In this document: one piece after another, positions 1 through 35,162 of the stretch
Layout of the letters: the number at the start of each line of letters is the position of its first letter
Numbering within the stretch: position 1 is the first letter of the stretch
DNA from: a virus
Lineage: Duplodnaviria > Heunggongvirae > Uroviricota > Caudoviricetes
Direction: 5' to 3' (one strand)
IMG/VR virus record: IMGVR_UViG_2859810971_000008
Span: 1 to 35,162 of that record
DNA length: 35,162 nucleotides
Position numbers and translations under genes: made by a program
Notes under the pieces: model-generated
Told to the model about the DNA's origin: nothing
The model's input: the letters and a program-made list of their open reading frames with translations, nothing else
The model's database searches: none

Positions 1-1158
1 ATGCTCACCGTTAAGCAGATTGAAGCAGCAAAGCCGAAAGAAAAACCATACCGCCTTCTCGATGGTAATGGCCTGTACCTTTATGTCCCTGTATCAGGGA
101 AAAAGGTATGGCAGCTTCGCTACAAGATTGACGGTAAGGAAAAAATACTGACCGTAGGAAAATATCCACTAATGACTTTGCAGGAGACAAGAGATAAAGC
201 ATGGACCGCGAGGAAAGACATCTCGGTTGGCATCGATCCGGTAAAGGCGAAAAAGGCTTCGTCTAACAACAATTCCTTTAGTGCGATTTACAAGGAATGG
301 TACGAGCACAAGAAGCAAGTATGGTCAGTAGGGTATGCGACTGAACTTGCAAAAATGTTTGATGACGACATTTTACCTATCATCGGCGGCCTTGAAATTC
401 AGGATATTGAGCCGATGCAACTGCTGGAAGTAATCCGCAGATTTGAAGATCGCGGTGCAATGGAGCGAGCCAACAAAGCACGCAGAAGATGCGGAGAGGT
501 TTTCCGTTACGCTATTGTCACCGGAAGGGCTAAATATAACCCGGCACCTGACCTTGCTGACGCCATGAAGGGATACCGCAAGAAGAACTTCCCGTTTCTT
601 CCTGCAGACCAGATCCCGGCATTCAACAAAGCACTGGCAACATTTTCAGGAAGTATCGTATCGCTCATTGCGACCAAAGTTTTACGCTACACAGCCCTAA
701 GAACGAAAGAGCTTCGTTCCATGCAATGGAAGAACGTCGATTTTGAAAACAGGATTATCACTATCGACGCCAGTGTGATGAAGGGACGCAAGATTCATGT
801 TGTCCCGATGTCGGACCAGGTGGTTGAACTTCTCACTACGCTAATCTCCATCACCAAACCAGTATCAGAGTTTGTTTTTGCCGGGCGTAACGATAAGAAG
901 AAGCCAATCTGCGAGAACGCGGTATTGCTTGTGATCAAACAAATCGGCTATGAGGGTCTGGAAAGCGGTCACGGATTCAGGCATGAATTCAGCACGATTA
1001 TGAACGAGCACGAATGGCCCGCTGATGCTATTGAAGTGCAACTGGCACATGCCAACGGCGGATCTGTGCGCGGTATTTACAACCATGCTCAGTATCTCGA
1101 TAAGCGCAGAGAAATGATGCAGTGGTGGGCGGATTGGCTTGATGAAAAGGTGCTGTAA
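1..1158 (+). CDS. intS: Tyrosine recombinase/integrase, P4 (IntS)-type
   Basis: 385 aa ORF starting at nt 1; N-terminus MLTVKQIEAAKPKEKPYRLLDGNGLYLYV typical of P4-family integrases, C-terminal catalytic region with conserved R..H..R..Y spacing (HGFRHEF...VRGIYNHAQY). Recalled as near-identical to KplE1/CPS-53 IntS, unverified. Confidence 0.9.
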   Translation: MLTVKQIEAAKPKEKPYRLLDGNGLYLYVPVSGKKVWQLRYKIDGKEKILTVGKYPLMTLQETRDKAWTARKDISVGIDPVKAKKASSNNNSFSAIYKEWYEHKKQVWSVGYATELAKMFDDDILPIIGGLEIQDIEPMQLLEVIRRFEDRGAMERANKARRRCGEVFRYAIVTGRAKYNPAPDLADAMKGYRKKNFPFLPADQIPAFNKALATFSGSIVSLIATKVLRYTALRTKELRSMQWKNVDFENRIITIDASVMKGRKIHVVPMSDQVVELLTTLISITKPVSEFVFAGRNDKKKPICENAVLLVIKQIGYEGLESGHGFRHEFSTIMNEHEWPADAIEVQLAHANGGSVRGIYNHAQYLDKRREMMQWWADWLDEKVL

Positions 1159-1514
1159 TCCTCATATCCAACCTAAGAGATATGCACAATTTTGTGAATA
1201 AGATATTGAGAATTAGCGAAAAGTTTTATTTTGCGTATCATCAATTCAGAATACAAAGTTACATGCTAATGTTCTGCATTGGTATCTTTTGCTTATCCAT
1301 GTCTACATTATCGCCAAAAAAATAGGTTTTGTCTATCAATTATTTGAATTACTTCCATGAAATTATAACGCACTTGTAATTTTTGATTATTTTTACCTCT
1401 CAAGTGTTTTGTTTCTTCTATCTCTTTGTATTTTTAGCGAAAGTATGCCATATTGCATTCTAATATAACGTGGCGTTGTTTCTGTTTAATGATTTAAATA
1501 GTTCAACATAATAT

Positions 1515-2690
1515 TTGCTAACAAATTATATCCAAGCAAATCATATGATATTATCATTACAATATATTAGAGGAATAGCATCATTACTTGTTGTTTTATT
1601 CCACTTCAGATTCTTGCTAAATGAGCACTACTCTCAGAAAGATTTGGGTGACCTATTATTTGGGAATGGGCTGTCTGGAGTTGATATATTCTTCATATTA
1701 AGTGGATTTATCATCGTATACTCAACAAGAAAGAAGGAAGTTAATGATACTTTCTCATTCTCAATTAGAAGAATATTTAGAATATACCCATTACTAATCA
1801 CATGCTGTTGCATGTATTACATAATAAACACTCAATTTCTAACCTATGCTACAGTTGAAAACTTTAGAACCTTGCTTATTTCCATCATTCCATTAAATAT
1901 AAACTGGAATGAAGGTGCTCCATTCTTTGCCTATAATCTTTTGTACCCGGCCTGGACGATAACATATGAAATTGGTTTCTATGTTTTTTTCGGGGTATCA
2001 ATGTCTATTTCGCATAAATACAGAACAATTATCTGTTCTGTTTTTATAATCATGGTGGTCTCATTTACACAATACTATGTGAATGGAAATATATCATTTT
2101 CAGGTGATGTTAGTGCAGGGTTATTTACAGATAACTGGTTATTAGGATATACAAATGTTATTACATCTCCAATGATGTATGAATTCGTTATTGGGATGTT
2201 TCTTTCTGAAATATTTATAAACATCAACGAAAGCAAAAGTATTAAAAGGATACTTTCAAAGTATTCGCTTCAAATACTATGGATTTCATGTGGTATATCC
2301 ATAATATTATTCATTATCCAGCGACCTTATGGGCATGGATTGAATGGATTTGGGACTATGGCGATGATACTTATTGCATCATCATTAGTATATGAATACT
2401 GCAATATAACACCCAAAATAAAAATATTTAATTTCCTTGGTGAAATATCATATTCTTTATATCTAATTCACGCCGTGATACTTGCTTTGTTCTTCTATTA
2501 TAAGGCAGACCTTGCTGAAATTGGCATAACTGGTGGATTTTCTGTGTTTTTTTCCTTGGTTATTATCTCAATAACTGCATCATATCCAATATATATTCTC
2601 ATTGAAAAACCAATGATAAATATAGGCAAACGTTTAATTGACAAGAGAAATAAGAGCATTAATAAAAAAGAAACCGAAATAACAGCGTAA
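1515..2690 (+). CDS. Acyltransferase family 3 (AT3) integral membrane protein; putative O-antigen/LPS O-acetyltransferase (lysogenic conversion). Alternative start at 1545
   Basis: 391 aa, very hydrophobic with multiple predicted TM segments; N-terminal motif YIRGIASLLVVLFHF and SGVDIFFILSGFII typical of the Oac/OafA AT3 family; strongly AT-rich codon usage unlike the phage structural genes. Confidence 0.75.
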   Translation: MLTNYIQANHMILSLQYIRGIASLLVVLFHFRFLLNEHYSQKDLGDLLFGNGLSGVDIFFILSGFIIVYSTRKKEVNDTFSFSIRRIFRIYPLLITCCCMYYIINTQFLTYATVENFRTLLISIIPLNINWNEGAPFFAYNLLYPAWTITYEIGFYVFFGVSMSISHKYRTIICSVFIIMVVSFTQYYVNGNISFSGDVSAGLFTDNWLLGYTNVITSPMMYEFVIGMFLSEIFININESKSIKRILSKYSLQILWISCGISIILFIIQRPYGHGLNGFGTMAMILIASSLVYEYCNITPKIKIFNFLGEISYSLYLIHAVILALFFYYKADLAEIGITGGFSVFFSLVIISITASYPIYILIEKPMINIGKRLIDKRNKSINKKETEITA

Positions 2691-2704
2691 TAATGACAAA
2701 GTTA

Positions 2705-2729
2705 GTGCCGGATACCCCGGCACTTTTTA
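2705..2729 (+). terminator. Rho-independent terminator after the first AT3 gene
   Basis: GTGCCGG-ATACC-CCGGCAC hairpin followed by TTTTT immediately after the stop at 2688-2690. Confidence 0.5.
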
Positions 2730-4102
2730 ATCAATTTCGTAAGTGACAGTGATTATCACCTCTGCATTATTACCCAAAACATTTTGATATATATTCATAT
2801 TACCTGATAATGTAGTTGCTCCAGTAAGAGTTATATAACTACTATTTGCATCAACCCTTGGAAGTAAAGCGGTAACTGCTGTTGTTAAATTATTATAGTA
2901 GCCTGTACTTCCAACATATGCAGCTTTATTGCTTGATACATATGGTAACCCTCCAATTCTGAAACCATCTCCTGACCCAATTAAAGTTATACCAAGGTGA
3001 CATATTGCTGTTATGATATTGCCACTCCTGACATAATTTCCTTTCTGCTGATAATATGTGGCATTACCACCTACAGTCGGAATCCAAACTCCAGTTTCTA
3101 TATCACCACATGACCAGTCTTCTGCTGTTGTTAGTTTTCCAGTAACAATAAATTTACTTCCACCACCAGAATTATAAGGAACAAAAATTGGATTTATTCT
3201 TGCATAAGTGTTACCGGTCTGCTCATTAAGATCATTTCTATCAATAAGAACTTGACCATTTTCGAAGTTTGAAATCTGGCAGTCTGTTACACTCCAGTCT
3301 CTTAACTTCACATCAGCATCCATGACACCAATAAGCTTACCAGCATTACCAATTTTTTCTTTATGCATATTTACATACACATTTCTTACCGTAACAGACT
3401 GAGGGAACAGATAATTAGCAGGATTAGTTTTATCACTTAAAATAGATATTACCCAAGGTCTGTATTGAGTACTTACTTCACAATAAAATCCATCAATAAG
3501 CGTTCCAGATGCCGCTGGTCCAAGTAGTATTCCACCTGTAGAGTGATGCGCACTACCTCCAATTACTCTCCCCTTAACGCAGTTAATATAGGCAAAATAT
3601 CCTAAATCTTGATTGTCATAGGCTGACATAGCACAGTCTCTAACTGTTACTCGAGAATTTCCTCCGTCATAAGCTGAGCCATCAGTTTTCTTACCAACTA
3701 TTGATATAAAGTTACCAATAGCAACTCGACTATAAAAAGTTTTTTATAACACCCCTCAATTAAAATATCCCAGTTTTCAAACTGAGCATATATATCATAA
3801 GAGCTGGCATTCCCATAATCTATGAAATCACAACATCTTATTTTCGGCGTATAAACGGCACTTTTTATCTTTATACCACCTAATGCTCTCTCCCCACCTG
3901 TGAATCTAATGCCAGTAACGGTGTAATCGCCTTGATAGAAATTATCTGCGGTAGGATTATTTTCGTCAGAATCATCACCCAATATAATAGCAAATTCACT
4001 CCCTGAATAATTAATTGTCGCCCCCTTATTTGAATATATAGTTACAGGTCTTATAAACTCCAAAGAATTACTTATTAGATACTCTCCATAAGGAAAAAAA
4101 TC
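2727..4102 (-). pseudogene. Tailspike/tail-fibre-like receptor-binding protein remnant (beta-helix-like composition), frameshifted and lacking a start codon
   Basis: Two ORF fragments (3698..4063 and 2727..3629) in different frames; the lower frame stays open upstream to 3743, so the break is in the A/T run at 3735-3746. The upper fragment has only a TTG start and is open upstream to a stop at 4103-4105. Gly/Asn/Thr/Ser-rich repetitive sequence typical of tailspike beta-helices. AT-rich. Confidence 0.4.
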
Positions 4103-4455
4103 TCAACTGGTGGTGAGTACTTTGGTCTGGAGTTTACGTAATTCATAATATTGATTACACCAACATCATAGATAATCGCCACCTTCTGGCGAGGAGCTCC
4201 TGATGCAATTAATCGCCAGGCCTACGCCCATTATTCAGGGGTAAATTTTGGACGGAGCCCCCAATTCCATCCTCAATTCTCCCTCGCACTGAGGAGTAGT
4301 AAGTGCAATTATTTAAAAAATCGCAAACAGAATATTATCATTTATTCTTGCATTCTGTTAATTAAAACCACACATAAAAACGTTGATACTTGATAAGTAA
4401 GTAGAGTATTATTAATGGTTTTAATAACGAACCTTTTAATCATGAGAAGCCTCAA

Positions 4456-5481
4456 ATGACTAGTACCAATAACATAACAAGAAAAAAAATGGATGGAGTA
4501 ACAATCTTAAGATTTATAGCTGCTTTTTATGTGTTTATTTTTCACATTAACATGAGAGTCCCCGTTAATTTTGGAGAGCTTATTAATAAAACCATTAGCA
4601 ATGGCGTCATTGGCATGAGTATTTTCTTCATGCTTTCTGGTTTTGTTTTGACTTATAATTACTATGGTTCCTTGTCAAACAATTACTTCAGGAAGCGAAT
4701 AGCAAGAATATTTCCAGCCTATTTATTTTGTGGGCTTTTAACCCTCCCATTTTTGTTATCCAGCGATGCAAGCTTTTTAAAAATGATTGCAAGCATATTC
4801 TTGTTTGTTACTGGAATGCAATCATGGATTTATCAGACCTTCGATTTTTGGAATTTTAGCGGTACCTGGTCAATATCAGTGGAATTGTTTTTTTATGCCC
4901 TGTTTCCATTTTTGATAAAAAACATCAACAAAAACAATGTAATTTACGTTTTACTTTTTTCATATTTATCTTCAGCATTATTAATCCCATTATCTGATAT
5001 AATTCAGGGACCTGTAGTTTGGTCCGTATATTACGCAACTCCAATATACAGGTTACCAGAATTTGTGGTGGGCGTCTGTATCGCAATACTTTTTTTAAAT
5101 GGCTATCGTGTTAACCATTATACATGGCTATTAAGCATTTTATTATTTCTGTATGCTACCACCCAGCAAAACAATAACTCCATGGGGGTGAACTATCTCA
5201 CAATTCCTGCGATATCAATTATGTTATTGCACCTGGCAAAAATCAACATCAAAAACAATATTGCAAACAGAGCGATCATTTACTTTGGAGATATAAGTTA
5301 TTCGTTTTATTTGATGCAATTACCTATATTATATTACCTGGATCATAATAAAAACTCATTTATTCTTAACTATGGTCTTTTTAGCTGGCTTGTACTTTTT
5401 GTTATTAATACTGCAATGGCATCATTATCTTATCACTTTCTGGAGAAGAACGATAAAATCAGAAAAATAATCACATCCTGA
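4456..5481 (+). CDS. Acyltransferase family 3 (AT3) integral membrane protein; putative O-antigen O-acetyltransferase (Oac-like)
   Basis: 341 aa; motifs RFIAAFYVFIFH, FFMLSGFVLTY, multiple TM segments; size and motifs resemble phage-borne Oac-type O-acetylases; AT-rich. Confidence 0.8.
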   Translation: MTSTNNITRKKMDGVTILRFIAAFYVFIFHINMRVPVNFGELINKTISNGVIGMSIFFMLSGFVLTYNYYGSLSNNYFRKRIARIFPAYLFCGLLTLPFLLSSDASFLKMIASIFLFVTGMQSWIYQTFDFWNFSGTWSISVELFFYALFPFLIKNINKNNVIYVLLFSYLSSALLIPLSDIIQGPVVWSVYYATPIYRLPEFVVGVCIAILFLNGYRVNHYTWLLSILLFLYATTQQNNNSMGVNYLTIPAISIMLLHLAKINIKNNIANRAIIYFGDISYSFYLMQLPILYYLDHNKNSFILNYGLFSWLVLFVINTAMASLSYHFLEKNDKIRKIITS

Positions 5482-5482
5482 T

Positions 5483-5508
5483 TTATTAGGGGGACCTCCC
5501 CCTAATAA
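5483..5508. terminator. Perfect inverted-repeat hairpin between convergent genes (possible bidirectional terminator)
   Basis: TTATTAGGGGG-ACC-TCCCCCTAATAA: 11-bp perfect stem between the AT3 stop (5481) and the tfa stop (5523). No clear U-tract on either side. Confidence 0.35.
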
Positions 5509-5522
5509 TACACCACATAATT

Positions 5523-5933
5523 TCAACGTATTATCTCTGGTCTTTCAGGCCAGGTTATTTCTGGCACTAAAGATAAATCCACTGACATTAAACTATTAAC
5601 ATATTCCTTCCATAATAAAAGATTGCCCTTGTTATTTTCACTTATAATACCGAGTAACAAATCTGACTGCCAGTTCATAATTAAACTATTAGCACTATCC
5701 AGCAGACACTGTCTTTCATTCTCTGCCTCACGAAGTAATTCATCATGTGTTTTTGGCGGCTGCGTAGGTGACGAAAGCTTTCCCTTATCATAGAACCAAC
5801 CAATTCTTACATTATCGGATACAGGTATAACTAACGCATTAGTTGGTTGCCAGGCACTCTCACCATCCCATACAGCAATATTGGTAACAACACCATTTTC
5901 AATAACGGCATAGTTCATCATGCATACTCCCAA
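5523..5933 (-). CDS. Tail fibre assembly protein (Tfa family)
   Basis: 136 aa; N-terminus [19 protein letters not shown]... characteristic of lambda/Mu-type tail fibre assembly chaperones; directly downstream of the tail fibre gene. Confidence 0.8.
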   Translation of the reverse strand: MGVCMMNYAVIENGVVTNIAVWDGESAWQPTNALVIPVSDNVRIGWFYDKGKLSSPTQPPKTHDELLREAENERQCLLDSANSLIMNWQSDLLLGIISENNKGNLLLWKEYVNSLMSVDLSLVPEITWPERPEIIR

Positions 5934-6933
5934 ATGATTGCAATACCAGCCATTCCGCTACCTCCGGCACGCTGCTGCGTCGCTCCACCGTAAACACAGG
6001 CGCCACCGCCGCCGCCGCCATGGCCATTAGCATTAATACCTTCGCCTACAATGGCTTGCGACCCAGCCCCCGCACCAAGGATTGAATCGCCTCCAGGCCC
6101 ACCAATCGCCAGACTGCCAGAAAACCGAATGCCTGGTGAGTTATAACCACTTCCGGATCCGATAATATTGGCACCTGTAAATCCCGGTTCAGTATATGCC
6201 CCATACGGACCAACAACCCCAGGAGCAGTGCCTTCAGCAAGAACATTCCCACCAAGACCACCTTTGGCAATTATGGTATTGCCGAAAGAGGTTGCTCCCC
6301 CGGGAGCACCAACCGACGCACTTGCACCAGTGCCACCATATCCTATTGTCACAGTAGTTACGGTTGGATTATCCACGCGAGCTTTAACATACTCCCCGGA
6401 CATCCCCCGCCACCACAAGCAGCATTATTGGGATAACCGACCTGACAACCACCACCGGCCCCACCACCACCAACAATTTCAACAATAATAAATCTTGTGC
6501 CTTTTGTCGGAGTGTATGTACCTGAGCTTTTAAACACCTGACACTGTATAAGCCTCCCGGAGCCATCTCCCAAACCAAGATTTTCGAGAGCCGTTTTCAC
6601 CGTGCCGTCCGATTTAATATCACCAAACGGATTCTTGCGGCTCAGGTATTCAACAGCAAACCCCGATCCCAGCAATTCAACAAAACCGGGCAGATCACCA
6701 TTATCAAGCACATCCCGTTGCGTTTTATCACTTACAAACTGGGCCAGAGCTGCAGCAATAAAGCTGGCCTGCCGAATAACCTTATTGACTTGCGCACTGG
6801 AGGCTTTCCCTGCTGTAAATCCGGATAAAAGCGCGGGCAACGCTTCCCATTCCTCCTGCGATATAACATTGGCATTTCGATCCGTTGCAAACGCTTTAAA
6901 GTCATTTTTCGCCATCAGAGTAATACTCCCCAT
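5918..6933 (-). CDS. Tail fibre protein, glycine-rich; interrupted by a 1-nt frameshift (two ORF fragments 6358..6933 and 5918..6418)
   Basis: N-terminal fragment [33 protein letters not shown]... is a conserved tail-fibre N-terminus; the C-terminal fragment is Gly-rich. The frames join if the 5-C run at about 6404-6408 were 6 nt. Confidence 0.7.
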
Positions 6934-7595
6934 GCTCCTACATCAAAACCACTGATGAATTCGTTATCCATATCAAAACCAAAAAATTTTGAGCCTTCCG
7001 ATGGGGTTTCCACCGAAGGTGTTTCAATGCCACCCGCCCATACCCCGGCAGCTTTTACTGTGAGATACCCCTGTTTAATTGCCGCAATTAACTCACGCGA
7101 TACATCTGAAATATCAGTATCAGGAAAGACCCAGACCGATATCGTCATGTCCTGGTTATCGACTATCTGCATTCGCAGCCCGGATCCTGCTGTTGCAGCG
7201 TCAAGAATTGCCGGAAGCGAATCATTCCGTCCATCCCAGTTATTAATCGCAATCTTCGCTTTAAGAATGACACGATAAGTTTCATCGCTGAGGTACATGT
7301 ATCCGGAATCAGGATCGTATGGTCCCTGCCATACCCCCTGATCATATCCAAGCCCGTCGGTATCCCAGCTGAAATAGACACCTGAGATAGGCTGGCTGAC
7401 AACACGGCTACGTCCGATCCACAATCCCAGAATGTCAAGTTGCACACCAACCGCAGAGTCAATATCAAATGCAGTAATCAGCCCTCTGGTGGCAGCCGCA
7501 ACATCAATAAGCGGCCGGGTCATCAGATCAACATGCGCAAGAAATTTAGGTTTGGTGGCGTGGTAGTTCGTGATTAGTTCGGTGTATTTGCTCAT
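6915..7595 (-). CDS. Tail/baseplate protein (P2 gpI / Mu gp48-like, DUF2313-type)
   Basis: 226 aa ORF between baseplate J and the tail fibre gene, the conserved position of gpI/gp48-like proteins. Family assignment by position and recalled sequence character. Confidence 0.55.
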
Positions 7596-7605
7596 GACTC
7601 CACCG

Positions 7606-8790
7606 TTATAACGATATTTTCCGGGGTACAGGACGCAGATTCGTTGTATCTGATATCAATGTTTGATGACGACAAAGCCCCGGGGATTTCCCAATCGTCA
7701 GTTCCTGAATATCGTAATAGCGTGCATTCCCGCCACTCACCACGCCAAGATTCGCCGGTGAGTAAATGCGACTTAAAAGGACCGAATCACCAATCGTCAA
7801 ACTATTGATATAGTCGGAAATAGCCTGCTGGATCTGCTGCCCTATCTGTGAGGTATAACCCGTAAAAACTTTTAATTTAATCCGGGCATAAACAGGCACA
7901 TCACTGGAACGCGAGAATTTGATTACATGGGGATTGCCGTATTTATCCGGAACCGTAACGGATGTTGTACCGTGAGTGGCTGTCCCCTGGCCTTTATTCC
8001 CTCTGATAGCCTGAGCAATATCCGTCACATCACCGCCATCCACAATTACAGCAACAGAGTGTGGCGGTAACCCGTTACCGTCCTCCGAACCAGTATCGTT
8101 TTCATAGAGTTTGTGGCGGGTTACACCGGTAACATTAGAAACAGCACCATCCAGTGCTTCAAATGGGGTTATTGATGGCAACGCAACACTTTGCGACTGG
8201 CGGATACGTAACTCAGCATCAGTTTCTGCCGGAGAGCCAACAGTAGCCGCAGCAGGATTAGTTACCGAAACCCAGCCACGGGTTGGCGTATTAATTTCAG
8301 TGATAGTTCCAGCCAGCGCCGCCACTGCACCACTGACGGAACATGTTGCGGTCGCCATCACTGTACCATCCACGCCGACCACCACTGAAGCAGGCAAACG
8401 CCATATCACATTATTACTGTCTTTCACGCTGCCATTAATGATGGTTGTTCCGGCAGTTCCTGTAAGAAGCAAATCAACCGTAGAGTTCGTCGCGCCTTTA
8501 CGTGAAATACCATTTATTTTCACGTTACTGGTCAGTGCAGCCCCATAGCCGGTTGCCGGTGAAAAACAGTTGTAGACAGTTATCGCCATATTATTGGCAT
8601 CATGAATCGCCAGCGCCATCAGAGCCACCATCTGGCCGTCTTTGCTGTCCGGTTCGAGGTAGGCATCACTGCCATAAATCTGCTGAAAATAGCTAATCAG
8701 GGTGCTGAGTATCGTCTGATAATCAGGCGCACTGATCCCCTCCGCGGTTACCTTTGCAGATAAACCGAGAGAATCAAGGTTCAGAGCCAT
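7606..8790 (-). CDS. Baseplate J-like protein (P2 gpJ / Mu gp47 family)
   Basis: 394 aa; position between the gp46/W-like and gpI-like genes; size and sequence character typical of baseplate J proteins. Confidence 0.8.
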   Translation of the reverse strand: MALNLDSLGLSAKVTAEGISAPDYQTILSTLISYFQQIYGSDAYLEPDSKDGQMVALMALAIHDANNMAITVYNCFSPATGYGAALTSNVKINGISRKGATNSTVDLLLTGTAGTTIINGSVKDSNNVIWRLPASVVVGVDGTVMATATCSVSGAVAALAGTITEINTPTRGWVSVTNPAAATVGSPAETDAELRIRQSQSVALPSITPFEALDGAVSNVTGVTRHKLYENDTGSEDGNGLPPHSVAVIVDGGDVTDIAQAIRGNKGQGTATHGTTSVTVPDKYGNPHVIKFSRSSDVPVYARIKLKVFTGYTSQIGQQIQQAISDYINSLTIGDSVLLSRIYSPANLGVVSGGNARYYDIQELTIGKSPGLCRHQTLISDTTNLRPVPRKISL

Positions 8791-9143
8791 TACGCCTCCG
8801 ATGTAACAGTCGTTATTCCATAGAGAGTGTCGATTTCAGCGGAAAACATGACACGTCGGGTCGTGGTATCCACCGTCGTATTGAAAGAGAGGATTGATTT
8901 AACGCCCTGCGTTTCGAGGATGCGCTTACGGATCGCCAGGTTGTAAGTTTCTGGTTTTTGCCTGCCCAGCACGGACTGGATCCACGGTGTTCCCTCTGTG
9001 GTATCAAGAAACCATTGCCCATACCACAATTCGAATCGCGTTTTCACAGCCTGCGCCACGGCCTCAGGCGAGTTAATCAGCCAGGTGTCATCACCGCTGC
9101 CAAAGGTGTAATCGCCATCGGCGTCTTCACGTCTGTATCGCAT
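8790..9143 (-). CDS. Baseplate wedge protein (GP46 / gpW-like)
   Basis: 117 aa ORF immediately upstream of baseplate J with overlapping stop/start, the standard gpW/gp46 slot. Confidence 0.6.
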   Translation of the reverse strand: MRYRREDADGDYTFGSGDDTWLINSPEAVAQAVKTRFELWYGQWFLDTTEGTPWIQSVLGRQKPETYNLAIRKRILETQGVKSILSFNTTVDTTTRRVMFSAEIDTLYGITTVTSEA

Positions 9144-9894
9144 CAGTTTACCCCGTCGGTACTGCTTCCACCACGCTGAACACCACCATGAGTGTGTGTA
9201 TCATCGATTGGCTTGCCATTAGCCTTCACGCTCCCCAAAAACTCAACAGCACCAGTGATTTTTGAAGCCACACCAGAAACCACAGACCCCACCATGCCCC
9301 CCATCCAGGTTAACAGGCCATGAATGGTTACTTTCTCAGAAAAATCAGCCAGAGGGGCAACCACATCAAGCCCCCGGGAGCAACAATTTTAATTTTCCTG
9401 GTATCAGGATTAAGCTCAAAATAGGTGCTGCCGTCATCACTACGCAACTGTGTGGCACTGGTATTAATACCGCTAATCTTCCTTGCCTGCGACTGGGGAC
9501 CGACAATACAAAACGCATCCGATAAATCATGCATTCTGTCATCGACCGGCTCCTGTATCCCGCCACTCTGCCACCAGAAATCAATACAACGATCGGCAAA
9601 AATCACCAAACATTCATCACCGGCTTTTACCGGAAAAGTCAACGTGCAGCCTCCGCCGCGCGGGAATACCACTGGCACATCCACCAGCAATGGGTAATTT
9701 TTGGTAATGCGGTTGCCGTCGTTATCAATTTCAACGTAACGGATAGCAGGCTGTACAACCGCCGTCACCGCATCAGGAGCGAATGACTGAACAATGCCAG
9801 GCAAGGCGACACGGATCTGGTTCTTTGTTGTTTCCCGTTCAGATTTGAATGTTTCAGCAAGGTCGCCGCTGCGGGTCTGGTCAGATACTGCCAT
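9143..9894 (-). CDS. Baseplate assembly/spike protein V (Mu gp45-like); interrupted by a 1-nt frameshift (fragments 9328..9894 and 9143..9364)
   Basis: 188 aa N-terminal fragment plus 73 aa C-terminal fragment in another frame; the frames join (…KIVAPGGLDVVAPLADFSEK…) if the 5-C run at about 9371-9375 were 6 nt. GGAG Shine-Dalgarno ahead of the ATG at 9894. Confidence 0.6.
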
Positions 9895-9912
9895 TTAGTA
9901 GGCTCCAGAAAG

Positions 9913-9936
9913 CAAAAAACCCGCCGGGTGGCGGGT
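9913..9936 (-). terminator. Rho-independent terminator after the moron gene
   Basis: Minus-strand ACCCGCC-ACCC-GGCGGGT hairpin followed by TTTTTTGCTTT, 18 nt after the stop of the 79-aa gene. Confidence 0.6.
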
Positions 9937-9953
9937 TCATTATTGAAGTTTCA

Positions 9954-30834: not shown

Positions 30835-31294
30835 GTTTCACTCCTGCTTTGGCTAGTCTGTAAACACCAACAAGGCGCTCTGCGAACGCCCTGTTATTTG
30901 CTGCGGCTACCACTAATCCCTCAGGTGAATCAGGGTGTCGAATCTCTTCTTTTTCCTGGTATTTCTTACGACGTTTTGGCATAATTACTCCTGTGGATTG
31001 ATCCAGTCTTTCTACATCAGGCCTCGAAGAATTCGCCGTTCTTCGGGCTTTTTCTTTTGTCAGCATTCTGGCTACTTGCTTAGCCAGTTCCGCCAACTCC
31101 TCGTCTTCAACACCCCATTCAAGAACAGCCAGAAGCATTCCCATTTTTGGGATGAAGCTGTCTTTCCATCGCGAAATTTGCGATTCATTAATCCCTAACG
31201 CGTCGGCAACCTTTCGCTGACCACGTACAGCAATTCGATTCAGGATGTTGCTTGTAATTGCATTCGCTTTCTTGCGAGTACTTGTAAGTTGCAT
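30821..31294 (-). CDS. cII: CII-like transcriptional activator
   Basis: Contains ...GINESQISRWKDSFIPKMGMLLAVLEWGV..., resembling lambda CII (…SQISRWKRDWIPKFSMLLAVLEWGV…). Start chosen at the ATG at 31292-31294 (MQLTS) behind AAGGAAA. Confidence 0.65.
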   Translation of the reverse strand: MQLTSTRKKANAITSNILNRIAVRGQRKVADALGINESQISRWKDSFIPKMGMLLAVLEWGVEDEELAELAKQVARMLTKEKARRTANSSRPDVERLDQSTGVIMPKRRKKYQEKEEIRHPDSPEGLVVAAANNRAFAERLVGVYRLAKAGVKHGRR

Positions 31295-31363
31295 ATGTAA
31301 GTATTTCCTTAGATAACAATTGATTGAATGTATGCAAATAAATGCATACACCATAGGTGTGGC

Positions 31364-31395
31364 TTAATTTGATGCCCTTTTTCAGGGCTGGGATG
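31364..31395 (-). promoter_or_regulatory. nutR (boxA + boxB) N-utilisation site
   Basis: Minus strand CGCTCTTACA (boxA) followed by GCCCTGAAAAAGGGC (boxB hairpin) between cro and cII, as in lambda nutR. Confidence 0.7.
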
Positions 31396-31413
31396 TGTAA
31401 GAGCGGGAATGTC

Positions 31414-31629
31414 TTAAGCGGCTTTGTGTTCCGGCGGGAACACGTCATCAAGACTGACTTTTGCGCCTAACTTGTTTAGGCACTCAACAAGAGCACGGCA
31501 TGTTTTAAGGTCTGGGAAGCGACGACCAGATTCCCAATGTCCGATAGCTCCCTGTGTGCATCCAACTGCCTTAGCAAGTGTTGTTTGAGAGATATTCAGT
31601 GACTCTCGATATTTTCGTAGTTTGCTCAT
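31414..31629 (-). CDS. cro: Cro-like HTH repressor (XRE family)
   Basis: 71 aa from the ATG at 31627-31629 (MSKLRKYRESLNISQTTLAKAVGCTQGAIGHWESG...) preceded by GGAGGG; divergent from cI. Confidence 0.6.
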   Translation of the reverse strand: MSKLRKYRESLNISQTTLAKAVGCTQGAIGHWESGRRFPDLKTCRALVECLNKLGAKVSLDDVFPPEHKAA

Positions 31630-31649
31630 ATGCCCTCCATAGTAACCAT

Positions 31650-31732
31650 GAAACAATAATACGATATGTACTTTTAGAATGCAAACAAAAAAATACATCT
31701 TGTGCATGGATGGTTTTAGTACAGAGCGTAAT
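31650..31732. promoter_or_regulatory. Right operator region: pR (-35 TTGCAT at 31679-31684, -10 TATTAT at 31656-31661, minus strand) with two operator-like dyads
   Basis: Dyads AATACGATATGTACT (31658-31672) and AGTACAGAGCGTAAT (31718-31732) share half-sites with the pL dyad; 17-nt spacer between the -35 and -10. Confidence 0.5.
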
Positions 31733-31741
31733 AATAAGGGT

Positions 31742-32401
31742 ATGAAAATGAAATGGTATGAACTGGCTAGATCCAGAATGAAAGAGCTCGGCATAACTCA
31801 AGAGAAGTTAGCTGAAGAGCTTGGTATGACGCAGGGTGGAATTGGTCACTGGTTGCGCGGATCTCGTCATCCATCTCTTGACGAGATTGGTGTGGTGTTT
31901 AAATACCTTGGTATTGATAACGTCTCATTCAACCACGACGGTACATTTTCACCTGTTGGCGAATACTCATCTGCCCCCGTTAAAAAACAATATGAGTACC
32001 CTGTTTTTTCTCATGTTCAGGCCGGGATGTTCTCGCCTGAGCTTAGAACCTTTACCAAAGGTGATGCGGAGAGATGGGTCAGCACAACCAAAAAAGCCAG
32101 TGATTGTGCGTTCTGGCTTGAAGTTGAAGGTAATTCCATGACCGCGCCAACAGGATCCAAGCCAAGCTTTCCTGACGGGATGTTAATTCTCGTTGACCCT
32201 GAGCAGGCTGTTGAGCTAGGTGATTTCTGCATAGCCAGACTTGGTGGTGACGAGTTTACCTTCAAGAAACTGATCAGGGATAGCGGTCAGGTGTTCCTAC
32301 AGCCACTAAACCCGCAATATCCAATGATTCCATGCAATGATAGCTGTTCCGTAGTAGGGAAAGTTATCGCCAGCCAGTGGCCTGAAGAGACATTTAGTTA
32401 A
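31742..32401 (+). CDS. cI: CI repressor (LexA-like S24 peptidase C-terminal domain); hybrid with a lambda-like C-terminus
   Basis: C-terminal ~100 aa (…[93 protein letters not shown]) match the lambda CI C-terminal domain from memory; the N-terminal HTH domain differs. Start at MKMKWYEL, since the track's upstream ATG lies in pR. Confidence 0.9.
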
Positions 32402-32433
32402 CAGCCTCACAACTCTAAAACACACAACAATAA

Positions 32434-32461
32434 CCCGACCTTAGCGTCGGGTTTTCTTTTT
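32434..32461 (+). terminator. Rho-independent terminator after cI
   Basis: CCCGAC-CTTAGC-GTCGGG hairpin followed by TTTTCTTTTT; no rex genes between cI and pL. Confidence 0.7.
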
Positions 32462-32526
32462 CCAAAATATAAACCCATTAAATACAAAGCGTTATAAAAA
32501 ACTAATTATATTTAGAACATTTTGTA

Positions 32527-32562
32527 TTGACTCGATAAAGTACAAATCGTACTATTTAGCCA
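32527..32562 (+). promoter_or_regulatory. pL promoter with overlapping operator dyad
   Basis: -35 TTGACT (32527-32532), 17-nt spacer, -10 TACTAT (32550-32555); the transcript would begin near ATCAGCAGG as in lambda pL; dyad AGTACAAATCGTACT at 32539-32553 overlaps the -10. Confidence 0.6.
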
Positions 32563-32593
32563 TCAGCAGGACGTGCTAACCACCATGAAGGTG

Positions 32594-32625
32594 ACGCTCT
32601 TAAAAATTAAGCCCTGAAGAAGGGC
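32594..32625 (+). promoter_or_regulatory. nutL (boxA CGCTCTTAA + boxB GCCCTGAAGAAGGGC)
   Basis: Exact lambda-like boxA at 32594-32602 and boxB hairpin at 32611-32625, downstream of pL and upstream of N. Confidence 0.8.
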
Positions 32626-32783
32626 AGCATTCAAAGCAGAAGGCTTTGGTGTGTGTGATACGAAACGAAGCATTGGCCGGAAGTGCGAATCCGGATTAGC
32701 TGCCAATGTGCCATTGCGAGGTGTTTTCGTTCAGGACTACGACTCCCACACACAACCAAAGCTAACTGACAGGAGAATCCAGA

Positions 32784-32878
32784 TGAATGCACAAACACGC
32801 CGCCGCGAACGTCGCGCAGAGAAACAGGCTCAATGGAAAGCAGCAAATCCCCTGTTGGTTGGGGTAAACGCAAAATGA
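32784..32878 (+). pseudogene. N: Antiterminator N, truncated after codon 31 by the IS600-like insertion
   Basis: MNAQTRRRERRAEKQAQWKAANPLLVGVNAK matches the lambda N arginine-rich boxB-binding N-terminus as recalled; reading frame stops at the TGA of the IS terminal TGAGGTG. Confidence 0.8.
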
Positions 32879-32918
32879 GGTGTACTGGCAATAGCGGACA
32901 CTACCATTTGTTCTTTTT

Positions 32919-33737
32919 TTAAGCAGCCATCTGATGATATTTTTCCCTGAAGGCTGCCGGGGAGATATTCCCCAGACGAGAGTGACGACGCTGACGATTG
33001 TAGAAAATCTCAATGTATTCCCGTATTACTGAGATGGCCTCATCCCGGCTCTTAAAACGATAGTGGCTCAGGCTTTCATTTTTCAGCGTTCCCCAGAAGC
33101 TTTCCATCGGAGCGTTGTCGTAACAGTTACCTTTACGCGACATTGATGTTTTCAGACCAAACTGCTCCTGTATGACCCGGTAATCGTATGCGCAGTACTG
33201 TGAACCTCGATCAGAGTGGTGGATTAGCCCGGCAGGTGGGCGCTGGCTCCTGAGCGCCATAAACAGGGCTTTACCTGTCAGCTCTTTTGTCATGCGCTCT
33301 CCCATGGCGTAGCCGACAATTTCGCACGTATAAACATCTTTGATGCCAGCGAGGTACAACCATCCCTCCTGTGTGGCAACATACGTCAGGTCCGCCACCC
33401 AGACCTGATTTGGTGCTGTAGGAGCGAACGTCTGGTTCAGCAGATTTGGCGCAACTGGCAGATTGTGGTTCGGGTTCGTAGTCGCTCTGAACTTGCGTTT
33501 CTGCTTACAGCGTAGCCTCAGCTCCTTACGAAGACGTGCCAGTCGGTCACGACCAACGATGATGCCATTCTCTGCCAGCTCCGTCTGGAGCCGCCGGGTT
33601 CCATATGTTTCGCGAGTGCGGATATGTGCCACCTTAATCTCCAGTTTTAGCCGCTCATCACTTTGTTTTCTGTCTGAGGGTTCATGCTGTACCCAGTTGT
33701 AATAACCGCTCCTGGATACACCAAATACCTGACACAT
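32919..33737 (-). CDS. IS600-like transposase OrfB
   Basis: 272 aa IS3-family DDE transposase (…HSDRGSQYCAYDYR…YDNAPMESFWGTLK…). Confidence 0.8.
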   Translation of the reverse strand: MCQVFGVSRSGYYNWVQHEPSDRKQSDERLKLEIKVAHIRTRETYGTRRLQTELAENGIIVGRDRLARLRKELRLRCKQKRKFRATTNPNHNLPVAPNLLNQTFAPTAPNQVWVADLTYVATQEGWLYLAGIKDVYTCEIVGYAMGERMTKELTGKALFMALRSQRPPAGLIHHSDRGSQYCAYDYRVIQEQFGLKTSMSRKGNCYDNAPMESFWGTLKNESLSHYRFKSRDEAISVIREYIEIFYNRQRRHSRLGNISPAAFREKYHQMAA

Positions 33738-33772
33738 CGCTTCAATGGGAAATTGTTGTCGCCATTGTTCGA

Positions 33773-34075
33773 TTAACGCGTATTTTTCAGCGACTCCTGT
33801 GCAAAATACGCTGTTGCTTTTTTTAATATATCGCGCTCAAGGCGAGCTTCATTTAACGCCTTACGCAGTTGCAGAATTTCAGATTCCAGTTCAGCCACCG
33901 TGCGGGAACCAGGAGTACCGAGCCCTTTTCTGGCGGCGGTAACCCATTGTCCTAAAGTGCCTTCAGGAAGGGATAATCGGGAAGCGCCTTCACTGATCGA
34001 AAGTTGATTTTCAAGAACCGTTCTGACAGCTTCGGCTTTGAACTCTTTAGAGTAACGTTGGGTTTTTCTGCTCAT
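33773..34075 (-). CDS. IS600-like transposase OrfA
   Basis: 100 aa; MSRKTQRYSKEFKAEAVRTVLENQLSISEGASRLSLPEGTLGQWV... HTH plus leucine zipper typical of IS3 OrfA. Confidence 0.8.
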   Translation of the reverse strand: MSRKTQRYSKEFKAEAVRTVLENQLSISEGASRLSLPEGTLGQWVTAARKGLGTPGSRTVAELESEILQLRKALNEARLERDILKKATAYFAQESLKNTR

Positions 34076-34186
34076 TATTAGCTCCTTCTGATGCCATTCT
34101 ATTTCAGGAAGGAGTGTCCGTTAAACTCAGGCTACCTCAGTGCACCCGCCATCGATATCAGCATGGGTAGACAGAAAGATGAGAGA

Positions 34187-34277
34187 GCCGGCGCAAGCCG
34201 GTTTTTTATTTGAATTCACCGACGCCGCTTAATGCGGATTTCTTTTATCTGAACTCGCTACGGCGAGTTTTGTTTTA
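34187..34277 (+). terminator. Three tandem terminator-like hairpins
   Basis: CCGGC-GCAA-GCCGG + TTTTTTATTT (34188-34210); GCCGC-TTAAT-GCGG + ATTTCTTTTA; CTCGC-TACG-GCGAG + TTTTGTTTTA. Confidence 0.5.
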
Positions 34278-34289
34278 TGGAGATGATAA

Positions 34290-34457
34290 ATGCACTTCCG
34301 AGTAACAGGTGAATGGAATGGAGAACCATTCAACAGAGTTATCGAAGCAGAGGACATCAACGACTGCTATAACCACTGGATGATATGGGCGCAGATAGCG
34401 CATGCAGACGTAACCAATATTCGAATTGAAGAACTGAAAGAACACCAAACCGCCTGA
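34290..34457 (+). CDS. Hypothetical small protein (55 aa), unknown function
   Basis: Below the ORF-track cutoff; ATG at 34290 preceded by GGAGATGA; translation MHFRVTGEWNGEPFNRVIEAEDINDCYNHWMIWAQIAHADVTNIRIEELKEHQTA; stop sits within a terminator hairpin. Confidence 0.4.
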   Translation: MHFRVTGEWNGEPFNRVIEAEDINDCYNHWMIWAQIAHADVTNIRIEELKEHQTA

Positions 34458-34470
34458 TGGCGGTTTTTTA
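34450..34470 (+). terminator. Rho-independent terminator
   Basis: CCGCC-TGAT-GGCGG followed by TTTTTTATT. Confidence 0.6.
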
Positions 34471-34483
34471 TTGGAGACAAGAA

Positions 34484-34827
34484 ATGTCAGATTTGGCTAT
34501 GAAGATTTTGAAATGGCAATCGACTGGCGATGTCGGCATCAGTAGCGCAACTCTTGCCTCAATCGCATGTGGACTGAAAAAGAATATCTATGGTCATCAC
34601 TTCGGCGCTCCCCATGACGAGCAGACTTCCGGCGATGCGTTGCACTTGTTGAGCAGATTCCAGAAATCAGAGATTCATTCGACAAGGTTGCAAAGCGCGT
34701 TCCGGCATTCAAAGGCATCCTCAACGAATGGGATTCTCTCGTTGCTCTGTTGAAGTCTGAAATGAAGATACACGGAAACAAAGCACCAGAGACTTACAGA
34801 AGAATCAGCGAGCTACGCAAGGACTAA
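34484..34827 (+). CDS. Hypothetical protein, apparently frameshifted (about 113 aa if repaired)
   Basis: ATG at 34484 behind GGAGACAA; frame 1 decays into R/S-rich sequence while the +2 frame encodes protein-like sequence (…IRDSFDKVAKRVPAFKGILNEWDSLVALLKSEMKIHGNKAPETYRRISELRKD) to a TAA at 34825-34827. Break lies between about 34617 and 34680. Confidence 0.35.
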
Positions 34828-34892
34828 CCATGAAATAACACCGCCTCACACTCGATGAGTCCTGTTCATTTCTCAAGATATCCAGACCTATC

Positions 34893-34918
34893 ATCGCCGC
34901 ATCAATGCGGTTTTTTAT
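34893..34918 (+). terminator. Rho-independent terminator upstream of torI
   Basis: CGCCGCAT-CAA-TGCGG hairpin followed by TTTTTTATT. Confidence 0.6.
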
Positions 34919-34961
34919 TACCTGATTTGCAGGTTCGATTCCCTATTCGGAGATAGCACTC

Positions 34962-35162
34962 ATGCAACACGAACTACAGCCTGATTCACTGGTTGATTTG
35001 AAATTCATCATGGCCGATACTGGCTTCGGTAAAACCTTCATCTATGCTCGGATTAAGTCCGGAGACCTTCCAAAAGCCAAAGTTATCCACGGGCGAGCAA
35101 GATGGTTATATCGTGACCATTGTGAATTCAAAAATAAGCTCTTAAGCCGCGCCAATGGGTAA
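34962..35162 (+). CDS. torI: Excisionase / recombination directionality factor, TorI (AlpA/Xis-like winged helix)
   Basis: 66 aa; MQHELQPDSLVDLKFIMADTGFGKTFIYARIKSGDLPKAKVIHGRARWLYRDH... recalled as essentially the E. coli K-12 KplE1 TorI sequence, unverified. Stop is the last codon of the window. Confidence 0.75.
   Translation: MQHELQPDSLVDLKFIMADTGFGKTFIYARIKSGDLPKAKVIHGRARWLYRDHCEFKNKLLSRANG

Follow-up and report, generated by a model that had tools for sequence, protein, structure and literature searches.

A defective mosaic prophage with a KplE1-type IntS/TorI module, likely inserted at a secondary site in yihU of a Shigella boydii-type chromosome

We consider it likely that the 35,162-nt stretch of DNA analysed here (the window) is a defective mosaic prophage, in which a lambdoid early and lysis region and a SEN34-like contractile-tail morphogenesis block are combined with a KplE1-type recombination module. 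This degree of confidence applies to the whole of the best explanation, in which the defective mosaic would have entered yihU as a secondary site, become locked in and decayed later. The window corresponds to CP026810.1:4025701-4060862, where the int and torI matches lie 35,162 bp apart and the loci equal the window exactly, and the source chromosome is of Shigella boydii type.

Results

An IntS/TorI module bounds the element

The window runs from the start codon of int (base 1) to the stop codon of torI (last base), so that the att sites lie just outside it; these were read from the source contig. Including the att arms, the element is 35.4 kb long, and intS and torI enclose, in this order, cargo genes, a morphogenesis block, a lysis cassette and an immunity region. 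The 35,162-nt window contains no tRNA gene, and an Rfam scan of it returned 0 matches. The recombination module consists of the following features.

1-1158, plus strand: intS, intact ORF for a P4-family tyrosine integrase of 385 aa, reading into the element (Pfam and K-12 alignment)
34290-34753, plus strand: two small conserved ORFs 5' of torI (shared context; PHROG families of unknown function)
34962-35162, plus strand: torI, recombination directionality factor (RDF) of 66 aa, reading out of the element (K-12 alignment)

The integrase has Arm-DNA-bind_3, Phage_int_M and Phage_integrase domains (Pfam), is identical to K-12 IntS at 381/384 amino acids (99%), and its gene is 96-98% identical in nucleotide sequence to genes that carry the annotation intS in over 2,400 complete E. 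coli genomes. Its changes relative to K-12 (A63T, L242Q, S282I and E385L) are inside the range of functional phage alleles. The excisionase matches K-12 TorI at 65/66 amino acids (98%), the sole difference being D29A, and many E. coli have this exact variant beside dsdC, at the argW locus. The alignments suggested in an earlier note on this DNA thus place both proteins beyond family-level similarity.

The 167 nt directly upstream of the window hold the P' arm of attL and the promoter of intS, and K-12 has an identical sequence in the ~100 nt that precede the intS start codon. Directly downstream of the window follow the P arm of attR (82 nt) and the crossover, and the sequence 3' of torI equals the K-12 attR arm up to CTGCAGGGG, bar one substitution. 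By sequence, these conserved P and P' arms contain putative arm-type IntS sites, TorI sites and the intS promoter. A 55-aa ORF and a 114-aa ORF (89-98 aa here) precede torI in the comparison loci L011-L018, and such small ORFs are common to many IntS/TorI prophages. The module therefore has an IntS ortholog, a TorI ortholog, int at attL and the RDF at attR, together with both arms; it is neither integrated at the 3' end of the tRNA-Arg(CCU) gene argW nor bounded by the duplicated 16-nt core CTGCAGGGGACACCAT.

The earlier note had placed integrase and excisionase at opposite ends, with int reading inward and torI outward, and had proposed a comparison of synteny with CPS-53, Sf6 and HK620. The placement stands: the arrangement is that of KplE1/CPS-53, and the order xis-attP-int appears in the HK620 and Sf6 phage maps. 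The layout is, however, not the unusual one that the note took it for. It is a published and widely conserved module, known from KplE1, HK620, Sf6, CUS-3 and many prophages (PMC2951348, PMC3509656), and it is also present in the 42-kb, intact-looking argW-dsdC prophage of E. coli T28R. The opposite-end layout is thus established in the literature and adds nothing by itself. In the free phage the order is torI-attP-intS, and integration consequently puts intS by attL and torI by attR.

The element splits yihU without loss or gain of bases

The element is flanked by the two halves of yihU, the gene for 3-sulfolactaldehyde reductase. Upstream lie yiiD-dtd-yihY-yihX-csqR-yihV and the yihU 5' fragment, and downstream the yihU 3' fragment, yihT, yihS, yihR, yihQ and yihP, both in K-12 order. 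The insertion accounts for the yihU break in the sulfoquinovose operon of this lineage. The earlier note had suggested looking for argW or another tRNA gene on the int side, where the yihU 5' fragment was found instead, and a duplicated att core beyond torI, where only GG proved to be common to the two junctions. Its use of att duplication as a criterion would have wrongly rejected a true IntS/TorI module.

At attL, GATGTTCCGGTAGG is joined to ACACCATTT, and at attR, GATGTCTGCAGGGG is joined to CCGTACTTC; the junction 28-mers of the yihU insertion are GATGTTCCGGTAGGACACCATTTATCAG and GATGTCTGCAGGGGCCGTACTTCTGCAA. The part of the core that remains is ACACCAT alone in attL and CTGCAGGGG alone in attR. 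No argW sequence is present at the attL junction, where the yihU' ORF comes as close as 46 nt to the start codon of intS. When the two yihU halves are joined they restore K-12 yihU with 0 bases lost or gained, and the joined prophage ends give a perfect 249-nt HK620/Sf6-type attP, which is colinear with those of HK620, Sf6 and HK633, equal to them in length and almost the same in sequence, and the core of which is the canonical argW sequence. The yihU site is identical to the core at 3/15 positions, which is low even for a secondary site, and shares with it a GATGT motif 8 nt left of the crossover.

From these junctions we infer, as the best reading, a conservative secondary-site insertion into yihU mediated by IntS. 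A phage with a canonical argW-type attP would have entered the secondary yihU site by a conservative, reciprocal, IntS-catalysed exchange, which would yield hybrid ends that each carry half of the tRNA-derived core, with no repeated core. It is extremely unlikely that the prophage instead integrated at argW in the ordinary way and was moved beside the yih genes by a later chromosomal rearrangement. In favour of such an event, IS shuffling has been extensive in Shigella genomes, copies of IS1, IS600 and IS911 abound in the source chromosome, and at this locus a sister strain has an IS1-linked deletion. However, a rearrangement would leave argW-derived sequence left of the core, whereas no argW, yfdC or dsdC sequence and no IS was found at either junction, both junctions fall at one yihU nucleotide and one att-core nucleotide, and yihU and attP are rebuilt exactly.

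The crossover homology of just 2 nt would also be typical of an illegitimate, microhomology-mediated join, by which a circular phage genome could have been inserted independently of the integrase. Against this, the break on the phage side fell within the 16 nt of the att core, in a genome of ~40 kb, for which the chance is ~4 in 10,000, and a perfectly conservative exchange on both partners is a hallmark of tyrosine recombinases and not of end-joining; we regard such a join as very improbable.

As a product of IntS-mediated exchange at yihU, attL and attR would differ throughout the presumed 6-8-bp overlap, and each would have lost one core-type binding site. Judging from work on lambda secondary sites and saf mutants, a mismatched overlap and lost core-type sites would make excision very inefficient, and the prophage is now probably locked in at yihU.

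The junction is confined to one clonal lineage

The yihU::attL junction occurs in five assemblies, including that of the hybrid-sequenced S. boydii 600080, and these represent one clonal lineage in which intS is identical (5/5). It was found in 0 of 5,426 complete E. coli genomes and had 0 matches in GTDB species representatives, in which all 9 matches to the P' arm adjoin argW sequence. The attR junction was seen in a single assembly. The sister strain S. boydii 600080 has lost the attR end and has an IS1-linked deletion at the prophage locus, and exact-protein look-ups for a second attR (with TorI, cI, sheath and portal) gave, for the yihU context, the source contig only. Literature searches on CP026810.1, on yihU with prophage or integrase, and on secondary attachment sites for argW returned nothing relevant.

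A different account of the site choice would be an IntS allele of altered or relaxed specificity that prefers yihU. The protein has four amino acid differences from K-12 IntS, while the proteins of K-12, T28R, E1V33, CUS-3 and HZ41 are identical despite 33-41 nucleotide differences. Yet L242Q is common to HK620, Sf6, HK633 and VT2phi_272, position 385 is variable, and 4-8 residues separate functional phage alleles from K-12; moreover, the attP core is canonical for argW and the junction is confined to a single clonal lineage. This makes altered specificity very unlikely compared with the use of yihU as a secondary site by an ordinary IntS. An excess of amino acid change in IntS that looked significant and could have pointed to altered specificity (5/20 unique changes nonsynonymous, versus 0/42 for three argW alleles) was gone once HK620, Sf6, HK633 and VT2phi_272 were added.

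Cargo genes and a mosaic boundary follow intS

The region at 1159-5520 behind intS is of low GC content (32-37% at 1545-5481) and, together with the end of intS, has the following features.

1075-1158, plus strand: mosaic boundary, the last 84 nt of intS moving with the downstream cargo (comparison with other prophages)
1545-2690, plus strand: first Acyl_transf_3 gene (Pfam)
2727-4063, minus strand: broken 445-aa ORF of unknown function (NRZ14408 comparison)
4456-5481, plus strand: second Acyl_transf_3 gene (Pfam)

E. coli NRZ14408 and its relatives match the window from position 1075 on, where they have an annotated, N-terminally truncated remnant of 84 nt, and the terminal 78-84 nt of intS are also found in phages 434, mEp332 and ev099. 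By map comparison, the cargo stands where K-12 CPS-53 has yfdGHI (gtr) and Sf6 has oac. The first acyltransferase has only distant phage homologues (at most 40% amino acid identity), which are annotated as exopolysaccharide production proteins, and Sf6 is not among the phage records that match it. The 445-aa ORF, with 0 Pfam and 0 PHROG matches, has lost its frame through one missing nucleotide in the T-run at 3743, a deletion also present in S. boydii 600080. Another prophage with the same cargo (L045) has true Mu-type baseplate families (Phage_Mu_Gp45, Phage_Mu_Gp48 and GP46).

A complete SEN34-like morphogenesis block

A complete contractile-tail morphogenesis block spans 5523-25823 on the minus strand.

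5523-17365, minus strand: tail and baseplate genes (96-100% amino acid identity to genes of intact E. coli prophages; Pfam)
17295-25823, minus strand: head and packaging genes (amino acid identity, Pfam, PHROG)

The tail module comprises genes for tail-fibre assembly, tail fibre, DUF2612 wedge, Baseplate_J, sheath initiator, spike, baseplate hub, plug, a Dit-like protein, tape measure, chaperone, DUF3277 tube, DUF3383 sheath and tail terminator. The tail region is 96.7% identical in nucleotide sequence to vB_EcoM-611R5/606R2/683R1 and ~82% identical to Salmonella phage SEN34. In the head module are a head protein, a Neck1-type connector, DUF4054, the DUF2184 major capsid protein, a cement protein, DUF2213, a Mu-F-like minor head protein, the DUF1073 portal, TerL and TerS. 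The colinear order TerS-TerL-DUF1073 portal-MuF-DUF2213-cement-DUF2184 capsid, followed by DUF3383 sheath-DUF3277 tube and then Baseplate_J-DUF2612-fibre, is that of SEN34-like temperate myoviruses.

The earlier note had described a Mu/P2-like contractile tail with lambda-like lysis and immunity. The tail is contractile, and the lambda-type lysis genes and cI/cro/cII are present, but the likeness to Mu and P2 did not hold up. The sheath belongs to the E217_gp31/DUF3383 family and the tube to Phage_Tube_PhiTE (Pfam), and by these families the tail is SEN34/E217/PhiTE-like. Sheath, tube and baseplate families of Mu (Gp44-48) and P2 (FI/FII, gpV/W/J/I) were not found in the window, where the echo of Mu/P2 is limited to the Baseplate_J and Phage_Mu_F domains.

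The early region is truncated at two IS elements

26184-26741, minus strand: KilA-N protein (Pfam)
26910-27347, minus strand: Rz of a lambda-type lysis cassette (Pfam, T28R comparison)
27344-27820, minus strand: GH24 lysozyme of the lysis cassette (Pfam, T28R comparison)
27804-28127, minus strand: holin of the lysis cassette (Pfam, T28R comparison)
28128-28723: late-promoter region, on the Q-remnant side of the lysis cassette
28724-28949, minus strand: remnant of antiterminator Q, C-terminal ~75 of 172 codons (CUS-3 comparison)
28950-30198, minus strand: IS911-like element of the IS3 family, 1249 bp (orfA and orfB Pfam, inverted repeats)
30196-30834, minus strand: O, truncated near codon 234 of 295 (Phage_rep_O; tblastn of T28R O)
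30821-31294, minus strand: cII (Phage_CII)
31414-31629, minus strand: cro (HTH_3)
31706-32401, plus strand: cI, LexA-like repressor (HTH_3 and Peptidase_S24)
32783-32875, plus strand: antiterminator N, first ~31 codons, cut by IS600 (L039 match)
32876-34139, minus strand: IS600, 1264 bp (matching E. coli annotation, inverted repeats)

The lysis proteins are 95-100% identical to those of T28R. The Q remnant has 98.9% nucleotide identity to the Q region of CUS-3, and its translation corresponds to CUS-3 Q from residue 98 to the end. The IS911-like element, with 27-nt terminal inverted repeats beginning TGAAGTGGTCAACAAAAACTGGCC, joins this truncated Q to the truncated O, and its flanks correspond to genes that lie apart from each other in T28R and CUS-3; between Q and O one would expect the nin genes and the replication helicase/P gene, but these are absent. 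IS600 has no target duplication (its flanks read aaa and gtg). The N assignment follows from the match of 32757-32874 to positions 5416-5533 of L039, in which an N36-family gene starts at 5442. From N to ~700 nt 5' of torI everything is absent (cIII, kil, gam and the recombination genes), and homology resumes at 34236, beyond IS600; L012 and L039 are intact relatives. TerS has an in-frame stop at 25608-25610 (YVL*RL, versus YVLNRL in relatives) of the substitution type.

As the earlier note had stated, the element retains, unlike K-12 CPS-53, a morphogenesis block, lysis genes and an immunity region. It is not the largely intact prophage proposed there: the two IS elements truncate Q, N and O, TerS is interrupted, and the nin, replication and early-left genes are missing. 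A viable, inducible phage with IS passengers has hardly any probability in our view. In favour of it, intact relatives have morphogenesis and lysis genes 96-100% identical to those of the element, cI, cro, intS and torI are intact, and most frameshifts are probably homopolymer errors (see below); but Q consists of its last ~75 codons, N of its first ~31, O lacks its C-terminus, TerS has a stop, and the helicase/P, nin and recombination genes are all gone. Following its insertion in yihU, the trapped prophage would have decayed through deletions at the IS911-like element and IS600 and a TerS nonsense mutation, and through the IS1-linked deletion in the sister strain. What remains would be a cryptic element that interrupts the sulfoquinovose operon.

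Most frameshifts are probably not gene decay

Five 1-nt deletions affect the tail-fibre, Baseplate_J, spike, DUF2213 and Mu-F genes, and a sixth lies at 18842, just 5' of the STY1053 ORF. All six fall in C/G runs, and the three that lie within the region shared with S. boydii 600080 are absent there, as are two further deletions, one within the cargo and the other in yihY of the host. Because of their location in C/G runs and the absence of the comparable ones from the hybrid-assembled sister, we treat them as probable assembly errors: most of the apparent frameshifts are probably homopolymer errors of sequencing or assembly, and widespread frameshift decay of the structural genes was rejected. 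The CP026810.1 record is thus a caution against reading assembly frameshifts as decay.

Discussion

The element resembles KplE1/CPS-53 of K-12 beyond the near-identity of IntS and TorI. In both, intS lies inward at the attL end with its promoter inside attL, torI lies outward at the attR end, the P and P' arms are nearly identical, and surface-polysaccharide-modifying cargo directly follows the 3' end of intS; both elements are defective. However, CPS-53 is 10.2 kb long and sits in argW with a duplicated 16-nt core, whereas the present element, 35.4 kb long with its arms, sits in yihU with none; it keeps morphogenesis, lysis and cI/cro/cII genes, and acyltransferases replace gtrABS (yfdGHI). 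With HK620, Sf6 and CUS-3 (Lederbergvirus) it shares the near-identical 249-nt xis(torI)-attP-int segment, with CUS-3 also the Q-to-lysis region (98.9% identity), and with Sf6 the placement of an acyl-modification gene, there an O-antigen acetylase, right after int. These three are P22-like podoviruses at argW, unlike the present element with its SEN34-like contractile tail and non-tRNA site.

The order of head, tail and baseplate genes is shared with the T28R argW-dsdC prophage (CP049353), vB_EcoM-611R5/606R2 and SEN34, at ~96-97% nucleotide identity of the shared structural genes to the E. coli elements and ~82% to SEN34. The T28R prophage also has intS and torI at opposite ends, but it is ~42 kb long, lies at argW, is intact in its N-side, replication, nin and Q regions and lacks the acyltransferase cargo. 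The vB_EcoM records and SEN34 differ in their early regions. The closest parallel to the insertion itself is found in lysogens of lambda at secondary attachment sites, which likewise show conservative Int-mediated insertion with little core homology, disruption of a host gene and non-identical hybrid att sites from which poor excision is expected. Those lysogens were selected in the laboratory in attB-deleted hosts, whereas the yihU insertion is natural, fixed in a Shigella lineage and attributable to a tRNA-targeting integrase of the P4 family.

The useful part of these results is the yihU location, which would be a clean, naturally fixed case of secondary-site integration by a tRNA-specific integrase. 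Curators and prophage-boundary tools search for a tRNA and direct repeats, both of which can be missing from a prophage with a perfect IntS/TorI module, and the junction offers a testable estimate of the IntS strand-exchange point. A broader proposal, which we put forward as speculative and on balance rather unlikely, is that a tRNA-targeting integrase of the P4 family has in yihU a natural pseudo-attB. The junction would then mark one position of IntS strand exchange within CTGCAGG^GG^ACACCAT, and for capture of a protein-coding gene by IntS a single good half-site of the core type (GATGT) and a 2-nt homology in the overlap would be enough. With heterologous attL and attR, domestication of the prophage would be irreversible, and losing sulfoquinovose catabolism may have been tolerated or even favoured in this Shigella boydii clade.

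The IntS/TorI module and its relatives

The integrase and excisionase genes occupy the two ends of the window:
1-1158, + strand: intS, 385 aa; its ATG is the first base of the window
34962-35162, + strand: torI, 66 aa; its stop codon ends the window

The integrase is identical to K-12 IntS at 381 of 384 amino acids and the 66-aa protein to K-12 TorI at 65 of 66. In nucleotide sequence, the integrase gene is 96-98% identical to intS as annotated in over 2,400 complete E. coli genomes. This confirms the IntS-type integrase and TorI-like excisionase proposed in the earlier note, and the identities mark the similarity as orthology rather than family-level resemblance. Neither tRNA genes nor Rfam families were found when the window was scanned. 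The intS genes of K-12, T28R, Escherichia sp. E1V33, CUS-3 and HZ41 (loci L001, L003, L026, L054 and L059) show 33-41 nt differences and encode the same 385-aa protein, which points to purifying selection of unusual strength on the integrase.

The placement of the two genes at opposite ends had been considered unusual, but both the module and this layout have been described before. K-12 has the gene order argW - intS - ... - torI - pawZ, where pawZ is a 15-nt duplicate of the argW 3' end. The 16-nt duplicated core of KplE1 (CTGCAGGGGACACCAT), the intS promoter within attL that is a prominent feature of the module, and the conservation of the module in HK620, Sf6, CUS-3 and the APEC-O1 and UTI89 prophages have been published (Panis et al., PMC2951348; PMC3509656). 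The HK620 and Sf6 records have the phage-form order hkaC(torI) - attP core - int, which places the two genes at opposite prophage ends once integrated. At least 20 different phages of the phage collection encode IntS; most are P22-like, joined by HK633 and Stx2 phage VT2phi_272. The ~42 kb prophage between argW and dsdC in E. coli T28R also has intS and torI at its ends; its structural genes are the same as those of the window and its early genes are complete.

Insertion in yihU

Exact IntS and TorI protein matches lie exactly 35,162 bp apart on the Shigella boydii-type chromosome CP026810.1 (4.53 Mb; IS1, IS600 and IS911 abundant), whose loci are identical to both window ends. Here the prophage is flanked by the two halves of yihU and nothing is duplicated, contrary to the suggestion of argW at the integrase side and a duplicated core past torI. 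Upstream of int are yiiD(fabY), dtd, yihY, yihX, csqR, yihV and a yihU 5' fragment of 161 codons; torI is followed by the yihU 3' part, yihT, yihS, yihR, yihQ and yihP, as in the K-12 gene order. In the yihU 3' part (L013, downstream of the window, 6736 onward, ~1.6 kb past the window end), K-12 homology extends only to nt 818 of 897 and a 400-aa yihU'-yihT fusion ORF was called, another small lesion in the operon besides the insertion itself.

The IntS allele is indexed in 43 collection blocks, of which 24 contigs were read, giving five displayed places, all with the yihU context. Five assemblies share an identical attL junction. S. boydii 600080 (CP049606.1, clade 1a; PMC7545283) has the same allele in the same context, and its prophage ends at an IS1 terminus at window position 9996, followed by yihN-yihM-yihL-bipA (L049 15442-16588). 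This IS1-linked deletion took away attR, 25 kb at the right side of the prophage and the genes from yihU' to ompL/yihO.

The junctions and their parental sequences are as follows:
attL (source): ...GATGTTCCGGTAGG / ACACCATTTATCAG...
attR (source): ...AGATGTCTGCAGGGG / CCGTACTTCTGC...
intact K-12 yihU: GATGTTCCGGTAGGCCGTACTTCTGC
canonical attP: GATGTCTGCAGGGGACACCATTTATCAG

When rejoined, the two yihU fragments give K-12 yihU with zero bases gained or lost. Joining the post-torI to the pre-intS sequence gives a 249-nt attP that includes the complete core and is equal in length and nearly identical to the attP of HK620, Sf6 and HK633. As both yihU and attP are rebuilt exactly, the sequences show that a canonical attP recombined with yihU reciprocally and conservatively, and they place the phage-side crossover inside the 16-nt core. 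The tRNA-derived core is split without duplication (CTGCAGGGG at attR, ACACCAT at attL). Crossover homology between attP and yihU is GG only, with 3 of 15 in-register core matches, and a GATGT motif lies 8 nt left of the crossover in both.

The attL junction was absent from all 5,426 of 5,426 complete E. coli genomes, where no match spans it and alignments to the argW-type attL start exactly at GGACACCA. Among GTDB species representatives, the junction was not found, and the P' arm had nine matches, all preceded by argW sequence, although in one of these (the 521-bp contig L029) only 7 nt of argW are visible. Literature searches on yihU insertion or an IntS secondary site returned nothing.

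Integration mechanism and excision

IntS-mediated integration at a secondary site is the best explanation for the insertion in this Shigella boydii lineage: IntS probably catalysed the conservative exchange between the canonical attP of the phage and yihU. The phage genome could instead have been joined into yihU independently of the integrase, but such a join is seldom conservative on both partners and its chance of landing in the core is ~4 in 10,000, which makes this very improbable. A move from argW by rearrangement was rejected, as argW sequence would be expected beside the core and none is there.

For IntS-mediated integration, the position of cleavage can be considered. The two strand exchanges of a tyrosine recombinase are 6-8 bp apart and depend on homology in the overlap, a rule established for lambda Int with saf mutants and secondary-site lysogens. 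By this rule, one of the cleavage positions probably lies at the yihU junction. One reading of AGATGTC-TGCAGGG-GACACCA is a pair of imperfect inverted half-sites separated by a 7-bp spacer, which would put a candidate cleavage site at GG/GA. Whichever overlap is considered, attL and attR are now different along its whole length, and one core half-site is missing from each, so excision is expected to be very inefficient. The yihU' fragment and intS are co-oriented, like argW and intS in K-12. The autoregulated intS promoter is probably intact, as K-12 has the identical sequence over the ~100 nt that precede the intS ATG.

Structural, lysis, immunity and cargo modules

Two segments follow intS:
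1159-5520: low-GC cargo with two Acyl_transf_3 genes and a 445-aa ORF
5523-25823: structural block, contractile-tail morphogenesis

Nucleotide identity of the structural block is 96.7% with the records of phages vB_EcoM-611R5, 606R2 and 683R1; with Salmonella phage SEN34 it is lower, about 82%. The block's head families in Pfam are DUF1073 portal, Mu-F, DUF2213 and DUF2184 capsid; its tail families are DUF3383/E217 sheath, PhiTE tube, Pam3_gp18, Baseplate_J and DUF2612. The tail is thus contractile as the earlier note had it, but its sheath and tube families are not those of Mu or P2. The description of lysis and immunity as lambda-like held, with lambda S-type holin, GH24 lysozyme and Rz, and cI (S24 domain), cro and cII. 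Between the spike and baseplate-hub genes, window 9954-10657 is variable among relatives: it contains a 79-aa DUF4282 membrane-protein ORF and a 136-aa ORF (PHROG 3443), and relatives have a 241-aa ORF, or 243- and 142-aa ORFs. The vB_EcoM-611R5 record (ON470588.1, L002) ends in a host-type yfhH-like regulator, pgpC and tadA (40486-42739) and appears to be a predicted prophage plus chromosomal flank, not a packaged genome.

The 445-aa cargo ORF matched no Pfam or PHROG profile; part of it resembles a G7C-like tailspike gene (66% nt). The cargo is very widespread (L020 12001-16408; L045-L053), its exact second acyltransferase occurring in 3,925 collection blocks. In E. coli its usual place is next to ybhB/bioA (lambda att region), where in many E. 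coli it is preceded by an 84-nt intS 3' remnant; the attached tail module varies, being Mu-like in L045 and SEN34-like in L047 and L052, and these prophages have a lambda-type int/xis at the far end. The final 84 nt of intS (window 1075-1158) behave as mosaic boundary sequence: E. coli prophages with another integrase retain them, orphaned, ahead of the cargo, and they are also present in phages 434, lambda hybrids, mEp332, PhiR70_1 and ev099.

Probable assembly errors and decay

Single-base C/G-run deletions were found at these positions:
2709, 6403-6405, 7677-7682, 9370, 18842, 21510, 21943
L048 2124: host yihY, split by the deletion

Six lie in the structural block and five of these break genes (6403-6405, 7677-7682, 9370, 21510 and 21943; tail-fibre, Baseplate_J, spike, DUF2213 and Mu-F genes). 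The 15.5 kb shared with the hybrid assembly of S. boydii 600080 contain 4 SNPs between the two and five C/G-run deletions in the source, one in yihY, all five absent from CP049606. The source record thus probably contains uncorrected long-read errors, and the six structural-block deletions are probable assembly errors. A 1-nt deletion in a T-run of the 445-aa cargo ORF is also present in S. boydii 600080, which identifies it as real. The TerS gene has an in-frame stop at codon 72 (25608-25610), a position that encodes Asn in relatives; the change is a base substitution and differs in kind from the homopolymer indels.

Two IS elements adjoin further lesions:
28950-30198: IS911-like element, Q remnant on one side, truncated O on the other
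32876-34139: IS600, after ~codon 31 of N; without target duplication

Only the last ~75 codons of Q remain, in a region 98.9% identical to CUS-3, and O is cut near codon 234 of 295. The genes between O and Q in T28R (nin genes and helicase/P gene) are missing. The IS911-like element thus lies between genes that are non-adjacent in related phages, and GAT on both sides (28947-28949 and 30199-30201) resembles a 3-bp target duplication. The matching flanks could have arisen by chance (1 in 64); otherwise they indicate that the element inserted after the deletion. Homology to related prophages restarts only at 34236, past IS600, so the recombination genes and cIII, kil and gam have been lost. With these losses and the TerS stop, the element is not largely intact, as first thought possible, but a larger and clearly defective relative of CPS-53.

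The interpretation thus stands for the module, the layout and the relationship to CPS-53, but not for the layout being unusual, the argW site, the core duplication, intactness or a Mu/P2 tail. The one unexpected feature, read from the junction sequences, is the precise insertion in yihU without core duplication.

Follow-up and report, generated by a model that had tools for sequence, protein, structure and literature searches.

Why does one prophage carry two acyltransferase-family-3 (AT3) genes, where did they come from, and what might their products do? In the window (the whole 35,162-nt stretch of viral DNA analyzed here), the initial annotation described a conspicuously AT-rich conversion island between int and the tail-fiber genes, with two AT3 genes flanking a tailspike-like remnant, and read it as a cassette swapped for gtrABS. 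Its coordinates, 1159–5520, proved accurate. G+C was 0.30–0.38 in each 500-nt window across 1001–5500, compared with ∼0.45–0.58 in most of the remaining window, and the overall values (0.332 for 1159–5520 versus 0.506 from 5521 to the end) bear out the compositional claim. The functional unit is larger, extending leftward to the integrase (1–1158) and rightward to ∼6642. Our analysis shows that this unit is chimeric. Module A (1–4169) is the right-hand end of a podovirus prophage of the P22/Sf6 type, comprising IntS, AT3-1 and a convergent tailspike. Module B (4156–6642) is a host-range block of myovirus prophages, comprising a tail-fiber tip, a chaperone, AT3-2 and an invertase stub. We consider it probable that each of these two prophage ends supplied a receptor-binding protein together with a surface-sugar modifier, and that the AT3 proteins O-acetylate the O-antigen, excluding phage.

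The island is of an ordinary kind for phage conversion and is already present, at ∼99.4% identity, in E. coli B (REL606, BL21), where its annotation is generic only. Single-base homopolymer differences distinguish the window from its relatives at 1218, 2709, 3740–3745 and 6403. At the left end of module A, outside 1159–5520, lies an IntS-type tyrosine integrase gene (1–1158, + strand; matches to PF00589, PF22022 and PF13356), with 99% amino acid identity to the phage Sf6 integrase and 97% nucleotide identity to the intS genes that P22-like prophages carry at argW. The variable slot begins just beyond, where matches to prophages with other cargo stop at 1195 (L005) or 1161 (T28R).

Two distinct AT3 proteins

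AT3-1 (1545–2690, 381 aa) and AT3-2 (4456–5481, 341 aa) are both encoded on the + strand, with the late operon running the other way on the – strand, as originally proposed. The AT3-1 reading frame extends back to a TTG at 1515 (1515–2690), with ATG 1545 as the probable start. Against a gathering score of 31 bits for PF01757, AT3-1 scored 105.6 bits (E=3.5e-30, profile positions 2–325 of 326) and AT3-2 95.6 bits (E=3.8e-27, profile positions 3–315 of 326). PF01757 was the sole Pfam domain of each protein, with no SGNH domain; both are thus AT3-only membrane acyltransferases, and both matched PHROG 3333 (‘O-acetyltransferase’). NCBIfam gave no named family for either. Because the two share just 31% identity, confined to 83 residues, they are truly different genes.

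AT3 proteins are defined by R/K-X10-H, FFxISG and RXXR motifs, and the Arg and His of the first, located in TMH1, are essential (PMC7448272, PMC9833829). AT3-1 has R19-X10-H30, FFILSG at 59 and RIFR at 86 (numbering of the 391-aa ORF), and AT3-2 has R19-X10-H30, FFMLSG at 57 and RIAR at 81. Both family alignments show an invariant motif His; the motif Arg does not vary in the AT3-2 alignment and reaches at least 90% conservation in that of AT3-1. Both proteins keep the family-invariant residues. The AlphaFold model of AT3-1 (pLDDT 94.2, pTM 0.92) has 10 long helices and a loop, 96–133, that contains a short helix. The AT3 fold consists of ten transmembrane helices with a long TMH3–4 loop (PMC9833829). 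No AT3 structure was found in the PDB; the best-probability match of the model was human HGSNAT (0.93), a member of the same TmAT superfamily (PMC12423673). The conserved residues of both proteins and the fold of AT3-1 agree with the family assignment made at the outset.

Oac had been named as a comparator, and here no close relationship emerged. In direct comparison with Sf6 Oac, the one Oac-type protein compared, identity was 24% over 192 aa for AT3-1 and 40% over 50 aa for AT3-2, and no Shigella phage was among the tblastn matches to the AT3 proteins at E<1e-5. The kinship is at family level only.

Each gene has its own AT-rich upstream region, as had been claimed: 1159–1544 (28.5% G+C), the presumed AT3-1 promoter region, and 4064–4455 (36.2% G+C). 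The part of the latter next to AT3-2 (4268–4455, + strand) contains one promoter-like site, at 4383–4412, a consensus match that is not above chance; promoter-like matches upstream of the AT3 genes were in general no commoner than chance. GATC, as in paired Dam/OxyR-type sites, was absent from 1159–1544 and 4064–4455.

Between the window and REL606, AT3-1 differs by 8 nt changes (1 aa change) and AT3-2 by 2 nt changes (0 aa changes), and both proteins look selectively maintained. An AT3-1 homologue (52% identical) sits between tailspike and intS in P22-like prophages, and an AT3-2 homologue (54% identical) adjoins a tail-fiber gene in an Enterobacter prophage. These contexts favor a conversion role, and both AT3-1 and AT3-2 are probable surface-sugar acetyltransferases.

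Association with O7 and the likely substrate

We screened complete E. coli genomes for both AT3-2 and the O7 polymerase gene, wzy. O7 wzy was found in 97 of 5,426 complete genomes and AT3-2 in 66 of 5,426. Of the 52 module A carriers, at least 45 were O7 wzy-positive, as were at least 52 of the 60 AT3-2 carriers listed; many carriers are laboratory derivatives of E. coli B. The comparison covered all but 14 of the 97 O7 wzy records and did not reach 7–8 of the carriers. Among the matches listed, no carrier of module A or AT3-2 was shown to be O7 wzy-negative. The link spans three insertion sites and three prophage backbones. Because every checkable carrier has the O7 polymerase gene, the O7 antigen is the likely substrate. 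The association could, however, reflect the host range of the carrier phage or shared ancestry alone.

The strongest alternative is that the substrate is not O-antigen at all, but, for example, enterobacterial common antigen, colanic acid or capsule, osmoregulated periplasmic glucans, LPS core or peptidoglycan, with the O7 link a matter of host range only. The AT3-only group acts on a wide range of substrates (PMC9558356), the names attached to the nearest matches are generic (‘ExoZ’, ‘OafA/YrhL’), and carriers IAI39 and CE10 are O7:K1 and capsulated. Both genes are also intact in rough E. coli B, a point that could favor another substrate. E. coli B makes no O-antigen (PMC3446290), so intactness there is uninformative on function. 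We regard this alternative as unlikely, given that both AT3 genes are tied to a gene for a receptor-binding protein, as are Sf6 oac and BTP1 oafB (PMC9558356), and that the link to one serogroup persists across lineages and prophage backbones.

The tailspike is a fossil

The remnant between the AT3 genes, originally called tailspike-like, does match tailspikes of phage St11Ph5 and of intact prophages. It occupies 2727–4169 on the – strand (codons ∼169–649, from the nucleotide match to a prophage of E. coli 2018-05-5CC, here L020), and its two ORFs, 2727–3629 and 3698–4063, are a single gene split by a 1-nt deletion. It is 56% identical to residues ∼192–633 of the St11Ph5 gp63.1 tailspike and 82% identical to an E. 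coli prophage tailspike of 648 aa with PF09008 and PF12708. The L020 counterpart is an intact 649-aa tailspike, with similarity stopping at window position 4169, codon 169. What survives is the β-helix and C-terminal domain; the head-binding domain is deleted, and PF09008, present in the intact relatives, had no Pfam match among window ORFs. The model of the remnant is all-β (pLDDT 87.8), and its top Foldseek matches in the PDB were the Det7, HK620, CBA120, Sf6 and P22 tailspikes (E down to 1.6e-11). There are two –1 frameshifts (+ strand numbering), one in an A-run at 4094–4100, also found in E. coli B, and one in a T-run at 3740–3745, found in this window alone. Relative to REL606, the gene shows 7 nt changes and 3 aa changes besides the frameshifts. 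We conclude that it is a pseudogene.

Could the tailspike piece still function, whether by depolymerizing O-antigen as a free enzyme or by serving the myovirus as a second, borrowed receptor-binding protein, the frameshift in the window being a sequencing error? In ∼50 genomes a 445-aa ORF survives intact (the cluster has 200 member sequences), the model folds confidently with a complete β-helix and C-terminal domain, and the homopolymer differences (1218, 2709, 3740–3745, 6403) also fit assembly errors. But this ORF lacks a particle-binding domain and starts at an internal TTG with no ribosome-binding sequence nearby. Moreover, a T8-to-T7 frameshift common to the window and E. coli B severs upstream codons 169–203, and the share of changes that alter an amino acid (3/7) is above that in AT3-1 (1/8). 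A functional product seems improbable.

A G+C-rich hairpin followed by a T-run (2704–2724) was detected by terminator scan between the convergent AT3-1 and tailspike genes, at the position of the annotated Sf6 terminator between tailspike and oac. Its stem has one G fewer in the window than in REL606.

Two prophage ends joined at a microhomology

The L020 prophage is an intact parental form of module A. Its order is argW-intS-AT3-1(381 aa)-649-aa tailspike-P22-type injection genes, and it is 97.8% identical to window 1–4169 at the nucleotide level. In a P22-like relative of module A, an AT3-SGNH protein takes the AT3-1 slot; in a related prophage with the same intS, the slot is empty.

Module B likewise occurs on its own. 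Strain 8178, IAI39 and CE10 all carry it unaccompanied by module A; in the last two, window 4156–6642 is matched at 98.4% identity on a different myovirus backbone. The set of AT3-2, tail-fiber tip and chaperone, without AT3-1, thereby has two myovirus settings besides that of the window: at pphA it lies in a prophage of the same type, and at ssrA its backbone is unrelated. The chaperone gene (5523–5933, – strand; PF02413, E=2.6e-23), convergent with AT3-2, accompanies it in every context seen. Beyond it, the C-terminal, receptor-binding part of the tail-fiber gene (5918–6642, – strand; PHROG and Pfam tail-fiber matches) closes the mobile module on the right, and in the window copy a C-run at 6403 carries a –1 change.

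The left edge of module B is a Pin/Gin-type DNA invertase stub (4156–4267, – strand), truncated at both ends and corresponding to pinE codons ∼135–172, the HTH part. It shares 85–87% nucleotide identity with e14 pinE and with a DNA invertase gene of a phage, and elsewhere it is carried as an annotated HTH pseudogene. The ∼112 nt left do not encode a complete resolvase catalytic domain plus HTH. In free phage 611R5, similarity to the window begins only at 6563, and the order at the corresponding place is Stf-tfa-[tfa'-Stf']-invertase. AT3-2 occupies the place held in related phages by the invertible tail-fiber half together with the 5' portion of the invertase gene.

In a three-way comparison of the window with L020 and L008, the match to L020 stopped at 4169 and that to L008 began at 4156. 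The recombination junction is a 10-bp microhomology, CCAACATCAT (4160–4169), common to the tailspike parent and the invertase parent. Illegitimate recombination at this site fused the invertase stub to tailspike codon 169. That event deleted the tailspike head-binding domain, with decay of the tailspike since then.

These data bear on the cassette swap first envisaged: the slot is indeed that held by gtrABS in K-12 CPS-53, but the two AT3 genes are not one swapped unit, as they come from two phage lineages, occur separately, and were joined by illegitimate recombination. That a conversion cassette with two co-adapted AT3 genes replaced gtrABS as a unit is highly improbable: both genes do share the int-to-tail-fiber slot and travel together at ∼99.4% identity in ∼50 genomes, but each is found alone in its own native context, between them lies a scar where a microhomology joins a truncated invertase to a truncated tailspike, and the slot is empty in the related prophage that has the same intS.

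Comparison with known conversion systems

Module A resembles the end of Sf6, which has the same order and orientation (tailspike, terminator, oac, int) and whose modifier, Oac, is likewise AT3-only, has the same motifs and lies between tailspike and int. Sf6 differs in that Oac is only distantly similar to AT3-1 (24% identity, as above); in that its tailspike is unrelated in sequence to that of the window, which is truncated and frameshifted; and in its target, the S. flexneri O-antigen rather than, presumably, E. coli O7. OafB (GtrC family II) of Salmonella BTP1 and the P22 family is an AT3 enzyme encoded beside the tailspike that shields the lysogen from that tailspike (PMC9558356, PMC4413052). 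AT3-1 lies similarly beside a P22-like tailspike. OafB, however, is an AT3-SGNH fusion, phase-variable via Dam/OxyR, whereas the AT3 proteins of the window are AT3-only and have no upstream GATC. A putative acyltransferase that P22-like phage Kapi1 encodes in the tailspike–int slot left the LPS gel pattern unchanged when over-expressed by itself (bioRxiv 10.1101/2021.04.09.439263).

K-12 CPS-53 (KpLE1) has an integrase of the same family and the same slot, from int to the tail-fiber genes; the order there, argW-intS-yfdG-yfdH-yfdI(gtrABS)-tfaS, confirms the placement of gtrABS given in the initial annotation. CPS-53 holds a three-gene glucosylation cassette, whereas the window holds two single-gene acyltransferases and a tailspike fossil; among island ORFs scanned (those of 40–60 aa excluded), none matched GtrA, GtrB or GtrC in Pfam or PHROG. 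Module B sits at the Stf-tfa-[tfa'-Stf']-invertase place of the Gin/Cin/Pin invertible segments (Mu G, P1 C, e14 P), with a pinE-like stub left. Unlike in those segments, the switch is destroyed: invertase codons ∼135–172 remain, and AT3-2 replaces the alternative fiber half.

Two modifiers in one prophage have a precedent in S. flexneri SfII, which carries gtrII and oacD for two O-antigen modifications (PMC9558356). The window is likewise predicted to encode two different O-antigen modifiers. SfII pairs glucosylation with acetylation, whereas here two AT3 enzymes were brought together via fused phage ends. For the tailspike, the 56% identity to St11Ph5 gp63.1, a predicted lyase according to its authors (PMC6393563), spans the whole receptor-binding part of the remnant. 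St11Ph5 differs in being a virulent N4-like (G7C-like) podovirus with another N-terminal adaptor, and its isolation host is O5ab, not O7 (PMC5764931).

Predicted modification of the O7 antigen

If the AT3 proteins act on O-antigen, as we favor, each would be expressed in the lysogen under a promoter of its own, would take in acetyl-CoA through its 10-helix pore and would O-acetylate the O-antigen on the periplasmic side. O-antigen so modified would escape binding or cleavage by the cognate phage tailspike or fiber, such that superinfection would be excluded and the serotype changed. Because the AT3 motifs are kept and apparently maintained, and because the carriers checked are all O7 wzy-positive, we predict that the O7 antigen receives two O-acetylations, each at a different position, and that these block O7-specific phages. 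To our knowledge, the published O7 repeat unit has no O-acetyl group.

We tentatively raise a broader possibility: that O7 E. coli carry two undescribed, prophage-encoded O7 O-acetylations, with each modifier mobile together with the receptor-binding protein against which it protects. The pairs would be tailspike with AT3-1, and tail-fiber tip/chaperone with AT3-2, the second hopping between unrelated myovirus backbones. If this is true, the O7 antigen of most natural O7 strains would be chemically unlike the textbook structure. This would hold for the strains from which E. coli B/BL21 descend and for IAI39 and CE10, both O7:K1 meningitis strains, with consequences for phage susceptibility, serology and glycoconjugate vaccine design.

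Two acyltransferase genes in an AT-rich island

The island at 1159–5520, between int and the tail-fibre genes, has an overall G+C content of 33.2%, compared with 50.6% from 5521 to the end of the window. Each 500-nt window from 1001 to 5500 has a G+C of 0.30–0.38, versus roughly 0.45–0.58 in most of the remaining sequence, bearing out the AT-richness relative to the structural genes that the initial annotation had judged by eye. A second AT-rich dip (10001–10500, G+C 0.386) lies within the baseplate/tail region and surrounds ORFs 9928–10236 (+ strand) and 10247–10657 (– strand); another inserted moron may be present there. No Rfam family was found in the whole window, and a PADLOC defence-system search gave no match.

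The first acyltransferase gene, AT3-1, occupies an ORF at 1515–2690 (+ strand), with a RefSeq-style ATG at 1545 giving 381 aa. The second, AT3-2, lies at 4456–5481 (+ strand, 341 aa). Both match PF01757 (E=3.5e-30 and E=3.8e-27, respectively), spanning the profile almost end to end, and both fall in PHROG 3333 ('O-acetyltransferase'). As first described, these are two different acyltransferase-3 genes on the strand opposite the late operon, which is on the – strand; the proteins share just 31% identity, across 83 residues around the N-terminal motifs only. The R-X10-H, FFxISG and RXXR motifs are essential by mutagenesis in OafA, OafB and Oac (PMC7448272, PMC9833829, PMC3467182). All three are found in both proteins: R19/H30 in TMH1 of each, FFILSG and FFMLSG, and RIFR and RIAR in AT3-1 and AT3-2, respectively. 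Across alignments of 60 and 48 homologues, there is no variation at the motif His, at SG or at the first Arg of RXXR, and the other motif positions are ≥90% conserved in at least one of the two.

The AlphaFold model of AT3-1 (pLDDT 94.2, pTM 0.92) shows ten long helices plus an extended TMH3-4 loop, the predicted topology matching the published AT3 fold (PMC9833829). A fold search against the PDB, which has no AT3 entry and so could offer no library match, returned human HGSNAT as the best-probability match and the sole one at high probability; HGSNAT has been assigned to the same superfamily as AT3 (PMC12423673). The only match in BFVD was an unnamed 637-aa protein. Hence the fold assigned to AT3-1 rests on the helix count of the predicted model, not on a fold-library match. 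PDB sequence searches were empty for AT3-1, AT3-2 and the tailspike, and NCBIfam has no curated named family for either acyltransferase.

Neither AT3-only protein has an SGNH domain, and direct comparison showed no close relationship of either to Sf6 Oac. Their nearest diverged homologues occupy similar phage positions: that of AT3-1 (52% identity) is flanked by tailspike and intS in P22-like prophages, and that of AT3-2 (54% identity) adjoins a tail-fibre gene in the terminal part of an Enterobacter prophage. Related tailspikes pair with architecturally different acetyltransferases, since in a P22-like argW prophage with an 82%-identical tailspike (loci L005/L006, 10008–12008) the slot holds a 666-aa AT3-SGNH protein and not the AT3-only AT3-1. 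In strain CE10 (locus L025, 7157–8183), AT3-2 is annotated as two ORFs and is apparently a frameshift pseudogene; strain IAI39 has an intact gene at its otherwise identical locus.

A tailspike fossil between the acyltransferase genes

The – strand ORFs at 2727–3629 and 3698–4063 have no match in Pfam or PHROG. By homology they form one tailspike gene, whose counterpart in E. coli B strain REL606 is a single 445-aa ORF. This 445-aa protein aligns over its full length with residues ∼192–633 of the gp63.1 tailspike of St11Ph5, a G7C-like podovirus, at 56% identity. St11Ph5 was isolated on an O5ab host, and gp63.1 was predicted by the authors to be a lyase (PMC5764931, PMC6393563). A 648-aa tailspike from an E. 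coli prophage, with the head-binding domain of P22 (PF09008) and a beta-helix of the pectate-lyase type (PF12708), shares 82% identity with the protein. Its AlphaFold model is all-beta (pLDDT 87.8), with the tailspikes of Det7, HK620, CBA120, Sf6 and P22 as best PDB matches. The description of this region as a tailspike-like remnant was therefore right.

Three lesions are evident. The head-binding domain (codons 1–168) is gone. A –1 frameshift (coding-strand T8 to T7; 4094–4100 on the + strand), common to the window and REL606, cuts off codons 169–203, and the 445-aa ORF begins at an internal TTG. The third lesion, in the window only, is a frameshift at codon 107 of the 445-aa ORF, where a homopolymer is one base shorter than in REL606 (T7 to T6 on the + strand, 3740–3745). 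Single-base homopolymer differences set the window apart from its relatives at four places (1218, 2709, 3740–3745 and 6403), and some of these may be assembly errors. Sequencing error is insufficient as the full cause of the tailspike frameshifting: the 4094–4100 lesion is also found in independently sequenced E. coli B genomes. Relative to REL606, the tailspike has 7 substitutions, 3 of which alter the amino acid, versus 8 (one amino-acid change) for AT3-1 and 2 (none) for AT3-2. The numbers are small, and their direction fits a decaying tailspike fossil flanked by maintained acyltransferase genes. Recognition of the tailspike as a fossil is one new result of the analysis.

The island is a fusion of two prophage ends

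Strain 2018-05-5CC has an intact P22-like prophage at argW, in which intS is followed by AT3-1 (381 aa), a convergent 649-aa tailspike with its head-binding domain, HNH, Arc and P22-type ejection proteins. It matches window 1–4169 (module A: intS, AT3-1 and tailspike) at 97.8% identity, and the match ends at tailspike codon 169. Sf6 shows the same arrangement (tailspike, terminator, oac, int), and its integrase is 99% identical to that of the window. A terminator scan found a hairpin followed by a T-run directly 3' of AT3-1 (2704–2724), and Sf6 has an annotated terminator at the equivalent position. The stem has one G fewer than in REL606 and strain NRZ14408 (GCCGGG to GCCGG), which is predicted to weaken the terminator slightly.

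From 4156 onward, the matching sequence is one end of a strain 8178 myovirus prophage, where tail fibre, tfa, AT3-2 and an invertase pseudogene are followed by host pphA, with neither AT3-1 nor the tailspike. The segment 4156–6642 (module B: invertase stub, AT3-2, tfa and the C-terminal part of the tail fibre) has 98.4%-identical copies in IAI39 and CE10, both O7:K1 strains, on a different myovirus backbone at ssrA. The free phage vB_EcoM-611R5, which shares the window's backbone from 6563 onward, has the order Stf-tfa-[tfa'-Stf']-invertase at the equivalent place. AT3-2 therefore lies where the alternative fibre half and the 5' portion of the invertase would be found; ∼112 nt of the invertase gene remain (pinE codons ∼135–172).

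The two parental similarities overlap over 10 bp, CCAACATCAT, at 4160–4169, the signature of microhomology-mediated illegitimate recombination. The initial annotation viewed the island as a single cassette, swapped in for gtrABS of CPS-53. CPS-53 does have this arrangement (argW-intS-gtrA/B/S-tfaS). A single-cassette origin is rejected: AT3-1 and AT3-2 each also occur without the other, in separate prophages, and modules A and B come from two distinct prophage contexts. What is new is that the island resolves into two fused modules, each pairing a receptor-binding protein with a modifier, with a mapped junction.

Distribution and neighbouring prophage sequence

The 4.36-kb island is present at ∼99.4% identity in ∼50 complete E. 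coli genomes, including the E. coli B family (REL606, BL21, NEB Express and others), where it is publicly annotated as two copies of 'acyltransferase family protein' and a 'hypothetical protein'. In these genomes the prophage lies beside ybhB/bio, heavily deleted in B and fuller in NRZ14408. In REL606 (locus L001, 11272–12030), a deletion runs from the tail-fibre tip to a truncated 'anti-CBASS protein Acb1 family' gene, followed by terminase genes; similarity skips from window 6435 to 22892. Megablast against a phage collection matched the invertase stub only.

The remainder of the window is an SEN34/vB_EcoM-611R5-type myovirus prophage. Strain T28R carries a closely related prophage with the same intS at argW and an empty tfa-int interval; the slot is therefore optional. 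Past the invertase stub, the ssrA prophage of IAI39 (locus L024, 2905–6757), also in CE10, encodes a type II restriction endonuclease, a cytosine methyltransferase and a GIY-YIG protein, so the region downstream of the invertase resembles a cargo hot spot. Phage 689R6 and e14 have mcrA at the same position.

The tail-fibre gene (5918–6933, – strand) is split into overlapping ORFs 6358–6933 and 5918–6418, which match consecutive parts of one PHROG tail-fibre family. Site 6403 has C5 in the window versus C6 in REL606, NRZ14408 and 8178, a –1 change; the gene is either a pseudogene or a product of homopolymer assembly error.

Carriers are linked to serogroup O7

REL606 has an O7-type O-antigen cluster, with IS1 beside wbbD (PMC3446290), and its wzy was found in 97 of 5,426 E. 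coli genomes. Among the 83 O7 records listed of these 97, at least 45 of the 52 module A carriers are wzy-positive, many carriers being B-lineage derivatives. AT3-2 occurs in 66 genomes, with at least 52 of the 60 listed wzy-positive. Co-occurrence in about one genome is expected by chance, and no O7 wzy-negative carrier was identified among the checkable carriers of module A and AT3-2. Beyond the B lineage, the link holds in 2018-05-5CC, strain 81 (82%-identical tailspike), mouse isolates and the O7:K1 strains, where backbone and insertion site differ, and it spans wzy alleles at 100%, 99.9%, 99.7% and 99.3% identity. Genomes of the BL21(DE3) lineage (e.g. NC_012971.2, C41, C43, BLR(DE3)) have O7 wzy and are absent from the complete list of 52 module A matches, which includes plain BL21, BL21-AI and REL606; the island, adjoining the lambda attachment region, has apparently disappeared from the lineage of the DE3 lysogens.

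The simplest reading of these genome comparisons is that O7 antigen is the target of both receptor-binding proteins and the substrate of both AT3 enzymes. Alternatively, the association reflects phage host range only. The O7 restriction of carriers, and the substrate prediction it gives, is new. In the literature library searched, we found nothing relevant on O7 acetylation, O7-specific tailspikes or the E. coli B island, and no paper on either acyltransferase gene. Kapi1 genes were not among the matches to window genes, making phage Kapi1 an analogue by context only.

Proposed mechanism and significance

The signature of Dam/OxyR phase variation known from gtr and oafB is absent from both acyltransferase genes, as no GATC site occurs upstream of either. 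Promoter-like matches were at chance level for AT-rich DNA and are not counted as evidence. We propose that the lysogen makes AT3-1 and AT3-2, each from its own promoter. Acetyl-CoA would enter the transmembrane pore of each protein from the cytoplasm, and the acetyl group would pass to the O-unit or polymer at the periplasmic face, a route reported for enzymes of the AT3-only type (PMC9558356, PMC9833829). Acetylation would then protect O7 antigen from being bound or cleaved by the cognate tailspike or fibre. By analogy with Sf6 Oac and BTP1 OafB, the outcome would be superinfection exclusion and an altered epitope. AT3-1 is an orphan in this prophage, since its partner tailspike is dead. AT3-2 still adjoins the tail-fibre tip, in a fibre gene with a –1 change in the window copy.

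In Shigella and Salmonella, phage O-antigen acetyltransferases determine the serotype, the sensitivity to phages and recognition by antibodies; to our knowledge, phage-encoded acetyltransferases of E. coli O-antigens are far less studied. The island does not represent a novel type of system. Temperate phages are well known to carry an AT3 O-acetyltransferase moron adjoining a receptor-binding gene, and this sequence is already available from E. coli B genomes under generic annotation. The growth of conversion islands is cleanly illustrated here: fusion of two prophage ends that have one integrase family in common left a datable tailspike fossil. Both AT3 genes sit in the standard laboratory strains REL606 and BL21, and their uncharacterised products are predicted to acetylate O7 antigen and block O7-specific phages.

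Follow-up and report, generated by a model that had tools for sequence, protein, structure and literature searches.

A probable 3' remnant of a P22-family tailspike gene at a joint between podoviral and myoviral prophage blocks

What is a long, start-less reading frame doing between two acyltransferase genes at the end of a late operon? We interrogated this locus in a 35,162-nt stretch of tailed-phage DNA (IMG/VR record IMGVR_UViG_2859810971_000008), referred to throughout as the window. On the minus strand, the interval from a TGA at 4105-4103 to a TAA at 2729-2727 is free of stops save for one frame change, and a search for an ATG at the 5' end of this frame found none. In the list of open reading frames it appears as two pieces, 3698-4063 (121 aa, from a TTG) and 2727-3629 (300 aa). 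At the 36% G+C of this sequence a stop is expected once in about 13 codons (p=0.079 per codon), and the probability of 300 codons without a stop is ~2e-11, which puts the frame well outside what chance would give. An earlier, sequence-only reading had described a start-less frame that opens from the stop at 4103-4105, and the open reading frames and translation confirm it. That reading had also called the product rich in Gly, Asn, Thr and Ser, which broadly matches the composition of the repaired protein (G 11%, I 9.6%, N 8.1%, S 7.5%, T 7.5%), with isoleucine high as well. We conclude, with a probability of roughly 0.88, that the frame is the 3' part of a P22-family tailspike gene that no longer functions, left behind by illegitimate recombination between a podoviral and a myoviral element. 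We favor this reading because of two intact alleles of the gene, the alignment of the joint, the fold matches, the frameshifts and the relaxed constraint, each of which is described below.

The extent of the remnant was defined by comparison with the two intact alleles. One, carried by E. coli contig JABUWE010000073 (L017), shares 98.0% of its nucleotides with the remnant; the other, on an IMG/VR contig (L012), is 97.8% identical to the remnant and encodes a protein that reads MTDITANV...DGTNDDVGVINIMNYVNSRPKYSPPVEIFFPYGEYLISNSLEFIRPV... Tailspike homology runs 64 nt upstream of the TGA, up to 4169, across a second frameshift at 4094-4100. The span of 2727-4105 with a single 1-nt shift that had been proposed is thus correct at its 3' end and in the shift within the run at 3734-3745, whereas the 5' limit lies at 4169 and the frameshifts number two. 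The gene is not intact in the window, as its 5' end is absent and its frame is broken twice:

2727..4169, minus strand: tailspike gene remnant, codons ~171-648 and the stop of a 648-codon P22-family tailspike gene
4094..4100, minus strand: frameshift 1, a T7 run (coding strand) where L012 and L017 have T8; common to every remnant examined, E. coli B included
3740..3745, minus strand: frameshift 2, an A6 run (coding strand) against A7 in the intact alleles and the E. coli remnants; specific to the Shigella lineage of the window

The loss of one T (T8 to T7) creates the TGA at 4105-4103, which had been taken as the opening of the frame; against a more distant allele, the position of this frameshift within the T run cannot be assigned to the exact base.

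P22-family tailspikes (P22 gp9, Sf6 gp14, HK620) are modular trimeric proteins that bind O-antigen. Searching 5.8 billion proteins with the repaired product, we found 41 relatives. The closest full-length homologue, P0002, is a 648-aa protein with 82% amino acid identity over 100% of the query (81% at the nucleotide level, in L003); it is named phage tailspike protein in one source and carries the Head_binding (PF09008) and pectate-lyase-like (PF12708) domains. Its gene is found in P22-like prophages, where it follows gp7, gp20, gp16 and mnt/arc and is convergent with an AT3-SGNH acyltransferase gene and a 385-aa integrase gene that adjoins argW and yfdC. In other relatives, the same C-terminal module sits behind different N-terminal adaptors (PF18668, PF27114 or PF25692). 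Pfam and PHROGs searches with the repaired remnant protein gave no match, PF09008 included, because the joint (codon ~171) falls inside the PF12708 match, which covers residues 153-248 of the intact tailspike protein. Head_binding is present in the intact alleles L012 (5.6e-66) and L017 and in P0002. When P0002 was searched against PDB sequences, its N-terminal head-binding part matched Sf6 gp14 (3.5e-73) and P22 gp9 (~1e-47); the match was confined to that part, and no sequence-level relative of the receptor-binding part was found among PDB entries. The intact alleles L012, L017 and P0002 resemble P22 gp9, Sf6 gp14 and HK620 in having an N-terminal head-binding domain followed by a right-handed beta-helix, and they resemble the P22 family in gene order, with a tailspike gene that ends the late operon, is convergent with an O-antigen-modification gene and lies beside int. 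In contrast, the window copy has neither residues 1-~170 nor a start codon, and its frame is shifted at two places. Its beta-helix receptor-binding and C-terminal domains are preserved, and the head-binding domain is gone.

Among isolated phages, the closest protein is the tail spike of Escherichia phage St11Ph5 (MG208881 / NC_070873), with 55% identity over 99% of the remnant. St11Ph5 is a G7C-like podovirus with a different virion adaptor and from a different phage family, so the same receptor-binding module sits on different N-terminal adaptors. An O5 strain served for its isolation, yet its infection is reported not to depend on O-antigen (PMC6393563). An identity of 55% is too low to take it that the two proteins recognise one receptor.

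We then compared the product with known structures, using an AlphaFold2 model of P0001, a 445-aa E. coli protein that is 99% identical to the repaired remnant. The model is all-beta, with a pLDDT of 87.7. In a Foldseek comparison with the PDB, the best 49 matches are phage tailspikes, tail fibres or depolymerases, led by Det7 gp208 (1e-10) and followed by HK620, Sf6, P22, 9NA and CBA120 TSP2. The probability is 1.0 for Det7 gp208, HK620, Sf6 and CBA120 TSP2, yet the TM-scores of these matches are 0.3-0.4. On the strength of this modelled 445-aa version, the remnant is predicted to encode a right-handed parallel beta-helix receptor-binding domain. The tailspike-like character suggested earlier is thus borne out both by P0002 and by the tailspike and depolymerase matches of the model.

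Is the fragment still used? Between the remnant and the intact alleles we counted 20-21 synonymous and 2-4 nonsynonymous changes, a divergence built up under selection. Within the remnant clade, 5 changes are synonymous and 8 nonsynonymous (Fisher p=0.002-0.009 against the intact-allele counts), although these clade counts are small (13 changes) and come from pairwise comparisons that partly depend on one another. The within-clade ratio of ~0.46 is still below 1. Judged from these counts, constraint is relaxed inside the clade, in agreement with decay.

An alternative is that the 445-codon reading frame has been domesticated and yields a free beta-helix product with an O-antigen-binding or O-antigen-cleaving function, which might cooperate with the two acyltransferases to remodel the surface or to exclude superinfecting phages. 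The frame is open in about 50 complete E. coli genomes, where the run has A7 and the frame is annotated from an internal TTG, and its protein is found on at least 1000 contigs; moreover, the P0001 model is folded with confidence without an N-terminal domain. P22 gp9 receptor-binding fragments from which the head-binding domain has been removed are known to remain stable and active (PMC4705272). However, the sole candidate start, the TTG annotated by PGAP for the 445-aa protein, reads as a Leu codon within the intact gene. A promoter scan of the region gave 25 matches against 25.2 expected in shuffled sequence; matches at this shuffled level lend the alternative no support and are uninformative on expression. 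The first rungs of the beta-helix are absent, constraint is relaxed within the remnant clade, and in Shigella the frame is broken again. Since the remnant copies are less than 1% diverged, the open frame may simply reflect youth; equally, an uninterrupted frame on so many contigs means that some residual use is conceivable. Taken together, we regard domestication as very improbable.

Marginally less probable still is that the shift at 3740 is a sequencing or assembly error and that the gene is intact in the real genome. The frame breaks in the run at 3734-3745 (plus strand AAAAAGTTTTTT), where the window has T6 at 3740-3745 and relatives have T7. An artefact was suspected from comparison with L006, which is 97.5-98.5% identical to the window; over ~24 kb, eight single bases in or next to short base runs are missing from the window. 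E. coli relatives have A7 at this site, and four other 1-nt G/C-run deletions of the window (2710, 6404, 7678 and 9371) are missing from five independent sister assemblies that are 99.92-99.96% identical to it. These four are likely to be assembly artefacts in the source record. In contrast, all five sister assemblies that are free of them keep A6, including the Logan assembly of ERR200328, which is otherwise identical to the window; the 3740 shift is therefore not an assembly error. Across the loci compared, the run is A6 in L013-L016, L018 and L019 (L013, CP026810.1, is 100% identical to the window), whereas direct matching gives A7 in L001, L006 and L008-L012, and alignment gives it in L017. 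The 121-aa fragment produced by the A6 shift is called on 46 contigs and carries the name Shigella flexneri / Shigella, which also speaks against an artefact. Even with A7, the gene would be without its first ~170 codons and would carry the T7 frameshift.

We next traced the two sides of the remnant to their sources. L017, found by looking up the exact protein of the first acyltransferase, is 98.0% identical to and colinear with window 1-4169, and the homology stops exactly at 4169. Its gene order is fadL, mlaA, yfdC, tRNA-Arg(CCT) (argW), int (385 aa) and the identical 381-aa acyltransferase, followed on the opposite strand by an intact gene for a 648-aa Head_binding tailspike and then a gp16-related gene. 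The corresponding features of the window are:

1..1158, plus strand: tyrosine integrase (385 aa, IntS/P4-type) of the P22-like block, 98% identical in nucleotides to int of L017
1545..2690, plus strand: acyltransferase 1 (AT3, 381 aa) of the P22-like block, PF01757 at 3e-30, with an identical protein in L017
2704..2724, no strand assigned: terminator-like GC-rich hairpin followed by a T-run, in the gap where the acyltransferase 1 gene and the tailspike remnant converge

The window int is also 97% identical in nucleotides to int of the argW P22-like prophages L003 and L005. Within the hairpin region, the window has a 1-nt deletion in a G-run (2710) relative to all of its relatives. On the downstream side of the remnant, the AT3 and int genes are conserved at 98% identity to L017. 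On the upstream side, gp7, gp20 and gp16 (seen in L003; gp16 in L017) are replaced by an invertase pseudogene and myoviral tail genes. The proposal that a P22-like right end lies at this site is supported by the colinearity with L017.

The other side of the remnant has a different source. Window 4156-6100 is 98.7% identical to L007 (E. coli AR_0013), which is without the tailspike remnant. L007 carries a Mu/e14-type tail (stfP, ymfQ, baseplate J), followed by the same tail-fibre assembly gene and acyltransferase 2 as in the window and by an invertase pseudogene that is 5'-truncated with a complete 3' end. The features of this side of the window are:

4157..4169, minus strand: recombination joint, microhomology ATGATGTTGGT(GT) from a three-way alignment
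4157..4267, minus strand: DNA-invertase (Gin/Pin-type) pseudogene fragment, codons ~135-172, C-terminal HTH only
4456..5481, plus strand: acyltransferase 2 (AT3, 341 aa) of the myoviral block, PF01757 at 4e-27, linked in L007 to the tail-fibre assembly gene and the invertase pseudogene
5523..5933, minus strand: tail-fibre assembly gene, with which the intact late genes of the contractile-tail module end (Caudo_TAP / tail fiber assembly annotations)

Beyond these, the minus strand of the window encodes the glycine-rich tail fibre, baseplate, sheath, tube and head genes of a lambdoid myovirus. The suggestion that a contractile-tail module had been recombined in with its own AT3 gene agrees with this match to L007.

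The sequence-only reading had further likened the position of the frame to the place where P22-like podoviruses carry a tailspike followed by oac/gtr. Both acyltransferases carry the Acyl_transf_3 membrane domain (PF01757, at the e-values given above), but the one adjoining the remnant is not close to Sf6 oac. In tblastn searches with both acyltransferases, the proteins found are 24-40% identical, the best phage matches are uncharacterised proteins with 28-40% identity, and no Oac- or OacB-carrying phage was found; neither protein can therefore be equated with Sf6 oac, oacB, oacC or oacD. A DNA search of INPHARED phages with the remnant and both acyltransferase regions returned nothing but the invertase fragment.

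The immediate upstream partner of the remnant is this DNA-invertase pseudogene, which was absent from the first reading. The 111-nt fragment (4157-4267) aligns at 87.5% identity with nt 404-515 of an invertase gene of 555 nt in phage vB_EcoM-689R6 and shows a weak HTH_7 match; E. coli records annotate it as a pseudogene that is incomplete and has an internal stop. As nt 404-515 of 555 alone remain, the N-terminal resolvase catalytic domain with its active-site serine is absent. The fragment resembles Gin, Pin and Cin of Mu, e14 and P1 in lying at the usual place just past the tail-fibre assembly gene; it differs from those systems in that the HTH-coding part alone is left, and the crossover sites and invertible segment are absent.

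The joint itself can be read in a three-way alignment, in which the window follows the invertase parent to ...ATCTATGATGTTGGT and the tailspike parent from ATGATGTTGGTGTAATCAAT... The shared stretch, ATGATGTTGGT(GT), encodes I-Y-D-V-G in the invertase (codons ~168-172) and D-D-V-G-V in the tailspike (codons ~169-173), and the remnant begins at tailspike codon ~171. The microhomology measures 11 nt against L007 and 13 nt against the phage invertase (window 4169-4157). This overlap of the two parents points to one illegitimate recombination event, for which the invertase fragment would have served only as a substrate. All copies examined have the same joint and the same T7 frameshift, and they therefore go back to a single such event.

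Invertible-segment systems such as Gin/G of Mu regularly contain variable tail-fibre exons without a start, and with an invertase gene fragment directly upstream, the remnant could be read as a start-less alternative tail-fibre exon of an invertible segment (Mu G, P1 C, e14 P) that the neighbouring invertase flips; this is effectively ruled out, since invertase codons ~135-172 alone remain and the catalytic domain is lost, no inverted repeat of at least 14 nt links 4100-4300 with the tail-fibre genes, the fragment lies on the late-operon strand, the missing 5' part is the P22 head-binding domain in two intact alleles rather than a tail-fibre constant region, and the invertase and tailspike sides have separate parents.

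Direct observation covers the relationships among these loci, the joint, both frameshifts and the relaxation of constraint, and the parents L017 and L007 together with the joint support the proposal that the frame is a fossil of a P22-like right end joined to a contractile-tail module. We infer that the fragment is not expressed and that events followed one another in this sequence. First, an AT3 moron would have truncated an invertase gene within a myoviral tail end. The resulting lambdoid myoviral (pro)phage, whose late operon would have ended in tail fibre, assembly gene, acyltransferase 2 and 5'-truncated invertase pseudogene, would then have recombined illegitimately with an argW-integrating P22-like (pro)phage, with the crossover in ATGATGTTGGT(GT). 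The hybrid would have retained the myoviral virion genes and gained a podoviral right end consisting of the last ~478 tailspike codons, acyltransferase 1, an IntS-type integrase and the attachment site. Without a head-binding domain, promoter or start codon, the tailspike fragment was probably dead on arrival and has presumably been decaying since. The change from T8 to T7 would have come next, in the ancestor of all copies examined, after which the lineages may have split, E. coli exchanging att/int for a lambda-type version and Shigella going from A7 to A6.

The copy in E. coli B (REL606/BL21), annotated as WP_000394418.1 (ECB_RS03940), is this remnant too, with an identical joint and the T7 frameshift. 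It is 99.4% identical in nucleotides across the remnant and 99.2% across window 2600-4460, and both acyltransferase genes and the invertase pseudogene flank it as in the window. It differs from the window in having A7, so that the 445-codon reading frame is annotated as a hypothetical protein, and the defective prophage that carries it sits at att-lambda beside ybhB, with a lambda-type attachment arm. The att-lambda placement, with the lambda core TTAGTATAAAAAAGC and arm, is seen in REL606, BL21, NRZ14408 and others. In the E. coli copies the IntS-type integrase gene is cut to its last 84 nt (window 1075-1158), whereas it is complete in the genome of the window, where the prophage occupies a site in yihU. 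Among 5426 complete E. coli genomes, the remnant is present in 51, acyltransferase 2 with the tail-fibre assembly gene in 66, and an intact P0002-like tailspike in 3. Literature searches for an earlier description of the remnant found nothing relevant.

Tailed-phage genomes are mosaics, and tailspike receptor-binding modules move between adaptors; the present case is ordinary phage mosaicism and its value is descriptive. With both the podovirus and the myovirus parent recovered at 98% or more and the crossover pinned to 11-13 nt, it offers a clean example of natural illegitimate recombination. The staged decay, from the joint through T8 to T7, A7 to A6 and the erosion of the integrase in E. 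coli, provides a relative timeline across this E. coli and Shigella prophage family. For annotation, the "hypothetical protein" of BL21, REL606, about 50 other complete E. coli genomes and Shigella can be relabelled as a 5'-truncated P22-type tailspike pseudogene. Annotators should also beware that the source record appears to carry several undercalls in G/C homopolymers that break essential virion genes.

One feature of the alignments bears on what such fragments may do for the phages around them. Between the P0002 gene and the remnant, the flanks are 60-78% identical, whereas window ~3610-3075 is 98-100% identical. Across this central 536-nt patch (window 3612-3077), P0002 has 5 mismatches to the remnant alleles and 19-20 to the intact L012 and L017, and a recent exchange has therefore linked a functional tailspike with the allele type of the remnant. 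That incoming P22-like phages draw receptor-binding sequence from the widespread chromosomal remnant as from a permanent source seems unlikely to us, and expression of the 445-codon version as a free O-antigen-binding protein is less likely than that. If the remnant itself, and not its functional ancestor, was the donor, dead prophage tailspike fragments would be a reservoir for the evolution of host range.

The dead tailspike remnant (window 2727-4169, minus strand) shares a short patch with a functional tailspike gene. Over 536 nt, at window 3612-3077, it is 99% identical to P0002, the 648-aa tailspike allele of another P22-like prophage contig (L003 8001-9947), while the P0002 flanks outside this patch are just 60-78% identical to it. 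Within the patch, P0002 differs at 5 positions from the remnant alleles and at 19-20 from the intact parental alleles. Both AT3 acyltransferase genes (1545-2690 and 4456-5481) lie within an island of 27-38% G+C (window 1200-5800), compared with 44-55% in the sampled flanks. Neither acyltransferase has a close relative in the isolated-phage collection, where the best identities are 40% and 28-32%.

The same prophage family occupies att-lambda in E. coli NRZ14408 (L006) and in E. coli B REL606 (L001), where the joint reads as follows.

L006 19778-20084: lambda core and attachment arm abutting the 3' end of the IntS-type integrase gene
L001 4253-4560: the same arrangement

On the integrase side of this joint, 84 nt from the 3' end of the IntS-type gene remain (window 1075-1158). 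The junction between lambda arm and integrase is a second illegitimate joint, which turns the right end into a three-part mosaic. In the REL606 prophage a deletion has also removed most of the tail and head genes that would lie from the tail-fibre fragment to the portal region, and an annotated pseudogene stands at its border.

L001 9832-10590: pseudogene, "anti-CBASS Acb1 family"

The P22-like argW prophage with the intact parental tailspike (L017) encodes a 735-aa product (11295-13502) that matches both terminase and gp16 Pfam families, suggesting that the two genes were fused through an internal deletion; the "parent" prophage would thus be defective too.

Seven G/C homopolymers are one base short in the window, as in the identical CP026810.1: 2710, 6404, 7678, 9371, 18842, 21510 and 21943, the last three by comparison with the more distant L006 only. 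Sister assemblies that match the window elsewhere at 99.92-99.96% identity do not have the first four deletions. In the window these deletions split the glycine-rich tail fibre (5918-6933) and leave baseplate J with 394 instead of 399 aa and the spike with 188 instead of 250 aa. They are probably assembly undercalls rather than biology.

In the window's own genome (L013, CP026810.1), the prophage is located elsewhere than argW. Homology to the argW prophage begins at GGACACCA, the final bases of the L017 tRNA-Arg, and no tRNA is found upstream of this point in L013 6280-6460, adjoining window position 1. A truncated gene occupies the same region.

L013 6280-6460 region, just upstream of window position 1 and of GGACACCA: yihU-like coding sequence, 161 aa, NAD_binding_2

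The prophage thus looks, from this arrangement, to sit at a secondary site within yihU. If so, the acquired integrase was the one that the hybrid phage used.

Follow-up and report, generated by a model that had tools for sequence, protein, structure and literature searches.

Do the single-base frame disruptions scattered through this prophage record genuine decay, or errors of the assembly in which it was found? The window, by which we mean the whole 35,162-nucleotide stretch that was analysed, is filled by an intS-to-torI prophage of the Shigella chromosome CP026810.1, with an IntS-type integrase and a TorI excisionase at opposite ends of the element and yihU fragments bordering it on both sides. 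It is a defective prophage of the myovirus type. Compared with intact relatives, one base was missing from each of seven genes, and in all seven (7/7) the insertion of one base brought the ORF back to its full reference length. Two further one-base losses were found in intergenic hairpins (2710–2711 and 18842–18845), and in the part of the window comparable with close relatives all net indels specific to the window were deletions (Table 1). An earlier reading of these letters (the sequence-only reading) had attributed the frame disruptions to uniform single-base undercalls in homopolymers, so that the prophage would be far more intact than it looks, with a multiply inactivated cryptic prophage as the alternative.

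Table 1 Features of the window at which a lesion or an insertion was assessed
Feature	Coordinates	Strand	Allele or structure in the window and assessment
Intergenic terminator hairpin stem	2710..2711		GG vs GGG in relatives; assembly artefact
Tailspike-like gene, 445 aa intact, no Pfam match	2727..4063	-	T7>T6 at 3740-3745; real frameshift
Glycine-rich tail fibre, 332 aa intact	5918..6915	-	C5 at 6404-6408, true C6; assembly artefact
Baseplate J/gp47, 399 aa intact	7592..8790	-	C4 at 7678-7681, true C5; assembly artefact
gpV-like membrane-puncturing spike, 250 aa intact	9143..9894	-	C5 at 9371-9375, true C6; assembly artefact
Intergenic hairpin, major capsid gene to STY1053-family ORF	18842..18845		G4 vs G5 in most references; non-coding
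DUF2213 head protein, 406 aa intact	20320..21539	-	C4 at 21510-21513 vs C5 in references; probable artefact
Phage Mu F-like head morphogenesis protein ('gpF'), 244 aa intact, Pfam PF04233	21554..22287	-	GGGG at 21943-21946 vs GGGGG/GGGGT; probable artefact
Small terminase (TerS), 184 aa intact	25269..25823	-	In-frame TGA at 25608-25610 (CGA>TGA), 71 + 105 aa; real nonsense mutation
IS911, 1,249 bp	28950..30198	-	27-nt terminal inverted repeats; intact A6G frameshift site
IS600, 1,264 bp	32876..34139	-	Between CI-like repressor region and distal early-left genes
Small hypothetical gene, 114 aa intact	34484..34827	+	C lost between 34619 and 34620; real frameshift

Exact protein look-up identified CP026810.1 as the source record, and we compared it with contigs assembled from the Illumina run ERR200328. 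According to PMC8795385 (supplementary file 3), this run is the Illumina data set for S. boydii prov. E1621-54, a reference strain; its contigs overlapped the source by 12,540, 3,706 and 3,735 b, or 19,981 b. Over this length we found no substitution and four one-base gaps, each of them a base absent from a G/C run of the source (2710, 6404, 7678 and 9371–9375). Three substitutions that set the source apart from other Shigella relatives (3004, 3443 and 5494) were common to ERR200328, and because of these lineage-specific substitutions, together with the zero SNPs in 20 kb, ERR200328 and CP026810.1 appear to come from the same strain or clone. Of the 14 G/C runs of at least 5 bases, three were shorter than in the Illumina-derived contigs, vs none of the 70 A/T runs of that length (Fisher p = 0.004), which places the single-base pattern above chance; eight of the 70 A/T runs were of 7 bases or more, all unaltered, and the 51 G/C4 runs were likewise all of full length (0/51 shortened). 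All four verified differences were single-base deletions in G/C runs, always in the same direction, and the discrepancy at 2710, 6404, 7678 and 9371 was gone in the short-read data of the same clone. The lesions at these four sites are assembly artefacts.

Exact look-up of the predicted proteins and inspection of other assemblies gave the same picture. The terminator stem at 2710 has G3 in the ERR200328 contig L018 and in four other Shigella assemblies, and the tail fibre run has six bases in L018 and in L013–L016 and L035. The gpV run is C6 in L018, L013 and L014, and the baseplate J run is C5 in those three as well as in 10/10 E. coli references. After repair, the 332-aa tail fibre was an exact match to a Shigella protein on 15 contigs, the 399-aa baseplate J protein to a protein on 414 contigs, and gpV repaired with C to a protein on 165 contigs, while a gpV variant repaired with G had no match in the sequence collection. 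The shortened tail fibre and gpV products each occurred on one contig only, the source, and the 394-aa baseplate J product was found on the source contig only and in NCBI only. The baseplate J lesion at 7678 had been overlooked by the sequence-only reading.

Three other small lesions, namely T6 in the tailspike-like gene, the terminase TGA and the −1 at 34619, are present in the Illumina contigs too and are therefore real. T6, which splits the tailspike-like gene into 121 + 300 aa, was common to ERR200328 (L018) and L013–L016; the 121-aa fragment was present on 46 contigs and is indexed in 84 blocks, whereas the sequence collection held no match for the repaired 445-aa sequence. At the terminase site relatives have Arg (CGA), and the protein with Arg restored was an exact match to one on 215 contigs; the ERR200328 contig L021 was 100% identical over window positions 23580–27285, TGA included. 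The lesion of the small gene (ACGCAG>ACGAG) does not involve a homopolymer, and the extra C is present in two references (L030 and L031). The resulting 89-aa truncated product is also encoded in L033, an ERR200328 contig that shows 100% identity with the source along 3,735 bases.

The claim that every frame disruption is one base short was right for the seven genes and wrong for the terminase TGA, which is a substitution, and for the truncations at IS911 and IS600, and its restriction to homopolymers holds at most sites but not in the small gene. Sequencing error was correctly suspected in the tail fibre and gpV, whose runs are longer on the independent Illumina platform, but not in the tailspike-like gene, whose short T6 that platform confirmed, nor in the small gene, whose lesion is likewise in an Illumina contig.

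The stretch from ~18,650 to ~23,580, with the sites 18842, 21510 and 21943, falls outside the ERR200328 comparison. The hairpin at 18842 is naturally variable, the references differing among themselves there. At 21510, C5 was found in 9/9 references, in three further sequences (L020, L025 and L026) and in 137 of 141 IMG/VR matches, with C4 in none, and the repaired 406-aa DUF2213 protein was an exact match to a protein on at least 1000 contigs. The 'gpF' site, described before as a G-run lesion, is indeed one base longer in 9/9 references, but in five of the nine the lost base is a T after GGGG; the 86 on-target IMG/VR matches comprised 47 with G5, 38 with GGGGT and one with G4, and the repaired 244-aa protein was an exact match to one on 24 contigs. 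Extrapolating from the checked sites, the DUF2213 and 'gpF' lesions are probably artefacts as well. The lesion at 21510 had also escaped the sequence-only reading.

The short allele at 21510 is found again in L029, a metagenome scaffold from ENA, and in the PacBio record CP026872.1. Across 6.3 kb, scaffold L029 is otherwise free of indels relative to the references, which means that a genuine C4 allele does occur somewhere; in a sister scaffold the same 381-aa product results from a 45-nt deletion. We consider it improbable that the C4 at the 5′ end of the DUF2213 gene is real in the window too, in which case it could mark a recurrent natural switch to an N-terminally shortened head protein made from a downstream start. 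Elsewhere, the 'gpF' lesion was seen only in CP026872.1 and in the record encoding STF67183.1, both of which we take to be long-read-only. The window and CP026872.1 agree in being one base short at 21510 and also at 21943. Common descent, as opposed to errors that happen to coincide, could be the reason; however, with 25–35% of G/C5 runs collapsed in each assembly, chance would be expected to give about one such site.

Judged from its accession batch, CP0267xx–CP0268xx, which is attributed to Kim et al. (2018), CP026810.1 appears to be an unpolished PacBio-only assembly. In 2018 Kim et al. reportedly produced PacBio genomes of 59 historical Shigella strains. According to published texts, accessions on either side (CP026803/4, CP026811/12 and CP026832) belong to the historical Shigella genome batch of Kim et al., with CP026832 explicitly named as a PacBio sequence of theirs; in a literature search of texts other than Kim et al. 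2018 itself, CP026810 was found by name in none. The PacBio Shigella genomes of Kim et al. received no short-read polishing, and they contain numerous homopolymer indels (PMC8795385, Yassine et al. 2022). As in that set, the window has false pseudogenes caused by single-base deletions in homopolymers that are absent from short reads of the same clone, and, as is the case for long-read-only homopolymer errors, coding DNA, non-coding DNA and host genes were all affected. Unlike in the account of Yassine et al. (PMC8795385), the errors here were confined to G/C runs, a detail that the paper leaves unstated. They were also indifferent to function, striking both the terminator stem at 2710 and the host gene yihY/BrkB; in comparison with other strains, a G4>G3 loss confined to the source breaks this gene into 108 + 174 aa, against 290 aa in four other Shigella assemblies. 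CP026872.1, of the same accession batch, carries at least six single-base deletions in G/C runs of a related prophage.

We regard it as very likely that G/C-run deletion errors of an unpolished long-read assembly lie atop a few real lesions and IS-associated deletions. The PacBio-only consensus would have dropped single bases from G/C homopolymers at about one per 5 kb here, affecting about a fifth of the G/C runs of at least 5 bases and no A/T run. Such dropped bases account for the spurious frame breaks of three genes (tail fibre, baseplate J and gpV), probably also for those of the two head genes, DUF2213 and Mu-F-like, and have likewise altered hairpins outside genes and one host gene or more. 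Beneath the artefact lie the real lesions, which the Illumina data of the same clone share: T7>T6 in the tailspike-like gene, CGA>TGA in TerS and the non-homopolymer −1 in the small early gene, together with IS911/IS600-associated truncations and deletions that remove Q, nin/replication and early-left functions.

A quite improbable alternative is that all of the one-base lesions are real, having arisen by replication slippage in the short runs of a decaying prophage, as would be expected of an IS-rich Shigella genome, with the PacBio strain having diverged from the Illumina stock. True one-base lesions do exist in the window (T6 at 3740 and −1 at 34619), decay is evident from the TerS nonsense codon and the IS insertions, and an independent metagenome scaffold has the C4 at 21510 as well. 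However, such divergence would have had to yield four indels and zero substitutions over 19,981 b, to delete bases from G/C runs in 4/4 cases while sparing all 70 A/T runs of at least 5 bases, including the 8 of at least 7, and to inflict the same type of lesion on the stem of a terminator as well as on a host gene that is conserved. None of the repaired ORFs showed any downstream amino-acid change, the truncated products were nearly unique to the source although Shigella contigs are numerous in the collection (46 of them carry the real 121-aa fragment, for example), and the data set had been published with numerous homopolymer indels (PMC8795385).

It is very improbable that CP026810.1 is correct and the Illumina contigs mislead, whether through a second, intact paralogous prophage or through smoothing by the assembler. 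The ERR200328 assembly does break at ~18,650 and ~23,580, which suggests a second related head module in the genome, and related prophages occur in Shigella (L012). Against this, contig ERR200328_195 runs unbroken from the locus-specific cargo (~70 b inside the integrase gene) through the tail genes, and it carries the acyltransferases and the T6 pseudogene with zero substitutions and three lineage-specific SNPs; because of this continuity from cargo to tail, the identity and the three shared SNPs, it represents this locus. The longer runs were also present in same-locus assemblies of other strains (L013, L014, L015, L016 and L035).

It is scarcely credible that the G/C tracts are phase-variable contingency loci, or that slippage of the ribosome or in transcription is programmed at them, with the genes expressed anyway and the tract length varying from culture to culture: among the affected genes is one for a tail fibre, a class known to include phase-variable members, a second independent short allele exists at 21510 and the window does contain true programmed −1 sites at the orfA/orfB junctions of IS911 (A6G) and IS600 (A7), but the tracts are only 5–6 bases long, are scattered rather than near 5′ ends (one lies 30 codons from the stop), include a non-coding terminator and a host gene of the housekeeping type, and are essentially invariant in length across 10–16 related prophages and 86–141 IMG/VR contigs, with no tract-length polymorphism in 9–10 E. 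coli references and 4–5 Shigella assemblies, and coding is in a single frame in all relatives, the two-frame arrangement being conserved only at the IS911/IS600 orfA/orfB junctions.

The larger lesions are associated with the two insertion sequences. IS911 is flanked by a Q gene without its N-terminal part (293 nt) and by an O-like replication gene truncated C-terminally, and neither nin nor helicase genes are present in the element; the IS911-mediated deletion of the nin and replication-helicase region is real. At IS600 the early-left region is truncated, and an ERR200328 contig begins at window position 34113, within the IS600 terminal inverted repeat (34113–34139), a break that short-read assemblies are expected to show at a multicopy IS. 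Regardless of the artefacts the prophage is very probably dead, because the three small lesions and the two IS-mediated deletions are real; with the TerS TGA, an essential lytic function is lost by a lesion seen on an independent platform (Illumina contig L021). Biologically, it is a cryptic prophage of an ordinary kind, degraded by IS elements, with the module for virion structure almost intact. The expectation of a far more intact element was borne out for the tail and head structural genes, but not for TerS with its nonsense codon, the IS911-truncated Q and O, the deleted nin/helicase region or the IS600-truncated early-left region; the element is cryptic, as had been offered as the alternative, but for causes other than the lesions listed at the time.

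In its DNA, the module from terminase to tail fibre is 96.7–98% identical to vB_EcoM-611R5 (ON470588.1) and related E. coli prophages, and the order of genes is the same as in vB_EcoM-611R5: TerL, DUF1073 portal, Mu-F-like protein, DUF2213, cement protein and DUF2184 capsid, followed by DUF3383 sheath, tube, chaperone, tape measure, baseplate J, DUF2612 and fibre. Salmonella phage SEN34 is a more distant relative. Unlike vB_EcoM-611R5, the element carries IS911 and IS600 in a lambdoid early/lysis region, which they break up, and its TerS has a nonsense codon; the cargo region differs as well, holding two acyltransferases and the tailspike-like pseudogene. The intS/torI integration module resembles the KplE1/CPS-53 type of E. 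coli, but the virion module differs from that of KplE1 in being of the vB_EcoM-611R5 type, and the element lies between yihU fragments and apparently not at argW. Like other IS-degraded cryptic prophages of Shigella, it has IS3-family insertions tied to deletions of essential genes.

The importance of these results is practical rather than conceptual. Pseudogene counts, calls of prophage intactness and allele distances derived from CP026810.1 overcount frameshifts, and the same overcount would apply to the whole PacBio Shigella reference set; extrapolated, about one error per 5 kb would amount to several hundred spurious frameshifts per genome. Exact look-up of truncated vs one-base-repaired products in public assemblies, combined with short-read contigs of the same clone, provides a cheap test that tells such artefacts from real decay and does not need the reads. 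For the prophage, the corrected picture is that of a nearly intact virion module in an element that is nonetheless very probably dead through its lesions in TerS, Q, replication and early genes.

Gene content identified the window as a complete 35-kb prophage extending from intS to torI, and exact protein look-up placed it in chromosome CP026810.1 (assembly GCA_002949455.1, 4,531,304 bp). The structural module shared 96.7% identity with Escherichia phage vB_EcoM-611R5, and prophages in 248 complete E. coli genomes matched it at about 98%. A yihU-like gene lay in two pieces around the prophage in the yihQ-yihZ region (13676-14161 of L017 and 6850-8052 of L032, the flanking host DNA), with a 161-aa NAD_binding_2 fragment adjoining intS and a 400-aa ORF with NAD_binding_11 and DeoC aldolase domains following torI; this split arrangement was also present in an Illumina contig. 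The orf pairs of IS911 and IS600, with programmed -1 sites (A6G and A7, respectively) that were intact, were the only natural two-frame arrangements within the window. At 14507-15153 on the minus strand, a 150-aa tail assembly chaperone gene was followed by a short DUF6889 ORF overlapping the tape-measure start, an organization conserved in all relatives that could represent the usual chaperone frameshift pair.

Tblastn searches and base-by-base alignments against ten intact, annotated relatives showed that all net indels private to the window in the structural module were losses of one base. Restoring one base per coding site gave the exact reference ORF lengths (445, 332, 399, 250, 406, and 244 aa). 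The repaired baseplate J, gpV, and fibre proteins showed full-length identity to proteins on 414, 165, and 15 contigs, respectively, while repaired DUF2213 and head-morphogenesis proteins matched proteins on at least 1000 and 24 contigs, indicating that no change had accumulated downstream of any lesion. The sequence-only reading, in which each disrupted gene lacked a single base in a short run, was largely upheld, with seven genes affected and mostly short runs involved, but it was neither complete nor uniform: it overlooked the baseplate J and DUF2213 lesions and an in-frame TGA at 25608-25610 in the small terminase gene (TerS), and the base lost from the small gene did not lie in a homopolymer. 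Judged against E. coli references alone, the lesions were derived, yet recent mutation and sequencing error were inseparable, and Illumina contigs of the same clone were therefore needed.

Features of the prophage and positions of single-base losses
Feature	Position	Change or content	Basis or comparison
IntS-type tyrosine integrase	1-1158		Pfam
Intergenic hairpins	2710 and 18842	One base lost each	
Tailspike-like gene	3740-3745	T7>T6	
Myovirus structural module	5.9-25.5 kb		
Tail fibre	6404-6408	C6>C5	
Baseplate J	7678-7681	C5>C4	10 of 10 references longer
gpV-like spike	9371-9375	One base lost	C6>C5 relative to ERR200328
DUF2213	21510-21513	C5>C4	9 of 9 references longer
Mu-F-like head morphogenesis (gpF)	21943-21946	G5>G4 or GGGGT>GGGG	4 and 5 references, respectively
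Lambdoid right arm		Holin, endolysin, Rz, KilA-N, CI/Cro/CII, O-like gene	
IS911	28950-30198	Right arm	
IS600	32876-34139	Right arm	
Small gene	34484-34827	ACGCAG>ACGAG, one base lost	No mononucleotide run
torI excisionase gene	34962-35162		

The deciding test was an exact look-up of the truncated and one-base-repaired products in a public protein collection, after which the encoding DNA was retrieved. The 300-aa C-terminal tailspike-like fragment, which carries two lineage-specific substitutions, was encoded only in the source and in contig 195 of ERR200328, an 80x Illumina run of the S. boydii prov. E1621-54 (proposed S. boydii 22) reference strain (PMC8795385, supplementary file 3). Three ERR200328 contigs overlapped the source over 12,540 + 3,706 + 3,735 = 19,981 bases with no substitutions and four gaps, and all four gaps were bases absent from a G/C run of the source, at 2710 (G3>G2), 6404 (C6>C5), 7678 (C5>C4), and 9371 (C6>C5). 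Wherever a contig reached them, the genes for gpV, baseplate J, and the fibre were intact (250, 399, and 332 or 338 aa), both in ERR200328 and in independently assembled copies of this locus from other Shigella strains (L013-L016 and L035). Exact look-up found the frameshifted baseplate J product in NCBI only, on the source contig only, and the truncated gpV and fibre products on one contig each, that of the source. A 161-aa tail-fibre fragment reported from other S. flexneri assemblies was rejected as proof of a real C5, since the L035 contig begins 29 bases upstream and contains the full 6-base run.

Across the sequence shared with the ERR200328 contigs, shortening affected two of three G/C runs of six bases, 1 of 11 G/C runs of five, and none of 51 G/C runs of four, while none of about 190 A/T runs of at least four bases was shortened, including eight of at least seven (G/C versus A/T runs of at least five bases, Fisher p = 0.004). 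Outside the prophage, in 6 kb of host DNA beside the integrase, yihY (BrkB family; L017 16736-17607, ~3.4 kb beyond the left end of the window) was divided into 108 and 174 aa by G4>G3 in CP026810.1 only, with a 290-aa product in each of four further Shigella assemblies, which indicates that the artefact is genome-wide. Real slippage mutations or divergence between stocks were contradicted by the occurrence of four indels with no substitutions, by the restriction to G/C runs, and by the involvement of non-coding DNA and a host gene. Tract lengths that were invariant across relatives likewise contradicted phase variation and programmed frameshifting. Derivation of the ERR200328 contig from a paralogous prophage was incompatible with its continuity with locus-specific cargo and with the lineage SNPs it has in common with the source. 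Sequencing error was borne out for the tail fibre and gpV, where the ERR200328 contigs carry C6. The systematic pattern stems chiefly from the consensus caller of what is probably a long-read-only assembly, under-counting G/C homopolymers at approximately 0.2 per kb in the checked sequence, and not from the organism.

The same signature was found in CP026872.1 (L012), a record from the same accession batch, whose related prophage had lost one base from a G/C run in at least six places (6452, 6837, 10381, 10814, 14645, and 18293), which split genes for the portal, terminase small subunit, head, neck, and tape measure; its DUF2213 gene also had a 12-nt in-frame deletion, and the repaired product therefore differed from the common S. 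flexneri protein. Single-base G-run deletions were also observed at 5352, 8993, and 13098 in RefSeq E. coli RM8082 (L008, NZ_CP043825.1), two of them in genes annotated as "frameshifted", and some of the "intact" comparison genomes have probably been hit by this class of artefact. According to PMC8795385, the closed genomes that Kim et al. obtained from Shigella by PacBio were never polished with short reads and contain numerous homopolymer indels. Accessions on both sides of CP026810 (CP026803/4, CP026811/12, and CP026832) belong to this historical Shigella batch, with CP026832 explicitly a PacBio sequence of Kim et al.; no literature text found named CP026810, GCA_002949455, or strain "54-1621". 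From the accession batch, we infer that CP026810.1 belongs to the Kim et al. set, and the artefact is nothing new, being already documented for the data set that appears to hold this record.

The ERR200328 contigs cover the compared sequence on either side of 18,650-23,580, and sites 18842, 21510, and 21943 hence fall between them. Look-ups of the portal, 142-aa, and 381-aa products for ERR200328 returned the source or unrelated samples only; the capsid protein was present on at least 1000 contigs. All three sites are G/C5>4 changes, a class also affected elsewhere, and the long alleles were present in all references at 21510 and 21943 and in most at 18842. Over the stretch containing them, 2-3 of about 10-11 G/C5 runs differed, compared with none of the roughly 35 G/C4 runs and none of the roughly 85 A/T runs. 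Among IMG/VR contigs, the DUF2213 site had C5 137 times and C4 zero times, and site 21943 had G5 or GGGGT 85 times and G4 once. On these patterns, the head-morphogenesis lesion at 21943 is very probably an artefact and the DUF2213 lesion at 21510, with rather less assurance, is still likely to be one, while the loss at 18842 may be. Sequencing error, as first suggested for gpF, is probably correct. Beyond the source, the 142-aa head-morphogenesis fragment was encoded only by CP026872.1 and the record encoding STF67183.1, both taken to be long-read-only, which favours an artefact; CP026872.1 was rejected as independent confirmation because of its common accession batch and error signature. Counting against an artefact at the DUF2213 site, one ENA metagenome scaffold (L029, about 2080-2097) had C4 (G5>G4) with no other indel over 6.3 kb, and another from the same study (L028, 2749-2760) had a 45-nt deletion, both encoding the same 381-aa N-terminally shortened product as the window. 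The 18842 hairpin is intergenic, also varies among references, and has no bearing on gene integrity. In the cement protein gene (19810-20316), codon 34 (20215-20217) encodes Lys (AAG) in the window and Asn in all eight cluster members compared; the exact 168-aa form with Lys was recorded from the source only and not from ERR200328, and may reflect a substitution private to the source, an error in the consensus, or a short-read assembly gap.

Other lesions were real. The T6 at 3740 was present in ERR200328 and in every Shigella assembly of the locus, the 121-aa N-terminal tailspike-like fragment was found on 46 contigs and indexed in 84 blocks of the collection, and the repaired 445-aa sequence was absent from it; a real T6 is in keeping with A/T runs being little prone to error in this assembly. 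The base lost from the small gene is likewise real, as ERR200328 contig L033, which matches the source at 100% identity, also encodes the 89-aa truncated product. Attribution of these two lesions to sequencing error therefore failed. ERR200328 contig L021 was 100% identical to window 23580-27285, TGA included, where relatives encode Arg, establishing the TerS CGA>TGA change as real. In many S. flexneri assemblies, a sister lineage, unrelated sequence that may be a mobile element breaks this gene after approximately residue 107, a separate and independent inactivation (P0081, Logan; P0054, 76 aa, 118 contigs, S. flexneri).

Flanking the tailspike-like pseudogene beside the integrase were two low-G+C (about 32-37%) Acyl_transf_3 genes, 1545-2690 (+) and 4456-5481 (+), which look like O-antigen-modification cargo. 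Downstream of the second, a G>A at 5494, at the end of the G6 run of a GGGGGG-CC-TCCCCC hairpin, is real, as it is common to the source and ERR200328. Since S. boydii prov. E1621-54 is placed phylogenetically within S. flexneri cluster S3, the acyltransferase cargo could be relevant to the distinct serotype of this host.

Two further real lesions lay in the right arm. IS911 adjoined, on one side, an antiterminator Q gene reduced to its final 226 nt (519 nt in L036, a 99.6%-identical E. coli relative) and, on the other, a 212-aa O-like fragment; ninB through ninH and rusA were missing, as was any helicase or loader gene. IS600 came between the CI region and the last of the early-left genes. The expectation that the prophage would be nearly intact once errors were removed does not hold, because the damage to the small terminase, Q, and the replication and early functions is genuine. 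In biological terms, the element is an ordinary cryptic prophage degraded by IS elements, whose virion module is well preserved.

Follow-up and report, generated by a model that had tools for sequence, protein, structure and literature searches.

An apparently split tail fibre gene in a defective Shigella flexneri prophage very probably reflects an error in the deposited assembly

Background

Is the tail fibre gene of a Shigella flexneri prophage really broken in two, or has one base been lost from the sequence that was deposited? The question is raised by a window of 35,162 nucleotides (the whole stretch of DNA that was analysed), which is 100% identical to the S. flexneri record CP026810.1, a single 4.53-Mb contig. 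The split is present in the deposited sequence. The preliminary description of the locus had left three options open, i.e. a sequencing undercall, genuine inactivation of the gene, or re-initiation of translation at an internal ATG.

In this study, we compared the window with intact homologues, with an E. coli prophage of 96% identity (L004) and 20-odd further loci, and with other assemblies of the same prophage. Moreover, intact and truncated protein products were looked up by exact sequence in a collection of approximately 15 billion proteins.

Results

The 5' part of the fibre gene (P0016) is located at 6358-6915 on the minus strand and encodes 185 aa. Residues 1-171 are true fibre sequence, comprising the N-terminal baseplate-attachment region and the start of a Gly_rich_2 domain; the last 14 residues are out-of-frame read-through. 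The 3' part (P0001; 5918-6403, minus strand, 161 aa from an internal ATG) carries the remainder of the glycine-rich distal domain and has an alternative TTG start (5918-6418, minus). The frame breaks at 6404-6408, a run of C5 on the plus strand corresponding to G5 on the coding minus strand, which reads GCT TGT GGT GGC GGGGG ATG TCC with the ATG directly after the run. Addition of one C to the run in silico results in a single ORF of 332 aa, exactly protein P0094. The coordinates and the repaired ORF agree with the preliminary description, according to which the two frames would fuse cleanly with one more base. Once the missing base is allowed for, the two halves do not differ from intact P0094, and neither shows secondary decay. 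Concerning the gene span, which had been given as 5918-6933, the split holds and the start at 6933 probably does not. The N-terminal ORF at 6358-6933 (minus) is 191 aa long from its first ATG; gene callers start at the ATG at 6915 (MAKNDF...), the likely start codon, which yields the 185 aa. The exact protein look-up returned no match for the 191-aa form, because gene callers use the ATG at 6915.

As predicted from sequence, what underlies the split is an unremarkable mosaic gene for a StfP-like side tail fibre, carried by a defective lambdoid/myovirus-type S. flexneri prophage. In the repaired protein, residues 132-328 match Pfam Gly_rich_2 (PF21722) with 42.3 bits, above the gathering cut-off of 24.3, and there are also matches to the PHROG profiles phrog_11303, phrog_863, phrog_1396 and phrog_6202, all of the tail category; NCBIfam contains no model for the fibre. 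The frame break follows residue 171 and thereby lies within Gly_rich_2, and phrog_863 spans residues 1-331 without interruption, the halves stopping and resuming at profile positions 448 and 450. Gene order is baseplate J, DUF2612, fibre, Caudo_TAP. Directly upstream, the baseplate wedge protein (DUF2612/Phage_Wedge1; 6915-7595, minus, 226 aa) is intact, and the start of the tail fibre assembly chaperone gene (Caudo_TAP; 5523-5921, minus, 132 aa) overlaps the fibre stop codon (ATGA). Over its first ~200 nt, the fibre gene matches the fibre of sister prophages that share the baseplate module; over the distal ~740 nt, it is 97% identical in DNA sequence to E. coli genes annotated as stfP (e14 type).

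Further observations concern the architecture of this module. In sister prophages L010, L015 and L018, a Pin/Gin-type resolvase-family invertase gene is found downstream of the DUF2612 gene, and the Caudo_TAP and fibre-tip genes of sister prophages are oppositely oriented, forming invertible fibre segments. Unlike in several sister prophages, there is no Pin-type invertase and no inverted alternative fibre segment at the fibre position of the window. Inside the fibre gene, at ~6432 (minus), contigs of four S. flexneri assemblies (L006-L009) all begin at one base, which precedes the internal ATG by 29-30 nt. Fibre homology in E. coli B strains begins within 3 nt of the same position, adjoining a gene annotated as Acb1-family anti-CBASS. 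This suggests that ~6432 is a recombination junction of the mosaic fibre and that those genomes contain a second copy of the distal module.

Intact homologues carry G6 and encode proteins of 369 aa (L001, L003), 316 aa (L002), 338 aa (P0004) and 332 aa (P0094). The intact E. coli fibre ORFs (L001 3036-4127, L003 3036-4127, L002 2776-3726) read GGC GGGGGG ATG. When an 81-nt probe across the tract was searched in 5,426 complete E. coli genomes, the tract was found in 69 of them, with no exact match to the G5 version; among the matches listed, which represent 40 of the 69 genomes, all span one extra base, i.e. G6 with an open frame. The comparison of tract length in homologous prophages, proposed in the preliminary description, accordingly yields G6 and a single ORF in both E. 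coli and S. flexneri relatives. Since intact homologues have G6 at this very spot, the two ORFs in the window are not a chance alignment. Nor are the halves two natural genes, as would be expected if homologues were split at the same point: every homologue is one ORF, and Gly_rich_2 and phrog_863 run across the break. RefSeq/PGAP annotation of the E. coli loci might be mistaken for a conserved split, as it shows a 'partial, missing C-terminus' pseudogene next to a 'glycine-rich domain-containing protein', or gives no annotation for the distal part. We rejected this reading, as the ORFs there are intact (369 aa, 316 aa). Many database copies of this fibre family are labelled 'carbohydrate kinase', a misleading annotation.

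The same comparisons bear on translational explanations. The distal part might be re-initiated at the ATG after the run, or the ribosome might slip by -1 on C GGG GGA in a programmed manner and so give a low level of full-length fibre. An ATG does directly follow the run, and judging from the letters a -1 slip after GGC GGG would yield exactly the intact protein. Yet the two-frame layout is conserved in no relative, and the break interrupts one folded domain and continuous profile matches. Furthermore, C GGG GGA is not a canonical X XXY YYZ heptamer, as its first position misfits, inspection reveals no spaced Shine-Dalgarno sequence before the internal ATG, and a distal piece devoid of the N-terminal anchor presumably could not attach to the baseplate. 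We regard recoding or re-initiation as exceedingly improbable.

Independent assemblies of the same prophage were informative. L021, the Logan short-read assembly of run ERR200328, provides a 17,561-nt contig covering window positions 1091-18647. L021, which may be another isolate, shows 0 mismatches and exactly 4 gaps to the window in 17.5 kb. At each gap the window is one base short in a G/C run (2710-2711, 6404-6408, 7678-7681 and 9371-9375), and three of the four gaps break genes, namely those for the fibre, baseplate J and the spike. L021 encodes the intact forms of all three (332 aa, 399 aa and 250 aa, respectively). Two NCBI draft and two further Logan S. flexneri assemblies (L006-L009), which may be other isolates, contain the same prophage at the same chromosomal site, and in all four the tract is G6 and the fibre frame open. 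Six C and an intact gene, the finding that the preliminary description had expected from an artefact, are thus present, at the level of assemblies, in independent short-read data. Over 10.5 kb, CP026810.1 differs from the assemblies L006 and L007 by 4 SNPs as well as 3 one-base deletions, the latter all in G/C runs. Outside the window, a chromosomal BrkB-family (yihY-like) gene of 290 aa in L006 and L007 is split into 108 + 174 aa in CP026810.1 by a loss from G4 to G3 (L005 19510-20381). This error mode thus extends beyond the prophage.

Within the window, six sites are one base shorter than in the other loci compared; two of them are non-coding and no site is uniquely longer. The GG run at 2710-2711, located in a non-coding hairpin between genes, is GGG in L021 and, overall, in three short-read S. 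flexneri assemblies; as it is non-coding, no selection for gene inactivation can be invoked there. The C4 run at 7678-7681 in baseplate J is C5 in 13 other loci including L021, and its loss shifts the final 30 codons, resulting in 394 aa as compared to 399 aa elsewhere. The C5 run at 9371-9375 is C6 in L021 and five other loci and truncates the baseplate spike to 188 aa (250 aa elsewhere). The second non-coding site is an intergenic G4 run at 18842-18845, part of a hairpin (GGCCCC..GGGGCC) that follows the major capsid gene. Twelve other loci have G5 here and one has G6; G4 was found only in CP026810.1. Likewise, the G4 run at 21943-21946, five bases long (GGGGG or GGGGT) in 15 other loci, is G4 only in CP026810.1, where the loss splits a Mu F-like minor head protein (244 aa elsewhere). 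The frameshifts in baseplate J, spike and minor head protein are the same artefact as that in the fibre gene. With L021 taken as the truth over 17.5 kb, the losses affect 2 of 3 six-base, 1 of 17 five-base, 0 of 57 four-base and 1 of 232 three-base G/C runs. Against L021, no A/T run was affected in the 17.5 kb, including 21 runs of six or more bases.

At 21510-21513, close to the 5' end of the DUF2213 (Pa193_gp24-like) head gene, the C4/C5 difference represents natural variation, so that indels in the window cannot all be taken as errors. We considered reading every indel relative to L004 as an error and rejected this, as C4 at this site is shared with three metagenome scaffolds. C4, carried for example by scaffolds L027 and L029, goes with a 381-aa and not a 406-aa product.

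In the exact look-ups, 15 contigs from S. flexneri and S. boydii encode the repaired fibre P0094. The truncated fibre P0016, the spike of 188 aa and the baseplate J of 394 aa were found on one contig each, that of CP026810.1. A lesion of another kind served as positive control. The small terminase gene (terS) has an in-frame stop at 25608-25610 on the minus strand (…AAYVL, stop, RLTEID…), by which it is split into 71 + 105 aa, and the 105-aa product (P0049) recurs in independent NCBI, Logan and ENA assemblies. This nonsense lesion looks real, and because it recurs across assemblies, the look-up tells a real lesion from a private one. Two further products were considered as possible independent lesions at the fibre site. 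P0018 is the sole other product with the same out-of-frame tail, and its contig (L025) the sole other G5 copy. In its 2.1 kb, L025 has six deletions when compared with L021, and five of these fall in G/C runs; with so many, L025 is itself error-ridden, and we rejected it as an independent G5 allele. P0017 (176 aa, L030) derives from a metagenome contig with 2.96x coverage and a cluster of errors right after the G run, and is uninformative as to a natural lesion.

These data also address phase variation, in which the length of a poly-G contingency tract would switch the fibre on and off. The break does lie in a homopolymer of a gene for a receptor-binding protein, a class that is sometimes phase-variable. 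The tract has only 5 or 6 bases, as compared to usually 8 or more in contingency loci, and G6 is invariant in the independent assemblies examined, G5 occurring only in two error-prone records. Moreover, the prophage could not normally express its late genes, the antiterminator Q being truncated. The preliminary description had judged phase variation unlikely for so short a tract, and G6 being fixed in these assemblies bears this out; we assign it a negligible probability.

The state of the prophage is relevant to a genuine lesion. Of antiterminator Q, a remnant is left (28757-28954, the C-terminal ~66 aa only). An IS3-family element (28958-30162; orfA 29824-30162, orfB 28958-29797) lies between this remnant and gene O, and the P, ren and nin genes of sister prophages are missing from the window (region 28757-30834). 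Because of the IS3 insertion, the Q remnant and the missing P, ren and nin genes, the prophage is defective whatever the state of the fibre. A second IS3-family element is located at 32919-34075.

The opposite end of the window contains other cargo. Two genes with an Acyl_transf_3 domain (1515-2690 and 4456-5481, plus strand) lie between the integrase gene (1-1158) and the tail fibre chaperone gene, and an unannotated ORF of 300 aa (2727-3629) lies between the two. They are candidate O-antigen acetyltransferase morons, i.e. genes of lysogenic conversion. Strains B, BL21 and C of E. coli carry the acyltransferase block with 99.1% identity.

Discussion

The split of the fibre gene is very probably an error in the deposited CP026810.1 assembly caused by homopolymer undercalling, and not a property of the bacterium; as a biological feature, the split is almost certainly not real. 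The true gene would be one ORF of 999 nt at window 5918-6915 (minus) with G6, encoding a side tail fibre of 332 aa. The consensus would have lost one base of the G6 run, and likewise one base at several other G/C runs, which would produce the apparent frameshifts. Consensus calling on long-read-type data would account for such losses. Of the three options of the preliminary description, the undercall is backed by G6 in independent assemblies; inactivation is disfavoured by the private nature of the allele, and re-initiation by the lack of a conserved two-frame layout.

An error is favoured because natural divergence does not account for four one-base losses in 17.5 kb without a single substitution, and because the losses are all in G/C runs and strike non-coding DNA, a chromosomal housekeeping gene and phage genes alike. 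The main alternative is that slipped-strand loss of one G from G6 inactivated the fibre in this isolate, as part of the decay of a defective prophage. The prior for real frameshifts is raised here, since the prophage is genuinely decaying: the terS stop is common to independent assemblies, IS elements have inserted, Q is truncated, and P and the nin region are gone. Furthermore, G/C runs are natural indel hot spots and Shigella genomes are rich in pseudogenes, which counts for a genuine frameshift. A genuine frameshift, however, needs at least four independent one-base deletions with zero substitutions relative to L021, and further such losses besides, among which are losses in two non-coding hairpins and in a chromosomal gene. 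The changes are losses throughout, without any gain, and spare the 21 A/T runs that are six bases or longer. The G5 allele occurs in no other assembly except the error-ridden contig L025. An inherited pseudogene is hard to reconcile with P0016 on one contig as compared to P0094 on 15, given that the terS product recurs, and a genuine pseudogene with two fibre halves that are free of secondary decay. We consider a genuine strain-specific lesion unlikely. Quite unlikely, too, is that the isolate carries many real G/C-run losses, e.g. through a lineage-specific defect of replication or repair whose products would be nearly all deletions in G/C runs; on this view, a single burst would have truly inactivated the genes for the fibre, baseplate J, the spike and the minor head protein.

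A point against an assembly error is the density of approximately 1 error per 5 kb, more than would be expected of a PacBio assembly that has been well polished. The CP0268xx Shigella genomes are, we assume, a PacBio set of historical strains; Kim et al. reportedly sequenced 59 historical Shigella strains by PacBio in 2018. In literature text, no mention of CP026810, GCA_002949455 or ERR200328 was found.

The value of the finding lies solely in quality control, as it concerns a public complete genome with homopolymer undercalls at approximately 1 per 5 kb in the region examined. The apparent pseudogenes of CP026810.1 (fibre, baseplate J, spike, minor head, BrkB-family) should not be read as Shigella decay; because the record has homopolymer undercalls, they are not evidence of gene decay, phase variation or recoding. 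Exact look-up of intact versus truncated products in independent short-read assemblies offers a cheap check that does not require raw reads.

Among known systems, the pattern most resembles the indel errors of long-read assemblies. Such errors are known to fragment genes (PMC12007338). As in that error mode, the one-base losses are found only in G/C runs, affect coding and non-coding, prophage and chromosomal DNA of one record alike, and do not appear in short-read assemblies of that DNA; the density differs in being on the high side. With the programmed -1 frameshift of lambda G/GT, the locus shares two overlapping frames in a tail gene that are joinable by a -1 slip. Here, in contrast, the layout is not conserved in homologues, a canonical slippery heptamer is lacking, and a folded domain is cut by the break. 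Poly-G contingency loci of Neisseria, Haemophilus and Campylobacter, and of some phage receptor-binding genes, likewise have a G run of which one length is out of frame; the tract in the window differs from these in being too short and in showing no length polymorphism among independent assemblies. As to the gene itself, the closest relatives are the e14 StfP and other PF21722 fibres, with which it shares the C-terminal ~240 residues (97% DNA identity to stfP), a Gly_rich_2 match above the Pfam threshold and an adjacent Caudo_TAP chaperone gene. It differs from e14 StfP in its N-terminal ~90 residues, which come from the DUF2612/Phage_Wedge1 module and are not of the YmfQ type. It differs from StfP-like fibres in general in being broken in the window, whereas homologues and the short-read assemblies of the same prophage have a single ORF.

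Follow-up and report, generated by a model that had tools for sequence, protein, structure and literature searches.

Our analysis points to the N gene of this prophage being, in all likelihood, a silent pseudogene remnant at an IS600 deletion joint of a dead prophage. The remnant, hereafter N' (32783..32878, plus strand), consists of codons 1-31 of an N antiterminator gene of the lambda type, followed by a TGA stop codon, and lies within a window of 35,162 nucleotides, the whole stretch of DNA that was analysed. An IntS-type integrase gene opens this window, and the stop codon of a torI-type excisionase gene closes it. Since intS and torI are the two ends of E. coli prophages at the argW site, the window corresponds to the whole prophage. 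Its last 12,967 bases are 100% identical to the chromosome NCBI CP026810.1 (GCA_002949455.1).

The N' reading frame begins with an ATG at 32783, its final sense codon is AAA at 32873-32875 and the TGA occupies 32876-32878; the translation is MNAQTRRRERRAEKQAQWKAANPLLVGVNAK. When aligned by tblastn with residues 1-31 of lambda N, a protein of 107 aa, 29 of the 31 residues are identical (93.5%, E = 3e-15), and only two substitutions, D2N and S29N, separate N' from both lambda and phage 720R6. Both changes are nonsynonymous, as expected for a sequence without constraint, the sample of two changes being tiny. The peptide matches the Pfam family PF11438 (N36) above the family cut-off (E = 1.3e-20), which identifies it as carrying the boxB-recognising arginine-rich motif (ARM), and also matches the PDB entries 1QFQ, 5LM7 and 6GOV, covering the N36-boxB complex and lambda N antitermination complexes. 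Likeness to lambda goes beyond the coding sequence: the stretch 32561-32875, from the pL transcription start to N codon 31, is 95% identical, and the resemblance includes the Shine-Dalgarno, the leader, the nut boxes, the tR1 region and the position after pL, with nucleotide identities of 95-98%. In addition, N' has the placement of an N gene, directly 3' of pL and nutL and with a second nut site downstream of cro. The preservation of Shine-Dalgarno, start codon and complete ARM counts against the reading as a silent remnant.

In contrast to lambda N, N' lacks residues 32-107, which include the NusA-binding region (residues 34-47 of lambda N) and the C-terminal region that enters RNA polymerase. 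These residues have no match anywhere in the window, where the best other tblastn hit has E = 0.39. The original prediction, made from the sequence, that N is cut to 31 residues, retains the boxB-binding motif and has lost its NusA and RNA polymerase interaction regions is therefore borne out by the lambda N alignment, the PF11438 match and the position of the stop codon. An intact N elsewhere in the prophage, which would have overturned that prediction, can be set aside, given that the window is the whole prophage and contains no second N.

As for the activity of the predicted peptide, it has been shown that the ARM of lambda N binds boxB and that N(34-47) binds the AR1 domain of NusA (PMC2724277), and that the C-terminal part enters the catalytic cavity and RNA exit channel of RNAP, leading to termination resistance (PMC8632103). 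Without the NusA-binding stretch and the RNAP-entering C-terminal part, N' would not form an antitermination complex; we thus infer that antitermination activity has been lost, in agreement with what had been proposed earlier. With regard to RNA binding, N peptides of 22-36 residues suffice for boxB recognition (PMC2724277, PMC3035436; PDB 1QFQ, 7A4F), and the engineered G1N2K4 peptide, with three substitutions including D2N, reaches picomolar boxB affinity (PMC3035436). Because Asn2 occurs in this high-affinity peptide, RNA binding by N' is probably not impaired and, judging from its sequence, the N' peptide may bind boxB RNA. In this sense N' resembles the laboratory N peptides (N1-22, N1-36 and the G1N2K4 boxB tags), which share its sequence and are of similar length and, in the case of G1N2K4, carry the same Asn2 (PMC3035436). 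Those peptides, however, are synthetic tools, whereas N' is the accidental predicted product of an IS-truncated gene.

The sequence that closes N' is a complete IS600 element of the IS3 family (32876..34139, minus strand, 1264 bp), 97.6-99.1% identical to copies annotated as 'IS3-like element IS600 family transposase'. Both its reading frames, orfA (33773-34075, HTH_Tnp_1) and orfB (32919-33737, rve), are intact and lie on the minus strand, and the element is bounded by the imperfect terminal inverted repeats TGAGGT...CGGACACT. These features agree with what characterises IS600, namely a size of about 1.26 kb, ends of the TG...CA type and an orfA (HTH) that overlaps an orfB (DDE rve). The TGA stop codon of N' is formed by the first three bases of the element, since the match to N-intact phages and prophages ends at 32875 and IS600 similarity begins at 32876. 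The boundary thus lies at 32875/32876.

Members of the IS3 family such as IS600 generate a 3-bp target-site duplication on simple insertion. No such duplication was found flanking this copy, where the adjacent triplets are AAA on one side and GTG on the other. Moreover, the element is abutted by the 3' end of an unrelated early-left gene (34140..34232, plus strand), of which the last 30 codons and the stop codon are left. Their translation, VHPPSISAWVDRKMREPAQAGFLFEFTDAA, is the C-terminus of a 266-aa hypothetical protein (L007, 12293-13093), encoded in E. coli H9 two genes upstream of the torI excisionase gene. The missing duplication, which leaves the identity of IS600 unaffected, favours a deletion or rearrangement joint, and in combination with the unrelated far flank it argues for an IS600-associated deletion or rearrangement rather than a simple insertion. 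As a consequence, the earlier claim that an IS600 insertion ended N stands as far as N stopping at the IS600 end is concerned, but not in the form of a simple insertion. Had IS600 merely inserted into a complete N, the remainder of the gene would lie beyond the element and precise excision would restore it. The clean left junction and the complete element with intact transposase ORFs are what such an event would leave; the unequal flanks without a 3-bp direct repeat, the different gene beyond IS600 and the lack of any match to N residues 32-107 in the window refute it, and we give this explanation practically no credence.

What is missing from the locus is not limited to N codons 32-107 but includes the entire pL operon, which in relatives contains cIII, kil, recombination genes, ea22 and others. 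It could be argued that the chromosome still contains the remainder of N and this operon at a different place, beside a second IS600 copy, if IS600 mediated an inversion or translocation or if the assembler collapsed two copies of the element. In line with this notion, rearrangements brought about by IS elements are numerous in genomes with an abundance of IS600 and IS911 (PMC7373316), the right-hand IS600 junction is seen in one assembly alone, the source of the window, and beyond the window the attR core is followed by a yihU-like gene, not by dsdC, indicating that the chromosome is rearranged nearby. The left junction, however, is confirmed in a second data set: a 2730-bp contig of the short-read sample ERR200328 (Logan, L006) reproduces the N'/IS600 joint and the IS911 junction described below, and is identical to 30173-32901 of the window except for one base in cII, where it lacks the frameshift found here. 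Even if a rearrangement had taken place, the status of N' would be unchanged, since the reading frame would still end at the IS and the remainder would be without promoter and start codon; the other lesions of the prophage, in turn, show general decay. On balance, we consider a displaced remainder or an assembly artefact improbable.

The reading that we favour, a remnant left at a deletion joint, can be described by the following model. An ancestral lambdoid prophage filling the whole window would have had a lambda-type pL-nutL-N module. IS600 would then have been placed directly after N codon 31, providing the stop codon, and the DNA from N codon 32 through to the last 30 codons of the gene near the excisionase gene would have been lost, via recombination between two IS600 copies or via an IS600-mediated adjacent deletion or inversion. 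This mechanism is deduced from the structure of the joint. The nut sites and the 5' end of N would have been spared only through their place within the immunity block that extends from the truncated replication gene O' to N'.

Across its late region (7.1-28.4 kb), the prophage shares 95-98% identity with a prophage in E. coli BY63 and with induced myoviruses, among them vB_EcoM-611R5. An IS911 element (28950..30198, minus strand), with 99% identity to annotated IS911 copies, marks a second deletion joint. Its flanks correspond to BY63 positions 22985 and 28709, which are 5.7 kb apart there, and it joins residue 99 of the late antiterminator Q to residue 212 of the replication protein O. What has gone from this joint is the part of Q that encodes residues 1-98, together with nin, the helicase gene and the 3' end of O. 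On one side, Q' (28724..28948, minus strand) retains residues 99-172 alone by comparison with BY63 Q; on the other, O' (30199..30834, minus strand; PF04492) retains the N-terminal 212 codons, cut by IS911, of a protein that has 273 aa in the BY63 version used in the alignment. Two further lesions are point changes. In cII (30821..31294, minus strand), alignment with the BY63 prophage reveals the loss of one base from a C run (C4 to C3, near 31044), which fuses residues 1-82 to the next small ORF, giving a product of 157 aa, and the terS gene carries a nonsense codon, CGA to TGA, at 25608-25610.

The prophage therefore carries at least five lesions and is multiply defective. N, Q, replication, terminase and the recombination/excision operon, which are intact in a functional, inducible lambdoid prophage, are not intact here, and the prophage would be dead even were N working, given the damage to Q, to nin, helicase and the O 3' end, to terS and to cII. 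Scans of the window for Rfam families at gathering thresholds and for tRNA genes gave no matches. The expansion of IS600 and IS911, accompanied by IS-mediated deletions, has been described as a hallmark of genome decay in Shigella and enteroinvasive E. coli (EIEC) (PMC7373316, PMC9629502). The occurrence of both elements here, along with a source chromosome of 4.53 Mb, suggests that the prophage comes from Shigella or EIEC. The IS-disrupted cryptic prophages of Shigella, EIEC and E. coli show the same features as the present one, namely IS600 or IS911 at deletion joints, pseudogenes and a retained immunity region (PMC7373316, PMC9629502). The locus is accordingly a case of ordinary, already-known IS-driven pseudogenisation; no new system is involved.

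Between the two IS elements, a block of 2.7 kb is left, containing O', the frameshifted cII, nutR, cro, cI, pL, nutL and N'. The recognisable pL, nutL and nutR of the original prediction were recovered by alignment, promoter scan and pattern search, with small refinements of their coordinates. The promoter pL (32527..32555, plus strand) aligns with lambda pL and consists of a -35 element TTGACT (32527-32532), a 17-nt spacer and a -10 element TACTAT (32550-32555). Downstream of it, nutL (32595..32625, plus strand) comprises boxA CGCTCTTAA at 32595-32603 and boxB GCCCTGAAGAAGGGC at 32611-32625, and on the opposite strand nutR (31374..31405) comprises boxA CGCTCTTAC at 31397-31405 and boxB GCCCTGAAAAAGGGC at 31374-31388. 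At both sites, boxA and boxB are identical to those of lambda in the alignment. The pattern CGCTCTTA-N(5-12)-GCCCTGAARAAGGGC has two exact matches in the window, nutL and nutR, against 0.00 expected from 100 shuffles, and both boxB elements are predicted to fold into a 5-bp stem with a pentaloop (z = -2.66 for the nutR fold). The two sites thus have the organisation of lambda-type nut sites, in which boxA CGCTCTTA is followed, after a short spacer, by a boxB hairpin of 15 nt whose loop is GAAGA or GAAAA. A lambda-like tR1 region extends 3' of nutR down to the cII start at 31294, and the nutR/tR1 region is 98.3% identical to lambda 38248-38362.

The cI gene (31706..32401, plus strand) is full length, with the Pfam domains HTH_3 and Peptidase_S24, and its alignment with lambda cI shows conservation of the Ala-Gly cleavage site and of the Ser and Lys catalytic motifs, which counts against the silent-remnant reading of N'. 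A single substitution, P171L, distinguishes it from its relatives and is a further point against that reading. The cro-like repressor gene (31414..31629, minus strand; 71 aa, HTH_3) likewise shows one substitution, N3K, with respect to phage 720R6, and is transcribed from pR, identified by promoter scan on the minus strand (-35 at 31685-31680, -10 at 31661-31656). The operator pattern search revealed a 15-bp palindrome, AGTACAAATCGTACT, at 32539-32553, which overlaps the pL -10 element and recurs over the pR -10 element with one mismatch; a 20-nt inverted match links 32537-32556 with 31655-31674 in the pR region, and a weaker operator site is found at 32514-32528. In its operators, and in the parts of cI and Cro that bind DNA, the prophage differs from lambda and is of another immunity type. 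The P22-like phages vB_EcoP-720R6, Louie and Dewey have this type too, and the immunity region is 99% identical to theirs.

These features bear directly on the expression of N'. The overlap of pL with an operator shared with pR, together with an intact cI, suggests that pL is repressed by cI in normal growth, and that the N' peptide is probably not made under those conditions. Given that cI keeps its autocleavage motifs, pL could fire on SOS induction and the N' peptide could then be made. The intact nut sites, for their part, have no special meaning, since they survive in the immunity block between the two deletions bounded by IS elements, and the targets that lay downstream of them (Q, nin and the pL operon) are deleted.

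It is nevertheless worth considering that the ARM peptide has been domesticated as a boxB decoy. According to this idea, the peptide would be expressed at a low constitutive level or on SOS induction, occupy boxB on the RNAs of co-resident or superinfecting phages with lambda-type nut sites, compete with their full-length N and block their early gene expression. To our knowledge, the Nun protein of HK022 is the only precedent for a prophage-encoded boxB binder acting against other phages, and the exclusion envisaged here would be loosely analogous to it. Nun, too, has an ARM and binds lambda boxB in competition with N, showing that such competition can exclude a phage (PMC5386594). Other observations would fit a decoy as well: the ORF, its Shine-Dalgarno, the ARM and both nut sites are intact, 22-36 residues are enough for boxB binding (PDB 1QFQ, 7A4F), Asn2 is compatible with very high affinity (PMC3035436), and further E. 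coli prophage relics contain independent N remnants in which the 5' part with the ARM is kept. Against it, Nun needs its own C-terminal segment, which arrests RNA polymerase, and is expressed from the prophage, whereas N' is without an effector segment, so that its ARM alone would merely compete, and lies behind a repressed pL. The operator of the intact cI lies across pL, and superinfection by a heteroimmune phage would leave this repression in place. The nonsynonymous nature of both N' changes and the decay of all neighbouring functions also speak against a maintained role. We regard a boxB decoy as very unlikely.

The distribution of the joint and of other N stubs is more in keeping with a silent remnant generated by deletion. 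Apart from the source chromosome, CP026810.1, the sample ERR200328 is the one place where the N codon 31/IS600 joint was found. An exact look-up of the 31-aa peptide returned no record, and the 75-aa upstream-extended N' ORF that is on record traces to ERR200328. In a junction-spanning megablast search of 5426 complete E. coli genomes, neither junction was spanned, and the exact junction patterns had no matches in GTDB species representatives, IMG/VR or JGI metagenomes; the absence from the complete genomes and from these three other collections gives no sign of spread, which speaks against a decoy. In this restricted occurrence the joint differs from the general pattern of IS-disrupted prophages, among which N 5' remnants as such are found in NCCP12480, O157:H7 and other strains.

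E. coli NCCP12480 carries a different joint, giving an in-frame N(1-33)::DUF551 fusion; an alignment that seemed to extend 15 nt into IS600 in this strain is a chance partial match. Three further assemblies carry N(1-28) followed by PEPPL, N(1-36) followed by G, and N(1-34) followed by 11 aa, with no 3' part of N nearby, and in many O157:H7 genomes about 20 N codons are kept beside an integrase gene. Altogether, the 5' remnants seen in unrelated relics of E. coli prophages range from about 20 to 36 codons and have differing joints, a pattern that fits deletions with randomly placed end points beside a retained immunity region. N stubs are thus what deletions commonly leave behind when the neighbouring immunity region is spared. 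A hot spot of truncation, or selection, at codons 28-36 was considered and set aside as unproven: the clustering comes from a length-restricted protein cluster and the O157:H7 remnants stop near codon 20, so that it reflects an ascertainment effect and is not readable as selection. The proposal that an ARM-only peptide with D2N, made from a cleaved or leaky repressor state, acts as a boxB decoy and blunts N-dependent early expression of phages with lambda-type nut sites in the same cell, and that the recurrence of stubs results from selection and not from chance, has in our view only a very slight probability.

Taken together, our findings indicate that this locus is correctly annotated as a pseudogene of N, placed at a deletion joint with IS600 in a prophage that has several other defects, and that the coexistence of intact nut sites with an ARM peptide is not to be taken for a working or re-purposed antitermination module. 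Further interest in the stub would require evidence of its expression and of interference with lambdoid phages other than this one. As it stands, the locus provides a clean textbook case of prophage decay driven by IS600 and IS911, in which the survivor is the immunity block with cI, cro, the operators and the nut sites.

Truncation of a lambda-type N gene with retention of the arginine-rich boxB-binding motif (ARM) is not confined to the 31-codon remnant left by IS600, as it has arisen independently in E. coli NCCP12480 (L001), in three further assemblies (L010, L012 and L013) and in O157:H7 genomes. In NCCP12480, the first 33 residues of N are fused in frame to a DUF551 sequence (L001 5484-5815), while the truncations among L010, L012 and L013 comprise N(1-28) followed by PEPPL, N(1-36) followed by a single G, and N(1-34) followed by 11 aa, the last with cIII, kil and recT remaining downstream. 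Many O157:H7 genomes carry an N stub of about 20 codons adjoining an integrase gene.

When 31414-32875 was compared with the 99%-identical phage vB_EcoP-720R6, all the coding differences checked were nonsynonymous: P171L in cI, N3K in Cro, and D2N and S29N in N. This pattern is consistent with relaxed constraint, in very small numbers. The cII gene (30821-31294, minus strand) contains a 1-bp deletion within a C run at about 31044, which joins residues 1-82 to a downstream 53-aa ORF and yields a product of 157 aa in total. Since the deletion is absent from an otherwise identical short-read contig (L006, sample ERR200328), it is specific to this strain or else a sequencing error in the homopolymer.

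IS911 (28950-30198) is flanked by codon 99 of Q and codon 212 of O, positions that lie 5.7 kb apart in an intact relative. GAT is present at both edges of the element and resembles a 3-bp target duplication; the match is due to chance (1 in 64) unless the deletion is older than the insertion.

Between IS600 and torI, four terminator-like hairpins lie on the plus strand (34182, 34251, 34447 and 34896), together with an ORF (34457-34753, plus strand) that has 94% nucleotide identity to a gene for a 114-aa hypothetical protein in the related prophage of E. coli BY63. The second half of this ORF reads otherwise than the BY63 gene, which suggests that one more early-left gene is frameshifted. Also relative to BY63, the small terminase subunit gene carries a premature stop (CGA to TGA, about codon 72; 25608-25610, minus strand), and the HNH gene adjoining it in BY63 is missing here.

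Past the right end of the window, beyond torI and an attR-like sequence of about 85 bp, the source chromosome (CP026810.1; L008 1-3672) carries yihU/yihT-, yihS- and yihR-like genes. Because dsdC is the neighbour in E. coli, these genes indicate that the chromosome has been rearranged where the prophage ends. Two minus-strand ORFs (2727-3629 and 3698-4063) gave no family match. The stretch from intS to the tail-fibre genes holds two plus-strand genes (1515-2690 and 4456-5481) for membrane acyltransferases of the Acyl_transf_3 family, both of which could be O-antigen acetylase-type morons, that is, lysogenic conversion genes.

Follow-up and report, generated by a model that had tools for sequence, protein, structure and literature searches.

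Very probably a lambdoid switch of the VT2-Sakai immunity type, with a hybrid CI repressor, in a degraded prophage

The closest described relatives of the immunity region analysed here belong to Stx phages. Smith et al. 2012 (PMC3430580) placed VT2-Sa, Stx2 phage II, YYZ-2008 and 1717 in the repressor class CI2c, whose members have a carboxy terminus as in lambda CI and a unique amino terminus, implying different DNA binding (PMC3430580). The operators of VT2-Sakai are listed in Table S1 of PMC10742460 as six 17-mers, homologues of the sites described below. AP005153, the record of an Stx1-converting phage, likewise marks six 'putative operators', half of them in OR and half in OL. Lambda CI is published to bind the VT2-Sakai operators with an apparent Kd of 3.7-6.4 uM, a value that is uninformative on cognate recognition. 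Binding of the cognate CI or Cro to these operators was not found in the literature searched, where only lambda CI appears on VT2-Sakai operators.

The window, by which we mean the whole analysed stretch of 35,162 nucleotides of viral DNA, carries its immunity region at 30.8-32.9 kb, in reverse of the usual lambda map. The gene order is cII-cro-OR-cI-terminator-OL/pL-nutL-N, with matching Pfam families. We interpret the region as a standard lambdoid lysis/lysogeny switch of the VT2-Sakai (Sp5)/Stx2 phage II/2851/Nil2 immunity type in a degraded prophage, and give this reading a probability of about 0.9. Its genes, promoters and signals other than operators are as follows.

30821..31297, minus strand: cII (Pfam Phage_CII, E=7.5e-41), frameshifted near its 3' end
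31414..31629, minus strand: cro, 71 aa, HTH_3 (Pfam E=1.5e-12)
31656..31685, minus strand: pR, with -35 TTTGCA at 31685-31680 and -10 TATTAT at 31661-31656 (promoter scan)
31707..31735, plus strand: putative pRM, with a weak -35 TGGATG at 31707-31712 and -10 AATAAT at 31730-31735 (sequence reading)
31748..32401, plus strand: cI, 217 aa, HTH in residues 1-81, lambda-type hinge and S24 domain from Tyr82 (Pfam, alignments)
32432..32453, scoring on both strands: hairpin terminator after cI, 8-bp stem with 5 GC pairs and a T-run (terminator scan)
32527..32555, plus strand: pL, with -35 TTGACT at 32527-32532 and -10 TACTAT at 32550-32555 (promoter scan)
32595..32625, plus strand: nutL, with boxA CGCTCTTA at 32595-32602 and boxB GCCCTGAAGAAGGGC at 32611-32625, identical to the annotated lambda NutL
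32783..32878, plus strand: remnant of N, 31 aa, arginine-rich motif only (Pfam N36, E=1.3e-20)

The genes cro and cI diverge from a 118-bp intergenic region that holds pR and the putative pRM, which is the layout of a lambdoid switch. Both promoters lie at positions annotated in AP005153, pR at the 'putative major rightward promoter' and pRM at the 'putative maintenance promoter for CI'. The consensus promoter scan missed pRM, as expected of an activator-dependent promoter. Initiation from the pRM -10 is predicted at about 31742, on the first base of an in-frame ATG that is conserved in all relatives as an alternative start of cI. The pRM message may thus be leaderless, as in lambda, while leadered transcripts could use the ATG at 31748, which is served by a proper Shine-Dalgarno sequence (AAGGG). 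On the far side of cI, the pL transcript would start near 32562, and a lambda-like leader begins at CATCAGCAGGACG, directly downstream of pL. The sequence-only reading had stated that rex genes are missing between cI and pL, and this is borne out. No plus-strand ORF of at least 40 aa lies between the cI stop at 32401 and pL, and the 78 bp from the stop codon to OL3 hold only the terminator, leaving no room for rex. An Rfam scan of 30000-33000 returned nothing at gathering thresholds.

CI has an N-terminal HTH and a C-terminal LexA/S24 domain with an Ala-Gly site and a Ser/Lys dyad, the architecture of a lambdoid switch repressor. Pfam places HTH_3 at residues 9-56 and Peptidase_S24 at residues 85-207, and Ala92-Gly93, Ser130 and Lys173 align with lambda Ala111-Gly112, Ser149 and Lys192. 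The two parts differ sharply in their relation to lambda, which agrees with the hybrid repressor proposed from the sequence alone. Of the 136 residues from Tyr82 onwards, 132 are those of lambda CI and four differ (97% identity), against about 25% identity over the N-terminal 81 residues. The DNA homology of cI to lambda starts abruptly at about 31991 and extends to the stop codon at about 93% identity. CI thus consists of a phage-specific HTH and, from a junction shortly ahead of the Ala-Gly cleavage site, a hinge and S24 self-cleavage/oligomerisation domain of lambda type. A PDB search retrieved lambda CI structures at E=5e-95, and 3BDN, 1F39 and 2HO0 match the C-terminal part only. For the N-terminal domain no close solved structure was found in the PDB, the best match being a generic HTH (E=1e-4).

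The N-terminal domain is that of a known immunity type. At a threshold of at least 95%, 63 phage records encode a domain that is 96-100% identical, including Stx1-converting phage, Stx2 II, 2851, the PA series, ev017, phi458 and Louie. Only 3 of the 81 residues differ from the Stx-phage group (D45S, E46D and V59I), all outside helices 2-3, as is expected of one and the same recognition domain. Cro is 97-99% identical to the Cro proteins of AP005153 and vB_EcoP-720R6, and two of its 71 residues, neither of them in the HTH, distinguish it from that of the Stx-phage group. CI and Cro have the recognition-helix motif TQG(G/A)IGHW in common, which fits the use of one operator set by both proteins. 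Across cro-OR-cI, the DNA is 92.7% identical to the Stx1-converting phage AP005153, Stx2 phage II, Nil2, 2851 and the PA series. The known immunity matched by the N-terminal domain, at 96%, is that of the VT2-Sakai group, and the operators of this group are homologues of the dyads that the sequence-only reading had picked out. The condition that this reading had named for its own refutation, a known immunity with other operators, thus turns out in its favour. All six operators annotated in AP005153 map to sites in the window, listed here in map order.

31657-31673: OR1, TAATACGATATGTACTT, covers the pR -10 and spacer; homologue of the VT2-Sakai/AP005153 OR1; half-sites invariant in relatives
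31691-31707: OR2, AAATACATCTTGTGCAT, poorest match to the consensus; abuts the pRM -35; homologue of the annotated OR2
31717-31733: OR3, TAGTACAGAGCGTAATA, overlaps the pRM -10; identical to the annotated AP005153/VT2-Sakai OR3
32480-32496: OL3, AAATACAAAGCGTTATA, homologue of the annotated OL3; half-sites invariant in 39 distinct relatives
32513-32529: OL2, TAGAACATTTTGTATTG, overlaps the pL -35; homologue of an annotated operator
32538-32554: OL1, AAGTACAAATCGTACTA, perfect dyad; covers the pL spacer and -10

At these same six positions, 11 of the 12 half-sites agree fully with the AP005153 annotation and with the published VT2-Sakai set, which places the switch in the same operator group. 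The one differing base is in OL3, where the half-site reads GTTAT here and GTTGT in AP005153. A distinct immunity specificity built on a lambda dimerisation scaffold had been proposed for this locus. Sequence comparison and the conservation of the operators support this interpretation, in that a non-lambda HTH and non-lambda operators go with a lambda hinge, cleavage and oligomerisation domain. The specificity is not new, being a common type (CI2c) that has already been described and annotated, and the domain idea has been published as well. It is improbable that D45S, E46D and V59I, together with the different inter-operator sequences, render the module heteroimmune to the VT2-Sakai group. 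In favour of it, identity to the Stx phages is no higher than about 90% in the OR DNA, and the OL3 base noted above differs. But CI helix 2 and helix 3 are identical, the few Cro differences spare the HTH, and with nearly all half-sites unchanged between the groups the differences fall in operator centres and spacers.

Three of the six operators had been recognised as dyads in the sequence-only reading. AATACGATATGTACT at 31658-31672 is part of OR1 and overlaps pR, AGTACAGAGCGTAAT at 31718-31732 is part of OR3 on the pRM side, and AGTACAAATCGTACT at 32539-32553 is part of OL1 and overlaps pL. All three are present at these promoters as described, but the set was incomplete, as OR2, OL2 and OL3 had been missed. 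The search for more dyad copies that had been suggested yielded these three further operators by way of their annotated homologues, and no extra copy at one mismatch or fewer. The region thus has multiple dyad-symmetric operators at both OR and OL, overlapping pR, pRM and pL in the manner of a lambdoid switch. The consensus from the 12 half-sites is (T/A)A(G/A)TAC(A/G), with AC at positions 5-6 in all 12 and A at position 2 in 11.

Inverted repeats can arise by accident in AT-rich DNA, and the intergenic DNA here has a GC content of 0.32-0.36. We nevertheless consider it highly improbable that the dyads are chance palindromes rather than protein-binding sites. Allowing at most one mismatch, AGTACN5GTACT has exactly three matches in the 35 kb window, all of them in OR or OL, against a mean of 0.52 in a shuffle control in which 2 of 100 shuffles reached three. 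A search that allows two mismatches shows no enrichment (10 found vs 7.6 expected), which speaks for chance. The loose consensus by itself therefore proves little, and both the one-mismatch test and an analysis of conservation are needed. An operator PWM built from the annotated operators of relatives gives five of the six sites as the top five of the window; this is weak evidence and was not relied upon, since the PWM derives from homologous DNA. Local shuffles of the AT-rich intergenic DNA never reproduced the sites, a test that is weak for the same reason. With a PWM score of 11.2, OR2 lies within the range reached by shuffles and fits the consensus poorly. Another match, CACTACCATTTGTTCTT at 32899-32915, lies in the end of an IS just past the truncation of N and scores 12.2, above OR2. 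It is probably a chance match, its score being within the shuffle range. It also speaks against accidental repeats that the sites coincide exactly with -10 and -35 elements of three promoters, an arrangement known from lambda.

Conservation among relatives argues in the same direction. The comparison drew on 80 IMG/VR loci encoding this CI and on phage and E. coli records, which gave 29 distinct OR and 39 distinct OL sequences. In this set, variation affects 1 of 60 half-site columns, 9 of 30 columns in operator centres and 61 of 187 columns elsewhere. The difference between half-sites and outside columns is significant by Fisher test (p=8e-8). It remains so without OL1 (p=1e-6), which was dropped in a second test because it had served as search anchor. 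Compared with the intervening and surrounding bases, the half-sites show strong purifying selection, which is not the behaviour of chance palindromes. OR2, for instance, keeps AATAC...GTGCA in relatives, with a centre that reads ATCTT, ACATT, ATATT or ACCTT. Conserved outer bases with variable centres are the pattern expected of sites contacted via their outer bases. The poly-A tract at 31686-31692, just upstream of the pR -35, ranges from A5 to A8 among otherwise near-identical relatives, so that OR1-OR2 spacing in relatives varies from 32 to 35 bp. The tract may be UP-element-like or bent. Indels are absent among relatives between OR2 and OR3 and between OL2 and OL1, two stretches whose length is constrained by promoter spacers.

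The analysis directly shows the sequences, how the domains are put together, that the operators have annotated homologues and that the half-sites are under purifying selection. The binding, activation, cooperativity, looping and inducibility of this switch are predictions by analogy with lambda. CI dimers would be expected on the six 17-bp operators, with the half-site (T/A)A(G/A)TAC, and Cro would be expected on the same operators. Dimers at OR1 would occlude pR, and dimers at OL1 and OL2 would occlude pL. The end of OR2 is the exact start of the weak pRM -35, which is the geometry of pRM activation by lambda CI. From this position directly beside the -35, CI could activate its own transcription as lambda CI does. 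CI at OR3, over the pRM -10, would turn pRM off and so provide autorepression. The lambda-type C-terminal domain would further be expected to confer RecA-stimulated self-cleavage, pairwise cooperativity and OL-OR looping over 822 bp (about 0.8 kb).

The spacing of operators is not uniformly that of lambda. OR2-OR3 (26 bp vs 23 in lambda) and OL1-OL2 (25 vs 24) are similar, but OR1-OR2 (34 vs 24) and OL2-OL3 (33 vs 20) are wider, so that pairwise cooperativity of the lambda kind cannot be taken for granted. OR2 lies clear of the pR -35, from which it is separated by the poly-A tract, and OR3 is a better consensus site than OR2. We raise tentatively, as a rather unlikely variant, that the switch is wired differently from lambda despite its lambda cooperativity domain, either through OR2-OR3 and OL1-OL2 pairing or mainly through the short OL-OR loop. 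Such wiring would entail another balance of pRM activation and autorepression and another induction threshold. If true, this would be of consequence for the many Stx2a phages that are under the control of the same immunity module.

The region around the switch shows decay on both sides. Two IS3-family elements flank it, at 32876-34130 and 28958-30190. The first, with ORFs on the minus strand at 32919-33737 and 33773-34075, cuts N at codon 31, where the stop TGA is the end of the inserted element; N in the prophage of E. coli ST12468 is intact and has 107 aa. The second truncates an O-like replication gene. The window also lacks P, nin and Q, which one would expect to find between O and the lysis/structural genes. 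In cII, a 1-bp deletion in a C-run at about 31034 (CCCC to CCC relative to the ST12468 prophage) has removed the normal stop, fusing the gene in frame to a downstream 53-aa ORF to give a 158-aa product. The oop-promoter block ACTGGATCAATCCACAGGAGTAATTATG is conserved and intact. CI itself carries Pro157Leu (codon at 32216-32218, in AVE-P-GD), at a position where all 83 fetched relatives and lambda have Pro. Residue 157 corresponds to lambda Pro177 with the initiator Met counted, which rules out its being the lambda cooperativity residue Pro158. The IS-flanked arrangement was found in no complete E. coli genome searched.

The prophage is thus degraded, and this copy of CI may not be fully functional. 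A stronger version holds that the switch is a fossil with the same anatomy that no longer works, either because CI is impaired by Pro157Leu or because the module drifts in a prophage that cannot grow lytically. We find this doubtful but worth weighing. The IS insertions in N and in the O-like gene, the frameshifted cII and a private substitution at an otherwise invariant proline all fit it, as does the fact that neither the Leu157 allele nor the N/IS junction was found in species-representative genomes. Against a fossil, the cI and cro ORFs and the promoters are intact, consensus half-sites are retained in all six operators, and the immunity region has 98-99% identity with the phage records vB_EcoP-720R6, Louie and Dewey. 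Moreover, the substitution affects neither the catalytic Ser/Lys nor the cleavage site, and one such change does not have to abolish CI activity. A standard switch in a degraded prophage stays our preferred reading. If CI is still active, the defective prophage could give its host superinfection immunity to Stx phages of the VT2-Sakai group.

Elsewhere in the window, 6500-25000 holds a block of structural genes (terminase, portal, head, tail tape measure and baseplate), which shares 97% identity with Escherichia phages vB_EcoM-611R5 and 606R2 and about 82% with Salmonella phage SEN34. This DNA thus combines an early region of lambda type with a tail module that bears a baseplate.

The locus is a clean natural case of domain-level mosaicism in lambdoid repressors, of a kind described before, and in this respect adds little that is new. 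The same cI/cro/operator module controls the induction of clinically important Stx phages (Sp5/VT2-Sakai, 2851, Stx2 phage II). The six sites and their conservation pattern provide a ready-made design for testing the operators with their own repressor.

Compared with the Stx phages of the VT2-Sakai group (VT2-Sakai/Sp5, Stx2 phage II, Stx1-converting Morioka V526, 2851, 1717, YYZ-2008 and Nil2), the core of the switch is the same. Their CI has an N-terminal domain of 96% identity, in which the HTH is unchanged, followed by a lambda-type C-terminal domain, their Cro is 97% identical, and three OR and three OL operators have the same promoter overlaps. Outside this core there are differences. 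Homology stops at the cI stop codon, the cII allele differs, and N is annotated as HK97-like in the Stx phages whereas N and nutL are lambda-type here. The Stx phages also have about 1.5 kb of extra ORFs between cI and OL, as opposed to 137 bp in the window. In AP005153 (41300-42790) this interval holds the hypothetical ORFs B55-B57 and b63, in lambda it holds rexAB, and in the window it holds nothing. The cI-OL interval looks like a variable cargo slot.

Closer relatives are found among non-Stx coliphages and prophages. The phages vB_EcoP-720R6, vB_EcoP-683R2, Louie, Dewey and phi458, prophages of E. coli ST12468, H5 and H6, and at least 70 IMG/VR contigs have about 99% DNA identity across cro-OR-cI-OL-nutL-N. 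The compact, rex-less spacing from cI to OL (136-138 bp) recurs in 68 of 75 loci. In these non-Stx relatives CI is identical save at residue 157, where all have Pro, and N, O and cII are intact, unlike in the window.

Lambda has the same overall architecture, including an OR2 next to the pRM -35, and its pL leader, nutL and N arginine-rich motif are alike in the window. It differs in its operators, which are of the TATCACCGC type in lambda and ARTAC-N5-GTAYT here. No operator of the TATCACCGC type occurs in OR or OL, and the only match in the window, at 12079 in structural genes, is at chance level. The OL-OR distance is 2.4 kb in lambda and 0.8 kb here, where lambda rexA and rexB are absent. 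With an N-terminal domain about 25% identical, no lambda operators and no rexA-rexB, the region lacks the features of lambda immunity. Homology to lambda DNA is regained immediately past the pL -10, where it takes in the pL leader, nutL and N. From where this homology breaks and resumes, the non-lambda material is a cassette between lambda-like flanks, made up of cro, OR, the N-terminal domain of cI and the OL operators. It is a natural counterpart of the classical imm434 and imm21 substitutions.

The repressor mosaics of 933W, HK022 and H-19B follow the same principle, with DNA-binding and oligomerisation/cleavage domains reassorted between lambdoid repressors (PMC3202840). H-19B, which is reported to have four OR sites (PMC8065619), was considered as a carrier of the same immunity and ruled out, its repressor having the divergent 933W C-terminal domain (PMC3202840). 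This divergent domain, common to 933W and H-19B, is reported not to support cooperative binding, whereas the repressor described here has the C-terminal domain of lambda.

Follow-up and report, generated by a model that had tools for sequence, protein, structure and literature searches.

What is a series of terminator-like hairpins doing immediately upstream of the excisionase gene of a lambdoid prophage? The question is raised by one end of IMGVR_UViG_2859810971_000008, whose 35,162 nt form the window analysed here and which ends at the stop codon of torI. On its + strand, a 55-aa ORF, a 114-aa ORF with a frameshift, and torI are interspersed with four strong hairpin-plus-T elements and one weak one (Table 1). 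A preliminary description of this DNA had pointed to an alternation of hairpin-T elements with Shine-Dalgarno (SD)-led small genes, and had proposed that the hairpins insulate torI or belong to small RNAs. The alternation itself is borne out by direct reading of 33400-35162, by a scan of the same stretch for terminator-like sites, and by folding. By its sequence this stretch belongs to the long-known pL operon of lambdoid prophages, of which it forms the distal, exo-xis end. None of it is new: the sequence, the names and part of the annotation have been available for lambda, 434 and HK022 since about 1990, and the region is here joined to torI instead of lambda xis.

Table 1. Features of the early-left region and of the interval leading to torI, in window coordinates (free energies are for hairpins folded alone; z is relative to shuffles).
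Feature	Position	Strand	Details
pL-like promoter	32527-32555	+	promoter scan
nutL, lambda type	boxA 32595-32602; boxB 32611-32625	+	boxA CGCTCTTA; boxB GCCCTGAAGAAGGGC; read directly
N gene fragment, lambda type	32783..32876	+	ATG 32783; reads MNAQTRRRERRAEKQAQWKAANPLLVGVNAK; cut after codon 31
IS600 (IS3 family)	32877..34139	-	99.5% identical to annotated Shigella-plasmid copies of IS600
DpdA-like gene, 3' end (queuine tRNA-ribosyltransferase family)	34140..34232	+	last 93 nt of 266-aa gene; TAA stop 34230-34232
H1	34182-34207	+	core GCCGGC-GCAA-GCCGGT, then T run; -17.2 kcal/mol, z -5.1; passes scan
H2 (marginal)	34225..34248	+	stem 34225-34228 / 34234-34237, CCGC/GCGG, 4 bp, then TTTCTTTTAT; -6.8 kcal/mol, z -1.5; fails scan
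H3	34251-34270 (with T tract 34251..34278)	+	GAACTCGC-TACG-GCGAGTTT, then TGTTTTAT; -11.9 kcal/mol, z -3.4; passes scan
orf55	34290..34457	+	intact 55-aa gene; GGAG 7 nt upstream of start; TGA stop in H4 loop
H4	34447-34466 (with T run 34447..34472)	+	AAACCGCC-TGAT-GGCGGTTT, then T run; -13.1 kcal/mol, z -4.4; passes scan
ORF114 pseudogene	34484..34827	+	ATG 34484, GGAG 7 nt upstream; intended stop TAA 34825-34827
Probable excisionase-like remnant	34845..34895	+	LTLDESCSFLKISRPII; homologous to 3' end of K-12 ypdJ
H5	34896-34911 (with T run 34896..34917)	+	GCCGCA-TCAA-TGCGGT, then TTTTTT; -8.3 kcal/mol, z -3.2; passes scan
torI leader	34918..34961	+	GGAG 34949-34952
torI	34962..35162	+	66-aa excisionase (recombination directionality factor), phrog_66; RefSeq annotation of relatives

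An intrinsic terminator combines a GC-rich stem-loop with a T/U tract, and H1, H3, H4 and H5 have both; H2 is marginal. A pattern scan of 34140-34961 returns five terminator-like sites, against 0.8 +/- 0.9 in shuffled sequence; four are H1, H3, H4 and H5 on the + strand, and the remaining one is H4 read in reverse. The five hairpins first described thus come down to four strong ones and H2, whose short stem is matched in stability by 20 of 200 shuffles, and which becomes a candidate terminator solely through its homology to stronger versions elsewhere. Taken alone, H2 would suit the idea that the hairpins are chance structures without function, but the excess of sites over expectation and the conservation of the hairpins in lambda, 434, HK022 and over 100 loci leave that idea scarcely credible. 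Nor do the first three hairpins, separated by gaps of just 8-17 nt, make a single unit, although they had been taken for a tandem set of three. H1 falls within the final codons of a truncated DpdA-like gene and, among the IMG/VR orf55 loci surveyed, is seen only where the DpdA-like cassette is present; it is the predicted terminator of that cassette. H2 and H3 do stand in tandem, as a conserved pair ahead of orf55.

The 55-aa ORF, absent from the ORF track as the preliminary description had remarked, is a real and conserved gene that already has a name. Its product belongs to phrog_676 (E 5e-39), a PHROG family with no function attached, and homology identifies it as lambda orf55 (lambdap35) and ORF55 of phage 434. 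In lambda, orf55 is the last ORF of the exo-xis region (PMC3824215; PMC9239242). Orf55 has been modelled as a small alpha/beta protein resembling T7 Gp2, with modulation of RNA polymerase offered as speculation (Donaldson 2021; PMC8614690), and a block to host replication initiation has been attributed to the orf73-ea22-ea8.5-orf55 segment, with a possible role for Orf55 (PMC9239242). The broken ORF is, again by homology, ORF114 of phages 434 and HK022 (phrog_1229, E 8e-52, likewise a family with no function attached). Alignment with intact 114-aa relatives from two E. coli prophages places its frameshift at a 1-nt deletion between 34619 and 34620, with a premature stop at 34751-34753; since one C is missing by comparison with these relatives, the gene encodes 114 aa rather than the 113 or so first estimated, the frameshift itself having been read correctly.

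Both small genes behave as coding sequence. Alleles of orf55 are intact in 70 of 73 cases and those of ORF114 in 30 of 32, and variable sites are distributed over the three codon positions as 12/8/23 and 15/9/33, respectively. Homology searches with the two proteins reveal wide conservation, with 568 matches to orf55 in IMG/VR and 59 protein clusters for ORF114; the absence of such conservation had been named beforehand as grounds for giving up the array, and it is not what is seen. The ORF114 clusters are mostly from Escherichia, a Cronobacter cluster being among the named ones, and nearly all named clusters are hypothetical proteins, a few chimeric clusters bearing other names. The AlphaFold model of ORF114 is confident (pLDDT 92.3) and has seven helices, a sequence search of the PDB with an ORF114 profile gives nothing below E 0.1, and searches of Pfam and PADLOC with Orf55 and ORF114 give nothing significant. 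Two stop codons fall within hairpin loops, that of the DpdA-like gene in H2 and that of orf55 in H4.

How much of this arrangement is already on record? The interval 34236-34919 has 94-97% identity to HK022, 434, mEp043, mEp213 and many Stx phages (megablast against phage records), and the block is not confined to torI prophages. The phage 434 record M60848 annotates t-L4, ORF55, ORF114, t'-I, xis and int, and the HK022 record X51962 annotates tL4; mapping of coordinates equates tL4 of 434 and HK022 with H2, and t'I of 434 with H5. These GenBank records with named terminators date from about 1990. In a recent 434 genome record, the terminator ahead of xis is given with reference to PMID 6305007, next to a cII-dependent pI promoter. 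Lambda reads H2, H3, the 55-aa gene and H4, followed at once by pI and xis, and its H2, H3 and H4 are the predicted terminators t3, t4 and t5 in Table 4 of Bloch et al. (2014; ARNold predictions; PMC4195576), within the region called exo-xis (Sergueev et al. 2002, as cited in PMC3824215).

With lambda the interval has in common near-identical H2, H3, orf55 and H4, their order and their orientation to pL being unchanged, whereas lambda is without ORF114 and H5, has ea8.5 upstream in place of a DpdA-like gene with H1, and continues from H4 into pI and its own xis-int, where H4 of the window leads toward torI. With 434 and HK022 it has in common the entire block from the H2 T tract through H5, at the identity given above; in those phages, however, ORF114 is intact and the block precedes a lambda-type xis and int with a cII-dependent pI, while in the window it precedes torI, and intS lies at the opposite prophage end. 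The position of the interval also agrees with that of the named regions, which follow the early-left recombination and ea genes and precede the excisionase gene in the orientation of pL and N: pL, nutL and the N fragment lie upstream of it on the + strand and torI lies downstream, and intact relatives have the order N ... ORF55-ORF114-xis.

Upstream on the + strand lie a cI-type repressor gene, the pL-like promoter, nutL and the start of N; the pL/nutL/N stretch has 99% identity to phages annotated with cI, cro and antitermination protein N. The boxA and boxB match those of lambda nutL. Homology to N-bearing phages ends at 32875-32876 and the junction with IS600 falls at 32876/32877; IS600 fills the space from N to the 3' end of the DpdA-like gene, in place of the pL operon. 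The triplets on either side of IS600 are unlike (AAA and GTG), which suggests that a deletion accompanied the IS and that this was not a simple insertion. The IS600/N junction has no match in species-representative genomes, and the presence of IS600 hints at Shigella, or at an E. coli that carries this element, as the host. In vB_EcoP-720R6, an intact relative, the genes run cI and N, then some 6 kb that hold recombination and ea genes, then ORF55, ORF114 and excisionase, and from this one relative the loss of pL operon to IS600 is estimated at about 6 kb. The DpdA-like fragment that remains holds H1. The gene is intact in one related locus, L001 (2293-3093; phrog_887, E 1e-102), and its homologues align to about aa 245-258 only, just before H1. 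Downstream of the promoter there is thus a nut site but no intact N gene. With N cut short by IS600, the N antitermination system is presumably non-functional in this prophage, and with the operon gutted as well, the pL route to torI is probably dead; normal induction is probably impaired too. A pL transcript made here by unmodified polymerase would end in antisense IS600 or at H1-H5. An excision defect of this prophage may be expected.

What, then, would the hairpins do where the operon is whole? The reading preferred here, to which we give a probability of roughly 0.75, is that they would act as intrinsic terminators of the pL operon, read through by N-modified polymerase on induction, and would also serve as joints between cassettes, the pL-torI route of this particular prophage being probably dead. 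Each cassette would consist of SD, gene, GC-hairpin and T-tract, set head to tail immediately ahead of the excisionase gene, and the order would be the DpdA-like 3' end (H1), tL4 and t4 (H2, H3), orf55 (H4), ORF114 (H5, or t'I) and torI. The hairpins would stop RNA polymerase that had not been modified at nutL. Once the repressor was lost, N-modified polymerase from pL would read through all of them, so that the small genes and the excisionase would be expressed on induction only, leaving stray transcripts in the lysogen unable to set off excision. In HK022, the polymerase is modified by put RNA instead of N. The sequence and the old annotations together point to real termination and N read-through at these sites. 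Insulation of torI by terminators, as the preliminary description proposed, is accordingly not a new idea, tL4, t'I and t3-t5 having been named or predicted before, and it is the reading that appears to fit the evidence best.

The other proposal, that of small RNAs, has fared less well. Strong terminators can define stable 3' fragments, and the hairpins could in principle end small RNAs, whether independent ones or ones derived from the orf55 and ORF114 3'-UTRs; the best Rfam match, STnc420, does lie over H4, although it scores 21 bits (E 0.53) where the gathering threshold is 70. An Rfam scan at a permissive E-value returned chance-level matches alone, none of them near the gathering score, and a consensus scan for sigma-70 sites found none in 34140-34961. 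The spacing is equally unhelpful to this proposal, given the short gaps between H1, H2 and H3, and the H3-H4 and H4-H5 intervals are filled by SD-led protein genes with an excess of third-position substitutions. Small RNAs are therefore a very improbable explanation of the array.

Somewhat less improbable, though still unlikely, is that the hairpins mainly stabilise mRNA 3' ends or act as processing barriers, tuning the levels of orf55, ORF114 and torI within one antiterminated transcript. During lytic growth of lambda, mRNA levels are unequal across a predicted terminator of the exo-xis region between orf61 and orf73 (PMC4195576), as such tuning would lead one to expect. This orf61-orf73 terminator lies further upstream than the orf55 hairpins (PMC4195576). 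A stabiliser, however, has no need of the canonical intrinsic-terminator T tract that follows all five hairpins.

Relatives provide a second line of evidence, bearing on the part that the hairpins may play as joints. The survey covers 80 IMG/VR loci with orf55 and 80 with torI, the latter being the best-scoring of 434, closely related to one another and not independent samples. Upstream of orf55, the 80 orf55 loci show at least ten unrelated gene contexts. Homology to the window starts in the 3' arm or T tract of H2 in most loci and at H3 in another group, and 73 of 79 left breakpoints fall at 34241-34252. At the H2 position itself, at least three unrelated stems stand before one common T tract: CCTCGC...GCGGGG, the common lambda form; ACCCGC...GCGGGT; and CCGC...GCGG, the form of the window. 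Downstream of orf55, all loci have CCTGATGGCGG and a T run and then diverge within a few bases. An ungapped heuristic, which stops early, places right breakpoints at about 34461-34466 in 68 of 79 cases; direct reading puts the divergence where the H4 T run ends or immediately beyond it, near 34470. Five continuations follow that T run, namely lambda pI-xis, torI directly, ORF114, and two other genes, and ORF114 is in turn followed by H5 and then by lambda pI-xis or torI. H4 and H5 have a 13-nt sequence in common, GCGGTTTTTTATT, and with this joint in both, the ORF114 cassette can be present or absent before the same torI leader. In L001, the DpdA-like cassette is flanked by two copies of GGATTTCTTTTAT. 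These patterns suggest that phages exchange single-gene cassettes with one another at the hairpin-plus-T elements, which would thus be the joints.

Does the excisionase gene always have a terminator ahead of it? H5, the last terminator-like element before torI in the window, lies about 50 nt upstream of the gene, and a hairpin with a T tract is found at this distance in 77 of 80 torI loci, whatever gene precedes it (H4-type in 53, H5-type in 24; the other 3 have the degenerate form of K-12). The same hairpins also precede lambda-type xis, and a third excisionase type, found at ORF114 loci, has a different hairpin ahead of it. Three ORF114 loci (L014, L023 and L026) are without a hairpin before the excisionase gene, which together with the degenerate H5 of K-12 makes such a terminator common but not obligatory. 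A terminator directly upstream of three excisionase types would fit selection for silence of the excisionase in the lysogen.

The same survey can be read with the weight placed elsewhere. If the hairpins were mainly by-products of modular evolution, kept as cassette joints and not selected to shield torI, the clustering of homology breakpoints at them would be expected, as would the bracketing of the L001 cassette by copies of GGATTTCTTTTAT and the 13-nt joint after which torI can follow either hairpin. Joints could equally sit in any conserved intergenic sequence, however, and the recurrence of a hairpin directly before three excisionase types, together with the unrelated stems seen at a single position, is more suggestive of selection acting on the structure than of simple inheritance. 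An origin purely as by-products is a possibility to be kept in mind, though clearly not the favoured one, and it overlaps and is compatible with the reading of the hairpins as pL-operon terminators.

Substitutions within the stems bear on whether the structures are maintained. Those common in H3, H4 and H5 preserve pairing: an A to G change in H3 makes a U.G wobble in 47 loci, and a T to C change in H5 turns G.U into G-C. Changes that break a pair are mostly rare. The exception is in H4, where the fourth base of the stem changes from C to A in 22 of 148 loci; this substitution falls within the final codons of orf55, and the stem keeps a GC core of 4 bp. All the changes are single-sided or wobble changes, with no compensatory double substitution in the stems; the relatives, mostly above 94% identity, are too similar to give true covariation support.

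A more far-reaching version of the preferred reading can be put forward, tentatively and with considerable doubt. The joints GGATTTCTTTTAT (at H2) and GCGGTTTTTTATT (at H4 and H5) would be the recombination substrates themselves, and through them single-gene cassettes would move in and out before any of at least three unrelated excisionase genes. A ribosome terminating at the stop codon in the loop of H2 or H4 could, in addition, cover the 5' arm of the hairpin, and passage of polymerase toward torI would then be coupled to translation of the small gene upstream.

The nearest well-described setting of torI is KplE1 (CPS-53) of E. coli K-12, which has the same torI gene, 44-nt leader and excisionase-remnant sequence upstream, and likewise carries intS and torI at opposite ends. 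In the window, the integrase ORF at the very start (1-1158) has 97% identity to the IntS-type integrases of CUS-3, HK620 and HK633, which puts a TorI-type directionality factor at one prophage end and an IntS-type integrase at the other, as in the KplE1 / HK620 / Sf6-type module, whose intS ... ypdJ-torI-attR architecture is documented for KplE1 (Panis et al. 2010; PMC2951348). The element between ORF114 and H5 is probably the remnant of the N-terminus of an excisionase-like gene, its profile matches to the phrog_2907 excisionase being weak (E 0.1-0.4). The torI leader is near-invariant over the torI loci: single-base variants affect about 10 positions, most of them in no more than one or two loci; a tRNA scan prompted by GGTTCGATTCC within it found none. 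An unrecognised promoter in this conserved leader would bypass all five hairpins.

Comparison with the K-12 region upstream of torI, to which the preliminary description had drawn attention, turns up a common sequence only in the last ~120 nt before torI. K-12 has no orf55, ORF114 or H1-H4, its H5 is degenerate, and no terminator-like site was detected in its stretch upstream of torI. Among complete E. coli genomes, the best matches to 34100-35162 have 96.3% identity over 96% and 98.0% over 87% of the query, none of them full-length. K-12 reportedly keeps torI silent through Rho-dependent termination, and a terminator ahead of torI agrees with control of KplE1 maintenance by termination in that strain. 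Two later papers cite related results of Menouni et al. (2013): in one, loss of Rho function is said to lead to excision of defective prophages (PMC5811629), and in the other, inhibition of Rho to raise the copy number of CPS-53 (PMC11551753).

Small genes of this kind invite comparison with the morons of lambdoid phages. Morons, which Juhala and colleagues and Hendrix and colleagues reportedly described in 2000, are likewise small, terminator-bounded accessory genes that lie between conserved genes with sharp mosaic boundaries. A moron differs in having its own promoter, and hence in being expressed from the repressed prophage. Here orf55 and ORF114 each have a terminator of their own, in H4 and H5, and the moron reading is rejected for want of any sigma-70-like site by consensus scan in the interval examined; the two genes appear to be ordinary members of the pL operon.

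In practical terms, the 55-aa ORF should be called as lambda orf55 and the second ORF as an ORF114 pseudogene, and the hairpins deserve the label of pL-operon terminators of the tL4 / t'I type. Beyond correct annotation the interval has little importance. What is specific to the window is the IS600-associated loss of N and of most of the pL operon, the frameshift in ORF114 and the DpdA-like fragment that bears H1. The prophage has a full set of late genes, although IS600 has cost it N and the greater part of the early-left operon. The relatives illustrate more widely how terminators stand before several types of excisionase gene and coincide with mosaic joints, and in this they support existing ideas.

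The early-left (pL) operon of this prophage is interrupted by IS600, which truncates a lambda-type N gene so that codon 31 is the last one left; on the opposite side the element borders what remains of a DpdA-like gene, its final 93 nt. The triplets either side of the element are unlike (AAA vs GTG), which suggests an IS-mediated deletion at this site, and in one intact relative some 6 kb of pL-operon genes lie between N and orf55. With N cut, antitermination is probably beyond this prophage's ability. To judge from the family of the DpdA-like product, intact phages with this gene may carry 7-deazaguanine DNA modification. The annotated ORF reads through H1, a strong predicted terminator hairpin that sits inside it. 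Since the alignment of homologues ends just 5' of H1, read-through may account for the ORF's final ~10-15 codons.

Features from IS600 to torI and their counterparts in related loci
Feature	Window	Strand	Related locus	Description
IS600	32877-34139	minus		truncates lambda-type N gene, which starts at 32783
DpdA-like gene, truncated	34140-34232		L001 2293-3093	queuine tRNA-ribosyltransferase / DpdA-like family (phrog_887)
Stop of DpdA-like ORF	34230-34232			TAA, in H2 loop
H4	34447-34466			predicted terminator
Stop of orf55	34455-34457			TGA, in H4 loop
ORF114-H5 spacer	34845-34895		L003 (K-12) 4176-4235, end of ypdJ	homologous; reads LTLDESCSFLKISRPII
Degenerate H5			L003 (K-12 KplE1) 4236-4262	GCCGTCATAGAGCGTA
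torI leader	34918-34961			44 nt

Two of the predicted terminators, H2 and H4, hold the stop codon of the preceding ORF in their loops. A ribosome terminating there would cover the 5' arm of the hairpin, and translation of the upstream gene could thus be coupled to termination. On the minus strand, too, H4 scores as terminator-like: an A run precedes it and a T-rich tail follows, even though no gene converges on it. In some torI prophages (L091, L096, L101, L108, L118, L124 and others) only the last ~50 nt of the 55-aa gene orf55 are left with H4, fused to unrelated AT-rich sequence, so that the terminator is retained and the gene lost.

The next gene, ORF114, has chimeric relatives in six protein clusters (P0015, P0017, P0027, P0032, P0045 and P0047), where part of it is fused to Ea22-like, Kil, ERF or dATP/dGTP pyrophosphohydrolase domains. 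These chimeras suggest frequent recombination or frameshift run-ons within the gene, and P0025 (98 aa) may represent the same frameshifted allele as that of the window. The spacer that follows appears to encode the N-terminal end of an HTH excisionase; its profile match, to phrog_2907, is weak (E 0.1-0.4).

Among the best 80 of 434 torI loci, the torI leader is near-invariant. Within it, TTGC-N5-TTGC resembles the cII box that lambda pI has at the corresponding position, TTGC-N6-TTGC. The leader also has GGTTCGATTCC, which is reminiscent of the T-loop of a tRNA; ARAGORN found no tRNA. H5, the predicted terminator preceding torI, has the degenerate form GCCGTCATAGAGCGTA in three of these 80 loci (L093, L107 and L112) and in K-12 KplE1, and in all of these its terminator score is lost. 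We infer that this degeneracy may be the reason that K-12 needs Rho for torI silence.
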